The position numbers and the translations under genes are program-made. Of a stretch of DNA of 64,000 bases, positions 1 through 64,000 are shown in pieces (position 1 is the first letter of the stretch; the number at the start of each line of letters is the position of its first letter). The notes under the pieces are model-generated. The model was not told where the DNA came from. It made no database searches and saw nothing but the letters and a program-made list of their open reading frames with translations. The stretch comes from an uncultured virus (IMG/VR IMGVR_UViG_3300045240_000158) (taxonomy: Duplodnaviria; Heunggongvirae; Uroviricota; Caudoviricetes), in IMG/VR virus record IMGVR_UViG_3300045240_000158; one strand, 5' to 3'.

Positions 1-252
1 GAGAAGCTGCCGCTCACGGTCGATCACCTCGTACGTTGGGAAGACGGCGGCCCGACGATCGAAGATAACCTCGTCGCAGCCTGCCGAAAGTGCAACAAGG
101 TCCGTGGCGACACCGCCTACGCGGCGTGGCTCCGGCACCCCTACTACGTCGAGGTCTCGCAGAAGGTCTCGTACGCCTACCAGGAGCTGAACCGGCGCAT
201 CGCCGACACGCTCGTCAACATCCCCCGCACGCCTGTCGTGAAGGACCGTTAG
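1..252 (+). CDS. HNH endonuclease, C-terminal part (5' truncated by window edge)
   Basis: Frame-1 translation TVDHLVRWEDGGPTIEDNLVAACRKCNKVRG matches the HNH motif; stop TAG at 250-252. Confidence 0.85.
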   Translation, partial: EKLPLTVDHLVRWEDGGPTIEDNLVAACRKCNKVRGDTAYAAWLRHPYYVEVSQKVSYAYQELNRRIADTLVNIPRTPVVKDR

Positions 253-254
253 CC

Positions 255-644
255 ATGATCGAAGCAGGCGTCGTCATCAACAAGCTGCTCAAGCCGATCT
301 ATTGGCATCTTCCGCCGGGTCGATCGGGCGGGGCGCTCCCCGACTCGGTGACCTTGTGGGACGTCATCTGGGATCAGTTTCAGGAAGGGATGTTGTTCGG
401 CTTCGCGCACAGCCATCCGGGAAGCGGCGTGCCAGGGCCGTCGTACACCGACGTCACCACGTTCGCCGCGATCGAAGCGGCGCTCGGCACGCGCATCTAC
501 TGGTGGATCACCAGCTCGGACCACGTGGTCGTGCTCCGCTGGGAGGGCCCCGACAAACTTTCATACCGCTCCACGATCGTCACGGAGGCACCGACGTGGG
601 TAGCGGAACTGCGACGCCTCTCTCAAGAAGGACAAGGACAATGA
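255..644 (+). CDS. JAB/MPN (JAMM) metalloprotease
   Basis: MIEAG N-terminal Glu plus HSHPGSGVPGPSYTD (E-HxH-S-D JAMM motif); ATG at 255. Confidence 0.85.
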   Translation: MIEAGVVINKLLKPIYWHLPPGRSGGALPDSVTLWDVIWDQFQEGMLFGFAHSHPGSGVPGPSYTDVTTFAAIEAALGTRIYWWITSSDHVVVLRWEGPDKLSYRSTIVTEAPTWVAELRRLSQEGQGQ

Positions 645-910
645 ACGACATCAAGGATACCGAGGCGCGCGTGAACGTAACTTTTTCGGGGGCCAATGGC
701 GACCTCCCGGACCCCGTCATGTTCCAGGCGACGGACGGCGACATCAGGGCGTGGGTCACGGAGGCCGTGCGCACTGGAGGCGTGCCGGGAATCCCTGCCG
801 CACCGAATGCGGACTTCTCGGACTTCGTCATCGATCGCTTCACGGCGACCGAGGCGCGTCCGTGGAACCTGCTGGCCGTGCGCCCCAAGACCCCCTTTGG
901 GCTGATCTAG
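641..910 (+). CDS. Ubiquitin-like (beta-grasp) protein ending RPKTPFG-LI
   Basis: 89 aa, ATGA overlap with JAB, lies between JAB and E1 genes, Gly two residues from the C-terminus; fold inferred from context. Confidence 0.7.
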   Translation: MNDIKDTEARVNVTFSGANGDLPDPVMFQATDGDIRAWVTEAVRTGGVPGIPAAPNADFSDFVIDRFTATEARPWNLLAVRPKTPFGLI

Positions 911-982
911 GCCGTTCTAAGACACCGTTTGGGTTCTTTCGTGCCCAGCTCTGCGTCAGAGCGCTGAAACGGTTATAATGTC

Positions 983-1807
983 ATGATGCGGAGAGAACGG
1001 CCTAAGCTGACTAGATCCGAATGGCTAGCTAGCAGGGAAAACCACATGGTGTTGACGCCACCGTTGCATGAAGCGCTTGACGGCGTCCTTCTCTCAGATG
1101 GTTCGTTACACCACAAAGCTGGTCGTAGAACCGCCAGTCTCCGCTTGATGCAAAGCGCAAAGCGGAAAGGTTGGTTGTGCTTGCTAAGGAAAGAACTAGC
1201 TGCGGAAGGTGTGGCCGCGGTTATCGATTCTGTTTTGATACGACCGTCCAAGATCGAAGAACGTGAACTGCCTGGAGGACAGTACCTCCTACTTCGCAGC
1301 ATGAACTACGTTGAGCTCGTTTATGAGCGCAATCGGTGGTACCCAAACGAGCGGAAAATTGTTCCGCGGGACCTTCGACTGACTCCGACGGTTCTTTTGC
1401 ATTGGTTCTGTGGTGACGGGCGAGGAGGTGACTCAAAAGGAACATTAGGTTTCTGCACGGACGGTTTCTCTGTCGACGATGTAGAATTTCTTGTGGACCG
1501 TCTTCAAACGGATCTCGACATAGCGACCACGCTAGTTTTCAACCCTCGGGGTCATCCGCAGATATTGGTCGGAAGACGCGGCGAGGCGGTCAAAATCCAA
1601 GAGCTCCTTTTGCGCACACTTCCGATTTGTTGTCGTTACAAGTTGCAGCATGTACGTCCCCTGCCGTTAGAAGGGCGTGGACGACGGCTTTCTGAAAGCC
1701 TAAAACAAGCTGTTCTGGCCGATCGAGGTGCTTGCTCGATGCGCGAGGCGGCTACCAAACACGGGGTGTCCGTGTCAAAGGTTTGGAAACTGTGGACCAC
1801 AGCATAG
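983..1807 (+). CDS. Free-standing LAGLIDADG homing endonuclease with C-terminal HTH
   Basis: Motifs LDGVLLSDGSL and LLHWFCGDG; HTH-like SMREAATKHGVSVSKV; visibly AT-richer than flanks. Confidence 0.85.
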   Translation: MMRRERPKLTRSEWLASRENHMVLTPPLHEALDGVLLSDGSLHHKAGRRTASLRLMQSAKRKGWLCLLRKELAAEGVAAVIDSVLIRPSKIEERELPGGQYLLLRSMNYVELVYERNRWYPNERKIVPRDLRLTPTVLLHWFCGDGRGGDSKGTLGFCTDGFSVDDVEFLVDRLQTDLDIATTLVFNPRGHPQILVGRRGEAVKIQELLLRTLPICCRYKLQHVRPLPLEGRGRRLSESLKQAVLADRGACSMREAATKHGVSVSKVWKLWTTA

Positions 1808-2370
1808 TGATCGTAGGTGTTGGGTCTCTTGGATCTCATCTCGTTCAATTTATACGCAATGAAAAGTGCGCGCTGAAGATCATCGATATGGATCGCGTCG
1901 AGCAGAAGAACGTGATGTCGCAGTTCCACGGCAAACCCGGCGTGGGCAGGCACAAGGTCGACGCGCTGAAGCAGACGATGGATTTCCTGTTCAAGCGCCA
2001 GATCGTCACGGTCGGAAACAAGCTCGTCGCCGAGAACATCGACGCGCTCATGAAGGGCGCGACGCTGGTCGTCGACTGCCTCGACAACGGCGCCTCGCGC
2101 AAGCTCGTGCAGGATTACGTGCGCAAGCACAACCTGTCGTGTCTTCACGGCGCGCTCGCGCCTGGTGGCGAGTTCGGCCGATCGATCTGGGACGCGCAGT
2201 TCGTGATCGACAGTGAAGTCGGCGCGGGCGCTGCGACGTGCGAGGACGGCGAGTTCTTGCCCTTCATCGCGCTGACGGCGGCGTACATGGCCCGATCGAT
2301 CCAGCTCTTCCTGAAGGACGGCAAGAAAATCGGCTTCTCGATCTCGCCTGTCGGCGCGGTCGCCATCTGA
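1792..2370 (+). CDS. ThiF/MoeB/E1-like adenylyltransferase
   Basis: IVIVGVGSLGS, IIDMDRVEQKN, KVDAL, VVDCLDN, candidate catalytic Cys in ATCEDG; GTG start at 1792 inferred. Confidence 0.9.
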   Translation: MDHSIVIVGVGSLGSHLVQFIRNEKCALKIIDMDRVEQKNVMSQFHGKPGVGRHKVDALKQTMDFLFKRQIVTVGNKLVAENIDALMKGATLVVDCLDNGASRKLVQDYVRKHNLSCLHGALAPGGEFGRSIWDAQFVIDSEVGAGAATCEDGEFLPFIALTAAYMARSIQLFLKDGKKIGFSISPVGAVAI

Positions 2371-2375
2371 ATCGC

Positions 2376-2404
2376 TTGACAACGACTACGAGAGCCATTA
2401 AGGT
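2376..2404 (+). promoter_or_regulatory. Sigma70-type promoter for the ncRNA cluster
   Basis: TTGACA (2376-2381), 17 bp spacer, TAAGGT (2399-2404). Confidence 0.7.
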
Positions 2405-2410
2405 CTCATC

Positions 2411-2546
2411 CACTCGGCCACCAACCGAGAGTCCTCACAAGCAGGGTTCAACTCCCATCAAATCCCGCAAGGGGTCTGAGAGCCAGGCGGTACTGGCACC
2501 TGTATACGGAACAGGCTGAAAAGCATCCAGGACTCTCAACTCGGCG
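2411..2546 (+). ncRNA. Circularly permuted tRNA-like RNA (ACG loop)
   Basis: Order T-loop GGG-TTCAACT-CCC, acceptor-like hairpin closed by GCAA, D arm GCCA/TGGC, anticodon arm CCTGT-ATACGGA-ACAGG; ends pair via GAGAGTCCT/AGGACTCTC. Confidence 0.65.
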
Positions 2547-2557
2547 ACCTAGTTTTT

Positions 2558-2684
2558 GGCGAACAAGGGACGTGGGTCCCACTTTCCTCATAAGAAAGCA
2601 TCATCCGACAGGCTTGACTCGAACCCGCGAGGGTTCACTCCGATTCTGTCTACAAGCCGCGTGGTTCGACTCCACGGTTCGCCT
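2558..2684 (+). tRNA. Atypical tRNA with CAT anticodon and 61-nt variable-region insert
   Basis: Acceptor GGCGAAC/GTTCGCC, anticodon arm CTTTC-CTCATAA-GAAAG, T arm CGTGG-TTCGACT-CCACG. Confidence 0.7.
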
Positions 2685-2690
2685 CGAGAA

Positions 2691-2807
2691 GCAGCCATCC
2701 TAGAGTGCTAACACGCATAGCTCAACGGTAGAGCGTCGGCATGACAAGCCGAAGGTTGGGACTTCAAAACTCCCTGCATTCAACCCAAGCACTTTTCACT
2801 CGGCTGC
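2691..2807 (+). ncRNA. tRNA-Val(GAC)-like core on an extended closing stem
   Basis: D arm GCTC-AACGGTA-GAGC, anticodon arm TCGGC-ATGACAA-GCCGA, degenerate T arm, 3-bp acceptor continued by AGAGTGCT/AGCACTTT and GCAGCC/GGCTGC. Confidence 0.6.
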
Positions 2808-2892
2808 CCCTCATTTTTACCTGCTGTGCCGGCTAGAGCTGGCACGCAAGCGTCTCCGCGCAGAAGCGCGTCGTAGTAGACTCACGGGACCG

Positions 2893-3060
2893 ATGTCCCG
2901 GATGCCTCTTGTCTCGGTGGTGCTCTACATCGCGACGCGCCTTGCCCTCGACGGTGAGGTGGTCGACGAGGGCCTGGTGAAGTTGTTCGCGCGCGCCGGC
3001 CTGCACCTCGCCGCGCGCGAGATCGCCGCAGACGGCACCTCTGGCGATGACGCGCACTGA
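2893..3060 (+). CDS. Small hypothetical protein (55 aa)
   Basis: ATG-TGA ORF overlapping the next start (TGATG); below track length cutoff. Confidence 0.5.
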   Translation: MSRMPLVSVVLYIATRLALDGEVVDEGLVKLFARAGLHLAAREIAADGTSGDDAH

Positions 3061-3293
3061 TGGACAGCAACCGCCTTCGTCGGGGTGTCGTCACGCGATT
3101 CAGCGCCTCCACGTGGTGGGGTCGCATCAGGCTCGACGAGGGCCGATCACTCGATTTCCACGGCACGAGCTATCGGGGCATGACGGTCAGCTACAGCCCT
3201 GAAGTACACCAGCGCGTCGTCGTGATCTTCAGCGACGAGACGCGCGAGCGACTGCTCTCGGTGGAGGCCGATGCGCCACCGGTTCCACGGTGA
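3060..3293 (+). CDS. Cold-shock-domain-like OB-fold protein
   Basis: RGVVTRF...WGRIRLDEGRSLDFH resembles the CSD RNP1/RNP2 pattern. Confidence 0.6.
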   Translation: MDSNRLRRGVVTRFSASTWWGRIRLDEGRSLDFHGTSYRGMTVSYSPEVHQRVVVIFSDETRERLLSVEADAPPVPR

Positions 3294-3753
3294 TCCCGAT
3301 CGCTTCGCGGTCCTCGCCAACTTCGTCGCCGAGACGCACGGGCGCTCTGTCCGGTACGTCGCCGACGTCGCGGGCGGCCAAGGGCAGCTCACGCGCGAGC
3401 TGCGGAAGCGGCACGGCTACGAGGCCGAGGTCGTCGATCCGCGCGATCATCGGCTGCGCGGCGTACCTGGATCGGCCGAGTCGTTTACCGCGACGCGCGC
3501 GTCGTACTACGACCTCGTGATCGGGCTCCATCCCGATGAGGCGACACGCGCGATCGCCGAGGCCGCGATCGTGCGGCCGATCGTGATCGTGCCGTGCTGC
3601 AACTTTTGGGACCGCAGCGTGAAGCTCGGGCGCGATGCGCTCCTCGACGCGATCGAGGGCTGGCTCGAGGATCGCGGCGTTGAATGCCGCCGCGTCCAGC
3701 TCGCGTTCGCAGGGCCCATGAACGTCGCGATCGTCACGAGGGGTCGCGCGTAG
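3271..3753 (+). CDS. Class I SAM-dependent methyltransferase-like protein
   Basis: VADVAGGQG motif I, IGLHPDEAT and IVPCC motifs. Confidence 0.75.
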   Translation: MRHRFHGDPDRFAVLANFVAETHGRSVRYVADVAGGQGQLTRELRKRHGYEAEVVDPRDHRLRGVPGSAESFTATRASYYDLVIGLHPDEATRAIAEAAIVRPIVIVPCCNFWDRSVKLGRDALLDAIEGWLEDRGVECRRVQLAFAGPMNVAIVTRGRA

Positions 3754-3877
3754 TGCTTGACGGCTACGCACGATCGCGCTACACGTGGATCGTCGTGAAG
3801 ATCTTTCGGTTACCCGCTCGACTTCGCTCGCTACGCTTGCCGGCTTGAGGCAGGCGTAGCTCGCAGCTTTGTCTTGA

Positions 3878-3950
3878 GCCGGCGTAGTCCAACGCAGAGA
3901 CGACGGGTTTAAGCCCCGTTTCAGTGCGCGTTCAAGTCGCGTCGCCGGCA
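3878..3950 (+). tRNA. tRNA-Leu(TAA), short variable arm
   Basis: Acceptor GCCGGCG/CGCCGGC, anticodon arm ACGGG-TTTAAGC-CCCGT, TTCAAGT T-loop, A73. Confidence 0.85.
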
Positions 3951-3954
3951 TGAC

Positions 3955-4027
3955 GTCGCGGTAGCCCAACGGCAGAGGCGGTGGTCTGAGAGGCCATCCA
4001 GTGCAGGTTCGACTCCTGTCCGCGGCA
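3955..4027 (+). tRNA. tRNA-Leu(GAG), short variable arm
   Basis: Acceptor GTCGCGG/CCGCGGC, anticodon arm GTGGT-CTGAGAG-GCCAT, TTCGACT T-loop, A73. Confidence 0.85.
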
Positions 4028-4063
4028 CGAGAGAAAAATATCAACCTTTGGTTTACCCTTTTC

Positions 4064-4138
4064 GCCGACGTAGCCCAATTTGGTAGTGGCAATGCGCTCA
4101 GGACGCATCCAGTGCTGGTTCGAGTCCAGTCGTCGGTA
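4064..4138 (+). tRNA. tRNA-Leu(CAG), short variable arm
   Basis: Acceptor GCCGACG/CGTCGGT, anticodon arm ATGCG-CTCAGGA-CGCAT, TTCGAGT T-loop, A73. Confidence 0.85.
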
Positions 4139-4153
4139 CGATCAGATCTTCAC

Positions 4154-4227
4154 GTCGTCGTGACCCAATCGGAAGAGGTGCCGGTTTCAAAAACCGGAAG
4201 CTGCGCGTTCGAGTCGCGCCGACGACA
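4154..4227 (+). tRNA. tRNA-Leu(CAA), short variable arm
   Basis: Acceptor GTCGTCG/CGACGAC, anticodon arm CCGGT-TTCAAAA-ACCGG, TTCGAGT T-loop, A73. Confidence 0.85.
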
Positions 4228-4232
4228 CGCTT

Positions 4233-5306
4233 CTACGGCGTACGGTCATCCGTCGCCGGATCCCGCCAGTCGCAGGTCGCGATCACCTGCTCCCCCGGGT
4301 CCTGGCCGTTCGTCCTGACGACCACGTGCAGATCGGGCGGCGGCGCATTGGCGTCGTCACGCACCACGATTCCTTCAAGGCGCGCCCTGAAGCGCGACCC
4401 TTCCTCGTTCGTGCCGCAGTAGTTCACGTCGATCTCGATCGTGCCACCGATATCGCAGGTCTCCATCGACACGAAGCCATCGATCGCGTCGGTCGCGAAC
4501 ATGTCGCCTGGGATTCCACCAGGCTGACAGAACTGCCCCTTGCCATTGATGCGCACGTCCTCGACGATCCAGTCCCAGCCGGCATCGATCTCGATCCGGT
4601 TGATCTGGAAGCGCGCGTTCTGCACGCGTGCAGTGATCGTCGCCGCGGTCTGAGGTCCCTGCCCTCGTGCCATGATCGGCACAGCGGATACGATCGGCAC
4701 CACGGTCCCGCGCTGCGGCGGCCTTGTCCCGACCACGGACGCGAAGAAGATCCCTTCTGGGTTCGGACCGACGTACGTCACGGTGACCGCGAGCTCGCAC
4801 CCACGCTCCACCGGGTCGAATCCAGACAGCGTGAGCGACGTCAACCCTCGCTTGGTTGACGCGACGCCGCGGGTGCCGAACAGCGCGCCCGGGAGATCCT
4901 TCTGGGTGAGCTGCGATCGACCGTCGACCTCGATGTCATTCACGACCCAGTCCGCAGCTCCACCAGGCGTGCCTGCTCCCGAGAGGAAGAGGCGCTCGAT
5001 GTCGAAGGCGCCGTTCTTTGGGCGTGAGGAGATCCGTGCGGCTTGATGCGGAAGCACCCGAGGCACGTAGAGCGGAAGGACGAGCCGTGCGGGGACGGCG
5101 ATGGGCTGGCCGGGATCCACCGCCGAAGCAGCGTCCAGCTGTTGCTCGACCGTCTGCGGCGCGCCTTCCGCGAGATCGTCCTCCGTCGGGGCGTCGCTGC
5201 CGGTCAGCTGCCTCCACGCGGCTTGGTAGCTCTCGCCGGTCTTGGCCTGGCGCTCGCGCACACGGCGCTGCAACGCGCGATCACGCTTCTTGTCGTCGTC
5301 GCTCAT
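4233..5306 (-). CDS. Protein with two tandem beta-rich domains and a basic N-terminal helix
   Basis: Internal repeat DWVVNDIEVDGRSQL..PGALF / DWIVEDVRINGKGQF..PGDMF; start MSDDDK inferred. Confidence 0.75.
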   Translation of the reverse strand: MSDDDKKRDRALQRRVRERQAKTGESYQAAWRQLTGSDAPTEDDLAEGAPQTVEQQLDAASAVDPGQPIAVPARLVLPLYVPRVLPHQAARISSRPKNGAFDIERLFLSGAGTPGGAADWVVNDIEVDGRSQLTQKDLPGALFGTRGVASTKRGLTSLTLSGFDPVERGCELAVTVTYVGPNPEGIFFASVVGTRPPQRGTVVPIVSAVPIMARGQGPQTAATITARVQNARFQINRIEIDAGWDWIVEDVRINGKGQFCQPGGIPGDMFATDAIDGFVSMETCDIGGTIEIDVNYCGTNEEGSRFRARLEGIVVRDDANAPPPDLHVVVRTNGQDPGEQVIATCDWRDPATDDRTP

Positions 5307-5587
5307 CGGAAACCTCTCATTGTCTCGTCCGAGCTGTCCCGCACCGATCGCTCGTTCGAGCACTGAGAGTTCCAAGAGCGCATCCCGGTGGGTCGTCCCC
5401 TTCATCCCCGCGAAGCGACCAAGGTGCGGTTGGTCGAAGGGGCTCAGGCATCCCGGTAGGTGCCGAGATCAACGTAACGTGGAGGGGACGGCGCTGCAAG
5501 AGGCTGCACGTACCACGTACAGGACCAGTCTGCCGAGATCTGCACTTTCTCCTCGTGTTCGGCTAGGGTTCGTCGAGGAGGACACGA

Positions 5588-5977
5588 ATGAGCGACAAGA
5601 TTGCCCGGCTCGGGATCGAGCGCGACAACGACCTGATGTACTACATCAAGAACGGCGACGTCTGGGCCGTGCCGCGCAAGCAGAAGGGGCAGCCCAAGGG
5701 CAAGGCCCAGAAGGTCGCGTCGACCGGCCTCGAGATGGACTACAGCCGCTACATCTACTTCCTCGACAAGGACGGCGATGTTGCGCGCAAGGAGCGTGCG
5801 CTCGGCGGCGGCGGTCGGCGGTCGAAGGCCAAGGCCCCGAAGGCTGTGAAGTCCTCGAAGACGGCAAGCCCCCCGGCTAGGAAGGCGCACGAGACGGTCT
5901 GGAGCGGCAAGGGCAAGAAGAGCGAGGCTCAGATCGCGCGCGAGGTCGACGAGTGCCTGGCGCGCGCCAAGAAGTAG
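5588..5977 (+). CDS. Basic Cc1-like DNA-binding protein with C-terminal tag variant
   Basis: Duplicated YYIKNGDV / YFLDKDGDV repeat, Lys-rich, GAGGAG RBS. Confidence 0.65.
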   Translation: MSDKIARLGIERDNDLMYYIKNGDVWAVPRKQKGQPKGKAQKVASTGLEMDYSRYIYFLDKDGDVARKERALGGGGRRSKAKAPKAVKSSKTASPPARKAHETVWSGKGKKSEAQIAREVDECLARAKK

Positions 5978-6259
5978 TCACCGAAGGCTGGTGACCGCTT
6001 CGATCGTGAGAGCACGTCTGAGCTTGGCGAACGCATCTTCGATCGCCGTCGCCTCGGTCGGGCCGTGTCCCACGTAGAAGCCAGTTGGGTGGTGCACGCT
6101 AGCTTCTAGCATCCCTTCCAGCGCCTCTCGTCGTGTTGCCGTTTCGACCGCGTGATTGAAGGATGGATAGACGCGCAGCGCGATGATTTCGAGCAGGAGA
6201 CGTTGCTCGCGCAGCTCGCCGAGCGTCGTCGCCTCGGTGATGCTCTTGGGGTTAGACAT
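5978..6259 (-). CDS. Hypothetical protein
   Basis: Start overlaps upstream stop. Confidence 0.6.
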   Translation of the reverse strand: MSNPKSITEATTLGELREQRLLLEIIALRVYPSFNHAVETATRREALEGMLEASVHHPTGFYVGHGPTEATAIEDAFAKLRRALTIEAVTSLR

Positions 6260-7128
6260 CAGTTGACTCTCCAATACACGAGGCCGCTGTCCGTCGTTTC
6301 CGAGTTGCCGTCGTAGGTCGCCAGGAAGTGCTGCCAGCCGTCTGCCTTGACCGCTGCTTCTGCCGCTTTCTTGATATCGATACCGACGGCATTGATCGCC
6401 TGCTTGACGGCCTCGTTGTGGCTGTACATGTCCTCGAAGTAGCGCATCGGGTTGTCCGCGTAGGCGCTGGCGTACGCCTTCTTGACGGCAGCGAGCTGCC
6501 TTTGTGTCGGCTCCATCAGGTTGCCGTCCATGGCCGTGTCTGGAACGACAGCGTCGACGTCCAAGCGCTTGGCGAGGTCCCAGAAATCGTCGACCTGGTG
6601 TCTAGCCAGCTCATCGACGTAGTCGTCTTGCAAGCGCGCGTCGTAGACCCACTTCTTGAGGGCCTTCTCGTTGATGAAGTCGTCGATGAAAGAGCCAAAC
6701 AACGACGGCTCGTTATCCAGGTCATTCTTCACGATGGTAAGTGCGATCTCTTCGGCGGTGTCCTCGTCGGGAACGACGACGTACTCCTGGTAGAAGGCGG
6801 GTGAGTTGCCCCCTAGGCGCACCTCGAAGGCTTTGTTGTAGGGGCGCCCCTTGACGACGTGGAGGCGCGAGGGTTCGACATCGAGAGCGCGCGCCATGTC
6901 GAGTTGCACGATCAGCTTCTGATTTCCTTCTTGCAGCGCCATGTCGCGTGCCACATCCCACTCCGCAGGATCGTCGCTCGCGATCAACGCGCTGATGTTG
7001 ACGCCGGACCGCTTCTTCGTGGCTCCTGCAAGGCGCCCGGGTTGCTGGGCACGACCTCGTCGTGCGAGGCTTTCTGCGATCTCCCGATCTAGCTGGGCAG
7101 GGCTCTTCTTCTTCGGGTGTTTGATCAC
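6259..7128 (-). CDS. Hypothetical protein with N-terminal AQLDREIAE tag
   Basis: 289-aa ORF starting MIKHPKKKSPAQLDREIAESLA. Confidence 0.8.
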   Translation of the reverse strand: MIKHPKKKSPAQLDREIAESLARRGRAQQPGRLAGATKKRSGVNISALIASDDPAEWDVARDMALQEGNQKLIVQLDMARALDVEPSRLHVVKGRPYNKAFEVRLGGNSPAFYQEYVVVPDEDTAEEIALTIVKNDLDNEPSLFGSFIDDFINEKALKKWVYDARLQDDYVDELARHQVDDFWDLAKRLDVDAVVPDTAMDGNLMEPTQRQLAAVKKAYASAYADNPMRYFEDMYSHNEAVKQAINAVGIDIKKAAEAAVKADGWQHFLATYDGNSETTDSGLVYWRVN

Positions 7129-7478
7129 GGCTTAGTCTTTCTGCGAGGCTTCGGCGCGTCTCCGTGGAAGCCGGCCGAGAAACCTGACCGCCGCCGCGCC
7201 GGGCGCTTCGGAGTCTCCTCGATCGCGAGACGATCGATCTTGGCGATCGGGAACGTCTGCTTGTGCTCGACCTCCCACACCTCGACGTAGTCCTCTGTGT
7301 CGTCCCCCTGGACGGCGAGGTGCCAGTCGTGCGGGAACAGCGCGCGGGTCTCGCGGATCGCCGCCTGCGCAGCGCTCGCAGGTCCCATTCCCTCGCGCAC
7401 GTGGCGATCAGCAACCTTACGGAGCTGGGTGCCTGCATGATCGATCAGATCTGCGTCAAGTTTACGTGTCGTCGTCAT
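7125..7478 (-). CDS. Hypothetical protein
   Basis: GGAGG RBS, overlaps both neighbours. Confidence 0.7.
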   Translation of the reverse strand: MTTTRKLDADLIDHAGTQLRKVADRHVREGMGPASAAQAAIRETRALFPHDWHLAVQGDDTEDYVEVWEVEHKQTFPIAKIDRLAIEETPKRPARRRSGFSAGFHGDAPKPRRKTKP

Positions 7479-8053
7479 ACGTCCTCCACGAGTATGCGCG
7501 CGATCTCAGCGCGCTCGAGCTGCTTCCACTCGGCCGGATCCTCACCCATAGGATCCTCAGTCGTCCAGACGGGCTCTGCCTCCTGGGCGAAGCCCTGGTC
7601 ACGATCCGCGTCGTAGCCGACCCACAGCGTGACGGGAAGACCGGCCTCCAGCGTCCGCAGCGCCGTCTTGTAGGTGACGGTGTCTGCGGTCTCTCGCGCG
7701 GTGTCGAAGGCTGCTCGCGCGGGGTGGTTGAGCGGGACGCTCTCCAGGATCGCCGCGGCGATCGCGCGTCGGGCCGCGCGACCAAACGATCGTGTCCGAG
7801 TCTTCGTCTTCGAGCGTGGCGCCTTTGCGAGTGCGGTGACGATCTCGCGATCGAGCGCCTTCTCGTGCTGGCGACGTGTGACCTCGACGACCTCGCCGCC
7901 GAGCTCCTTCGCGACGGCGTTGGCTGTCGACCGAGCGTAGATCCATCCGGCGCGAGGGCTGCCTGGCTGCGAGTCCGCCGCAACGTAGATCGAGCCGTCG
8001 GGCAGGCGCACCTGCCAGATCTTTTCCTCGGCAGATGGCGATCGCGTCGTCAT
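7475..8053 (-). CDS. Hypothetical protein with internal KALDREIVTAL tag
   Basis: ATGA overlap at 8050-8053. Confidence 0.7.
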   Translation of the reverse strand: MTTRSPSAEEKIWQVRLPDGSIYVAADSQPGSPRAGWIYARSTANAVAKELGGEVVEVTRRQHEKALDREIVTALAKAPRSKTKTRTRSFGRAARRAIAAAILESVPLNHPARAAFDTARETADTVTYKTALRTLEAGLPVTLWVGYDADRDQGFAQEAEPVWTTEDPMGEDPAEWKQLERAEIARILVEDV

Positions 8054-8517
8054 CCGATCTTGATCTCCGTGAGCTTGCGCCACGCTGTACGAGCGTCGCT
8101 CGGGTCGAACTTGAGGCCGTGCTTCCGATCGTACTCGCGCTCGTAGTTGAAGCGGTATGCGATCAGGACCCGCTTGGGAGTGACTTTCACGACCTGCCCG
8201 CGTCGCCAGCCAGACTTGGCGCTCTTGCTCGGGAACGACACCCACTGTCCGACGACGGGAACGCGCTCGCGACTCGCCGACAGAGGAAGCTGTGCGGTCG
8301 TGTATCCGACGCCTAGCGAGTAGCCGTTGTTCTCGACGTAGCCCTTCCAGTGGATGAGCAGTCGCTCGGCGCTCGACGCTTTGGTGTCGATCTCGTGCGA
8401 TCCTGTTTTGCCGCCCGTCATGACGATCCAGTCGCCCTCGCGCTGGAGTCGTAAGGGTCCGGGCGTGGGCAGGGTCGCGATCAGGTTGTCGGCTTCGGCG
8501 GCGGTCACAGCGACCAA
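8050..8517 (-). CDS. Hypothetical protein (SH3/KOW-like C-terminal half)
   Basis: VGQWVSF..RRGQVVKVTPKRVLI pattern; start uncertain. Confidence 0.6.
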   Translation of the reverse strand: MVAVTAAEADNLIATLPTPGPLRLQREGDWIVMTGGKTGSHEIDTKASSAERLLIHWKGYVENNGYSLGVGYTTAQLPLSASRERVPVVGQWVSFPSKSAKSGWRRGQVVKVTPKRVLIAYRFNYEREYDRKHGLKFDPSDARTAWRKLTEIKIG

Positions 8518-8556
8518 TCTTACCGTGGCGCCAGCGTGAGGACGCGATCTTCACCT

Positions 8557-9555
8557 CTAGAGCGGTCCGAACGCCGGGCTGATCGCGATCACCGCACCCG
8601 TCGACCCTGTCGTGCCGTTGCCGCCCGCGTTGACGCCCGCGCCACCGCCGCCGCCGCTGACATCCACGACTGGCTTCACTGGGTCGTTCGTGATGAGGAA
8701 GATCACACCACCACCACCGCCACCGCCACCACCAGCCTCGGCAGTTCCACTGAAGCCACCGTTCGCAGCACCTCCAGCACCTCCCAGCGCCGTGATCGAG
8801 TCCGCCGGCACCACGAAGTGCTTCGCGCTGATGACGACGACACCGCCACCGCCACCGCCGCCGCCGCCGAAACCGCTGACGTCCGCGCCACCGCTGCCGC
8901 CGCCTGGGCCGCCGCTGACCGCATCACCAACAGCCATCGTACCGATCATGTACGCGCCGACACCGGGCTGTGGAATGCCGACACCGCCTGGGCCGCCTGT
9001 GAAGCCGCCAGGACCGCTACCACCGCTGCCACCGATTCCGACCGACCTCGACGGATAGGATGGGCTATCATCGCCCGCCGTGCCCGCAGCACCTCCTCCA
9101 GCTGCCGCGTCTGCGCCTGAGGCACCGCTGAAGACGTTTGCGCCAGCTCCGCCAGTTCCGCCAGTTCCACCCGAGCTTGAACTCGCATCATTGCCAGGAG
9201 CGCCGTTGTTGGAGATGAAGCTACCTGCGCCGATCGTCAGCGTTCCAGCTACGTAGATGCGGTAGCCGTTCGTGACCAACGTGACACCGGGCGTCAGCGT
9301 CAAATTGTTCGCGAAGATGTCCTGGTTCATCGTGTAGGTACCCGACGACGGAACGAGCCCCAGCACCGTCGCGACACCGTCGAAGACCAGATCTCCGTCA
9401 ACCCCTGTACCGAACCATCCGAGATCGCCGCCGCTACTACCACTTGTGCCAGGCCCCGTTGGTCCCGTTGGGCCGACGCTGCCATCATGACCTCGATGAC
9501 CACGCTCACCACGATCGCCACGAGGACCTTCAGGGCCGAGTTTGATGTCGGACAT
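8557..9555 (-). CDS. Gly-rich fibre protein with short collagen N-terminus
   Basis: GPEGPRGDRGER collagen segment followed by polyglycine tracts. Confidence 0.8.
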   Translation of the reverse strand: MSDIKLGPEGPRGDRGERGHRGHDGSVGPTGPTGPGTSGSSGGDLGWFGTGVDGDLVFDGVATVLGLVPSSGTYTMNQDIFANNLTLTPGVTLVTNGYRIYVAGTLTIGAGSFISNNGAPGNDASSSSGGTGGTGGAGANVFSGASGADAAAGGGAAGTAGDDSPSYPSRSVGIGGSGGSGPGGFTGGPGGVGIPQPGVGAYMIGTMAVGDAVSGGPGGGSGGADVSGFGGGGGGGGGVVVISAKHFVVPADSITALGGAGGAANGGFSGTAEAGGGGGGGGGVIFLITNDPVKPVVDVSGGGGGAGVNAGGNGTTGSTGAVIAISPAFGPL

Positions 9556-9609
9556 GCCTGACTCTACTTGGACTACGCAATCTCCGCCAAAAAACGGCCG
9601 TCCCAGCTC

Positions 9610-11841
9610 TCATGCGATTTCGATGGTCACGACGGCGTTCTTGGGGCTTGTGCCCGGAATGGCGGTCTTGGTGATCGAGATCGAGACCAGGTCGCCAGCC
9701 GCGAAGGTCGTGCTCGCGCCACCGCTGTTACCCTGCGCGCTCGAGAACGCGAAGGTCGCCGCCACACCTGTATTGCCGCCATTCTTGCGCAGTGTGTAGG
9801 AGATATTGCCTGCTCCCACGCCGGGGGTCTGCTTGACGCGAAGGTTCCGGATCTTGCACGCGCGCCATACCCGGAACTGGATCTCTACGGTGGTAGCCGC
9901 AGCCAGGTCCGAGCTGGTCGCCATAAACCTGGCCGCCGTCGCGGTCGTCGTGTCCGCACAGCCGAACTGTACGTCCGTAGTGCCCACGCGGAGCCAGCCT
10001 GTCTTCGTGGCCGGCCCGCCGGTCTCCTTGTAGAAAACGATTGCGGAGTCACCCGCTCCTGCAATGTTGGTCGCGAGCGAACCCGCTGCCGCCGCAAGGA
10101 TAGTCTCGGGACCCGCGGCGGTCTCGCAGAGCCCGATTTGATCGCCTAGGCCCGCGTTGCCACCCGAAGCAAGGTTGGGCAACGACGCGTTGCTGGCGAC
10201 TGTCGAGTTGGTTCCGCCGATAAACAAGTTGTCGATCGAAGAGTAGAGGCCAATATATAGCGCTGCATTGGTCGGTGTGGAGAATAGCGATCCGGCCGTG
10301 ATCGCAAGCGCGTTCCTGCTGTAGTTGCCGACGATATGAACGCTGGCCATGTTCTGGACCGTCGGAGCGACCTTGATAGTTGCGCGCATCGAGGCCGTTT
10401 GGTCCGGGACGATAAGATTGTTGCGCACACGTATCAGATCGACGAGGAATAGGTTGCTCGAGAGCTGCACCGAAGATCCGTTGATCGGATCCGTGTTGCG
10501 ATGCGTGACGAGATTACCGTCGAGGCTGATATTGCTAGGTGACTCAAGGTTGAAGGCGAGCGAGTCGCCATCGGCGTGAATGACGTTGCCGTCGAACATA
10601 CAGTTCGTGGGGTGACCAAAGGCGTCACCCGTGAACGTAACCATGTTGCGGGCGGCGGCGTCTGGAGCTAGCGACACGAACACATTCGCGATGAACGACT
10701 GCTCGATATTGACCCGGTCGACACCACACATGGGGTTAGAACTGGTCGTGTTCGTCGCAACGATGACGTTGCCGATCCACGTGTTCGTCGACGAGTCACC
10801 GCACGAAATACCACCACCGTTGAAGCCGATGTTGTGGGCCCAGGCGATGTCCTGGCACGGCGTTGAGAAGCTTGTGCCCGAGCTCGTGAAGATCTGCGCC
10901 GGGTGCGAGCGCCCGTTGGCCTGGTTGCCAAAGTGACAGTCGCCCTGGTTCACACCGTTGCCGGTTGGCTCGTAGTCGATCGTGTTGTCGCTCGAGCCGT
11001 CCATGTAGTTGTACGCGGACTGCGTTGACACCACGTTGCGCTGGAAGCCGATCGCCGACCTGAACTTGGCCGTTCCGGTCTGGCCGACAGACTGCGCGAG
11101 GAAAATATTGCTGAGGACGAGGACGCCGTACACATTCTCGGCGTTGTTGACGAAGTTGGAGATCAGCCGGATGTGATCGCCCAGTTGGTAGTCGAAGTAG
11201 CAGCCGGTGACGGTCACGTAGTGACCACCAGGCTGTCCCAAGTCTGCGGTCGTTCCAGCGACCTGGATCGTGTGCTGCTGCTGAGCCGGATCGCCGTTGG
11301 TGCTCTGGGACGCGTCGAAGTAGAGGCCCGTGAAGGTGATGTTGAACGCGTTGTTGTAGATGTTGAAGCCGTACCAGTCAGCGGCCTGGCCATCACCTGT
11401 CATGCGGATCTGGCTCTGATAGCCGTCGCCCAGGAACGTGATGTTCTTGTGACCACTCAGGTCGATGGACTGGAGGATGTGAATATCGGCCGATCGATAG
11501 ATCGCGTACTTTCCAGGCGGGAAGTAAACGATGCCCCCACCGGCAGCGTTCGCCGCATCTGCGGCAGCCTGAATCGCCGGCGCATCGTTGGTGACGTTGT
11601 CACCGACAGCGCCGAACGCTCGCACGTTGTAGACGGTCAGGTTCACCAGGTTCTGACGAGACCAGCCCTTGGCGTTTGGGGCAGCCGTCTTCAAAAACAT
11701 GTGCGCCTGCCCGCCCGAGGGCTGGAACAGGACCGACCCCAGCGGGGCGGCCACGCCACCACCTAGGTCTGGGCGAGCTGCTTGCGCAGCCCAGTCGACG
11801 AGCTTGAGACGAAACTTGTCGACCGACAGTTCCTTGGACAT
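9610..11841 (-). CDS. Pectate-lyase-like beta-helix spike/depolymerase
   Basis: YNVRAFGAVGDNVTNDAPAIQAA..GGIVYFPPGKY cap followed by Asn-rich coils. Confidence 0.85.
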   Translation of the reverse strand: MSKELSVDKFRLKLVDWAAQAARPDLGGGVAAPLGSVLFQPSGGQAHMFLKTAAPNAKGWSRQNLVNLTVYNVRAFGAVGDNVTNDAPAIQAAADAANAAGGGIVYFPPGKYAIYRSADIHILQSIDLSGHKNITFLGDGYQSQIRMTGDGQAADWYGFNIYNNAFNITFTGLYFDASQSTNGDPAQQQHTIQVAGTTADLGQPGGHYVTVTGCYFDYQLGDHIRLISNFVNNAENVYGVLVLSNIFLAQSVGQTGTAKFRSAIGFQRNVVSTQSAYNYMDGSSDNTIDYEPTGNGVNQGDCHFGNQANGRSHPAQIFTSSGTSFSTPCQDIAWAHNIGFNGGGISCGDSSTNTWIGNVIVATNTTSSNPMCGVDRVNIEQSFIANVFVSLAPDAAARNMVTFTGDAFGHPTNCMFDGNVIHADGDSLAFNLESPSNISLDGNLVTHRNTDPINGSSVQLSSNLFLVDLIRVRNNLIVPDQTASMRATIKVAPTVQNMASVHIVGNYSRNALAITAGSLFSTPTNAALYIGLYSSIDNLFIGGTNSTVASNASLPNLASGGNAGLGDQIGLCETAAGPETILAAAAGSLATNIAGAGDSAIVFYKETGGPATKTGWLRVGTTDVQFGCADTTTATAARFMATSSDLAAATTVEIQFRVWRACKIRNLRVKQTPGVGAGNISYTLRKNGGNTGVAATFAFSSAQGNSGGASTTFAAGDLVSISITKTAIPGTSPKNAVVTIEIA

Positions 11842-11846
11842 GACGC

Positions 11847-14003
11847 TTACGCGATCTCCAGCGATGCGATCGCGTCTGTCTGACCCGCGGCCACCGCGCC
11901 GTCCTTGGTGATCGAGATCGAGATCAAGTCACCCGAGGCGACGTTCACCGTGTGCACCAGATCCGAGAGGTTCGTCGGAGCGGCAGCATCGTTGAATCCC
12001 GAGCACGTGATCGCTGTGTCGACACCGTTCACGCGCACCGTGAACGTCGTGGTCTGGTGACCGGTACCGGCACCACCGGTCGGGATACGGACGCGGAGGT
12101 TGCGTAGTGTCCCAGGGCGCGTGATCGGCACCTGAAGCTCGGTCGATGTCGGCGTCTGGATGAAGCCAGACCCCATGAAGAGCACCGTGGCGACCGTCCC
12201 CGTCGTACCCGCACCGAAAATCAAGCCCGTGCCGGCGACGCCGAGCCATCCCGTATTGCTCGTACCGGTCTCTTTGTACCAAAAGCTGGCGCCCTGACCG
12301 CCCGCGAGGTTCGCGTAGAGTGAGCCGGGCCGGGCCGTGATCGACGCTTCCGGCGATCCTGTGCCTTGAAAGAACTGCGCGCCGAACGTGCCGCCGTTGA
12401 GCCCGATGATGAGCGGCGTGGTGACGCCGACGTCCTGCACGTCGCCCACCGACGCGTCGAAGAGGTTACCCGCGTACATCGTCTTGCCCGTGAATCCGGC
12501 ACCGCCGACGATTTCGCGGTGCATGCCGAAGTCCATCGCGCTGCCCATGTTTCCCTGCACCAGCACATTGACGACGTTGGCGCCGTTGGAGAGCAGGCGC
12601 ACACCAGCGGCATATGATCCTGCCGATGCCGTGATCTGGTTACCGGCGATCAGCGCGTCATCGAGATCGGTGACCAGCGCCTGGAAGTCGAGCGCGAAGG
12701 CCGAACTGCCTCCAGCATTGGTGCCAACGCAGACGTTAGCGGTGCACGCGCACAGGGTCGTGTCGATGAACGTCAGGAAGCCGTTCCCGACGATCTCGTT
12801 GACGAGCATGTTGCTGCGCATGTTGAAGCGCGTCGGCGAGGCTCCCGCGTCGCGCTCGAGTGAGAAGCACACGCCGCCAGATGTTCCACTCTGACGATCG
12901 ACGAAGTTGCCCTGATAGAGCGAGTCGGTGACCGTCCCGAACGTGCGCCATACCGGCGAGGCGCTGGCGAACACGCCCGAGGTCTGGATGTTGGCGACCA
13001 TCGCAGCCCACTTGAAGTTACCGACCTCGGCGAAGCCTCCCAGGATGATGTTGGTCGAGCAGACCAGGTGAGCGATCAACGCGGTCGCGCCACCCTGCAA
13101 CTGAAGCGCGAACTTCTGCGTCGCGCTGGTGTGGACCAGGTGGTTGTTGAGGATCGAAACGACGCTGATCGCGATGTCGGTACCTGCGACGCCGACGATC
13201 TCGGTCTGGCAATTCGTGATGTAGTTCTCGCAGACCGAGATCTGGTTGCACGCTTCGCTGAAGTGAACGCCGTAGCGCCCGGCTCCGTCGATCTGGTTAG
13301 CGTGTACCTGGACGATGTTGGTCGTCAGGGTTCCATCGCTCTTGCCCTGGATGCGGATCGCATCGCCCGATCCCACGGCCATGCCGCCGAAGTAGCACTC
13401 GATCACCTGGCACACGGACAGGTTGCCGGTACCGTCGCCGATCTGAAGGAGGTGACAATTCACGGTCGGGTTGGTGAGCCCCGAGCCGTCGAGCTTGATC
13501 GCTTGCAGCTTGATGAACGTGCACGCGCCGACGAGCTTGACCAACGTCCAGTCGGCGCCCGCAGCGTTGCCCGACTGCAAGATGATCGATCCGCCGCCCG
13601 AGCCGAGAAGCGTCACGCCCGTGAGCGCGTTGAGCACGAGCGAGTAGCCCAGCACGCCGTTCTGCGAGCACAGGTACGTACCTGCCGGGAAGTAGACGGT
13701 GCCACCTCCAGAGGCAGCGCACGCGTCGATCGCTGCCTGACACGCTGCCCGGTCGTCGGTGATGCCATCGCCGGCTGCGCCAAAATCGCGCACGTTGAAC
13801 CACGCGAGCGACTGGGTCATGGGGACCCAGGCGGTGTTGGGGGCCGACTGCTTGAAGAAGAGCGATCCGGTCCCGCCGTTCTGACGCGAGAACAGCGATG
13901 CGACCTGGGCCGCGACGCCGCCGCCAGCAGACGGATCGACAGTGCCAGCCATCAAGTCGACGATCTTGAGTCGAATCTCGTCGGCAGAAAACTCCTTCGC
14001 CAT
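11847..14003 (-). CDS. Pectate-lyase-like beta-helix spike/depolymerase (paralog)
   Basis: FNVRDFGAAGDGITDDRAACQAAI..GGTVYFPAGTY; N- and C-termini resemble 9610-11841. Confidence 0.85.
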   Translation of the reverse strand: MAKEFSADEIRLKIVDLMAGTVDPSAGGGVAAQVASLFSRQNGGTGSLFFKQSAPNTAWVPMTQSLAWFNVRDFGAAGDGITDDRAACQAAIDACAASGGGTVYFPAGTYLCSQNGVLGYSLVLNALTGVTLLGSGGGSIILQSGNAAGADWTLVKLVGACTFIKLQAIKLDGSGLTNPTVNCHLLQIGDGTGNLSVCQVIECYFGGMAVGSGDAIRIQGKSDGTLTTNIVQVHANQIDGAGRYGVHFSEACNQISVCENYITNCQTEIVGVAGTDIAISVVSILNNHLVHTSATQKFALQLQGGATALIAHLVCSTNIILGGFAEVGNFKWAAMVANIQTSGVFASASPVWRTFGTVTDSLYQGNFVDRQSGTSGGVCFSLERDAGASPTRFNMRSNMLVNEIVGNGFLTFIDTTLCACTANVCVGTNAGGSSAFALDFQALVTDLDDALIAGNQITASAGSYAAGVRLLSNGANVVNVLVQGNMGSAMDFGMHREIVGGAGFTGKTMYAGNLFDASVGDVQDVGVTTPLIIGLNGGTFGAQFFQGTGSPEASITARPGSLYANLAGGQGASFWYKETGTSNTGWLGVAGTGLIFGAGTTGTVATVLFMGSGFIQTPTSTELQVPITRPGTLRNLRVRIPTGGAGTGHQTTTFTVRVNGVDTAITCSGFNDAAAPTNLSDLVHTVNVASGDLISISITKDGAVAAGQTDAIASLEIA

Positions 14004-14006
14004 GAC

Positions 14007-14174
14007 TCAGTACGTTCCTTCCGGGAAGTACACGACGCCTCCACCGGCCGCGACGCACGCGTTGATCGCGGCCTGAATCGCCGCCCGATCATCGGGGGCG
14101 CCTTCGCCAGCAGCACCGAAATCGCGCACGTTGATCCAGATCGGTTTCTGCGGCTCCTTTGTTTCATCCGACAT
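14007..14174 (-). CDS. 55-aa mini-gene encoding only a beta-helix cap motif (possible remnant)
   Basis: MSDETKEPQKPIWINVRDFGAAGEGAPDDRAAIQAAINACVAAGGGVVYFPEGTY-stop. Confidence 0.7.
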   Translation of the reverse strand: MSDETKEPQKPIWINVRDFGAAGEGAPDDRAAIQAAINACVAAGGGVVYFPEGTY

Positions 14175-14176
14175 GA

Positions 14177-15172
14177 TCAAGGCGCCCTATCCGCGACCTC
14201 GAAGACCAGCACATCGCCCAAGGTGAGCGATGCCGTGGTGATCACGTGGATCTGGGTGGTCGTGTAATCAGCCACGGGGATGTCGATACCGACGATCATG
14301 TTCACGCCAGCGCATTGGCCGATCGCGATGTAGTTCGTGCTCGCGCGCGCAGCGGGGAGAGGCACGATGAAGTCGGAACCTTCGGCTCCCGTCGCGGTGT
14401 ACGAGAAACGCTGCGCGTTGCCTGCCGATCCACCTGCTCCGGTCGGTCCGGTGAGGCCATCAGCGCCCGTCGGCCCCGTCACTGTCGATGCAGCGCCTGT
14501 CGGTCCCGTCACTGTCGACGCAGCGCCCGTCGGTCCCGTGCTGCCCGTGGGTCCCGTCACTGTCGAAGCAGAGCCGGTCGCGCCGGTGGATCCCGTGGCG
14601 CCCGTGGGCCCCGTCGCGCCTGTTGAGCTGGCTGTGCCTGCTGGACCCGTGCTGCCCGTCAATCCCGCTGTGCCGGTTGGGCCCGTCGGCCCGGTGACAG
14701 TCGATGCAGATCCTGTCGGGCCGGTGCTGCCAGTGCTGCCAGTTGGACCTGTACTACCCGTTGCACCCGTCAAACTGGCGGTACCAGCTGGCCCTGTGTT
14801 TCCTGTCGGTCCCGTCACTGTCGACGACGCGCCAGTCGGTCCCGTCACCGTCGATGTTGGGCCGGTCGATCCAGTTGGTCCCGTCGGACCTGTGACCGTC
14901 GACGCTACGCCCGTCGGACCCGTGATTGAAGATCCGGTCGGGCCTGTCGCGCCGGTCGGTCCTGTGACCGTCGACGCTGCACCCGTCGGACCCGTGATTG
15001 AAGATCCGGTCGGGCCTGTCGGTCCAGTTCCACCAGTCGCCCCTCCGGGCGTTCCTGATGGACCCGATGGTCCAGTAGCACCTGTCGCTCCTGGACGTCC
15101 GTCTGGACCTCGGTGACCTTCGGGTCCACGGGGGCCCCTAGGACCTTCGGGGCCGATCCTGATGTCGGACAT
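14177..15172 (-). CDS. Collagen-like fibre protein
   Basis: (GPT/GAT/GST)n repeats with AASTVT interruptions; small C-terminal domain. Confidence 0.85.
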
Positions 15173-15387
15173 GACCCATCTTCCCCCGAGTGCGGGATAC
15201 AGGCGAATTTCATGCAGTCACTAAAGAAACACGAGCAGCTCGCGCTTCGGATCTGAAGTCGAAAACGCGCCCGCAACGCGTGTTGAGCTCAGGCCGCTCC
15301 GCCTCGACGGCTTCAAACGAGCTTTGCCGCGTTTTTGGATGAGTCACGATCCCCGCCAAAAAGTCGCGTTCCCCAAGAGATCGCTAG

Positions 15388-17825
<2,438 letters not shown>

Positions 17826-17834
17826 CAGGAGAGG

Positions 17835-18854
17835 TCATCGATGATGCGCGTGGAGCCACGCGGTGGTGTCGGTGCTCCATAGGGTCTTCCAGCCCGGACT
17901 GTGGAGCGAGCCGGTCATCTTCCAGAAGTCGATGTCGGTGCCGGGCGCGCAGCCGGTCGCAGCGTACTCGGCACTCTCCGCACCCACTGCGCCAGTGGAC
18001 GAGTCGTAGTCCTTGGTCACACCAGTCGCGGTGAACCCGGTGCAGCCGTATGGCGCCGGATCATCCGCCGAGTAGTAGTGCGTCAGGTTGTTGTTGCCGT
18101 TGAGTCGGCACGGCGGTCCGCCTGGACAGCTCGGATCGTTGTCGTCGTAGAACGCCGTGCCGTCAGCAGTACCGTGTGCCTTGCGCAGCCAGATCGGGGT
18201 CCCGCAGTTCATCGGCGGCGATCCCGACGACGTGACCGCGGCGACGATGTCGGTCGGGTCGTAGCAGGCGATCGCTTCGCTCATCCAGTCGCCGTTGGAG
18301 AGCCCGGTGGCGTAGACCTGCGTCGTGTCGATCGTGTCGATCGCCTCTTCTTGGTGGATCAGCCCAACCGCCCAGTCGAGGTCCCGCAGGTGCGTCGGGT
18401 CATGCACGGCGATGTCACAGCCTTCGGGGCCGGCATCGAAGTACTGGCTGTTGCCATTCTTGAGGCCGTCGGGCGCGATGATGATCGCCCACGACGACAG
18501 TCCCGAGAGCCCCATACGCGAGAGCGCTTCGCCGCTGGTGCCGCTGAGCCGGTGGAACGCGATGACGAGAGGCCAGCCGTTCGTCGGCATCATCCCTGTC
18601 GGGATCGATACGCACGCGGGGACATGCACGCCCGTGGGGTCGGTCAGGTATGTCGTGCAGGTCAGGTTGGTGTCAGGGGTCGCACCGTCGATGGGGGCGT
18701 CATCGACCGGGACATCAGCGACGCCGTCGCCGATCGTCGTGTCTCCGATCGTCGTATCGATCGGCGGTAAAGGCGCGTCGTCGAGGCGCGGAGGACTGAC
18801 GCAGCTGGTGAGGATGAGGAATACGAGTGCGGTGATGGGGACACGATGTTTCAT
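17835..18854 (-). CDS. Lipoprotein alpha/beta hydrolase (PHB depolymerase/LpqP-like esterase)
   Basis: Lipobox LTSC, PLVIAFH, YATGLSNG nucleophile elbow, HGTAD, GSLHSP. Confidence 0.8.
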   Translation of the reverse strand: MKHRVPITALVFLILTSCVSPPRLDDAPLPPIDTTIGDTTIGDGVADVPVDDAPIDGATPDTNLTCTTYLTDPTGVHVPACVSIPTGMMPTNGWPLVIAFHRLSGTSGEALSRMGLSGLSSWAIIIAPDGLKNGNSQYFDAGPEGCDIAVHDPTHLRDLDWAVGLIHQEEAIDTIDTTQVYATGLSNGDWMSEAIACYDPTDIVAAVTSSGSPPMNCGTPIWLRKAHGTADGTAFYDDNDPSCPGGPPCRLNGNNNLTHYYSADDPAPYGCTGFTATGVTKDYDSSTGAVGAESAEYAATGCAPGTDIDFWKMTGSLHSPGWKTLWSTDTTAWLHAHHR

Positions 18855-18924
18855 GGCTTACCGTCCTTCGTTTGCGTGACGCGTGCCGACCACGGTAACG
18901 CCGATCCTCGTGAAACCACAACCT

Positions 18925-18940
18925 GGGTAGCGTTTTACCC
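18925..18940. promoter_or_regulatory. GGGTA-N6-TACCC box
   Basis: GGGTA-GCGTTT-TACCC, intergenic upstream of the esterase. Confidence 0.6.
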
Positions 18941-18980
18941 GTGTCTGTGGGTTCATTGGGTAGTGGTGGACCGTGCCGAA

Positions 18981-19517
18981 TCAGACACAGCCAGAAATCG
19001 CAGCGAGGGCAAGGGCGACCCGACGAAGTAGACCCGCGGTCTCGATGCGAGCCCCGCTCCACTTGCTCTCACGGGGCCCAGCGACGAGGATCTTCGTCGG
19101 GACTGGATCGATGCGACCCTCAAGCGGCAGCGGTAGCGATCCGACCATGATCAGGTCGTTCCAAATCCAACGCGCGATCCGCTTGGCGTCGAACGTGGGG
19201 TCGACGATCATCCACCTGAGCTTGCGGCCGACGCAGAGGTCGATCGTCAGGGCTGTGCCGGGCGAGGCGCGCGGGTCGTTGGCATCACGCACGACGATGA
19301 TCGCGGCACTCGCCAACCGCACGTTTGCCTCGGTCCGCGCCGCGTAGCTGGTCTTGTCGTGCGGCGTGAGGAACCGCGCGACATCCACGGGGATCTTGCC
19401 GAGCTCGTCCCGCGCGTCGCGTGGCATGTAGCCGGTCACCGCCCATCCGTTGTCGATCGCGGCTTCGTGCGCCCCTCGGTCCACGCCGGTCTGACCTCCG
19501 TGCAGGAGCGTGATCAT
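18981..19517 (-). CDS. SLOG-superfamily (YpsA/MoCo-carrier-like) protein
   Basis: GGQTGVDRGA, YAARTEANV, GTALT, VAGPRES motifs. Confidence 0.85.
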   Translation of the reverse strand: MITLLHGGQTGVDRGAHEAAIDNGWAVTGYMPRDARDELGKIPVDVARFLTPHDKTSYAARTEANVRLASAAIIVVRDANDPRASPGTALTIDLCVGRKLRWMIVDPTFDAKRIARWIWNDLIMVGSLPLPLEGRIDPVPTKILVAGPRESKWSGARIETAGLLRRVALALAAISGCV

Positions 19518-19948
19518 GGCGAGGTTGGCGCGCGGCAGCCCATAGCTTCGGCTTCCTGCGGGTAACCGATGGCGATCAGAACTTCAGCTCGTGCCCGCGC
19601 GTGCGCGCGCTCGGCTGCCGCGAGCTGGGCCTTGGCTTCTTCGAGGGCGTGCGCGGACACCTTGATGCAGTGCATTGGTGCAGGACCCAGCTCCTTTGCG
19701 CGTAGATCCAGCTCGGCGAGCGCGATCAAGATGTTACGGTGCCTGCCTCCGATCTGGCGCATCGCGTTCGCGATCGCTTCGGCGGTGGTGTTTTTTATAA
19801 GTAGGTCGATCGCTTGCCAGGGAGGGATGAGTAGTCGCATCAGCTCGTCCGCAGGCAGTCGCGGCAGATCGCCGCCGTGCGTGTGTGGCGTGTTCTTGGG
19901 ACACTTCGTCCGGTTGTGACCGCTCTCGCGGCAGAGGCCGCACTTCAC
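19514..19948 (-). CDS. Zinc-knuckle protein
   Basis: CGLCRESGHNRTKC (CX2CX4HX4C). Confidence 0.7.
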   Translation of the reverse strand: MKCGLCRESGHNRTKCPKNTPHTHGGDLPRLPADELMRLLIPPWQAIDLLIKNTTAEAIANAMRQIGGRHRNILIALAELDLRAKELGPAPMHCIKVSAHALEEAKAQLAAAERAHARARAEVLIAIGYPQEAEAMGCRAPTSP

Positions 19949-20713
19949 GACTTGGTCTCCCGGAGATACTCGTCCAGGGACGCGGGTGGCGCGTAACCCT
20001 GCACCGCGTTCAGGTACTGGCGATCATGGGGCGCGTAGAACGGCCGACTGGCGCCTTCCATCTCGCGACCGCGTGCTCGTGCGGGGGCTTCCTCGTCGAA
20101 GAACTCCACGCCCTTGCCGACCCACTCGGACCCGGGCGTGCGGATGTTGTAGATGACGATCCAGCGCGGGTACTTCGGTTGCTTCGGCATTAGGCCTCCT
20201 GTTTGCTGGCGATCGCCTTTTGGTACGCCTTGGGCGCGTGCTCGAGGCCCCAGTGCTCGCGCGTCGCCCACTCGATGAACTGCGCGACGAGTTTCCCGCC
20301 CGCGCCAGTCGCGGCGTCGATAACCGTATCGATCGGCGTCACGGCGCGGATCTCAGTGCCAGTGGACGCGGTGAATTGTGCGCGCATCTGCGGCTCGTTC
20401 CACGCCCACAAGAGGAAGTCACGCCAGCCGATCGCGTTCAGATCGTCGCGCGTCACTTCTTGAACCTGTCGAAGTACGCCTTGGTTCCCACGCGCGAGCC
20501 TGCTTGCGTGGTCTCACGACCGGCGCCGCGCAGGAAGCGCTCTTGGCGCTGCTGCTGCTCTTCATCGTGGCTGCCACGCAGGCGCGCCCGCACCTCGCGC
20601 TGTTTCTCCTCGTTCGCGAGACGCTCGCGGCGCTTCTGCTCTTCGGCGTCCGCTCTGGCGGTCGACACGAGCTGCGCTGCGCGCAGTGCTTCTTGCAGTG
20701 ATGGCACGATCAA
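19945..20713 (-). other. Three small hypothetical CDS (20453-20713, 20190-20456, 19945-20190)
   Basis: Overlapping start/stop chain. Confidence 0.6.
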
Positions 20714-20725
20714 TCCCCTTCGATA

Positions 20726-21304
20726 TCAGAACGCGTCGTCCCCGAACGCATCGGCGACGATCATCGCCAGGTAGTCTTTGTCATACCCGCGCCAGTGCGA
20801 GGCCTTGTCGCCGACGTCCTCGCTTGTACCCTCGTAGACCTGGAGCACCTTCTTCAGGAGCTTGGCCCGCGGCATCTGCTTGTAGCGGAGGTACGTGGGC
20901 GCCGAGGCACTGAAATAGCCGTGGTCCGGCACGTAGAGCGTCATTACACCGGGCGTTTTCTCGGTGAGCTCCGGGCTGCCCGGCTTGGGCCTGGGCTTCT
21001 TCTCCTGGATCTTCTTGAGCGTCTTGTAGAAGCGATCGCGCACATCGGCCGGAACGTCGCCGAGGGCGGTCACGAAGGCAGCCGGCGCATCCATCGTGAG
21101 CGCTGCGTACGAGGGAATGCTGCGCTCCTCGCGAATCGACGCGACGATCTCGGCAGCGCGATCCAGCTTGTGCTCGAGGATCGCGTCCATCGCGACGTCC
21201 CAATCGGCAGAGACGTCCTGTCGTGTGGAGTGATGCCGACGAGGGGGCTTCCTTTTCAGGGCGTGGGCGATTTCCTTGTCGAGCTGGCGGGGCGTCTTCT
21301 TCAT
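20726..21304 (-). CDS. Hypothetical protein with N-terminal tag
   Basis: MKKTPRQLDKEIAHAL, GAGG RBS. Confidence 0.75.
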   Translation of the reverse strand: MKKTPRQLDKEIAHALKRKPPRRHHSTRQDVSADWDVAMDAILEHKLDRAAEIVASIREERSIPSYAALTMDAPAAFVTALGDVPADVRDRFYKTLKKIQEKKPRPKPGSPELTEKTPGVMTLYVPDHGYFSASAPTYLRYKQMPRAKLLKKVLQVYEGTSEDVGDKASHWRGYDKDYLAMIVADAFGDDAF

Positions 21305-21876
21305 CGGCTGATCCTCGCGATCGGTAGCGTACGTGCTGCTTCGTAGCATGCGATACGCTGGCCACGATCCCACACGCGGCGACAGCGTGAGCATGGGCGG
21401 TGGCAGTCGTTCCAGTCGTCGGGGCAGTGCGGCTCAAGGCGCGCAGCGATACGATCGAGCATGTAGCGCAGCCTTTTCACACGGACCTCGCACGTGGGAA
21501 GTCACGCTGGGCTCTCCGTCGGGCGCGCCAGCCGTGAAGCGCCGCGATTGCTAGTGGCGCCCACGGGTACAGGCAGCTCGCGAGCAACGCGACGATCAAG
21601 CCCCACATGCCAATGTAGGCGGCTACGAAGAACAAGAGCACGCAGAACACGATCATGATCGAGCCGATCATGCGACCCAGTCGATCACCATGTCCGTCGG
21701 CGTCGCAACGAACGATGTTTCGGTCAGTTCGATGAAGTTCGGATGCTTCTTGACTGCCGCCTCGGCTCGCTCGCGGGCCTCTTCCTCGTTGCTCGCGACC
21801 AGTACCACGCGAGCGCGGTGACGCACCTTGCGGCCTCGTTGGTCCGTGGCTCTCCAGTAGACCATCACGGTGTAGA

Positions 21877-22503
21877 TCATGTGAACCTCCGCAAAGATCC
21901 ATCGGCCGCGCGCTCGAGACGGAGCTTCTCGCCGCCGAGTGTCCGCGCTTCGACACTCTTGCCGTGGTCCCACGTCACGATCGCGGTGCCTTCGTGTGAT
22001 CCGCCGATCGTGAAGTTCGTGTACTTGATCTCGTCGCCGGGCTTCAGCGTGCGCATCTTCCGCACGGCTTCAGCGCGCTGCAAATGCGACGGTGTGATCG
22101 CCTGCATCATCGCTCGTCCACCCTCTTCGGTCTCGGGCTCGTGGCCAGCAGCACGCGCCGCCGCGGCAAGCGACGGAGCCGGGGGAGGCAGAGGACCGCG
22201 GAGGATCGCCAGGCCGTGCTCGACGACGGCACGGCCGAGTGTGGTTACCTTCCGGGGCGTGTGGAAGCCTGCGGCCGTCGTAGGGGCTGCGATCGTCTGG
22301 CCGATCTTGAGCAGACCCTTGCGACCGAGTGCGTGACGTGCCGAGCCGGACGAGAACGCAGGCGTGATGTGTCCCCGCTGCTTGAGGCCGGCGCGGATGA
22401 GCGCTTCGTTGTTGTAGTCAGCACCCAGGCGTATGCCGGCGTCATCGAGCAACGTCATCCGCTGCGACGGTGTGAGCTTCTTCCAGATCTCGGCAGGAGT
22501 CAC
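21877..22503 (-). CDS. Winged-helix-like protein
   Basis: IWKKLTPSQR..LGRKGLL..TTLGRAVVEH; GTG start. Confidence 0.6.
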   Translation of the reverse strand: MTPAEIWKKLTPSQRMTLLDDAGIRLGADYNNEALIRAGLKQRGHITPAFSSGSARHALGRKGLLKIGQTIAAPTTAAGFHTPRKVTTLGRAVVEHGLAILRGPLPPPAPSLAAAARAAGHEPETEEGGRAMMQAITPSHLQRAEAVRKMRTLKPGDEIKYTNFTIGGSHEGTAIVTWDHGKSVEARTLGGEKLRLERAADGSLRRFT

Positions 22504-22820
22504 GCTGGCACCTTCCCCGTGGCCGCGATTGCCTCGGCGATCTCGGCGTCGAGCTGCGCGGGACTCTTCTTCTCGTGCTTCGATCGCTCCCATGCGTTCA
22601 GCGCCGATTGAAGCGACATGAACGTGCGATCGGTGTGCGGCGCGAACCACTTCTCGATGCGGTGGCGGGAGCCCTTCTCGCCCAGCCACGCGTGCCCGAG
22701 GTACATGAACATGTCGCCGTCGATCGTGCGCCAGACACGAGGAGCGGTGTTACGCAGGACGATCGGGCGTGTAGAGCCTTCGGGGCCAGGTACGCGGAAG
22801 GTGCGTTGTACGAGCTTCAT
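22500..22820 (-). CDS. Hypothetical protein with C-terminal tag
   Basis: Ends EKKSPAQLDAEIAEAIAATGKVPA. Confidence 0.75.
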   Translation of the reverse strand: MKLVQRTFRVPGPEGSTRPIVLRNTAPRVWRTIDGDMFMYLGHAWLGEKGSRHRIEKWFAPHTDRTFMSLQSALNAWERSKHEKKSPAQLDAEIAEAIAATGKVPA

Positions 22821-22822
22821 GG

Positions 22823-23236
22823 TCAGCGCCCTGCCTTCGCGAGCGTCTCAGCGATCTCGGCGTCGAGCTGCGCGGGGCTTTTGCGCTGGGACAGCGGGTA
22901 CGGTGCGCGCGCCGATCCCGCGAGCATGAGGCGCTCGGCGTGCTTGACGACACTCCGACCGAGCGGCGTCAGTGCGTAATGCGCGGTGTAATCGTGGGAC
23001 ACGAGCTTGACCAGCCCGCGCTTCACGAGGGTGGATCCTTTTCCCTTGGGGGCGCGTCGGCCGCCCTCGGCAGCGATACCCGCGCGGCGCTCTGCTTCGT
23101 TGATCGCCGCTTCGTCTTCCGCGGTGTCTTCGAGAGTCCCGATAAGCTCTGCGATGTCGACCTCGGCGACGTAGATCAGGTCTGCCCGCTGCTTGGGCGT
23201 GAGCTGGTCCCAGATTTGGCCTGCCTTCGACGTCAC
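22823..23236 (-). CDS. Winged-helix-like protein with C-terminal tag
   Basis: IWDQLTPKQR..LVKRGLV..LTPLGRSVVKH..RKSPAQLDAEIAETLA. Confidence 0.7.
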   Translation of the reverse strand: MTSKAGQIWDQLTPKQRADLIYVAEVDIAELIGTLEDTAEDEAAINEAERRAGIAAEGGRRAPKGKGSTLVKRGLVKLVSHDYTAHYALTPLGRSVVKHAERLMLAGSARAPYPLSQRKSPAQLDAEIAETLAKAGR

Positions 23237-23601
23237 GGGGCACTTTTCTTCATGAGGGCCTCGGTGATCTCGGCGTCGAGCTGCGCGGGCGTCTTCTTCT
23301 CTTCGGCGGTCTCCAGCGAGTACCCGTAGCGCTCGGGATGCTCGGTCGTATCGACGAGCGTGTGCTCCGGGCGCTCCGCGTACTGCTTGTTGAAGCGGTC
23401 GAGCCACTTGAGCGCAAGTCGCACGGCCTCCTCTTTCGTCGCGACGATCTTGCCCCGATACATCTCCGTCGAGGTGCCGCGTGTCCACCAGCTCGCGCGC
23501 CAGCGAGAGGGGCGTGTGTCCTGGTAGGTGAACGGATCCGCGCCGGCTGGCTTGCGGTGACCGACGGGTTGGACGCTGAGGAAGACGCGCGCGGGCTTCA
23601 T
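23233..23601 (-). CDS. Hypothetical protein with C-terminal tag
   Basis: Ends EKKTPAQLDAEITEALMKKSAP. Confidence 0.75.
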   Translation of the reverse strand: MKPARVFLSVQPVGHRKPAGADPFTYQDTRPSRWRASWWTRGTSTEMYRGKIVATKEEAVRLALKWLDRFNKQYAERPEHTLVDTTEHPERYGYSLETAEEKKTPAQLDAEITEALMKKSAP

Positions 23602-24533
23602 GTGATCTTCCGATTATCGCCCGCGATCGCCCGCCGATCCCGCATGAAGCGCACGTACCCCGTGTTCGTGTTCTCGTAGAGGCACGGCCAGGCGGCATGG
23701 ACCTCCTCGAAGCTCGCCGGCATCATCCGCGCGACCACCCTCCTCCGGTCGTCCTTCGCGTGCGACAGGCCGCAGTCCGGGCAGATCTCGGGCATCTGCG
23801 CGCTGGCCGCGACCTCGCGGCGTACCTCGTCGAGCAAACGCAGGACGCGGGCTTCGGTCTTCGCGAGCACGTTTGGCTTGATCTGGAGCGCGGGCGCTTT
23901 GCGGCCGAGGCGCTGGGCGATCTCGGTTTTGGTGAGTCCCATGGTGCGCATCTGGGCGATTGCACGGTGGGTTCGTTGGCCGTCAACGATCGCGTGATCG
24001 GCGATCGCCTCGTGATCGACTGCCAAGATACGGCGCTCGGTCTCGACGCGGATCCGCGGGTACCTGCCCTTCTTGATCTCGTGCAGCATCGCGCCGGACA
24101 CGTCGCAGGCGTCTTGCACAGCCTGCTTTCCGACGCCAGCCCGAGCGAGCTTCTTGAGGTGCGCTCGCGCGCGCTTGCTCGACACGAGTCCTGCGTAGGC
24201 CAGGCCGATGCGGCATTTGCCGCAGATGTCCCCCGTCGAGTCCTTGCGCAGGTGCGACCTCGTCGGGCAGGGGAAGCCATCGATCCCCGCGCAGAGCCGC
24301 TTGTAGACACGGACCTTCTTCGATCCGTCAGGGGCGGTCCAGATCTGTGGCGCAGGTACCGCGGGGGCACCAGTCGCCGCTTCGAGGGCTTTCGCCTTCG
24401 CGCGCGCGGCGCTGTCTCGCGCGAATTGGGTGTTTGCGGCGCGGCAGGCATCGCAGCGGCACTTCGCACCGACGTAGCGGGCGCGGGTGCCGTGCGGGTA
24501 CGACTCGGGATCGGGGAGGTCGGCGGGTTTCAC
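23598..24533 (-). CDS. Zn-binding/HTH phage DNA-binding protein
   Basis: HGTRARYVGAKCRCDACR, further CxxC pairs, GLTKTEIAQRLG. Confidence 0.7.
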   Translation of the reverse strand: MKPADLPDPESYPHGTRARYVGAKCRCDACRAANTQFARDSAARAKAKALEAATGAPAVPAPQIWTAPDGSKKVRVYKRLCAGIDGFPCPTRSHLRKDSTGDICGKCRIGLAYAGLVSSKRARAHLKKLARAGVGKQAVQDACDVSGAMLHEIKKGRYPRIRVETERRILAVDHEAIADHAIVDGQRTHRAIAQMRTMGLTKTEIAQRLGRKAPALQIKPNVLAKTEARVLRLLDEVRREVAASAQMPEICPDCGLSHAKDDRRRVVARMMPASFEEVHAAWPCLYENTNTGYVRFMRDRRAIAGDNRKIT

Positions 24534-24547
24534 GGGAGCATCTATCC

Positions 24548-24928
24548 TCAGAAGCCGTGGGCCCAGTAGCCCTCACTGTAGAGGCGCACGCGCCCATCCG
24601 GCAAGGTCCGCCGATCATCGACGATCGACCCATGAAAGGTCATCGCTTCGGCCACGTCGTCCGCGATCTCCGCGGAGACCTCTGCGGCGCACGGCCCCTT
24701 CCAGTGCGTCTCGTTCTTGGGACCGAACGGCAGGGGCCTGACGTGCGTGCTGAAGAGCTGGCGCAGGACCTCGCCGCGGCTCACACTCGGCAGGTCCGCG
24801 GGGATGACCAGGGTGATCGGCGGCTTGCCCGGTTCGGAGATCACGACGTCGTTGGTCGGGTAGGCGGTCTTGCGCCCGCGCGATCGGCGGATGGAGCGGC
24901 TGGTCTTCACGCTGTGCAGGTAGTACAC
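24548..24928 (-). CDS. Hypothetical protein
   Basis: 126-aa ORF downstream of a palindromic box. Confidence 0.6.
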   Translation of the reverse strand: MYYLHSVKTSRSIRRSRGRKTAYPTNDVVISEPGKPPITLVIPADLPSVSRGEVLRQLFSTHVRPLPFGPKNETHWKGPCAAEVSAEIADDVAEAMTFHGSIVDDRRTLPDGRVRLYSEGYWAHGF

Positions 24929-24975
24929 GCGACGTGCCGCGAGGAGAAGCCTCTAAGTGCCTGGTCCGACGGCCT

Positions 24976-24991
24976 GGGTACGACAATACCC
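24976..24991. promoter_or_regulatory. GGGTA-N6-TACCC box
   Basis: GGGTA-CGACAA-TACCC, intergenic. Confidence 0.6.
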
Positions 24992-25029
24992 GTCGCTGGG
25001 CGGTCACGGCGCTGTGCCCGCGAGGCACG

Positions 25030-25818
25030 TCACCGCGTGAAGATGCGCGCCTCGCCGATCGCGAGCTTCTGCTCCTGCGTCAGGTTATCGACCAGGCCGC
25101 ACTTGTTGCATGACATGCCGACGATCGCGCGAGTGACCTCTTCGGCGGTCGAGTGCACGTTGCCGACAACGAAGCAGTTCGAGGTCTCACCGGCGACGAT
25201 CGTCCCGTCTGCCGAGATACTCGGCGAGCAGTGGCCCGACATCCCGACTGCGGCCCGTGCTCGCAGCATGACCAGCGCTTCGCGCACGTCGCCGAATGAT
25301 CGGGTCAACGATCGGACGTTGAACGACGTGGGGCCTTTGCGAACTGGCGGAGACGCGGGCAGCCGCGATCGCTTGAGCCGGCCGAGCGTGACGAGCACGG
25401 TCAGCTGCGGCACGAACACGACGCGCGTGTCGTCGGTGGGCACGTTTTTGGGAGCCTTGGGGTAAAACCTCGGGTCGTTGGTCACCTGAACCATCAGGTC
25501 CGGCCAGTCCGGCCGAAGGATCTTCGCGCGAAGCTCGGGGTCGTCAAGCCACATGCCGTTCGTGATCAGGATGACCTTGTGGCCGGTCGCGCGCGCGGTC
25601 TCCAGGAACCAGACGACTTCGGGATGCTCGGTAGCTTCGCCGCCGCTGAGGAGGAGCATCTTCGGGATCCCGCGTGACCACGCGAGGCCCTCGAGCCGCG
25701 CGGTGAGTCCGAGCGCGGCAGTGAACGTCTCGCGCGTCATGTGCTGGCCGGCGACGGTTGAGTCCTCCATGCAGTGCCGGCATGACATGGAGCAGTAGTT
25801 TGTGATCTTGATCAGCAT
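25030..25818 (-). CDS. Radical SAM protein with SPASM/twitch-like tail
   Basis: CSMSCRHC (CX3CX2C), SGGE, ITNG, C-terminal Cys cluster. Confidence 0.9.
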   Translation of the reverse strand: MLIKITNYCSMSCRHCMEDSTVAGQHMTRETFTAALGLTARLEGLAWSRGIPKMLLLSGGEATEHPEVVWFLETARATGHKVILITNGMWLDDPELRAKILRPDWPDLMVQVTNDPRFYPKAPKNVPTDDTRVVFVPQLTVLVTLGRLKRSRLPASPPVRKGPTSFNVRSLTRSFGDVREALVMLRARAAVGMSGHCSPSISADGTIVAGETSNCFVVGNVHSTAEEVTRAIVGMSCNKCGLVDNLTQEQKLAIGEARIFTR

Positions 25819-25853
25819 TTAGCAATCGCACAGCCAGCGCGGTGGCTTTGTTG

Positions 25854-26507
25854 TCACGAGTTGATCAGCCTCTCCGCATCGTCGGGGGCGTAGCGTGCCT
25901 TCACTTTGTCGACCCAGCCGCGGGTCTTGGCCTTCGCCATCACGAGGTCGTGCGTCTTGCCGTGGCCTCCCTTGCCGACGACCCCCTCGAAGGTGATCCC
26001 TTCGACGTCGCCGTTCCAGACGCGCTCCACGAAGCCGCGCGTCCAGTTGAGGCGCCCGAGGAACTTAGCCATGGGCAGGCCCTCGAACAGCTTCAAGTAC
26101 TCTGCCGGCCCGAGCAGGCCGTGCTTGTACGGGGCGACGTCGATCAGGTCGACGTGCATCTGATCGTCTGGATCGAGTGGCTGGTTCTGCGCGTCGTGGT
26201 GGCAGCCTGCGAAGCTTTGCGGACCCCAGTGCTCGGCGAATACGATGACGCTCTCCCAGCGCTGATCGAAGGCGATCTTCGCGAGGGGCTCTGCGAGCGT
26301 CGCCATGAAGATCTTGATCGATCGTCCGAACTGCCAGTCGTTCGTGTCGAAGAGGCGCGTCCGGGTGCCGAACTTCGTCCACTGCTTACGCTTGCGACTC
26401 CACTCGAAGCGAAGGTTCGAGCCGTCGAGCTTGTCGAAGATGTAGGCGCCTGGGATCTCCTGGAACGTCATCCCCGTGCTACGTGGGATCGATGGGTATG
26501 CTTTCAC
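25854..26507 (-). CDS. RNA-ligase-like nucleotidyltransferase (Rnl2-type adenylation domain)
   Basis: Motif I KLDGSN, motif IV EGVVGK, motif V AKAKT. Confidence 0.8.
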   Translation of the reverse strand: MKAYPSIPRSTGMTFQEIPGAYIFDKLDGSNLRFEWSRKRKQWTKFGTRTRLFDTNDWQFGRSIKIFMATLAEPLAKIAFDQRWESVIVFAEHWGPQSFAGCHHDAQNQPLDPDDQMHVDLIDVAPYKHGLLGPAEYLKLFEGLPMAKFLGRLNWTRGFVERVWNGDVEGITFEGVVGKGGHGKTHDLVMAKAKTRGWVDKVKARYAPDDAERLINS

Positions 26508-26824
26508 GGCAACACTTTCCTGCGCACGTAGCCGTCTGAGGTCCGGTGCACGGCGCCGAGGCTAACGAGCCAGGCGATCGCGCGATCGATGCGTCGACGA
26601 TCGACGCTTCCCCACTCGGCCTCCACAGCCTGGTGAAGCGCGGACGTCCAGCGTGGTGTGAGGCGCCCGATCTTGGACAGCACCAGCTCGCGAAACGCTG
26701 CCAGCCCCTCCGCGGTCGGCGTCTGCGGTGGCTGCCACGGCCTGCCTGCGCGACGGCGCTCTTGACGTGCCTCATAGGCAGATCGAAACAGCGCAGCGGA
26801 TTCGGAGGCGCTTGCAGCTTTCAC
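26504..26824 (-). CDS. Small winged-helix-like protein
   Basis: RRIDRAIAWLVSLGAVHRTSDGYVR. Confidence 0.55.
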   Translation of the reverse strand: MKAASASESAALFRSAYEARQERRRAGRPWQPPQTPTAEGLAAFRELVLSKIGRLTPRWTSALHQAVEAEWGSVDRRRIDRAIAWLVSLGAVHRTSDGYVRRKVLP

Positions 26825-26854
26825 AGTGACACGCTCCCCGACTCGGGGGAACCT

Positions 26855-27238
26855 TCAGTTCTTCTTCGAGCGCTTGCCCTCGGAGAAATAGGTCGTGGAC
26901 CTCTTCTTCCCCTTGGTCTTCACCGTGCCGTCGGCGGTCAGCTTGCGGATCGGCAGCGCGAGGTCCTTGGTCGTCGTGCCGAGCTGCGCGTTGATCTGCT
27001 CGATGCGCAGGCCGGGGTTCTTGTGCACGAACTCGACGAATTGGTCGGCGATCGCCTCCAGCTCGCTGGGGTCGCGCTTGGCGCCCTTGGCGCGGCTGGA
27101 TTTGCCGCTGCTGTGGCCGTTGAGCGCGCGGCCGTTACCGCCGCCGAGCGCGTCGGCGACGACGTTTCGATACAGGTCGCCGAGCTGGCCGACGAATTGT
27201 TCCACGAGCTTCTGCATTTCATTCTGATAGTTGGTCAT
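26855..27238 (-). CDS. Basic nucleoid-like DNA-binding protein (wHTH C-terminus)
   Basis: KRDP..NPGLRIEQINAQLG..LPIRKL..KGKKRSTTYF; GGAGA RBS. Confidence 0.8.
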   Translation of the reverse strand: MTNYQNEMQKLVEQFVGQLGDLYRNVVADALGGGNGRALNGHSSGKSSRAKGAKRDPSELEAIADQFVEFVHKNPGLRIEQINAQLGTTTKDLALPIRKLTADGTVKTKGKKRSTTYFSEGKRSKKN

Positions 27239-27285
27239 TGCGTGATCTTCTCCGTTGCACAGTCCATCACGACTGGATTGCGGCT

Positions 27286-27807
27286 TCAAGCGCCAAAGTC
27301 AAGAAACTTGCTATCAGCATGGTGGCGTATTGCTATTTTCGCAGAGGCGTAGAACTTCGTGTCGACCTCGCAGGCTTTGCGCGTGAGCAATATTTCCAGC
27401 CCCCAAAGCGTGGTCGGCAGACGTCGGATCCGATGCTCTCGTAGCAGCTGGCCGACTGCGCGCTTGCACCAGCGCTCGTGCGAGCAGTCGAGCGTGTCCT
27501 CGTCCGTGTACTCGATCTCCTCATCGGCGAGCTTCACGTGACCACTTCGACGAAGCATCCGCTGCGAGATCGAGATCGCCGCGATCTCTTTCGCGATCGC
27601 GTACTGATAACGCGGCGAGGATCGAGAATTGATGTCGAGGCCGAACTGGTACGCGCGGCACTCGCGTCGTGTCGCGATGAGGAAGTGCCCGATCTCGTGA
27701 GCAGGCCACCACGATCGCGCGCCGTATCTGTAGAGCCGATCGTCGGCCGCTGCGTTGGGGATGAATCGGTAAGCGAGGTCCCGGATCTGGGCAAGGCTCA
27801 GCGTCAT
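27286..27807 (-). CDS. HEXXH zincin-motif protein
   Basis: AHEIGHF plus downstream Glu (KEIAA). Confidence 0.6.
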   Translation of the reverse strand: MTLSLAQIRDLAYRFIPNAAADDRLYRYGARSWWPAHEIGHFLIATRRECRAYQFGLDINSRSSPRYQYAIAKEIAAISISQRMLRRSGHVKLADEEIEYTDEDTLDCSHERWCKRAVGQLLREHRIRRLPTTLWGLEILLTRKACEVDTKFYASAKIAIRHHADSKFLDFGA

Positions 27808-28424
27808 CGCCGCGCGCCTTCCTCCGCGATCACCCATGGTGGCGAGAGGCGTCTCTCCAGCGCCTTGAGCGTGGCCGAGTCGAGGTCGGCGACACGCTCG
27901 GGGCGGAGGTCCTGGACCGGCTCGGTGATGACCTCGCGCTGCGTGCGCAGCGACCATTCGATCTGCCGCCTGCCCTCCTCGCCCATGACCGGATGAACGC
28001 GTGCGAGCGGAGCCAGTCCTCCGAAGAGGGCGGCCCACGTGTGGTGGAACAGCACTCTCGACCGGGGTCCGGTAATCATCGCGATGTGGCCCCGCAGCTT
28101 CGGGTTGCTCTGCGCGAGGGGCTCGCTGACGGCCGACCGCGGGCATGCGAACCACAGGGCAACGTCGCGATCTTCGCTCCACGACAGGAACGTGAGCTTG
28201 GGATCGGCGACGAACGACACGGCGGGATCGAGCAGCATGCCCCGGAAGAGCGGAACGGGCGTGATCGGATGCTTCGCGGTGATCTGATCGGCGACGCGAC
28301 GTACCGCGTCGCCCGCGAAGCCCATGATCGTGTCGGCCTCGCCGAGCTTGCCGTAGATCGCGTGCAGGACGAAGTTGATGTAGAGGTCGACGTCAGTGTC
28401 ATTCACGCGCTGGACTCCATTCAC
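27804..28424 (-). CDS. Putative R-S-E ADP-ribosyltransferase
   Basis: LFRG, FLSWSEDRDVALWFA, TQREVI. Confidence 0.65.
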   Translation of the reverse strand: MNGVQRVNDTDVDLYINFVLHAIYGKLGEADTIMGFAGDAVRRVADQITAKHPITPVPLFRGMLLDPAVSFVADPKLTFLSWSEDRDVALWFACPRSAVSEPLAQSNPKLRGHIAMITGPRSRVLFHHTWAALFGGLAPLARVHPVMGEEGRRQIEWSLRTQREVITEPVQDLRPERVADLDSATLKALERRLSPPWVIAEEGARR

Positions 28425-28586
28425 GCACGATCACCTGCGCGCTGTGCCGGGCGTGGCGTCCACGCTCGGTCGTGAGCAGCTGAAACGCCTCGTCCGGCGT
28501 CATGCCGCCCTGGTCGACCAGCTCGTGGGAAGCCACCACGATACGGTTGGCAGCACCCACGATGATCCACTCGAAGATGGCGGCGA

Positions 28587-29186
28587 TCACGTCAACGGCT
28601 CGCTTGCGGGGCTGAGCATGAAGTACCAGCGCCGCGTGAGGTAGGGCAGCTTGGAGCGCGGGCAGATCAGGACCCCGTCTTGCTCGGCGATCTCGACGAG
28701 GCAGTCGAGGGATCGATGCTCGAGCCACGCGTCGCGCAGGACGTCGGTGATCGGCACCTCGTCAGGGGTCGTGGTCCATTCGAGCCGTTCACGCGCGCGC
28801 TCGCTGATCTGTTCGAGCACGAGCTTCGGATCGCGGGCGCAGTAGATGGGGGCTGTAACGCTGAGGGCTCCCATTGGGTGAAACCCTGCGTCGAAGGTGG
28901 ATTCCCATCCGATGAAACCGCCGTGCTTGAGACGGGCGAGACCCGCGACGCCCGCATGACTGACGATCTTCCGCTTACGATAGTTTTCGGTCACGGCGAT
29001 CACGCGATCGACGTTCGTGACCTTGTTCGTGTGATAGGGGATGAGCGCGCGAACATCATCCAGGGTGCTGATCAGCCCATCCCAGGCGTCGTCACGGTGC
29101 CAGGGCGCCTCGTAGATCTCGGCTGGATCGATCCACACAGGGCCGTGATCGAGCTGGTAGATACCAGCGACGTCGAGCGTCGTCAT
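28587..29186 (-). CDS. Hypothetical protein
   Basis: ATGA overlap with the ATPase gene. Confidence 0.7.
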   Translation of the reverse strand: MTTLDVAGIYQLDHGPVWIDPAEIYEAPWHRDDAWDGLISTLDDVRALIPYHTNKVTNVDRVIAVTENYRKRKIVSHAGVAGLARLKHGGFIGWESTFDAGFHPMGALSVTAPIYCARDPKLVLEQISERARERLEWTTTPDEVPITDVLRDAWLEHRSLDCLVEIAEQDGVLICPRSKLPYLTRRWYFMLSPASEPLT

Positions 29187-30049
29187 CGTTCCTTCCTACG
29201 CTTCTTCACGGCCTCATGCGCGGCCTTCGCCTCCTCCTTGGAAGGCTTCCTCGGCCTTTCCTCCGGCCACTTCTGGAGGATCTCCAGCACGTCCTCGGAT
29301 CCGGCCAGGTAGCGCGGCGACAGCTCGATGTAGTGTGCGTCAGGGATCTTGAGCGCGAACAGCGAGTGGGACGCCACGATGAACTGGACCTGGTCGGCGT
29401 AGGCGCGCATGAAGCGCCAAACACCGACCTGCGCGTTCAGATCGTAGCTGCGCTCGGGCTCATCGAGCAAGATCGTCGGTTGGCCCTTGTCGGCGTTGGC
29501 CTTGAGGAACGAGCTCGCGAGCTTGACGCGTGCGGCCCAGACGCCGCTGTTGTGATCACGTGGGAACTTCCACGTCACCTCGGGGACCTCCCCGGCAACG
29601 ATCTCGGTGATCAGGCGATCGAACCGAAACAGCGTGGTCTGCCCGGCCGACCCCTTGAACATCGCGTTGGCAATGCCTTCATTTCCGAAGGCCCAGTCGA
29701 ACGCGGCGGCGCCACCTATGAGACCGACGGCGTGCCCGGGGTCGAAGTGCCGTACGCCCTGGCCGTCGTGCTTGACCGTCAGGCCCTTCTTGAGATCGAC
29801 GGGCTCGAAGCCTCCACCGGTCAGCTCGTGGAGAGACTCCTGGGTGACGATCGGCTGGTTGCCCTGCTCGCAGTGGAACAGCCGCGCGAGGACCTTGGTC
29901 AGCGACGTCTTGCCGGAGCCGTTTCGGCCCCACAGGATGTTGAGGCCGGGTTTGAACTCGAACGCACGGGGCTTGGCGAGCGCGTCGATACGCGCGAGCC
30001 ACGGGACGGGCGTCTTGGTTGGATCGAGAAGGTCGAGCTTGTAGATCAT
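29183..30049 (-). CDS. Soluble ABC/AAA-type ATPase
   Basis: Walker A GRNGSGKT, signature SAGQ, Walker B ILLDEPE, H-loop IVASH. Confidence 0.9.
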   Translation of the reverse strand: MIYKLDLLDPTKTPVPWLARIDALAKPRAFEFKPGLNILWGRNGSGKTSLTKVLARLFHCEQGNQPIVTQESLHELTGGGFEPVDLKKGLTVKHDGQGVRHFDPGHAVGLIGGAAAFDWAFGNEGIANAMFKGSAGQTTLFRFDRLITEIVAGEVPEVTWKFPRDHNSGVWAARVKLASSFLKANADKGQPTILLDEPERSYDLNAQVGVWRFMRAYADQVQFIVASHSLFALKIPDAHYIELSPRYLAGSEDVLEILQKWPEERPRKPSKEEAKAAHEAVKKRRKER

Positions 30050-30054
30050 GGAGG

Positions 30055-33000
30055 CTAGATCCAGGCGACGTCATGCATATACGCGGGCTGCCCGTCCGCG
30101 TTCCAGCGCACGTGTGTCCATGGCAGGCAGCGATCCTCGATGAGCTTGCGTGCACGAGTCGCGTCGCGCACGGTGCCGCGTCGAACCACGCGGATCGTCT
30201 TCTTCTCCGCGTTGCTTACGCTGTAGTAGACAACGTGCGGTCCGATCTTGCGAAGACGCTCCAGGCTGAGACCGCCCGGCCGCTCGAGCACGACGAAGCG
30301 CCGTCGCCCACGGAATAGGATGAGGTCACCGCTCGCGATCAGATCGACGCGCTTCACGGCGGAGGCTCCCCGAAGGTCCGCCACAGCGAAAACTTCGGGT
30401 CGCCGAAGGTTGCCGGAGAGGCCCCACGCAGTGCCCCCGCAGCGCGCAGCCGCAGGATCGCGGCATCCCGCGTATCGTTCGCGGCGACACGCGCGCGGTG
30501 CGCGGTCTGTCGATCGATCCGCTTCACGATCATGCTGATCGTCCCGACCCCCAGCCGGAACAGTTTCGCCACCTCGGAACGCGTCCGGATCTGACTCAGG
30601 AGCCAGATCATCTGGTCGCGGCGCGGGTCGACCGGTGTCGGATACGTCTCCGTGCGCCGTGCGAACAGGTCTGGGTCGACCTTGTCCGGTTTGGGCTTGC
30701 GGTTGCGCCACAGCTCCGCGCGCGTGATTTGCCCGTCGCGCTCGTACGCGTCGGCGAGCACCAGCGCGTAAGAGCGTCCCAACCGCGCACGAGCGCGGAG
30801 CGCCTCTTCCTCTTCGTACGTCACTGGACCTCCAGCTCCTCTGGATCGAAGAAGGCGATGACGTCGTCCTTGAACTTCACGCCGTAGCAGAGGCCGTGCG
30901 AGTCGTGGTACTCGCATACGACGCCGACGTCGCCGTCGTACAGGGAGCGTGCGGCGATCGCCTCGGCCGTGTAGTCATTCTTGCCCGAGCGTCGGACGGT
31001 GGCCTTGACGCGGGTGCCGTTCTTGATGGGTGGGTAGCTCTCGCTCACGTGTTCTCCTTCGCATGCTTCCGGCGCTCGATGATCGCGAGCCTCTCTGGTT
31101 CGTGTCGATCGCGGTCGTTAGGACGCCCGACCGTGTAGTAGTCGGTCACGACGTAGATCGGACAGCCGCGACGATCGACATGCCGGCGGTTCGCGTTGCT
31201 GCGCCCGACGACCGCGATCACGGCTTGGACGAGGAGGCAGAGCTTGTCCTTGCTCGTGGCGCGAATCGGCGACAGATCGAGTGCGTGCTTGCCACCGAGC
31301 ATGAGCTCGCGGGCTCCCAGGTCGACCAAGATCCTCCAGGCGCGCTCTTCGTGGATGTTCATGCTTCGGTCCTCTCGATTCCGAGCGCCCCGCGAAAACA
31401 AGCCAGATGCCACGGCCGGTAGGCATCGCCACTGAGCGCCGCGTCGAACGTAACGCCCGAGTGAATCATCGACACACCACAGTCGTCCGGCTCGATCGGT
31501 TTGCCGCACGCCAGACACCTATCACCGACAGGCGTCGCGATCCGCTCGATCTCGGGCGATCGAGGCTCCCATGTTCCGTTGGTGAAGAACTTCAGCATCG
31601 AGCGATCTCCTTTCAGTACGAGCAGTAGCCGACGGCCCAGAGGCCGAAACTGGACTCGTCCCACAGGCCGATCTCGGTGAGCTGGCGCCGCAGATCGTCG
31701 ACACGCGACGCGATCTCGAAGGGAGAGAGCGCCAGGCGCTTGTGATTCGCGTCGGAGTAGTTGAGGTCTCCTGCGTCGACAGCGATTCCGACGAACGACT
31801 TCTTGTTGTCCGTCGTATGAACAACGCGCAGCGTGCCGATGGTTCCGCAATCTTCGTCATAGCTCGCGATGGGCGTCTCGACTTCGACCGCCTTGTTCGG
31901 CTTTCCGCACGTCGAGCAGAACGCTCCGCTCGGCTGATGCGCGCACGAGGGTTGTTTGGTGATCGTGTGCAGCTTGCCCGTCACTTCGACGCCGATCACG
32001 GCGTATGCGTAGTAGCTCGCTCCCATGGCCGTCTCACTCCTGGTTGGTTGCCTACATCCCGTACGCGTAGTCGTTCGGACCGCCGATCGAGTTGTCGTAC
32101 GGGTCATGCGCCTGCGTCGACGTCGGCGGAGCCTTACGTAGGCAGGGAGCCTCGATCGGAACACGGTCGCTACGTGTGCGTCGCCCCGGGCCGGAGTGGG
32201 ATCTTGCTCTCTGCGAATTTCTGGAGGTCTTCATGCTTCTTCCTTTTCCTTTGCTTATGACTTCGTTCCGCGCCCTCGCTCTTCGCGGATCAGCGGGCAG
32301 CGTCCCCGGTACCACGTCTCTCTGCCGGTGTTGCCACTTATGGTGAACATGCGGGTGTAAAGGACTTCGGGGTCCAATGCCAGATCGATGGGGCGCTCTC
32401 GCCAGTGGTCGTTGAAGTCGTTGCGGCTCGTGCCGACGACTTTCCGTGCCTGGTCCTTGGTGGACGCGATCACGAGCCCCTCGCGAGAGCCGTCGAGATT
32501 TCCGACCCACATCTTTAGCTTGCGTGTCGGAGCGGTGGGAAGTGGCAGCATCAGCTCGTTGGCGTCGTAGACGGTGCCATGCTCCCTGGCCATCGCCTCG
32601 CGGACCTTTGAAATCGATCCGGCGGCACTGACGTCGGCACTCCAGGTCGTCACGAGGATCGTTTGCGGCGCGTGGCGGGGGTGCGTGGTCGGGTAGAGTG
32701 GACTCATGCAGATCGTCATCAAGGCCGCGCCGTGCAGGGTGAGGTGCGGACGGATCACGCTCGAGCTGAGAGCAGGTCGGATGACCTGCTCCACGTGCTG
32801 CTCAGCTTCCACAATCGGGAGCGTCGGATGATCGATCTGCAAGCAGCAGAGCATCAGCTCCAGGAAGGTCTCCGCTGCCCAGGTTGCCGTGGCCGCGAAG
32901 CCCTTGTCTACCCGCGCCACCAGGACAATCGCGTTGCCGCGCGCGGCGGCGAACGCCGCGACGGTTCGGAGGAGGGCCGCTCGATCGGCACGCGGGTTCG

Positions 33001-33698
33001 CTGACACCGCGGCCAGCTCCAGCGGGCATGTCTTGGCGAACGGACAGACGTTGCTACCTTCTTGGAAGTACCTTGCGATGGCTGTCGTCCTGGTCATCGC
33101 AAGCTCCTTCGTAGGTCCCTGGCAAGCTGCACATACGCGGGCAGCTTGCGTCCTTTCCAGTTGGTCATGATGTCGTCGATCGCGTTCGCGCCGCGCGCGG
33201 TCTCGATGTAGCGTCCGTCCTCGTCGTAGCGCCCGTCCTCGTCGTAGCGCACCACGTGCACGGCCCTGTTGTTCCGGCCGAACTGCGTCGCGGTGGCGTC
33301 GACGATCATCGTTCCGACGAGACACCAGGCATGCCGGTGGGGGTAACGTCCGCGCTTGCCGAGGAAGGTCGTACGTTTCATGTAGAACCCGGTGCGAAGC
33401 ACCTGCGGTTTGTCGAGGGCGGTGGCTACGAGCATCGCGGCGAGGCCGCACTGGCCGGTGAGGTCGCGGGGCGTAGCGCTTTCGCGCAGCAAGTCCGCGC
33501 GGACGTCGCGCGCGATCGTGGTGGCATGATCGACGATCGTCATCGGGACCTCTTCCGCGTGGCGATCTCGACCTCGGCCGCGAGCTCATCTGCAAGTTGA
33601 GCGGCACGCGCGAAGGCCGGATCGAGGCGCAGGTCGAACAGGCCCGCAACGACGTTGTTGACGTCTACCTGGAGGTCGTGGACCGATCGCCGTTTCAC
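30055..33698 (-). other. Chain of small hypothetical CDS (30055-30357, 30354-30824 HTH-like, 30821-31048, 31045-31362, 31359-31598, 31613-32026, 32052-32234, 32255-33097, 33094-33543, 33540-33698)
   Basis: Mostly ATGA/GTGA overlaps on the minus strand; no family motifs recognised. Confidence 0.6.
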
Positions 33699-34666
33699 GG
33701 ACGCACCTCGTAGTCCGCCACGACCACTCCTTCTTCCTCTGACCCGGCGAGCGTCGGCCCCCAGTACCAGATGCCCTTGTAGCGTCCGAACAGGCCCCCG
33801 CCCTTGCGGTAGTCCTTCATGTGGCCGCGCTTCTTGTGGCGGCGTGGCGTGACGCCGTCGCCGGGCAGGCTCTCGGCAGCGACCTGTCGCGGCGTCTTGT
33901 CGAGGTCGACGCGGACCGTGTGGTACGAGACCAGTGGACGCCTGCCACTCTTCTTGCGCGCCTTCTGAAACGCCTCAGGAGCGTGGTGCTCGACGGTGTC
34001 GATGTTGGCGCAGTTCATCATCGCGAGCGTCGTCCAGGCGACGAGCGATGCGGCGCCGACCTGCATCGACTCTTCCTCGGTGATGACCGACGCATGACTC
34101 ATCCAGAACTTCAGCAGCGCACCGTCCTCGGCCACCGACATCACGCCGACGTGGTAAGGGCCGCGTAGGCCGGAGATGTGCTCGCCATCGTTCTTGTGGG
34201 CGAACTCCATGAAGTCGAGCGTCAGGTAGATCCAGCGGCAGCGAGGGTCCTGACGGAACTCGGCGATCTTGGCAGGCGTGGCGTGACCGCCGTCGCCGAA
34301 GAAGGCGCGAGCCTGGTTGTCCGCGAAGTCGGGAGCGCAGGCCATGAACAGCATGCCCATGCGCTTCGTCGTCGGGATCCGTGGCTGGTCCCACTCGATG
34401 AAGAACTTGCGGTGCGGCGGCACGAGGCACTTGAGGTCGGCCCAGAACGCCTCTGCGTCACCCGTGACGCCGTAGCTGTCGTCGAAGAAGCGCGCGACGT
34501 TCGTCGCCTCGATACAGGTCGCTCCGCCCAGGACGGACTTGAGCACGGCGTCGTGGTCGAACACCAGACCCTCGTGGAGCGCGACGTCGGCGGCCGGCAG
34601 CGGCGGCAGGACGACGTCAGACAGGAGCGCGTCGAGCAGGTGCGCTCGGACAGGATGCTTGCTCAT
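33695..34666 (-). CDS. Phage protein with C-terminal PRxHxxRGH motif
   Basis: TPRRHKKRGH..WYWGP, a basic motif common in phage hypothetical proteins. Confidence 0.75.
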   Translation of the reverse strand: MSKHPVRAHLLDALLSDVVLPPLPAADVALHEGLVFDHDAVLKSVLGGATCIEATNVARFFDDSYGVTGDAEAFWADLKCLVPPHRKFFIEWDQPRIPTTKRMGMLFMACAPDFADNQARAFFGDGGHATPAKIAEFRQDPRCRWIYLTLDFMEFAHKNDGEHISGLRGPYHVGVMSVAEDGALLKFWMSHASVITEEESMQVGAASLVAWTTLAMMNCANIDTVEHHAPEAFQKARKKSGRRPLVSYHTVRVDLDKTPRQVAAESLPGDGVTPRRHKKRGHMKDYRKGGGLFGRYKGIWYWGPTLAGSEEEGVVVADYEVRP

Positions 34667-36435
34667 GACGCCAGCCCCCTCTTCCGGCGCTGCTGGGCGT
34701 TCAGGTAGTCGTAGATCGAGATCCCGAGCATGCGCAGCAGGTGGGAGCGGTACTCGTTCCGCACCTCCTTTTGGCCGCTGGCGGATTCCGTCCAGCCGCA
34801 GGGACAGACACCTGTCGAAGAGGCCTCGGTGCCGCGCTCGCCTGACCACTCCATCCGCAGGGCGTGGCCCTTGACGCGTAGTGGATGTGGAATGCGGACC
34901 TTGCTCATGCCGGCACCTCTTGTTGGGGCTTGCGTTGAAGCCACCAGCTCCACTCCTCGTGCTGCTTACCGTCCTCTGTCGTCCACTCCTCGTGCTCGGG
35001 AGGCCCCAGCAGCTCCCAGCCATCGGCGAGCATCTCCAAGATGGAGGTGTAGAAGGGGATGTCCTTCGGCGAAGGCGTGTAGCCGATGAAGATCTTGCCG
35101 TTACTCGACGGCGACGATCGGCGTACGAGAAGCGCGGAATCCTCGAACGACCAGCCGTTGATCTCGCTCCGTACGGTCGGACGATCTGTCGCGACGCTGG
35201 CTACTTGCATCGGACAGGCTCCTTTCGTTCGCCGACCAAGAGCTTCGCGAGACACTCGAAGCAGACCCACAGGCCGCCGCCGAGGTAGTGGACGCGTTGT
35301 TCGCGCGGAGCGTGACCACAGAGCGTCGCTCCTGGGTCGAACGTGTCGTCTGCCGCTTTGCTGCTCACGAGGTCCTCGTGCGCAGGGCGCGCGTGAGCCT
35401 GGAAGCTAGGCGCGCCGTGTTGTAGCGCGACTTCCGATGGGGCAGGCACGCTGGTCGCGAGGTGATACCCGTCCGGCGCGAGATGCAGTCGATCGCGCGG
35501 CGCTGGTAGGGGGCCCACGCCACCAGCGTGAGCGCTGCAACCGCAACGGGGGTCGCATCTGCACTCGTCATGTGAGCCTCTCCGCCGATCCGGGCAGCTC
35601 CATGCACACGAGGCGCTGGCGCTCGATGGCATCCATAGTTGTGTTGATCCACCCACGGATTGCGATGATCAGCACGTGGTCGTTGGTGTGATGGTGGAGT
35701 TGCTCCGCAACCTTGGCGGTGATGTTGAGATCTTTGAAGCTCACCGGGTAGGTACTCGGCCACTCGCCGTCATAGGCGGTGTTGTAGAGCGCGTTGACCA
35801 CGCCGCGTTCGCCGATCTCGCGGCACTTGTAGTCGTAGTGATGCTTGGAAGCTTCTTTGAGCAGCCTGGCCCACGCCAGTGGGATCGAGACGGCCAGCTT
35901 GACCTCGTACTCGAAGCCGCGATGCTGCGGCTTGGCAGCGCTCACGAGGCGTCACCCCGCGGCTTCTCCCACGTCAGCTCTCCGGGCCGGCAGTCGCTGT
36001 ACGAGTCCCGGCCGTCCGACACGTAGAGGCCGCACGCGGCGGCGAAGGCGTTCGCGTCGAGCTGGAGCGCGACGCACACCGCGTTCGCGGTCTCGGCGAT
36101 AGCGCAGCGGTACTCGATCTCACGCTCGCGCCAGACGTAGTCGTAGTCGTTGAGACGGGGGTCGCTGAACTTGCCGACCTGACCACGGAGGGCCTTGGCG
36201 AGTCGCTCGATGTCGTGTTGCTGCATGCTTCTCTCTAGACGCACTTTCGCGGCCGGATCTGACGACGTCATGCCAGGTCCTTCGTGAGCAGCTGCTCGAT
36301 CTCGTCGCGCCGCTCGATATCGGCGATGAAGTAGATCAGGCGCGAATATCCCTGCTCGCGTAATCGGCGCTTGATCGCGGCGAGTTCCTGCACGAGCGCC
36401 CGGCGCTGGTCGGCCGCCTCTTCCTTCGACTTCAC
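34663..36435 (-). other. Chain of small hypothetical CDS (incl. 34663-34908, 34905-35210, 35568-35945, 35942-36271, 36268-36435)
   Basis: Overlapping start/stop chain. Confidence 0.55.
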
Positions 36436-37079
36436 GAGTACATCTCCTCGGAGACGATCTCGGCGTCGATCACGGTGTCCGAAGCGTCGACAGTCGGGCT
36501 CCAGCGCGGGACCTTGACCAGGCCGGGTGTGCGGGCAGGCTGCGACTGCGACGGCTGCGGCGCGGGAACTCGGGGCGCAGGCGCGGTCGTATGGCTCGTG
36601 CGGCTTCGCGCGCGGGTCGCGGCGCGGCGGGCGTCCGCCTCGCGGCGGCGGCACGTGGCGTCGCGCGCGAGCGCGATCGTCGCCCCGTTGCCGAGCGCGT
36701 TGATGAGGATCAGGACCACGAGCGCCACTGCGCTCGTGGCACCGTGCGACACCAGCATCACGCCCTCCAGGGCGAGCGTGAAGCCGATCGCCTTGCGCGT
36801 GTCGCCGAACGTCGCGTGCCCGAACTTGTAGACGGAGAGCCCAGAGAAGCACGCGCAGCCCAGCACGACCGCGATCATGACCATGGCGAGCCCGTGGTTA
36901 CCACCCGACCAGGTCGCCGGGATCTCCTCGTGCGCCAGCGTGCGGGCGAACCATGGGACCAGTCCACCGACCGCCGCGCCGATCAGGGTCGCCTGCGGGC
37001 GGCGGATCGCGCACTCCAGCTGCGAGACGATGTCCGTCGTGGTCGAGCGGTCAGCTTCGCGGCGAGATCGCTTGGGCAT
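36432..37079 (-). CDS. Multi-pass membrane protein
   Basis: About four hydrophobic segments followed by a basic/Pro-rich tail. Confidence 0.75.
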   Translation of the reverse strand: MPKRSRREADRSTTTDIVSQLECAIRRPQATLIGAAVGGLVPWFARTLAHEEIPATWSGGNHGLAMVMIAVVLGCACFSGLSVYKFGHATFGDTRKAIGFTLALEGVMLVSHGATSAVALVVLILINALGNGATIALARDATCRRREADARRAATRARSRTSHTTAPAPRVPAPQPSQSQPARTPGLVKVPRWSPTVDASDTVIDAEIVSEEMYS

Positions 37080-37143
37080 GCCCGGATGTAGAGCAGCTCG
37101 CGTGCCGGCTGACGCATCGGGCAAGTGCGCGATGGACAAGCGT

Positions 37144-37213
37144 GGGTAGGGATTGACCCAGTGCCCAGCGCACCCGAGCTCGTGGTGCTCGAGATACGGG
37201 TAGCCGCGTACCC
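37144..37213. promoter_or_regulatory. Paired GGGTA-N6-TACCC boxes (54 bp apart)
   Basis: GGGTA-GGGATT-GACCC at 37144 and GGGTA-GCCGCG-TACCC at 37198. Confidence 0.65.
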
Positions 37214-37395
37214 AGATCACAGGTGATCCCACGCGCGGAAGTCTGGAGCGGCGCTGCGTTTGGTGGGGAGGTTGCCTCGCCGGACAGGGCGGCGCTTGAG
37301 GTAGTGCCACCGCCCGCAGAGTCGGCAGAGCCAAGCGCCGGGCGAGCAGCGCCCGTCACGCTTCAGGCCTGGACAGGGGACGCGCGTGCGTAGGC

Positions 37396-40300
37396 TCATG
37401 AGTTCTGCTTGGAAGAGTCGTCGAGGAGAAGCTGCTCGACGGTCATGTCGTCGATGCTCTGCACGGGCGCTGCCTCGATAGCGCGCATCACGCGCCAGCC
37501 GACGTAGCGGCTGGTCGTCTTCCAGCGAAAGATGACCTCACGGTAGCTGTAGCTCTCACCGTTCTCGTCTTCCGTCGTGCCGTCGTAGTAGCTGCGATAC
37601 GCGATACCAACGCGCGTCTCTGCGCCGAACCATTGAGCGATGCGGCCAGGAATGAGCGTGACCTCGCACGTCTTCTTGTCGATCCATCGGATGCGTACAC
37701 GCATGTGTCACGTGACCTCGGTGTTAGGACGTCGAACAGGATGAAGATCAGCGCGACGTCTCGATCGCGTCCCAGACGTCCGCCTGGAATGCATGAAAGG
37801 CCGCGACTTCAGAGCGCGGAGCCTGGTGGCCGGCGCTTTTCTCGTAAGCGTCGGCGTGCGTGGTCACCGCGAGTAGCACGACGGGATCAATGTCAGGTAG
37901 GTACTCGTCCAGGAACACGTCGATCCAGTGCTCGCGTTGAGCGTCAAGAGCGGCGACTGCGCGCTCGTTGTGGACGAAGCCTTTGGGCGCGTCATGGTCG
38001 CTATTGGGAGCCCACACGGGGAACTTGCAGGGCGTCCCTGCGGGGCGTTCGCATTTCGGGCAGGAGACGTTATCGCTGGCAACCGCTTCGTGACCGACAT
38101 TCTCGTCGGCATAGCGAAGGGCCTTGCGCGCAAGTCGATCGCAGATCTGTTGGTACTCCTCGATCGTCACGAGACCGCCTCCCACATCCGTGCGGGCAGG
38201 GCGCAGTCACAGGAATCCAGCCGCTCCTCGCACGTCGCGCAGTAGTAGCCGCCGTCGAGGATCACGCAGATCTTCTTCGGTGGATTCTTGCGCAGACGCA
38301 CGCCTGGAACTTTCGTCCCGCAGAACGGGCAGAAGGAGACGTGCGCGCTGCCCTGATCCGCATGCTCTCGGCGGGTCACGAAGGTCTTCACGTGCATCGT
38401 CCAGAGCGGCGGCGTCTCGCGCATCTTCTGGAGGAAGTCCTCGGAGCTGTCGTACTCGCGGCAGAGCCATTCGTGCCGAAGTCCGATGAACTTGCCACCC
38501 TGCTCGCAGCATGTGAGCCGCCCGATCATCGCGCGTCCTTCCGGCGAAATCCGCGACTGACGTACCCCGTGGGCTGCGGCGTCACCGAGTGCAGGATGGT
38601 TCCGAAGCCACGGAGCGCGTCGCCGCGCACGATCTCCCATGCGTGGGCTTGATCGCGCACACCAGTCACGTCACGCAGAAAACGCTGGCCCGTCGGCTTG
38701 CCGGCGTCGGTGCCCCAGACCTCGTGCGGGACACCCGGCGCGAGCGGAAGATCGTTGGGCCAGCACTCCGTCGGCCACGTGTGCTCGTACTCGAGCGTGA
38801 AGATCCGGCTCATTGTGCAGTGTCCTTCCAGGGCCAGCGCCCCATCGCGATCGACCAGTGTGGTGGCGGGAAGCGATCGTTGGGCGGCTTCTCGCTGTCG
38901 CACGCGTCGTTGAAGCGCCACTTGCCGATGCCCGGTGACCACGCTTCTTCGATCAGAGCCACTGCCGCGTCTTCGCTGTCGGCGCGGACGAGGGCGACGA
39001 CCGTGCAGTAGCCGTCGCCGGAGCCCGTCCCCCAGAAGGCCAAGACCTCGGCGGGCGGCGGCCAGGCGACGGGACGATTGTCGGGCTCGTGCTCGGCGTC
39101 GCCGTGCTGGTTCCAGGAGATCCAGCGTAGGTTGTTCGTCTTCGTCGTCATGATGCGAGGATCTGCGCGGCGAGGTACGCGACGGTGAACTGCGTGTAGA
39201 TACTCTTGCGATCGTGCTCGGGCAGGTGAACGAGGCACCAGGTGTGCCACGCACCGTCCGGATCACAGATGCCCCTGGCCGCGTCGCGCTTCGCGAGAGC
39301 ATCGGCCGCGGTGAGGGTCTCGGGAAGCGAGGCGGTTTTGAACGTCCAGGGAGCGGTTGGAGGTACGCTCATTGCGGCACTTCTCCTGCGATCTGCGAGT
39401 CGACCTCGGCGAGCTTCTGGCGCCAGCTGTCGACTTCCGTGACGGCCTCGTCGATCTTCCCCTCGATGAGCACGCGGAGGCGCTTGAGTGCCTCCTCGCG
39501 CGTGGCGCAGATCGCCGGGCTGCTGCGATCCCAGTTGCCGTGGTTGGTGCTGATCTGCTTGGGACCGGCCTTGAGGATCTTCGCCTTCTCGACGGCTGGC
39601 CACTTGCCGAAGCGCATGAAGGCAAGCCAGATCATATCTCCGACCTTGAGGTTCATCGCGGCACCGCTTTGTCGATCGCGTACTTCGCGACGTTGATGAG
39701 GCGCCGGATCGTGTCCGCGTCGCGATCGGCGACGGTCCACTCGACCTTGCCCTCGAAGCTGCCGCGTTGGATCAGCTCCTGTGCGTTCGACAGCGTGCCC
39801 ATCGCGTACATCGCGACGTCGCGCGGCGACATGCCTTCTAGGGCCTCGTCGATCGCGGCGGCGGTGCAACCAAACATCTGGCGCTCGCGATCTTCCTTCA
39901 TAACGCCACCTTTGCCTTCGTGGCCATCGCGTCGCGCCAGCCGATGATGGCGCACGACACCTCGTCAAGCGACTGGTCGAACGGGAACTTCTCGCAGAGG
40001 AGCGCGTTGACCGCGGCGTCCGACGCCAGCTCGCAGATCTCGTCCATGAGCTGCGCGATCTGGAGCGCCTTGAAGACGACCGCCTGTGCCTTTGCCTTGT
40101 CGGTGATCATGACCTATGCCTCCATCCCGAAGAGCCGGTCGACGATCTGGCTCGCGATCGGATGTGCCATGTTGACGCCGTTGCCCGCGAGCACGTCGCG
40201 CACGGCCTGCTCGCGCTCTTCGTGGAGCTTCTGGGCCGCCTCTCGGCAGGCTTGTGCGTCGTCGCACGCCCGTTTCCACTTGAGCAGGTTGGAAAAGAAG

Positions 40301-40793
40301 CCGATCACGCCGATCGCGACCGCCTCGTTGATCGCCTGCACCGCGTCGCTGAGTGTCAGGTAGTAGTGGCCCATCGTGTAGTGGTGGAACGTCGTGCCGC
40401 TCGGGTCGGTCACTCGCCATTCGTGGTGAGCCTGGTAGCCCTTCTTGTAGCGATGCGCGATCGTCCACTTCCCGTCGGGCAGTCCGTCGGGACCCTTCGA
40501 CACGTAGGTGTCGCTGGTGGTCTTCACGAAGCCGATCGGCGCGCCGCCGACGGAAGAGCCGTGACGATCGCGGAGCGAGCTGTACCCGCCACGTCGTCCG
40601 TGACTCACTTGGACGCTCCCTCGTGCGCGAGCACGACCTCGGCGCACGCGTCGTTGAACGACTGCGTGCAACGCGGGATCGGGAAAGCATCCGGGTTCGC
40701 AGCGCGCAGGCGGTCGAATGCCCGTGCCGGGGACTCGCCCGAGGCGCAGACGTAGCCGATCGCGTCGAGGAAGCGGCTCTTGAGGTTCGTCAT
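37396..40793 (-). other. Chain of small hypothetical CDS (37396-37704, 37748-38170, 38167-38529, 38526-38813, 38810-39151, 39148-39372, 39369-39656, 39653-39901, 39898-40110, 40114-40608, 40605-40793)
   Basis: Overlapping start/stop chain. Confidence 0.6.
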
Positions 40794-40813
40794 CGTCACG
40801 GTTCTAGGTAGGA

Positions 40814-40938
40814 GCAGCTCGTGTGCCGATAGCAGAGTGAGTGCAAGTGATGGAAGAGGCAAGGCCGGGCTTTCGCCCACCCGGGGTGTGTGGATACAGA
40901 ATCGCTGCGCTCGAGACACGGGTAGCAGGCTACCCAGG
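40814..40938. repeat. Intergenic repeat copy 1 with paired boxes (40867, 40920)
   Basis: AGCAGCTCGTGTGCCGATAGCAGAGTGAGTGCAA..GATGGAAGAGGCAAG..CTCGAGACACGGGTAG, also found near 49816-49930. Confidence 0.85.
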
Positions 40939-41739
40939 CAGTGCCTCCGCCTCCACCACGCGAACGTTCCGTAGAGGCCGTATGTTCAGATAGCTCAGTA
41001 AGCCTGCCCAGGAAGCGAGGGTGTACCAGTCGCTCACATAGTTATCATATCGACAAGCACTCGCGTAGTTCACGCTGTCAGGAGGCCGAATGATTCGATA
41101 CTGGATTGGATGCCAACCGTACGGTCGGACATAGTTGAAGACTTCGCAGTCGAACGTGACGTCATATGGGCCAGGTGCTGGTTCCGGCCACGTTAACGAC
41201 GTCGGAGAAGGCACCCACGAGCCTACATTCATTCTCAGCGACAGCCCGTGTTTTGCCAACGACCGCTGGATGCCCTGAAGGGTCGTTTTGCCGAGGTTGG
41301 ACATTGCCAGGAGCCTTGCCGGTGACTGTCTGACCAGATCACCAACGAACAAAATTTTGTTGTCCTGGAACGGGGACCTCGCCCGCGTCGGCACGCCGAC
41401 ATCGAACACCACCTGGTCGAAGAGGCTGTTCAAGTAGGTGGTCGACGACCAGTAGCCGATCGGCGCCGCCTCCGTCGGCCGCGCGTAGGTCCAGACGCGC
41501 TGGGCGTCGACGATCGGTAGCGGTCTCCGTGCAGTCTTCGACAGCCAAACACGGCCGCCATTCTCGCAAGTCGTTGCCCACGTCCTGTTCAGGACGAGCG
41601 CCTGAGTCACGTCACGATCCCAAGCCACCAGAGCATCCTCACCCCCGATCCGCTGGAGAGCCTCAACAAGAGAGGTCTCCGTCCACGCGACGCCTCGGCG
41701 AGGCTTCAGCGGATTGAAGTCGTGCATGAACCAAATCAT
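40930..41739 (-). CDS. Protein with internal RNA polymerase alphaCTD-like domain
   Basis: VPTRARSPFQDNKILFVGDLVRQSPARLLAMSNLGKTTLQGIQRSLAKHGLSL. Confidence 0.7.
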   Translation of the reverse strand: MIWFMHDFNPLKPRRGVAWTETSLVEALQRIGGEDALVAWDRDVTQALVLNRTWATTCENGGRVWLSKTARRPLPIVDAQRVWTYARPTEAAPIGYWSSTTYLNSLFDQVVFDVGVPTRARSPFQDNKILFVGDLVRQSPARLLAMSNLGKTTLQGIQRSLAKHGLSLRMNVGSWVPSPTSLTWPEPAPGPYDVTFDCEVFNYVRPYGWHPIQYRIIRPPDSVNYASACRYDNYVSDWYTLASWAGLLSYLNIRPLRNVRVVEAEALPG

Positions 41740-41884
41740 GTGGCCCACCTCGATGGACGGCCGAGAATTCGCGCGATGATCACCAGCACCCGCCCCCAAC
41801 AGCTCACGCAGAGCACGCCGTACGTGCCTGGACGCAGCTCGGCAGGGCGTGCGCAAGCGTGACACGGCTCCGGTCCCAGCACGT

Positions 41885-44671
41885 TCAGCGGTCCTCCCGC
41901 GAGGCGCGAGGAAACGATCGTGGAACGCCCAGGATCCCCTCCAGGAGATCACACTGGTCGTTCAAGCTCTGGCAGCGCAGGCTGACGCTGCCGGCGTGGG
42001 TCTTCTTGAGGTCGCCGAGCTCGGCGCGGATCGCCTGGAGCTTGGCGAGCAAACGCTCCATCACGCGCTGCTCGATCGCTGACACGAGTGCCGTCACGGA
42101 TGCCACCGCCGCGGCGCGGCCTTGCAGGCGGCGGCGTAGGCGGCCTCTGATGTAGCGAAGCGCCGCGCGTCGCCACTCTTTTTGCGGATCGGTTCGCCGT
42201 CAACATACGCCATCCACGGGCGCTTGTTGTCGTCCGTCATGCTGCCGCCGTGAGCCGCGAACACCCGATGGCATGGCGTACTTGGGATCATTCCGAGGCG
42301 CTGACTGGCGATGTGGATCCCGTCGACGCGTCGAAAGCCCCGCTCGCAGTAGCCGCACGTGGCGAGGCCCGCGGTCTCTGCGTTACGGATCATCGGTATG
42401 CCCGTTCGCCTTGTCGTCGGTCGTGTGCACGTCAGGTTTCTTCCTCGGGCTCGACGGGAGGCTTGGAGAGAAGCGCCTCGATCTCGTCCTCCGTGATGAG
42501 TCCCATCTCCTTGAGGCGATCTTCGACCTGATCGGCGATCCGATTCACGCGGCGGATGATCCACTCGACGGCGCCGCGGATATCCTTGGCACCTGCCCGG
42601 GCGATCTGCTGCGGCGGGCTCACCTCGTCGACCACGACGATCGACGTCTGCTTGCTCGTCACCTCGACGATGATCTTCACGGGCGCTCCGGGATCGGGGC
42701 GCGAGAGAGTGTGCCGAGCAGATCGAGTAAGATCCGGCAGTCGCGCATATCGATCGAGGTTCCTGTCGCATTGCCGAAGCTCGGCAGCGTGCCGGCTTGG
42801 AGCTGCTCGAGGATCCCGAGCAGTGTGCGGATGTCGTAGCCGGTGATGTTTGTGAGGGCCTGCGCGAAGTCGACGATGGTTTTGGGCGTAGGTGCGGGCG
42901 CGGTACTCATGGCTCGTCTCTCCTTCGTAGCGGTGTTGGGTGTTGGCCCGTCCGCAGGTGTGAAAGCTCGCAGGCCGCGCCGTCGCACGGCAGCGCGAGC
43001 CGCATCTCGAACGGCTTCTCTCCGTACCGGTAGTCCCGATCGGTGATGCGGGTGATTGCGACGCAGCCGCATTCGTACTCCTGCGGGCTGATCTGTGGCG
43101 AGTTGTGGCGTGATACTTCGAGCATCGCTTCGAGGATGGCGTCCGGTATGTCGCCGACGCTGACCAGGCGCCGGGTCCAGCGATCGATCATGTGAGCCCG
43201 GTCGTCACCCGGTGGCCCTTGATCGGCGATGATCGCGTCGACCTGATCGGCGGCGTAGTCGTGCAGGGTCTGGGTCATGCTGCGGTTCCTTCCGGGGCCG
43301 CTTCGGCACTGAACAGCCGACGAAATTCGGCGTCCCGCGTCTTGGAGCTGTTCAATGGATGATCGTCGGACCATTCCACGTCGCGCGTGTCGACTTCTAC
43401 AACCCTCGGCAGGATGCAGTCGTTCGCGAAGTTCGCGTTCTCAAGTTCGGTCTTCACGCCCGCAGCGCCGAGGTTGTCGTGGTCGATGATCAGGATGGTG
43501 AGCTTGTGGATCTTCATAGCTGTTGCTCCTCGTCCGCTTGCGTGAGCACGTACAGGACCGCGTACGCGAGGTAGCTCGGGTCGTTTTCCTGTCCGAGCTT
43601 CGCGTTGATCACGGCGATGTTTGGATCGATCACGCGGGTCTTGATCTGCGCCACCGCGTTGGGCGTGCCGTAGGTCTTGTACAGCTGGACAGCCTCGGCG
43701 ATCTGCGCCTCGGTCAGAAACTGCGGCAGTGTCATGGTCTTCACGACGGACCTCCGATCACCAGCAGAGCGAGGACGACGAGGAGTGTAATCGCCGCCCA
43801 CATCGTCATCGACGATTCGGCGCGCGAGGTCTGACGCGAGAAGAAGGCGATCGATCGGGCTGCGGGTTCCATTATTTGCTCCTCGTGTCGAGACTCTTGT
43901 ACAGCTCATCGAGCGTGCGGAGTTTGGTGTCGTGCAGCTTCGCGAAGCATCCAGCGGCGTGAACCGGCACGGTGAACGGTGGGAACACGCACGTGCAACG
44001 AAGCGCGATAGCGACCTCTGCGATTTGGATCGCTTCCTTGAGCCTCGCGACGTCGACGGTGATCGTGATCCTGCGACGGCTCATGGATGGTGTATCCGTA
44101 GTCGCTTAGCGAGGTAGCGACTGGTCGAGGGGTGCTTGCCGTGCCACTGCACGGTAGCGATCCAGACTCGCTCGGCGCCTTCGCCAAGGCGCCCGAAGCG
44201 CAGCGCAAGTACCGTGCCTGGCATGTTCGCCTCTGACACGACACGGTCGCCGACCTTCAACGTGTTCTTGGGGGTCTTCATCAGGGACTACTTCAGGGAT
44301 TGGAGACTGAAGCGGCGATCGATCTCGTCGCAGACGGCGACGTAGCCGGCGTACAGCGTGTTGTAGTCCGCAGGGTACGACTCGAACGGAGGACGTCCCT
44401 CTACGTGAGGGCCTGTCCAACACATGCTGCTGTCGCGGTACGGCACGAGAACTTCGGCGCAAAGAAGCGCGGCAAAAAGAACTGTTCCCTCGATCTTGCG
44501 CGCTCTGTAGTCGGCAACGTACTCGATGAGCTTGCTGGTCGAGGTATTCGGGAGACGTGCGCGGAATGCGTCCAGGCGCGGCGTGCTGTGCTTGCGGGCC
44601 TCGTGCTTGGCGGTCGCCTCGTGCTGCGCGTTGTACTTCTCCAATGGACTCTGCTCGATGGTGGCGGGCAT
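41885..44671 (-). other. Chain of small hypothetical CDS (incl. 42094-42393, 42432-42680, 42677-42910, 42907-43278, 43275-43517, 43514-43735, 43872-44084, 44081-44281, 44288-44671)
   Basis: Overlapping start/stop chain. Confidence 0.55.
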
Positions 44672-44676
44672 GTGAT

Positions 44677-45501
44677 TTACTTCAGGGCCTGCCGGATCTT
44701 CTTGATCGCACCCCAGAGGTCGTCCTTGGTGGCGCTGTCGTCGAGCTTGTCGAGGACGCCGATCACCTTCTTGATCCGAGTGGCCGGCGTCTCCAGCGGT
44801 GCCTTGCCGTTCGCCTCGCGGACCTTGGCCTTCACGTCGCGGGTCGTGGGCTTCTCGCCGGTCACTGCGGCGGTCGACAGGATCGACGCGAGCTGCGTCT
44901 CCTGATCGACCTCCGACAGCGCGGCCAGCTCGATCGCCGCGGTCGGCTTCAGCTCGCCGGTCATGACGGCCTTCTTCACCGCCGGCCCGACTTCGAGCAG
45001 CTTGAGGATGGACTTGAACTGCGGAAGCCCCAGACCCATGATCGTGGCGGCCTGCTCGGCCGGGAACTGCTGCGACAGCTCGTACGCCTGCTGGGCGCGC
45101 ACGAACGGGCTCTGCTCGCGGCGGTGCGAGTTCTCGCCGTGCTTGAGCACGAGCATCTTGCGCGAGTCGCCCATGACGATCTTCACCGGCAGGAACCACG
45201 GCGGCAACCCGTCGGCGACGCGACGCTTGTTGGCCTCGCGGAGCTGGCGGGTGCGCCCGCGGCCCGCGACGATGATGATCCGCTTGCCGTCGCGCCGGCC
45301 GAGCACGTTCTGGATGACGCCGTGCTCGTAGGTGAACTGCACGTCCGCTTCGAGCAACGGGTTCTTGTTGCTCTCCTCGTCGTAGCCCCAGTGCGAGGGC
45401 CCGTCATCAGTATCGATACCGATGATGACGACCTCGTTGGGGTCGTACCCCTTCACTTCCTGGCGGGGAGCTGCATCTGCGCGCTTGTTCGTCGTCTTCA
45501 T
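44677..45501 (-). CDS. ParB/Srx-family protein
   Basis: GVIQNV..IIVAGRGRTR..ENSHRREQS followed by HTH-like helices. Confidence 0.8.
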   Translation of the reverse strand: MKTTNKRADAAPRQEVKGYDPNEVVIIGIDTDDGPSHWGYDEESNKNPLLEADVQFTYEHGVIQNVLGRRDGKRIIIVAGRGRTRQLREANKRRVADGLPPWFLPVKIVMGDSRKMLVLKHGENSHRREQSPFVRAQQAYELSQQFPAEQAATIMGLGLPQFKSILKLLEVGPAVKKAVMTGELKPTAAIELAALSEVDQETQLASILSTAAVTGEKPTTRDVKAKVREANGKAPLETPATRIKKVIGVLDKLDDSATKDDLWGAIKKIRQALK

Positions 45502-45567
45502 GGTTTTTCGTTAGAGCAGGCCGCGTGCCGTCGCGCGATCTGGTGTAAGGGGTTGGAGAGCAATCCC

Positions 45568-45637
45568 GGGTGCGCGCATACCCCGTGTCCGCAGGACGGC
45601 GACGCGCGACGATCGAGATACGGGTAGCGGACTACCC
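45568..45637. promoter_or_regulatory. Paired GGGTA-N6-TACCC boxes (54 bp apart)
   Basis: GGGTG-CGCGCA-TACCC at 45568 and GGGTA-GCGGAC-TACCC at 45622. Confidence 0.65.
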
Positions 45638-45977
45638 AGCACTGGCGTTCTTTGGGCGGCACGGCACGGTGACGCAGGCACGGCGCAAAACGTTGTGATC
45701 ACGGGTGAAATCCTGCAACCTGCCGCGCCCGTGCCCGCCCTGCGTCGGTCAGCTCCCAGCACGTCGACCCATCACTATGCGCATGGCGCACCAGCCCGGC
45801 TGTCTTCATGCGCCCGAGCAACATCTGCGCTGCGTAGTCGCCGCCGCCGTTTGACCGACGATCGTCGGCCTGGCCCACGGTTCGTGATCACCATGCCGAC
45901 CTCGCCGGCCGAGCTTGCCCGGTGAACGTACAAGTACGCGAGCACGCGATCGGTGGTCTTGAGCGCTTCCTTCGGCA

Positions 45978-48011
45978 TCATTCACTCCTCTGCACTTCCT
46001 TGTGAGGCAGTTCGTGCTCCTTGCGCAGGCGGTTGTAGGCCCGCTTCGAGAGCGCGATCGAGATGCTCAGATCGAGGTGTCGCCATGGGTCATCGAGCCG
46101 GCTGTCCTGCGGATCGATGCGATCGAGGATGCTGTTGCCGGTATACGGCTCGTGCGTCGTCCAGTGCTGGAGTGGCCACGGCAGTTTATTCTCGGGGATT
46201 CCCATGAGCAGCGCGAGCGCGCGTGGGTTGTCGGGCGAGATCTCCGTGAAGACGTTCGCACGCGTTGGTGGATCGAGGGCGCAGACGTTGTAGTGCCGAT
46301 CGTGGTCCCAGCCGCCGAATTCCACCACGCCACGACTGGGATGGAACGGGTTGTACTTGGGAGCCTGCTTCTGGCGAAGGATGTTGCCCTTCTTCCAGCG
46401 CAGCTCGTCTTCAGACGGGAAGCCGTGATCCTCGCAGCTCTTCCAAGCGGTCGTCGGCGCGACGAGCTCGCCGCATGCGACGGCCTTCCAGATGAAGGCC
46501 ATGTTCCGCTCGATGCGCTTGCGGTACCACGACAAGATCAGCGCGTGCTTCGCGGCGAATTCCGCCGATGCGAGACGTTGGACGCCCTTGATGAGGTTCA
46601 TACGCGCGTACCAGGCGCGTGTGCGCTCGACGTCCTTCGCGGTCCCGAAGTAGCTCGGATCAAGTGCCTGCGGAACGAGAGGCTCTAGCCTGCGATCTGG
46701 CCCCCAGCCGAAAGTGCCCGGCTGCTTGCGGACAGCCGGCAGGTCGGCGTCCTTGATCTTGCCAGGCAGGAGTTTCGTCACCTGCTTGCCGACGTCGAGA
46801 GCAGCGCGCTCTCCCACGACATCGAGCAGGATCTCCGGCACGTGATCGCGGTAACGGTCTTCCAGCCAGGCGTTGTGGCCCAGGGGCTTCTCGTTGCCAG
46901 CCAGCTCCGGTGTGGCGGCTAGGACGGTGAGCGATGGCAGGACGAGAGGCTTGTACTGCCCCGTGAGCACGATCGCGCTGGTGGCTTCTACGAGCGCGTG
47001 CGGCGCGACCACCATCTCGCCCGTGTACGACAGCGCGGGCGTCTTGTAGTCGTCCTTGTCGAACTTGGTAGCGATCAGGTCGAACAGGAGCGCGAGCCAG
47101 ATGAATTCGGACGGCTCCAGGTTCGCGATCTCCTCGATCGGCATCGCCTTGGCATCCAAGGGGACGAGGGCAGTCTTCTTTCGACGCTTGTGCTCGACCG
47201 CGTCCTCTTCGAGGAGACGATATGGGAACCAGTGCAGTCGGGCGCGCTCGTCGAGGCGTCGATCGGGGCGCCTGGTCATGTTGTGGTACTCGGGGTGCGC
47301 GCCCTCCTGGAAGTCGGTCAAGATCGTCGTCGTCTCGCCGTTGCGCAGCCCGAGCACGAAGTACGCCTTGTACACGTCTTCCGGGCGGATCAGCGCGAGT
47401 GTGATGCCCGAAACCATCTGACGCCTGAGCGCGTAAATGAACGAGTTGATGCTCGAGAACTCGAAGATCTCGCGGTTGTACTGGAGAGGCTTGGGATCGC
47501 GTGTACCTTGCGTGAACTGGTGGGTTGCCAGCCGGTTGAGGCTCCGTGAAGCTGCGAGGCGCAGCTCGCCAAGCGCGCGCTCGTCCGCGAGGTGCTTCTT
47601 GAGCCTGCCGACGTTGTAGCCGTGGTGGACGGCAACGGATCGGAGCGTCTCCTTGAAGTTGGAGGCGGCCTCTTCACAGCACGGACGCGAGATCAGCTCG
47701 TGAAAGCTGCGCAACGTGGCGAGCGTCTTCTCGACCCCGGCCGGCGCGTACAAGAGTGTGTGCACCTTGAACGACTTCTCCTCGACGTAGGCCTCGAACA
47801 GCCCCCGTAGAAGGAGGATCGTCGTCGTCCCCGACATGTCGAGCGTCCGGGACTCGTTCAGGTCCTCGACGTACTTCTTGAGGTCGTAGCTCTGGAACTC
47901 GGAGTCGCTGCCGATCGTGAACGAGAACGAGTTTGCGCCGAGCTTGGTGCCCGTTAGCTTCGCCCACCGAGGGAGGGCCTCGTTCAGGATCGTGTTCAGG
48001 TCGTCCGACAT
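45978..48011 (-). CDS. Large hypothetical protein (about 677 aa)
   Basis: Long ORF with typical codon usage; start MSDDLN inferred; no motif recognised. Confidence 0.8.
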   Translation of the reverse strand: MSDDLNTILNEALPRWAKLTGTKLGANSFSFTIGSDSEFQSYDLKKYVEDLNESRTLDMSGTTTILLLRGLFEAYVEEKSFKVHTLLYAPAGVEKTLATLRSFHELISRPCCEEAASNFKETLRSVAVHHGYNVGRLKKHLADERALGELRLAASRSLNRLATHQFTQGTRDPKPLQYNREIFEFSSINSFIYALRRQMVSGITLALIRPEDVYKAYFVLGLRNGETTTILTDFQEGAHPEYHNMTRRPDRRLDERARLHWFPYRLLEEDAVEHKRRKKTALVPLDAKAMPIEEIANLEPSEFIWLALLFDLIATKFDKDDYKTPALSYTGEMVVAPHALVEATSAIVLTGQYKPLVLPSLTVLAATPELAGNEKPLGHNAWLEDRYRDHVPEILLDVVGERAALDVGKQVTKLLPGKIKDADLPAVRKQPGTFGWGPDRRLEPLVPQALDPSYFGTAKDVERTRAWYARMNLIKGVQRLASAEFAAKHALILSWYRKRIERNMAFIWKAVACGELVAPTTAWKSCEDHGFPSEDELRWKKGNILRQKQAPKYNPFHPSRGVVEFGGWDHDRHYNVCALDPPTRANVFTEISPDNPRALALLMGIPENKLPWPLQHWTTHEPYTGNSILDRIDPQDSRLDDPWRHLDLSISIALSKRAYNRLRKEHELPHKEVQRSE

Positions 48012-49802
48012 TGCTTCAAGAACTGCGTGTGGGCGGCGTCGTAGATCCAGACCTCGCCGTCCGACCAGCGGACGTGGAGGCGGGTCTTCAGTCGACGAAT
48101 GACGCGACCCATGCGGCGGGGCCACCAGCGGTCGACGACGGCGCCGGACAGGTCGAGGCGGAGGCCGTGCTTGACAGCGCGTGCTGTCACGGGCATGTCA
48201 TGTCCTCGACTCCTGCTGTCCATGCTATGGGTGATAGAGCGCTAAGCTTCCTGAGTCGGTTCTTGAGCTTTTTCATGGGCGGACCGTCCCGACGTTGTGC
48301 ACCTCGGTCAGCTGAGGCTGTCCGAAGAAGGCGCGGCCGACGTTCCAGCGCACGAGGCCGTTGACGACCGATCGCTTCGCCGCTGCGACGACTTGGCCGC
48401 GGCGTGAGGTCAGGTCGTAGTCAGCGGGGAGCACTTCGAGCTGGTGCTCGAACAGCGCGCATGGCACGCTCCAACGCCCGTCGACGACGCTCGGGTTCGG
48501 GGACGGTTGCCAGCGGCAGACGCGGAGCTTGCCGCCCTTCTGCGATGGCCCAAGCACGATGCCGATCCTGAACGTCTTGCACGTGCGAAGGCGGCAAATC
48601 TGGCCGAGCTCGATCATCCGCGATCTTCTTCGCTGAGGTCGTTCGCACGCTGCGCGACGCCCTGGACGGGGAGTCGCTCGGCGAACTCGGCAGCGATCTC
48701 CAGGTGGCGCTGCGCGGCAGCGACGGCGCCCGCGAGTTTTTCGTCGTCGGTTCGCGGTCGTAATTGGATCGTACCGTCGTCGTTCCGGCCACAGCCGACT
48801 TGGGATTTGCGGAGCTTGTACGCGCCGCTCTGCACGATCGCGGTCCAGTGAGCCGCGCGCGCCAGGGCAAGTAAGAACTGGGCCTCGTTGTAGTGCATGC
48901 TCACCGCGGCACCGCCTTGTCGACGGCGTACCTGGCGACGTTGATGAGCTGACGGATCGTGCCCGCGTGACGGTCGGCGATCGACCACTCGACGTTTCCT
49001 TCGTGCTCCTCGCTGCGGATCAGCTTCAGTGCACTTGAGAGCATGTCCCTCGCATACACCGCGATGTCACGCGGCGATGCGCCCGCGAGGACTTGGTCAA
49101 GTCGTGCGGCCGTAGTACCGAACATCGCGCACTCACGCTCCTCGCGGATCCGACGTTCGTTGGACGTCTCCGGGTGATCTTCGAGCGCTGCGATCAGCTC
49201 GGCTGCCCGCGGAGCGTCGGCGCTGCCCTCTAGGTAGGTTCCGACGAGCGCGTGGAGTTCACGCAGCGCAGTGATACGGTCAATGGTCGTCACGCTTGGG
49301 TCTCCGTGAAGGGGTTGCGGATGAGGTCGATCGTCTTGCGTGCACACGCCTCGACCAAGACAGCCAGCTCGGCCGCAGAGCGCTGCCGTCTCGGGGTTCA
49401 GCGCCGCGATCTGGTCGTCGGTGATCACGACGCGCCTCCGTACTTCTTCGCGTAGCGCTTGCCCTGCTGGACGAGCGCCTTGCGCGCGTACGCGATCGCT
49501 TCTTCGCGGGTCGCGTACCAGGTCGTACGCGGGATCGCGCCGAAGCCTGCGCCGTCGCGGGTGGCGATGAGCTTGACGCCGAACGCCTTGGTCGGGAGGG
49601 TCCAGCACATCGAGCCGTCGCGAAGCTCGCGTCCCAGCAAATGCGCCGGGGTCTCTTCGATGTGCGCCCAACCGTGGACCTTGCGGTGCTTCTCGTCGAC
49701 GAGCGGCGCCCACTCGGCGTCGAGGCGCTCGCGCTTCTCTTCCCAGGTCTCGCCGCCGAACTTGCGGATAAGGGCTTCGAGCGGCTTCGTCGTCACGGTC
49801 AT
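47996..49802 (-). other. Small hypothetical CDS (incl. 48273-48617, 48614-48898, 48901-49428, 49425-49802)
   Basis: Overlapping chain; C-terminus of 48901-49428 is paralogous to 39653-39901. Confidence 0.6.
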
Positions 49803-49815
49803 GGTGGAAGCTACA

Positions 49816-49940
49816 GCAGCTCGTGTGCCGATAGCAGAGTGAGTGCAAACGATGGAAGAGGCAAGATTGGGTTTTCGGGTACCCAGGGTGGAGCGGTTCA
49901 CGAGCGGGGTGCTCGAGACACGGGTAGTGGATCACCCACC
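49816..49940. repeat. Intergenic repeat copy 2 with paired boxes (49869, 49922)
   Basis: Near-identical blocks shared with 40814-40938. Confidence 0.85.
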
Positions 49941-49958
49941 GTCTCCCCCTCATTGTCC

Positions 49959-50450
49959 TCAACATCCAACATCCTCAACATCGACATCATCAACATCGAG
50001 TCCGAGCTGTCCGACGATGAGCGTTTTGCTCTCCACAAACCAGGTTGTGCTGATCCCGAAGAGATCTAGCTCGGCAGCCACACCGTGGGAGCTGTACGCA
50101 CGAACGCTGAACAGTCGCAGCTTCCATTCCTGGTCATCAAGAAACCAGAACCAGTTTACGTAAGGAACCAGGCGTTCCGCGTCGATCGTCGACGCTGCTT
50201 CGATTTCGTAGCAAACAACTTGATTTGCAACAGGTTTGATCACGAAGACGTCTGGCGTGATGCCGCGCGGCAACGGCAGTCCGCCGTCGAGGCAGCGTGC
50301 TTCGTGTCGGAAGCGCACCGCCTTCTTGTCGTAGCGGGATCGATCGACTCCCATGGCCTTTAGTACCGCCTTGGTGAAGCCGCGACACTGCCCTCCCACA
50401 CGCTGCTGTACAGCGAGCACAAGCTTTCGATGGCACGGGCCCATTGTCAT
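49959..50450 (-). CDS. PD-(D/E)xK-like nuclease-fold protein
   Basis: ITPDVFVI..VVCYEIEAAS. Confidence 0.55.
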   Translation of the reverse strand: MTMGPCHRKLVLAVQQRVGGQCRGFTKAVLKAMGVDRSRYDKKAVRFRHEARCLDGGLPLPRGITPDVFVIKPVANQVVCYEIEAASTIDAERLVPYVNWFWFLDDQEWKLRLFSVRAYSSHGVAAELDLFGISTTWFVESKTLIVGQLGLDVDDVDVEDVGC

Positions 50451-50457
50451 TTCTTCC

Positions 50458-50655
50458 TCAACGCTGTTTCTTCGGTGGAGGTTTCAGGTTTTCGCGCGTC
50501 ATGTGGGCATCGCACGCGCATCGAATCCATTCCGACAACTTCTGCTTCTCGCGCACAGCCGTTTCACGCCAAGCACGAAGATCCGATCGTGCGATGCGCA
50601 GCTCGACGCGCGAGAGCTTAGGGGGCAGCTGAGGCAGCTGAGGGTCATCTGGCAT
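50458..50655 (-). CDS. Ribbon-helix-helix (CopG-like) protein
   Basis: RVELRIARSDLRAWRETAVREKQKLSEWIRCAC. Confidence 0.65.
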   Translation of the reverse strand: MPDDPQLPQLPPKLSRVELRIARSDLRAWRETAVREKQKLSEWIRCACDAHMTRENLKPPPKKQR

Positions 50656-50698
50656 GTCCGTAGGACGTGTGTACACGAAGGAACCGACAATTTGCAAG

Positions 50699-50734
50699 TT
50701 TGTACGTACATAGTCGGTATTATGTACGTACAAA
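50699..50734. repeat. Perfect 14-bp AT-rich inverted repeat
   Basis: TTTGTACGTACATA-GTCGGTAT-TATGTACGTACAAA. Confidence 0.85.
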
Positions 50735-50837
50735 TGCAATTTCAAATACTTAGCTGATCGCCAAGTAGTTGAAACTTGGGCGTGAGGCGGCACACTTGGG
50801 TCCAAGTGTGCCGCTTAACGAGGCCGTCAGACGCCTT

Positions 50838-51548
50838 CTATTCGAGAATCCGGGCGATCTGTGTGTGGTGGAAGCGCTCGCCGCTTCGTGCGTGAATGCC
50901 GCGGTCGTCGAGCGATCGCGCGATCGCGCGCAGCCCAAGGCCGCTGGCTTTGAGATTCCTGATCTGTTCGATCACGAGCTGCTCTCGCTTGAGCGCACGG
51001 AGCGTCTTGCCGTCCGGGGCGAGTTGATAACCGTAGGGGACGTAGCCCCCCGTCTTCTTGTTCTGCGATTTCAGGTGCGCCATCGCAGCCGTCGTGCGCT
51101 CAGCGATCACCTCTCGTTCCCACTGCCCGATGACCGTCAGAAGGTTCAACATCATGCGTCCCGCAGCGCTCGACGTGTCGATCTTCTCGCTCACCGACAT
51201 GAGTCGGTAGTGTCCATCGCGGAAGTAGTCGTCGACGAGCTCGCACAGATCGCGCACCGATCGTGTGAGACGATCGAGCTTGACAACGAGCAGTGCGTTC
51301 GCGGTGCCTTCTCGCAGCATGGCGAGCGCCTTCTGTAGGCCGGGACGATCGAGCGATCCGGCTGACTCACCAGCGTCCACGATGATCTCGATGACCTCGA
51401 AGTCATCCTCGAGCGCAGCATATCCCTTCACCTTCGTGCGCTGCTGATCGAGCGAGATACCCTCGTCGGCCTGTTTGTCCGTCGAGACGCGAAGGTAAGC
51501 GACGGCGCGAGTATGTGCACTTACCGTCGCCGCTTTCTTCTTTTTCAT
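50838..51548 (-). CDS. Serine recombinase (resolvase catalytic domain plus short recombinase domain)
   Basis: AYLRVSTDKQ, DRPGL, VVKLDRLTRS, EREVIAERT, GGYVPYGY. Confidence 0.95.
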   Translation of the reverse strand: MKKKKAATVSAHTRAVAYLRVSTDKQADEGISLDQQRTKVKGYAALEDDFEVIEIIVDAGESAGSLDRPGLQKALAMLREGTANALLVVKLDRLTRSVRDLCELVDDYFRDGHYRLMSVSEKIDTSSAAGRMMLNLLTVIGQWEREVIAERTTAAMAHLKSQNKKTGGYVPYGYQLAPDGKTLRALKREQLVIEQIRNLKASGLGLRAIARSLDDRGIHARSGERFHHTQIARILE

Positions 51549-52003
51549 TCACGCCCTCTTCGCTGCACGCTCTTCCCTACGACGTACGTCATGTACGCCA
51601 GACACTCGGCCGGCGTCGCCGCACGCAAGAGCCGGAAGGGGATCCGCTCAATTTGTGTTTCAGGATCTGTCATGTCCCCGAAGTAGACGATCGCGCAGCT
51701 CTCGCCATGCCGCGCGTAGATTGCTTCCAGCGTGTCTTCAACCTCTTCGTCGATCTTCTTGCATTCACGATTGCACTGGAGTTCATGTGCAGGCGTGAAC
51801 GGATCCCATTCGGAATCGTCGAAGTAGCCGACAAGGTTAACCAGCTTGCGAAGTTCGCGGCTGCGTTTCTTCGTGCGCCGTGGATCATCATTGCCTTCGA
51901 TGACGGTAACAAGCCCATAGCCGGTTTGGGCTGCTTCTGGGGACAGATCCGCAGGTTCTGCATCGCAGGTACCCATCATCTCGCGAAGATGTTCTGAGGT
52001 CAT
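51545..52003 (-). CDS. Hypothetical protein
   Basis: ATGA overlap with the recombinase. Confidence 0.65.
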   Translation of the reverse strand: MTSEHLREMMGTCDAEPADLSPEAAQTGYGLVTVIEGNDDPRRTKKRSRELRKLVNLVGYFDDSEWDPFTPAHELQCNRECKKIDEEVEDTLEAIYARHGESCAIVYFGDMTDPETQIERIPFRLLRAATPAECLAYMTYVVGKSVQRRGRE

Positions 52004-52041
52004 CGGACTACGCTAAAACAGATCGTAAGCGCTCGTCACCT

Positions 52042-52057
52042 GGGTGATTTGATACCC
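52042..52057. promoter_or_regulatory. GGGTA-N6-TACCC box at the strand switch
   Basis: GGGTG-ATTTGA-TACCC between divergent genes. Confidence 0.55.
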
Positions 52058-52097
52058 ATATTCGCGTTTTCTTTAGTCATGTTAGCGTCGAGCTGCG

Positions 52098-54210
52098 ATG
52101 CCAGAGGCTCAACGGACACTCTATAAACCGATCTACGAAGCAATCCGCGCGAAGCTCGTCGCTGAGACCGAGCTGCGCCCTGAGCGCTCTCTCGAAGAGT
52201 GGATCCTCGCTGAGCGCAAATGCGTGATGCGCGAGGTCAACCGGCAGCGCGGGCTACTCGCCTACGATCCCGTCGACCTCGCGGCCGTCGAGCGTGCCGA
52301 GCGCACGGCCGTCGGGCACAGCGACTACATCTCGAAGTACGCCCACGCAGCGGCGGACCTGGTGTTTCGCAAGGATCCCTAGTCACGTGTGCACTCGTTC
52401 TGCTATCACTTTCCGTGATGGACGCCGACCCGCCCGACATCGAGGTCCCGACAAGCGGGCCACCGCTCGAACCTCACGACGTTGCGAGCTGGGCTGCGTT
52501 CCTGCCGACCGTGCACGTGGACGGCGCGCTGCCCGTCACGTTCCGACCGGACGGAGATCACGTCGTAGTTGAAGTGATCGTTCCCTACGTGCCGCCCGGC
52601 CTACGGCCCTCCGCAGATCCAGCCGTGCCCATCGAAGGCAAACGCAAGATCCCGATCGCGATCGCCGCAGGCTTCCCTGTGCCGCTCACGGCGCGCTATC
52701 GCCTGCCGCGCTACGCGCCCGACAACGCCGCACACTTCCTTCGACAGATCGTGTGCATGATCTACCAACACGAGATCGACGAGCAGCTACGCGTCGGCGA
52801 CACCCGGCCCTTCGCCCCCGAGCACGTGTCATGACGAAGAAGACGTCGCGTTCCAAGTTGCGTGGCGCCCTCGCCTTCAAGGCGTGCAAGGACGGCTCGC
52901 TCATCATCCATGCCGAGTGGCCAGATGGGCGAGGCGAACACTGGTGGGACAGCGAGGCGCTGTCCGCCTACGGCAACGCGTTCGCGAAGAAGCCGAGGGT
53001 CCGATGAGAAGCCTCCCCCAATGTGCCGTGCGGACCTGTACCCACGAAGCGGATCCGCGCTGGTTCGCTCGTGATGTGAACGGTCGAGCCGTCATGATCT
53101 GTGACGGCCACGATCCAACTCCACCGGCCAGCGAGGTCACGCCCGCTTTGCCCGATCCTAGCGTGCACGACCTGGCAGAGCGCATCGTTCACCACGGCTA
53201 CAGTGCGACGGCAGCAGAGGTCGAGCGTATCGCCCACGCACTGATCGTCGAAGCGACCAACGCAAAGGAGCGCGATGCGGAGCTGGACGCGCTGCGCGAT
53301 CTTGCTTTCGCGATCCACGCCGACATCGAGCTGTCGCCCGAGCAACTGGAGGTCAAGCAGCGCTTGATCGCCGATCGCTACGCAAAGCAGGCGGCTAAGG
53401 CCGAGGACGCGATCGCCGAGGCGTGGGAGTCGGCTACACGTGACGGTGTGCAGATCGTCCGATGTCGCCGATGCCGCTTCGAGGCGTTCCCCTTCGCCGA
53501 CGCGACGATCGAGAGCCACATGCAGACATGCACACCGGAGACACGATGACCACCAAGACGGCGTACGCCAAACGCCTGACGCCCGAGGAGCTGGCCGCCG
53601 AGCTGGAAGGACTAGATCCCGAGGAGCGTGAGTACCGCCGCGTCGAGATCGCCACGAGCCCGCTGTTCGACATGTGGCTGCGCTTCCTGGACGTGGTCGG
53701 CGATCGCGCGATCGATCGGCTCGACATTACGGACGAGGACGCCGAGGCCGCGGCCAAGCAGATGGAGGGCCATGAACCCATGGGGAACGCCTTCGCGTAC
53801 GTCCTGCGCCAGATCCCGCACCGACGCCTCCTCCGCGAGCTCGCGCACAAGGCGCGTGCTGTCTGGGCGAATGGCGCGCCCGAGATGATGACGATCCCGG
53901 AGATCCACGAACGCTACGCGAAGCTGCCCAAGGGCGACGCGTGAACGATCGCATGCAGCGCTACGTCTGCGCGCACTGCGAAGCGCGGCCACCTCGCGGC
54001 GACTACATGGTGAACGACGCGGTGTGGGCGAACGCAGGTATGTCGCGGCGCGGTTTCCTTTGCCTGAGCTGCCTTGAGACACGGCTCGTCGCCGCAGGTC
54101 ATGGGCCACTCACGCTCGCAGATTTCACCGCGGTACCCAGCAACGCTGCTCTGCGGTTCGGTTACAAGCTGGCGCAACGCAAGGCTACTCAGAAAGGATC
54201 GCGGCCGTGA
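52098..54210 (+). other. Small hypothetical CDS (52098-52382, 52418-52834, 52831-53007, 53004-53549, 53546-53944, 53941-54210)
   Basis: Overlapping start/stop chain. Confidence 0.6.
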
Positions 54211-54563
54211 TGGATACCGACGAAGAGACGCTTCAGATCAGAACGGAAGTCCGCGTGCCAGTAGGCAGCCGCGTGCTTTGCACTCGGCGTCCGCAGCGCC
54301 CGCCCTTTCTGTGGCAGCGCTTCGAGATCAAGGACCCGGAGCTGTGGCTGATCTTCAACGTGACGATCGGCGTCAACTCGCTGTTCGAGCAGAACCCGGG
54401 TCGAGGCAAGGGCGTCTTGGCTTGGAGGCTCAACGAGAAGGGGCTGCTCTGCAAAGATGTCTGTCGCGCCGCGCAGGACTTCACGATCGAGGCCATGTAC
54501 ATCGGCCCAGACCCCGAGGGCGCGGAGTTCGAGTGTGATGTCATCGGACGCGTGCCTCGATGA
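54207..54563 (+). CDS. Single-domain homolog of the repeat in 4233-5306
   Basis: RPQRPPFLWQRFEI..WLIFNVTIG..FTIEAMYIGPDPEGAEFECDVIG. Confidence 0.7.
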   Translation: MMDTDEETLQIRTEVRVPVGSRVLCTRRPQRPPFLWQRFEIKDPELWLIFNVTIGVNSLFEQNPGRGKGVLAWRLNEKGLLCKDVCRAAQDFTIEAMYIGPDPEGAEFECDVIGRVPR

Positions 54564-54753
54564 CGACCTGCCAGCACTTCGTCAGCGGCTCGCAAGCGAC
54601 AGGTATCGACAAGGGCGCGTGCAGCAAGCGCGCAACACAACGCGTACGCGGCTTCGCGATGTACGACCTTGTCGATCCGGCAGTGTGCGGTCGACACGCC
54701 CTATTCTGGAAAAATCGCGGATTCACCGTGATCCCGCTGGAGCCCCAACGCTC

Positions 54754-55050
54754 ATGAGTCATCGCTTTCTGTCCCTCTCCACGATCGCGCGCTACGAGGC
54801 TCTCGCGCGCAAGCGCTCGGTCTCCGTCGTCGCGCGCGGACCCGACGGATTTTTGCCGGCGTACAAGCGTGCGGGGGCTGCATCGGCGCTCCCTGACTAT
54901 TGGCGCCGGAGACGTGAAGCTTTCATCGCGCGTCACATGGCGCAGGTCGAGGGTCGTAATGAGCCCTTGTGGGATCTCGACGGCCGTCCCTCGCGACGTC
55001 ATCTGGCGTTGATCATGTGGGCCTATTCACCGATGGCAGGGCGTCTGTGA
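54754..55050 (+). CDS. Hypothetical protein
   Basis: ATGA overlap; ends RRHLALIMWAYSP. Confidence 0.7.
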   Translation: MSHRFLSLSTIARYEALARKRSVSVVARGPDGFLPAYKRAGAASALPDYWRRRREAFIARHMAQVEGRNEPLWDLDGRPSRRHLALIMWAYSPMAGRL

Positions 55051-55066
55051 GGCGTATGGAGGTGGC

Positions 55067-55768
55067 GTGCGTATAATTTTTCTCGACATCGACGGGGTGC
55101 TCAACCACTGCGACACGCGTAGCTCAGCGCCGCCTACGCCAGCAGAGCTGCTGCCCATTCCAGTCGCGCCGGAGTGCATGGAGCGCCTGAACCGGCTGAT
55201 CGCGGAGACAGGCGCGAAGATCGTCATCTCGTCGAGCTGGCGGCTGTTCGCGCGATGGCAGGACCTGGGGCCCGCGCTCAATCGCCACGGCCTGGTTGGC
55301 GACGTGATCGGTGAGACGCCCGATCTCGTGAACAACGAGGTCTGGCTCGAAAACTGGCGCGTGCGCGAGGGAGCCCCGTTCACGTTCGAGAAGCTCGAGC
55401 GCGGCTGGGAGATCGGCGAGTGGCTGGCCGCGCACCCCGAGGTGACGGCATTCGTCATCCTCGACGACTGCTCCGACATGGACGCGCTGATACCGTGGCT
55501 CGTGCTCACGCATCCAAACGACGGGCTCGATGATCCCGATGTCGAGCGCGCGAAGTGGCTGCTTGAGCGATCTGCGGATGGCCTCGCGACAGCTCGGGCA
55601 CGCGCCCTTGGAACAGGGCATGCGTGCGCTGACTGCGGCTGTTCGAGCAAGACCTGGTCGGTTCCCGACTGGGAGAATGGCGGTTTCGCCTGGATCTGTG
55701 TCGATGAAGGGGCCTGTGCCGCGCGTCGCGCTCATCGAGAGCGGAATCCTGGAACAGATGCTGTATAG
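55067..55768 (+). CDS. HAD-superfamily phosphatase (Swiss-army-knife RNA-repair type)
   Basis: FLDIDGVLN, IVISSSWR, RGWEI, FVILDD. Confidence 0.85.
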   Translation: MRIIFLDIDGVLNHCDTRSSAPPTPAELLPIPVAPECMERLNRLIAETGAKIVISSSWRLFARWQDLGPALNRHGLVGDVIGETPDLVNNEVWLENWRVREGAPFTFEKLERGWEIGEWLAAHPEVTAFVILDDCSDMDALIPWLVLTHPNDGLDDPDVERAKWLLERSADGLATARARALGTGHACADCGCSSKTWSVPDWENGGFAWICVDEGACAARRAHRERNPGTDAV

Positions 55769-55945
55769 TGAACCCAGCTCGCGCTCCGCGCTTCGGCTTT
55801 GGGAGATCGAGACATCGAGGGCAGCCGCGCCGCAAGGTTTTGGGCTTCTCCTCATCGGACGAAGTAACCCGTCGAGGACTCCAGGGATGGACGTCCGAAC
55901 CTCCGCGTTCTCGACGTTGACCCCCAACGGTACGGAGAACCCACA

Positions 55946-57460
55946 GTGAAGATCCAAACTCGTTTCACGCACGACAAGGTGCGCTTCGACAAGACCAACG
56001 ACGTCCACCTCGTGGTGAGCCTCAAGGCTCCCAAGATCGACTGGGAGACCAAGCGTCCCCCGGTCTGCATCATCCCCATCATCGACATTTCGAGCTCGAT
56101 GATGGGGGAGAAGCTCGACTACGCGAAGAAGACCCTGCTCAAGCTCGTCGATCACCTCAGGCCCGGCGACTACTGCGGGCTCGGGGCGTTCGCGACCGAG
56201 ATCCACGAGATCCAGGCCCCCGTCGAGATGACGCAGGCGTCGAAGGACGCGCTGAAGAATCGCATCGGTGACCTCCACACCACGAGCAGCACGAACTTCT
56301 CGGGCGGCCTCGAGCTGGGCCTCAAGTGGGGTGCCAAGGTCGACGTCGGCAAGGACATGCTCGTCCGCGTCATCATGCTGACCGACGGCTGCGCGAACCA
56401 CGGGGTCGTCAGCTCCGAGGGTCTCGCGAAAATCATCGATACCCGCGGCAAGACCACGGTGTCCTGCTTCGGCTACGGCACCGACGCGAACCAGGAGCTG
56501 CTCGCGGACCTCGCGAAGCGTGGTGGAGGCAACTACGCCTTCATCAAGCACCCGGACGAGGCGCTCTCGGCCTTCGGGAAGGAGCTGGGTGGCCTGCTCT
56601 CGACGTACGCACAGGGGATCGTGCTCGATCTCGCGCCGCACAACGGCCACAAGATCGAGGAGATCATCAGCGACGTCGACGTCGAGGAGAAGGACAACAA
56701 GGTCCTCATCAAGCTCGGAGACATCCTCTCCGAGGAAGAGCGCCACGTCGTCGTCGCGCTGAAGCTCGCGGAGCAGACCCAGGCGCTGCCGCGCGAGATG
56801 AACATCGTGGACGTGAAGATCGACTTCGATCTGCTCGTCGACGGCAAGCGCGAGCACCGGCAGGTGGAGCAGAAGGGCAAGCTCCGGTTCGTGAAGGAAG
56901 GTGATGAGCAGGACAAGCCCACGCAGGAGGTCGACCAGATCGTCGGTCTCGCTCAGGTCGGCCAGGCGCAGGTCGAGGCCGAGGAGCTGGCCAAGAAAGG
57001 CGACTTCCGCGGCGCGGTCGGGCGTATGAACGCGATGGCGACCGCGCTCAACAGCCGCGGTCACGACAAGCTCGAAGCCTTCGCCAAGGGCATCCAGTCA
57101 CGCGTCGTGAGCGCGGGGAGCTACGCATCGAGCCAGGGCTACCTCAGCAGCTCGAGGGGCTACGCAGCACGTGGCATGAGCGTGTCGAAGATGGACAGCG
57201 CCCTGGAGCATGAGATCGTGTCGTCAGGGCTGGGCGCAGAGTTCGCGATGGCGAACACCGCGCAGTCCAGCACGGCGAACAGCTTCTCGGCTGGCGTCGA
57301 TGACCAGAAGGGCAGCAACGATCTCGCGTCGATCGCCGGCTCGCTGGTGATCCCCGGGACCCTGCCTCCTCCTGCCGCGGCCTCGGCCGGCGCCGCGAAA
57401 GCCGAGAAGAAGGAGAAGCCGAAGAAGGGCGTCTCGAAGTCCAAGTCGAGCCGCTGGTAA
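55946..57460 (+). CDS. vWA domain protein
   Basis: MIDAS DISSSM, TNFSGGL, MLTDG, FGYG..LLADLAKRGGGNY. Confidence 0.9.
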   Translation: MKIQTRFTHDKVRFDKTNDVHLVVSLKAPKIDWETKRPPVCIIPIIDISSSMMGEKLDYAKKTLLKLVDHLRPGDYCGLGAFATEIHEIQAPVEMTQASKDALKNRIGDLHTTSSTNFSGGLELGLKWGAKVDVGKDMLVRVIMLTDGCANHGVVSSEGLAKIIDTRGKTTVSCFGYGTDANQELLADLAKRGGGNYAFIKHPDEALSAFGKELGGLLSTYAQGIVLDLAPHNGHKIEEIISDVDVEEKDNKVLIKLGDILSEEERHVVVALKLAEQTQALPREMNIVDVKIDFDLLVDGKREHRQVEQKGKLRFVKEGDEQDKPTQEVDQIVGLAQVGQAQVEAEELAKKGDFRGAVGRMNAMATALNSRGHDKLEAFAKGIQSRVVSAGSYASSQGYLSSSRGYAARGMSVSKMDSALEHEIVSSGLGAEFAMANTAQSSTANSFSAGVDDQKGSNDLASIAGSLVIPGTLPPPAAASAGAAKAEKKEKPKKGVSKSKSSRW

Positions 57461-57468
57461 CCAGCGCG

Positions 57469-58215
57469 TCAGGTATCCACGCCACGCGCACGCAGCTTCG
57501 CGAGGAGCTTGTCCGCAACTGCTGTCGGGATAGAACCCCCTCGCTCGTGCCGCACGGCGAAGGCGATGTCTTCGAGGCGCTCGTAGCCTTTCAGCGGCCT
57601 CCGCCCAGCGAGCACGTCTTGCGCGTAGCGAACCAGCTCGCTGCCAACGCGCAGCGCTGACGACGCGTCCACCAGTACGGGTCCGCGCCCACGCGCCATC
57701 ACATAGCTGTCCTCTTTGAATTCCGGCGAGAGCCAACCGTACGTCGACATCCCTTTGCGAATGTCTTTGTGGAGGCCGAACAGCTTGGAGGTTTGTGCCG
57801 GGGTGCCGCTCGGTCCGCGCACGCATTCGCGGATGAGGACATCGTGCTGCTTGTTGTAGCGCGTCCCGCGCGCCACGTGATCACGCACACCGGGCACCTG
57901 TGCGGCCTTCGTGAGCCACTCGGCCTCCTCGGCGACGGAGTCTTCGCGCCCGCGGCGGGCCACCTTGTAGGCGGTTTGGCGCTGGTCGCAGAACACGATG
58001 CCGCTCGCGCCTGCGCCTTGGTACTCCAGATCCCCGATAGCGCCCGCAGCTGCCGCGCGCTTCGCGGCCTCATCGAGCTCGTCGCCGAGCGCGTTCAGCG
58101 CGCGGGCAGAGATCTCGCCCCGGTTCGAGATCGTGGGCGTGTCCGACGGCTCCTTGGAGGCAAGAGCTTCTGCGATCTCACGATCGAGCTGGGCAGCCGT
58201 CTTCCTCTTGGCCAT
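57469..58215 (-). CDS. Atypical protein-kinase-like protein with N-terminal tag
   Basis: MAKRKTAAQLDREIAEAL; GAGASG, AYKV, EEAEWL, EFKEDS, VLVDAS. Confidence 0.65.
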   Translation of the reverse strand: MAKRKTAAQLDREIAEALASKEPSDTPTISNRGEISARALNALGDELDEAAKRAAAAGAIGDLEYQGAGASGIVFCDQRQTAYKVARRGREDSVAEEAEWLTKAAQVPGVRDHVARGTRYNKQHDVLIRECVRGPSGTPAQTSKLFGLHKDIRKGMSTYGWLSPEFKEDSYVMARGRGPVLVDASSALRVGSELVRYAQDVLAGRRPLKGYERLEDIAFAVRHERGGSIPTAVADKLLAKLRARGVDT

Positions 58216-58716
58216 ACCCTATTCTACCGTTAGTCTCTGGGTGACCGCAGGGTACTGAAATGAGCACAGCCTCGAAGGAACCGGAGCCGACCTACACACG
58301 CAGCTGCGAGGGCTACGTCTACTTCGCTGACCAGGGTATCGAGGTCTGCGAGACGTGCGGCGGCTGCACGTGCTGCGATTACGACGACGTCGATCACCGC
58401 AAGGCTCGCTACCGGTGCCTGCTCGATCGCGAGGGCAAGAAATGTTTGCTCGGAAAGAGCAGCAAGCTCAACCACGACTGCGAGAGGGACCAGCAGCCGC
58501 GGCCTGTCGCTGAGGACGCGAAGCCGTGAATGGTTGGCGCGTGTGGCTCGCATTTGAAGTGAAGCCAGGCGTCACGATCACTTCAACGCAGGACAAATCT
58601 GATCACTGGCGGGGGCTCGCGGAAGCGTGCAGAGGGGTAGACGGCTTGATCGACGCGCGCGATTTCGATCGTTGGCTGACGTGCCTCATCGAGCACGCCC
58701 ACTTGTGGGGCGAGGC

Positions 58717-59130
58717 GTGATCGCTCCCAGCAGGGTGATCGTCGAGCGTCTCTGGGAGCTGTATCCGTGGCCCGAGCGGAACCTCCCCATGCGCTCGATG
58801 ACCGTCGAGAAGCTCATGACGTACCCCTCGCAGCCCGTGTACGTGAGCGACGAGGCTCGGACCCGGAAGCAACCGACGCGCGCATGGGACTACGGTCGGA
58901 TCCGCTTTTTTTACGAGCAGCTCGGCGCGGGTGTGACGCTCGATGCGATCGAGGTCGACAACGAGTGCGACTGGGGGCGGATCTATCCGATACCCGTCCT
59001 GCTCGACGGACACCATCGGCTAGCGGCGTCGCGCCTCGCGCCCGCCCGGATCATACGCGTCAGCTACGGCGGGCGCCTCGATCTCTTGCGGTACCTCACC
59101 GGCGCGCGGAAGACGTGCCCGGCGGGGTAG
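58717..59130 (+). CDS. ParB N-terminal-like domain protein
   Basis: VLLDGHHRLAA. Confidence 0.65.
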   Translation: MIAPSRVIVERLWELYPWPERNLPMRSMTVEKLMTYPSQPVYVSDEARTRKQPTRAWDYGRIRFFYEQLGAGVTLDAIEVDNECDWGRIYPIPVLLDGHHRLAASRLAPARIIRVSYGGRLDLLRYLTGARKTCPAG

Positions 59131-59956
59131 GCGTCGACTTCACCTACCCTCAGCGACGACGATGAGGAAGTTGATCGCAGCGCGCTGCGCGGACGTGATG
59201 CCGTCTCGTCGAGCGTAGTGCCGCGCGATCCCAACGAGAGTCAGCCACTCGACGCTGGCAGCTTCGTCGGTGTTTGGCGCGTTGATGACGATCGATGGCG
59301 TGGGGCCTTCGTCGCTGTAGAGCGTAACTTTGATCGATGCGGTCACTTGTCATACCCCTTGATCCCGAGAAGCTTCGCGGTGCCCGCCGGGCACCAGACC
59401 TCGACCTTGACGAACGTTCCGTGGAACATGACGACCTCGCCACGCGTTTCCGCCGCCTTCCAGTCGACGATCAGCCTGAGCGCGAGGTCCTTGAGCGCCG
59501 AGTGGATCTTGCGCTCGGCCTCGACGATCTCGCTGACGCGAGGCGATGCCGGGGTGAGGAAGGCGATCAGCTCGCGGTCCCACCAGATCTTGGGGCTCGG
59601 GTCCGTGAACCGTCCCGATGGCGGTCGGCCATCGAGGCGCTCGATGCGGACGCGGATGCCCTCATGCCCGGCGAGGTCGACGTACTTGTCCTTTGCCACG
59701 ACTACGCCTCCTCCGACCACGCGATGATCTCGCGGCGTGCGGCGCGGCGCGCGGCCTTCTTGGGCGCCCGCCGCGAGGCATCGCGATCGAAGCGCGCGCC
59801 ACGCGAGGCGTGCTTCGACTGAACCGCCCAGCGCGTGGGGCCGGGGCAGCAGTCCACCGGAGCTCTCATCTTGTGCCCGTACGCCTTCATGCTTCTACCG
59901 TAGATACAGGGAGCGTGCCGCTTCGGAAGTAGTGTAAGTGCACTCGGAGCGATAGT

Positions 59957-60161
59957 GGGTAGATTGCTACCCGTCTCTGGAGGTTCCCACAGCTCGAGGT
60001 CAGGGGCTCGAGGCGTCGACGGGTTCCGGCGCAGGTTCCCAGTGCGTGACGCCAGAAGACACCTCCTGCTGGGTAGCTGGAGACCCGGTATCTGCCACGC
60101 CACTCGGGCTTGTCGTCGAGGCCTGCCACGTGAAGCTCGAGACACGGGTGCCCGATTACCC
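59957..60161. promoter_or_regulatory. Three GGGTA-N6-TACCC boxes in a divergent intergenic region
   Basis: GGGTA-GATTGC-TACCC (59957), GGGTA-GCTGGA-GACCC (60071), GGGTG-CCCGAT-TACCC (60146). Confidence 0.65.
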
Positions 60162-60229
60162 AGGCTCAGCGATCAAGATCTTGCGAGCCAGCCGGCTCGG
60201 GCACGCTGCCCGCAATACCCGGGTTCATC

Positions 60230-60496
60230 ATGCAGTCTCTCGCACTGACCGCCGACCAGGCGGCCCTCCTCGAAGCGACCGCGACCGCACCCGCCGCCCC
60301 GTCGCTCACCGACGACGACGCGCTGATGTCGATGCCGCTCGCCGAGGCCAAGCACCTCGTCGCGGCCAAGTTCGAGCGCCGCTACCTCGTTCGCGTCATG
60401 GATCGGGCGGGTGGATCGGTCTCCGAGGGCGCGCGCGTGGCGGGTATCGATCGCACCAACTTCCGCCGCCTGCTCCAGCGGCACGGGCTCCGCTAG
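60230..60496 (+). CDS. Stand-alone Fis-type (NtrC C-terminal) HTH protein
   Basis: LAEAK..FERRYLVRVMDRAGGSVSEGARVAGIDRTNFRRLLQRHGL. Confidence 0.85.
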   Translation: MQSLALTADQAALLEATATAPAAPSLTDDDALMSMPLAEAKHLVAAKFERRYLVRVMDRAGGSVSEGARVAGIDRTNFRRLLQRHGLR

Positions 60497-60498
60497 CC

Positions 60499-62820
60499 GT
60501 GAGTTACGCCGACAAGAAGCAGCTCGTCGCGAGCATCGAGCACTGGGAGCGCCTGGCAACCGAAGCGGAGGAGCAGGCCAAGTGGAACCGCGACCATGGG
60601 CGCGATCTCTCCAATCCCGGGGGCTCCGCTGGCGATTATCAGGCCCAGACCTTTCGCCGCACGGCGGAGGCGCTCCGCCGCGAGCTTGCAACCGGGCGGC
60701 CTCACTGCTCGACCTGCCTCGGCGATCACCCCAACCACCAGCACCCGCATCGCGGGTGATCTCGGAGAACCGCGATGAAGATCAACGTCACCATACAGCA
60801 CGGCACGTGCGTCGTGCGCCTCGACGCACTCACGATGGAGAATCACGAGCGCGAGGTCTGGATCGTGTTCGCGACGTGCGTCATCGCGGCCGATCATGTC
60901 ATCCCGTCGAGCGAGACCTTCGGAGCGTTTCCACACGAACCCGCGCTCTTGTTTCCGCCGGCCTACGCTGACGCGTTCGTGGCCGAGTTTCGCTCGCTGA
61001 CCCATGACTGGACGATGCCGGTACAGATCACGGAGACACCATGAAAGACACCAAGAAAGACACGCTCGGACTGTCCGCCACCGACAAGACGCCCAAGCCC
61101 AGCGGCTGGGGCTTCGACTTCCCGCACACCGATCCGCAGCGCCGCGTTCCATGCGTTCTCGGCGACATGCTCTGCCCGCGCAGCGCGGACGACATCCCGC
61201 CGATCACGCCCAAGGCGATGGCCTCGGTGCAGGCCGCGATCGCGCTGCTCGCAAACCTCGTTGCTGATCGCGACCACAACCTGTTCCTTGCCTACGGTGA
61301 TCGTCAGGCAGAGATGGTCGGCAAGGCACGCGACATCTTGCTCGTCGCCAAGGGGCTCGCGGGGATCCTCCGCGTCGTCTCGCAGAAGGAGTCGCCGTGA
61401 TTCGGGCTATCGCGATCATCGAGGTCGGCGCCTTCCGCATCTTGACGTGCCCGGCCAACCCCGAGATGGAAGGCATCTTGTTCGCCACGCCTCGCGCGGC
61501 TGGACGCTTGCGCCTCGGTCAGTACACCGTCGTGAAGTTCTGCCCGAACGACCAGTTCGCCTACGAGTGCCAGGAGGCCCTCCAGCCATGAACCGCTACA
61601 CCCCCATCGTCGACGACGTCGACGAGACCGCTGTCACCGGGAGCTTCGCGCGCCTCGATCCCGACGCCACCTCGTCCTACGACATCCACGACATCGATAC
61701 TGCGCCGATTCGGCACATCGGCCGCTCGCAGAACGACATCGACACCGCGCCGATTCGGCACATCGGCCGCTCGCAGAACGTCGCGGTTCGTCGCCGCCAG
61801 ATCCGCGATACCCGCGAGAACCTCCTGCGTCTCCGCGAGGCGCTCGCGGCGGGCTGGGACATCAGCCACGAGCTGGCGCACGAGGAGCGCTGCCTCGCGG
61901 AGCTGGAGGCCATCTGATGAAGACGCTCGATCCGACGTGGTGGCGTCGGCACAGTAGCGGCGAGTTCTACGAGCAGCAGAACGATGCTGCACGGCTCGTG
62001 AAGCGTCGTACGGGCCGTCGCGTGACGGCGTGGATTCTCTACATCAGCGGCGAGTACCGCGGCGAATGGTCGACGCTTGCCGAGGCCAAGGAGCAAGCGA
62101 AGGAGATCACGAGCCGCGTTGCACACGGTCTGCACCCCGAGCCCGGACCCCACTGTGTGCGGTGCAGCAAGCGCCTCACGCCGGCCGAGGTAGCGTCGCA
62201 GCTTCCCGACCACGACGAGTTCTGTGACGGCTGCCTAGAGAAGTCATGAGCGAAAGAGATCACGGTATGACCAAGCACTGGATCATCAAGAACCACCACG
62301 ACGAGTTCCTGATCGGCTTCTTCGCGAACGGCAGGGCGCGCTGGCGTACGTCAGACGAGCCGATCGTGGGTTCGGAGGCCCTCGTCTACTCGACCGAGGA
62401 CCTCACCCGCGTCGCTATCCCGGCGCTGGCGAATGCCGGCGTCGATGTCTTCACCGTCGAGCGTTACAGCTAGCCGAAGCCCTCATGACCAACATCAAAC
62501 GCCATGTCATCCCTGATCCGTACCCCGAGACGGTCGGGGCCACTGCCCTGACGATCTATATCCCCGAGGACTTCCGCGGCGATGCCGAGGTCATCTGGTG
62601 GCGGCCCGGCAAGAGCGCCGACAAGGACAAGCAGCGCATCACGTGTAGCGCATCCGCGTTGCTCCAGGGCGTGTTTCGCGACCTCCGCGGCTCTCATCCG
62701 GGCGAGCTGTTCTACCCACGCATCGTCGCGCTCGTGCTCCACACGTTCTATCGCGCGCGGATCGAGGCGGCGGCACGTCCGGACGAATGGCAGCCCTACT
62801 CGCTGGAGCCCCTGAAGTGA
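60499..62820 (+). other. Small hypothetical CDS (60499-60759, 60775-61044, 61041-61400, 61397-61591, 61588-61917, 61917-62249, 62246-62473, 62485-62820)
   Basis: Overlapping start/stop chain. Confidence 0.6.
61690..61779 (+). repeat. In-frame 45-bp tandem duplication
   Basis: DIDTAPIRHIGRSQN twice, two synonymous differences. Confidence 0.9.
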
Positions 62821-63347
62821 TGGACGAAGATCTGCTCAACCGCGCGCTGCCGAAGTGGCCTCAGATGATCGTCACCGGGTCGCGCCTTCGCGAAGATCTC
62901 GCGCTGGAGGTCATCCGGCGTACCGATTCGTGGTTCGTGTCTGGATCCGGCTGCAATGATCACGACGGTGATCGCCGCCTCGCGCGGCGCTTCCGCATGC
63001 CGCACTACCACGATCGCAGCTGGCGCGCCCCCGACGGCTACGACTGGCGGGCGCACTACGATCGCGAGCAGCGCTGGAAGGAGGCGTGGGGTGCGGTCGA
63101 GACCCAGTACGTGCACAACCACTGGATCGGATCGTCCTTCATCCACGGTCCGCACGGCTGGTGTCACCCCGATGGTCAGATCTACTACATCGACAACGTC
63201 GGCAAGTGGCCCTCCATCGAGGACATCCTCGCCGACTGGCGAACGCCTCGCGCCAGTATCATCGTTTCGATACGGGTAGCTTCTTACCCAGGGCTTTGTA
63301 ATCGCGGACTTGACGCCCGCGAGGCCTGGTGCGCTACTCGCATCTAA
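62817..63347 (+). CDS. Phage protein, possibly C-terminally truncated
   Basis: PKWPQMIVTG..GPHGWCHPDG..NVGKWPS; tail runs through a regulatory box. Confidence 0.6.
   Translation: MMDEDLLNRALPKWPQMIVTGSRLREDLALEVIRRTDSWFVSGSGCNDHDGDRRLARRFRMPHYHDRSWRAPDGYDWRAHYDREQRWKEAWGAVETQYVHNHWIGSSFIHGPHGWCHPDGQIYYIDNVGKWPSIEDILADWRTPRASIIVSIRVASYPGLCNRGLDAREAWCATRI
63274..63289. promoter_or_regulatory. GGGTA-N6-TACCC box
   Basis: GATAC-GGGTA-GCTTCT-TACCC-AG upstream of the 63356 start. Confidence 0.6.
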
Positions 63348-63355
63348 GAGCCCTC

Positions 63356-63751
63356 ATGACGACGAGCACCGAGCGCCGCGACTTCACCCACGGTTTCGAC
63401 AAGCTTTTCACAGTGACGCTGTGGGGGTCCAACCCCGACGAGACCGACAACGACGATTGCTGGACCGGTGACGACTACGCGACGCGCGAGGAGGCGATCG
63501 CCGCCTACCGCGAGGTCGTGATGTTCCCCGATCACAGCCAGATCGCGAAAGTGTGCGGTCGCGGCGGCTGGGAGTACGTCATGATCGACGGCCCCGAGAC
63601 GCACGAGGTCACGCAGAACCCCGATCGTCCGTCGTGCGATCGTCACCGCCGCGAGCTGGCGCGTAGCGATCGCGAGTGGCAGCGCGAGCGCGCGATGGAG
63701 GCCGGCATGCTCCACGGCGTCGAGGCGTACAACGACGAGATGGCACAATGA
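63356..63751 (+). CDS. Hypothetical protein
   Basis: Acidic ORF, ATGA overlap with the next gene. Confidence 0.7.
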   Translation: MTTSTERRDFTHGFDKLFTVTLWGSNPDETDNDDCWTGDDYATREEAIAAYREVVMFPDHSQIAKVCGRGGWEYVMIDGPETHEVTQNPDRPSCDRHRRELARSDREWQRERAMEAGMLHGVEAYNDEMAQ

Positions 63752-64000
63752 TCAAGACACCGGCTGCTCAGCTGGATCGTGAAATTGCCGAAGCGTTGAG
63801 CGGCTCAGGATCCGCGACGTTCACGGTTGCCGATCGATTCATGCGTGCCATCAACCGCAGCAACCTATCGGATTCACGCATCGCGCACACCCAACGGGCA
63901 CTCGACGTGATCCTGCATGGGAAGCTCGACGGCATGATCTACGGCCCGGAGTACAAGGACGCGAAGGACACCCTGAGTCGCCGATTCGACGACGCGTACA
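63748..64000 (+). CDS. Hypothetical protein with N-terminal tag (3' truncated by window edge)
   Basis: MIKTPAAQLDREIAEALSGSG. Confidence 0.7.
   Translation, partial: MIKTPAAQLDREIAEALSGSGSATFTVADRFMRAINRSNLSDSRIAHTQRALDVILHGKLDGMIYGPEYKDAKDTLSRRFDDAY

Follow-up and report, generated by a model that had tools for sequence, protein, structure and literature searches.

Encapsulin cargo-loading peptides are short, conserved and position-flexible, and load different cargo into a shell; they are extended and bind a shell of the HK97 fold in cells. The capsid-targeting sequence (CTS) of phage T4, found on IPI, IPII, IPIII and Alt and associated with the prohead protease gp21, is a short peptide common to small, basic and unrelated proteins, including an ADP-ribosyltransferase, and is described as having a targeting function separable from the determinants of processing (PMC9026906, PMC5694885) and as the only part that the T4 internal proteins have in common (PMC9026906). 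The CTS is a strictly N-terminal propeptide of 10–20 residues with a Glu-ended cut inside the peptide, and is confined to a handful of proteins in a head of the HK97 type. The encapsulation peptides of bacterial microcompartments (BMCs) are amphipathic helices of 15–20 aa placed at either terminus of unrelated cargo behind a hydrophilic linker; they have properties rather than a sequence in common, and PMC4594438 describes no internal or cleaved form. Lastly, the polyvalent proteins of phages are large multidomain polypeptides, many with an MPTase, with shuffled ART, ParB and similar conflict domains, which are thought to be packaged and processed, ART and ParB domains being given as packaged or predicted to be packaged (Iyer et al., PMC5512222).

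The window analysed here is a 64,000-nt stretch of DNA from an uncultured virus, in which 112 genes were called. The initial annotation had reported a 15-residue tag, K(S/T)xAQLD(R/A)EIAEAL, on at least nine unrelated proteins, and all nine peptides are present at the positions given (Table 1), in frame and inside called genes. For scoring, a profile was made from 101 tags found on other contigs, the window and its homologous loci being excluded; with this profile, seven strong copies score 39.6–49.2 and one divergent copy, at 5915, scores 16.1, whereas shuffling the 112 window proteins 1000 times gives at most 16.0. Eight copies therefore exceed the shuffled proteomes, which confirms the tag as a recurrent motif of the window, but the ninth (7829–7873) ranks 9th of 112 and is equalled in 39% of shuffles, although an orthologue of its gene, in locus L050, keeps the same degenerate core. 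Orthologues were also found for the gene ending at 20726 (in L055) and, at full length, for the gene from 63748 (in L039), the latter matching PHROGs of unknown function.

Table 1. Tags, companion motif and jelly-roll genes in the window; tag scores are against the profile from other contigs.
Feature	Coordinates	Strand	Gene	Score	Remarks
Two tandem jelly-roll domains, untagged	4233..5405	-			AF2 model, pLDDT 93; 72 homologues
Tag, divergent Cys form, near C-terminus	5915..5959	+	5588-5977	16.1	
Tag, N-terminal	7066..7110	-	6259-7128	49.2	289 aa, no family
Tag, degenerate, internal	7829..7873	-	7475-8053	0.7	Not significant alone
Companion motif R-R-H-H-S-T-R	21221..21241	-	Ending 20726		Between tag and cargo domain
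Tag, N-terminal	21257..21301	-	Ending 20726	39.6	Likely start ATG at 21304
Tag, C-terminal	22527..22571	-	22500-22820	45.4	
Tag, C-terminal	22841..22885	-	22823-23236	43.6	
Tag, C-terminal	23254..23298	-	23233-23601	45.6	
Single jelly-roll paralogue of 4233-5405, untagged	54210..54563	+			BLASTP E 1e-5; profile E 1.3e-5
Tag, N-terminal	58162..58206	-	57469-58215	47.7	Kinase-like by eye only
Tag, N-terminal	63754..63798	+	From 63748	43.8	Truncated by window end

The tag is spread across a clade of giant soil viruses. It was detected in 65 of 123 metagenome loci, which are 20 kb pieces of longer contigs (to 461 kb), and in 605 protein clusters; the other 58 loci, mostly with HD-GYP and methyltransferase tails, contained no tag at a score of 25 and were excluded. 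Two loci (L083 and L110) were rejected as false positives, and an unrelated repeat protein (P0001) was removed from the tag set. A strict tag pattern gave no match in IMG/VR, a looser one gave 31 matches with a single true tag (L010), and a third gave at least 120 stretches with no new true tag among the matches listed. All 15 pattern matches in GTDB contigs were chance resemblances (the UvrB tail, an HD-GYP tail and others). The IMG/VR and INPHARED searches found no relative, four query sequences had no match among GenBank phages, and the conserved clade protein discussed below, the histone-like domain and the jelly-roll domain each found no relative in IMG/VR. In the literature searched, neither the motif strings, nor a targeting motif common to unrelated phage proteins, nor the virus group itself is described, although supplements beyond the scope of the search could contain such genomes. 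Both the tag and the conserved clade protein mark a virus group that these searches of IMG/VR and GenBank phages failed to recover.

Across 142 tags, the majority base holds shares of 0.89, 0.92 and 0.68 at codon positions 1, 2 and 3, and the identity of codons for the same residue across contigs is 0.565, compared with 0.549 expected from codon usage. Codon choice is at background, so selection acts on the peptide, as the variable third positions had been taken to indicate, and the frame-independent DNA conservation of a mobile repeat is not observed. The most conserved residues are L (139 of 142), I (138), E (135), L (133) and Q (132), and I-x-E occurs in 106 tags, with the Glu substituted in the remainder. 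The mean hydrophobic moment is 0.48, with L, I, A and L placed at 200, 240, 180 and 280 degrees, and the flanks consist of 41% G/S/P/A and 21% K/R. These features suggest a self-capped amphipathic helix in a basic flexible linker, which would run from Lys-Lys through an S/T-x-x-Q helix-cap box to the Leu/Ile/Ala/Leu face.

In 102 called carriers from the loci and the window, the tag is N-terminal in 51, internal in 28 and C-terminal in 23, which together with the codon data upholds the proposal of a position-independent, peptide-level docking signal. Tagged proteins are small (median 157 aa; 100–248 aa between the 10th and 90th percentiles; longest 398 aa), and the 348 segments flanking the tags fall into 188 families. 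The product of gene 22500–22820 is 73% identical over 99 aa to a longer protein in L123, which has the same domain and tag and then continues into a further domain. Domains are shuffled around the tag, presumably by recombination. Contigs from four soil runs contained no interpretable joint at a tag.

Nearly all carriers across the clade lack a family, and those of the window have no informative one in Pfam, PHROGs or NCBIfam; the labels chromatin-like, wHTH-like and kinase-like in the initial annotation are by-eye readings that gained no family support, and a PDB sequence search with the kinase-like carrier (57469–58215) gave no match. The nameable domains comprise PARP/ART-PolyVal in 2 and ParB_N in 1 of 144 tagged proteins (only PARP above the curated cut-off), ParB-like PHROGs in 2 of 120, DUF6496, a sigma-70 region 4 protein and a retropepsin with the companion motif and the tag at its tail. 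Kinase and GNAT domains were also noted among carriers, by eye only. The best-conserved carrier is the histone-like product of gene 5588–5977, a small beta domain resembling Myxococcota proteins followed by a Lys-rich tail; the tag is present in 118 of its best 120 homologues, and 117 of 119 have Cys at position 8 of the helix.

In addition to domain shuffling, a companion motif, R-x-H-[AS]-[TR]-K, is new relative to the initial annotation. It occurs 58 times in 16,535 aa of tagged proteins and 27 times in 80,901 aa of untagged proteins, and directly precedes 20 of 28 internal, 2 of 23 C-terminal and 1 of 51 N-terminal tags (Fisher p 1e-5, internal against C-terminal). Only locus-derived carriers were used for this comparison because the top-150 protein set is biased toward motif-preceded tags, its search profile having included the motif. 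With the motif left unmasked, 36 of 46 lone sites have a homology breakpoint no more than 12 aa away, compared with 13.8 expected and a maximum of 25 in 2000 draws. The motif is a candidate processing site with a predicted cut between HA and T. Anywhere in the protein, it is found in 12 of 51 carriers with an N-terminal tag and 3 of 23 with a C-terminal one, so most terminal tags would stay uncut, and the copy listed in Table 1 is the sole one in any window carrier.

A highly conserved protein of the clade, which occurs as three tandem paralogues, also has the companion motif, in 111 of 120 homologues; there the motif falls within a predicted 50-residue helix, not a loop, and 64 of the 120 contain another candidate site, [VIT]-x-G-[DN]-L. 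This protein has no fold match in BFVD, was not found in the 401 Thermoleophilia genomes searched, and has a C-terminal helix that fails to score as a tag.

The predicted structure of the 4233–5405 product certainly has a jelly-roll fold, and its top rows in Foldseek and VIA are vertical jelly-roll capsid proteins, those of the internal-membrane viruses HHIV-2, HCIV-1, SPV1 and PM2, with low TM and a Z of 7.8. The resemblance to tailless-virus capsid proteins is suggestive; in contrast to those viruses, however, Z stays below 8, where cellular jelly rolls score level with capsid proteins, the paralogues lie only in the accessory region, and contigs reach 461 kb. The product is probably not the major capsid protein itself. 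A Pfam scan of 48 window and 78 neighbouring proteins, all outside the structural block, revealed neither T4-like head genes (portal, scaffold, HK97 capsid, gp21) nor BMC shell families. As no capsid-like fold other than the jelly roll was found, the head is not taken to be T4-like, and a tailless jelly-roll particle may be envisaged.

The T4 CTS had been offered as the known analogy for the tag, which the N-terminal, internal and C-terminal positions and the jelly-roll fold leave unsupported. Half of the carriers are tagged elsewhere than at the N-terminus, carrier clusters number in the hundreds, and a separate His-containing motif is a better cut candidate than the I-x-E of the tag. As in BMC encapsulation peptides, an amphipathic helix computed from the sequence lies behind a hydrophilic linker; unlike them, the tag is viral, often internal and conserved in sequence. 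The carriers resemble polyvalent proteins in their conflict domains (ART and ParB, with kinase and GNAT by eye only), but they are small, are joined by a fixed tag and companion motif, and include no MPTase domain among 144 and 150 tagged proteins. The tag may load different cargo into a shell as encapsulin peptides do, although it is viral and a predicted helix rather than extended. By analogy, the tag would work like the T4 CTS or microcompartment encapsulation peptides, yet it is a member of neither group.

Among the functions first suggested (capsid loading, injection or recognition by a viral hub), loading into the virion appears the most likely. While the particle assembles, the tag would dock into a single conserved binding site encoded by the virus, and any carrier, tagged at either end or internally, would thereby be drawn into the DNA–protein core and delivered with the genome. 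A maturation protease may then cut R-x-H-[AS]-[TR]-K, which would separate the modules from one another and, in many cases, from the tag, and recombination within the tag would pair upstream and downstream modules anew, producing a fast-evolving cargo set. The nameable domains (PARP/ART-PolyVal, ParB-like, DUF6496, retropepsin and histone-like) would fit virion cargo. Counting against virion loading and cleavage are the helical setting of the motif and the other candidate site in the clade protein, the terminal tags that would mostly stay uncut, the ordinary promoters and weak fibre or collagen linkage described below, the lack of families for most carriers, the sigma-70 region 4 protein among them, and a jelly-roll match below Z 8. 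That the tag is a docking helix by which histone-like and effector proteins enter the virion core, and that processing cuts between HA and T, is given an even chance. If so, a 15-residue motif would list which of several hundred uncharacterized proteins enter the host and indicate candidate counter-defence effectors, giant-virus delivery would become directly testable, and peptide-addressed loading would extend to a position-independent form, possibly in a tailless virus, with cargo evolving via module exchange at the address itself. A more specific reading, decidedly tentative, is that of an undescribed giant (up to ~0.5 Mb) tailless jelly-roll lineage, probably of Myxococcota, in which the docking helix and a His-Ala|Thr cut load and mature a combinatorial set of several hundred core and effector modules reshuffled by recombination at the tag; the delivered proteome could then be read from sequence through the tag, which would also serve as a loading signal that can be transplanted.

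Alternatively, and rather less probably than virion loading, the tag may recruit proteins to a hub in the infected cell, such as the nucleoid or factory of the virus or host machinery, for example RNA polymerase, or co-condense its carriers with each other and with DNA, with no need for entry into the particle. The basic histone-like protein as the best-conserved carrier, the DUF6496 and sigma-70 region 4 carriers, and the many terminal tags with no nearby candidate cut site are consistent with this, as are the Lys and Arg of the flanks. A PDB search with the tag returned designed coiled coils only, the second half of the tag fitting one heptad, which would favour co-condensation except that the register spans this one heptad only. 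This reading, however, leaves unexplained the companion motif both at module boundaries and in the conserved, core-like clade protein.

An improbable alternative is a degron or a substrate signal for a protease adaptor or a viral Ubl–E1–JAB module, with the adjoining Lys residues as acceptors. The window encodes a ThiF E1, JAB-like and Ubl-like genes adjoin it by eye, Lys occupies position -4 in 119 of 142 tags, and the tag resembles the UvrB tail helix, at chance level; but 21 of the 142 have Thr or Arg in place of this Lys, no linkage of tags to Ubl genes was seen in the long loci inspected, and the companion motif is unaccounted for.

It is highly improbable that the tag is primarily a repeat or recombination cassette at the DNA level, incidentally read as protein. 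In its favour, three adjacent window tags are near-identical at synonymous sites, tags less than 3 kb apart share 0.62 of codons compared with 0.565 across contigs, and tags cluster (median nearest neighbour 973 bp) with domain exchange at the tag, but synonymous sites at background across contigs largely refute a cassette, Ser is encoded by both AGY (17 times) and TCN (36 times), and all tags lie in one frame on the coding strand. The three adjacent tags (22527–23298), which share 9/12, 10/11 and 11/12 codons at same-residue sites, are a recent local duplication, and recombination at the tag looks like a by-product of the selected peptide.

Tagged genes have ordinary boxes and no recognizable late promoter: -10-like leaderless boxes precede 19 of 87 tagged and 42 of 414 other genes. 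A -10-like hexamer lies 5 nt ahead of the ATG of gene 57469–58215. Fibre or collagen genes lie near tags in 7 of 17 long loci (p 0.018), a weak linkage in loci that are centred on tags. The 63 genes at 23.7–57.4 kb of the window carry no tags, and this region has its own repeated palindrome.

A six-frame search located all nine tag peptides claimed in the initial annotation, in frame within called genes. To avoid circularity, the window and the loci homologous to its carriers (tagged proteins) were kept out of the scoring profile, which was built from 101 tags on other contigs. Seven copies scored 39.6–49.2 and the copy at 5915 scored 16.1, and no score above 16.0 was obtained when the 112 called window proteins were shuffled 1000 times; the degenerate ninth copy scored 0.7, which is not significant alone. 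Eight of the 112 genes are therefore clearly tagged, above the shuffled-proteome level, four N-terminally and four C-terminally, and of the "at least nine" copies proposed, eight stand. None of the 63 genes at 23.7–57.4 kb is tagged. With the tag masked, the eight carriers show no match among themselves; Pfam and NCBIfam hold no family for any of them, and PHROGs gave a single marginal match, of unknown function.

A scan of related viral DNA, which had been proposed, was performed using a degenerate DNA pattern and identified at least 127 metagenomic stretches. Among the matches listed, 65 of 123 metagenome loci carry the tag at a score of ≥25, 35 carry two or more (maximum 10 in 5.9 kb), GC is 0.58–0.73, and source contigs reach 461, 333, 231 and 202 kb; the matches from IMG/VR included one true tag locus and those from GTDB contigs none. 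Searched against 1.84 billion representatives at E 0.001, a 24-position tag profile identified 605 clusters (50% identity), and the tag was not found in GenBank phages. The tag is real, clade-wide and richer than first described. The window belongs to a 137.5 kb contig; the runs listed for it are soil metagenomes, one of which may be its source. The clusters structurally closest to the domain of gene 5588–5977 are Myxococcota proteins, a lead to the host rather than a test.

Carriers picked by the tag core alone comprise 51 N-terminal, 28 internal and 23 C-terminal cases, in agreement with the proposed position independence. Of these, 20 internal, 2 C-terminal and 1 N-terminal case have a companion motif (R-x-H-[AS]-[TR]-K) directly before the tag. 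Tagged proteins contain 58 copies of its short form, H-[AS]-[TR]-x, mostly R-x-H-A-T-K-K, in 16,535 residues, versus 27 copies in 80,901 residues of untagged neighbours, HAT being the most strongly enriched trimer. Companion sites far from tags mark module boundaries: for 36 of 46, a homology breakpoint is no more than 12 residues away, against an expectation of 13.8. The 348 tag-flanking segments from 251 carriers form 188 families. Of the families that recur among 105 two-module proteins, 21 of 24 on the upstream side and 16 of 18 on the downstream side have more than one partner. Carriers P0011 and P0025 share the sequence up to the tag and nothing beyond, and P0008 and P0027 that from the tag onward and nothing before; the domain of window gene 22500–22820 (−) stops after the tag, and in metagenome locus L123 it runs on into another.

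We give about an even chance to a mechanism in which, during assembly, the tag helix would dock onto a single viral site, docking would draw the carrier into the genome-containing core, and the companion motif would be cut at maturation; recombination at the tag would remix the modules. We read the companion motif as a candidate processing site. Against this reading, no more than 12 of the 51 N-tagged and 3 of the 23 C-tagged proteins have it anywhere in their sequence, and in an untagged protein conserved across the clade, 111 of 120 homologues of which contain it, it sits within a long helix (AlphaFold model) and 64 of 120 homologues have a different candidate site. This clade protein, a good marker for the clade, has no fold match in BFVD. 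That the tag is instead a handle for an intracellular hub or co-condensation is a clearly weaker possibility, and a degron or Ubl signal is unlikely. Encapsulin loading peptides are an analogy to the tag. The tag would work like the T4 capsid-targeting sequence (PMC9026906, PMC5694885), the analogy drawn in the initial annotation, but that sequence is an N-terminal propeptide, which the tag, found at all three placements, is not. Microcompartment encapsulation peptides are alike in shape and placement, whereas this tag is sequence-conserved, viral and often internal (PMC4594438). The cargo resembles polyvalent proteins, but their size and MPTase are missing from tag carriers (PMC5512222). No published description of the tag or companion strings or of the virus group was found in the literature outside supplements, and we infer a previously undescribed form of peptide-addressed cargo handling.

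The tag comprises Lys-Lys, S/T-x-x-Q, presumably a helix-capping box, and then L, I, A/V/C and L on one face (moment 0.48), with basic flanks rich in small residues; a PDB search found no matching natural solved structure. Among 142 distinct tags, L is kept in 139, I in 138, E in 135, L in 133 and Q in 132, the majority-base shares at codon positions 1, 2 and 3 are 0.89, 0.92 and 0.68, and serine is written with both codon families. Selection acts on the peptide, as had been proposed from variable third positions, and a DNA repeat is highly improbable: at same-residue sites in tags of different contigs, codon identity is 0.565 versus 0.549 expected from codon usage, so that the DNA-level conservation named as a refuting sign is not seen across contigs. 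Neighbouring tags less than 3 kb apart reach 0.62, and the window trio at 22.5–23.3 kb has 9–11 of 11–12 codons in common; copies appear to have spread locally through duplication or conversion.

Nameable domains among 144 carriers are PARP/ART-PolyVal (2), ParB_N (1) and DUF6496 (3), and among 150 carriers sigma-70 region 4, DUF6496 (2), SPOR and a retropepsin; ParB-like matches occur in 2 of 120. The retropepsin-like aspartic protease (P0150 cluster) has the companion motif, then the tag, at its tail, and is a candidate self-trimming maturation enzyme. The most conserved carrier, 5588–5977, consists of a small domain and a tail rich in lysine; among the best 120 of its 905 homologues, 118 are tagged and the tag has a family-specific Cys, and the homologues beyond these are probably cellular. 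With a median length of 157 aa, tagged proteins are small; they are also slightly basic and Cys-poor (0.3% versus 1.4%), and their genes are clustered and weakly tied to fibre genes. A leaderless −10-like box lies at the start of 19 of 87 tagged versus 42 of 414 other genes, and such hexamers suggest leaderless transcripts.

Gene 4233–5405 (−) has two predicted jelly rolls (pLDDT 93). Foldseek ranks capsid proteins of iridovirus and PBCV-1 first, at low TM, and lists PM2 and cellular double jelly rolls in between; VIA placed HHIV-2 first (Z 7.8, rmsd 3.6, 109 aligned), followed by HCIV-1 (Z 7.2) and SPV1 (Z 7.0), all Z being under 8. Contigs of the tag-bearing clade carry 72 homologues of this gene. 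Pfam scanning of 48 + 78 proteins from the window and neighbouring loci found no portal, terminase or HK97 capsid, and a tailless particle is suggested. Paralogues occur at 54210–54563 (+) and in loci L073, L077, L081, L088 and L092; several accessory genes reuse the capsid-like domain in fusions with unrelated parts, possibly as decoys or repurposed capsid domains.

Coordinates of features in the window and in other metagenome loci (L numbers)
Feature	Position	Strand	Remark
JAB-like, Ubl-like (both by eye) and ThiF E1 genes	255-2370		LAGLIDADG endonuclease inserted among them
tRNA-Val, four tandem tRNA-Leu	2711-4228		Four different anticodons
Ninth tag copy	7829-7873	-	Internal, gene 7475-8053
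Fibre or spike gene block	8557-17574		Collagen-like, glycine-rich, pectate-lyase-like; common to L010
Companion motif, sole window copy	21221-21241	-	Between tag and domain
Small HTH protein	26855-27238		Like MarR/Ren-like PHROGs; possibly captured host nucleoid protein
34-nt element	37181-37214, 40903-40936, 45605-45638, 49905-49938, 60129-60162		Ends in spaced palindrome; intergenic gaps of small-ORF block; also in L059, L088, L100; looks like operator or promoter element
-10-like hexamer	58215		4-9 nt 5' of start codons; tagged and collagen genes, many loci
Clade protein	L061:1-433, L068:1-185		Gly-rich, helical, His-rich N-terminus, strongly conserved; one 99 kb contig has three paralogues in tandem
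Type I-E cas genes (Cse1, CT1975/Cas7)	L076:16340-19671		<10 kb from tagged genes
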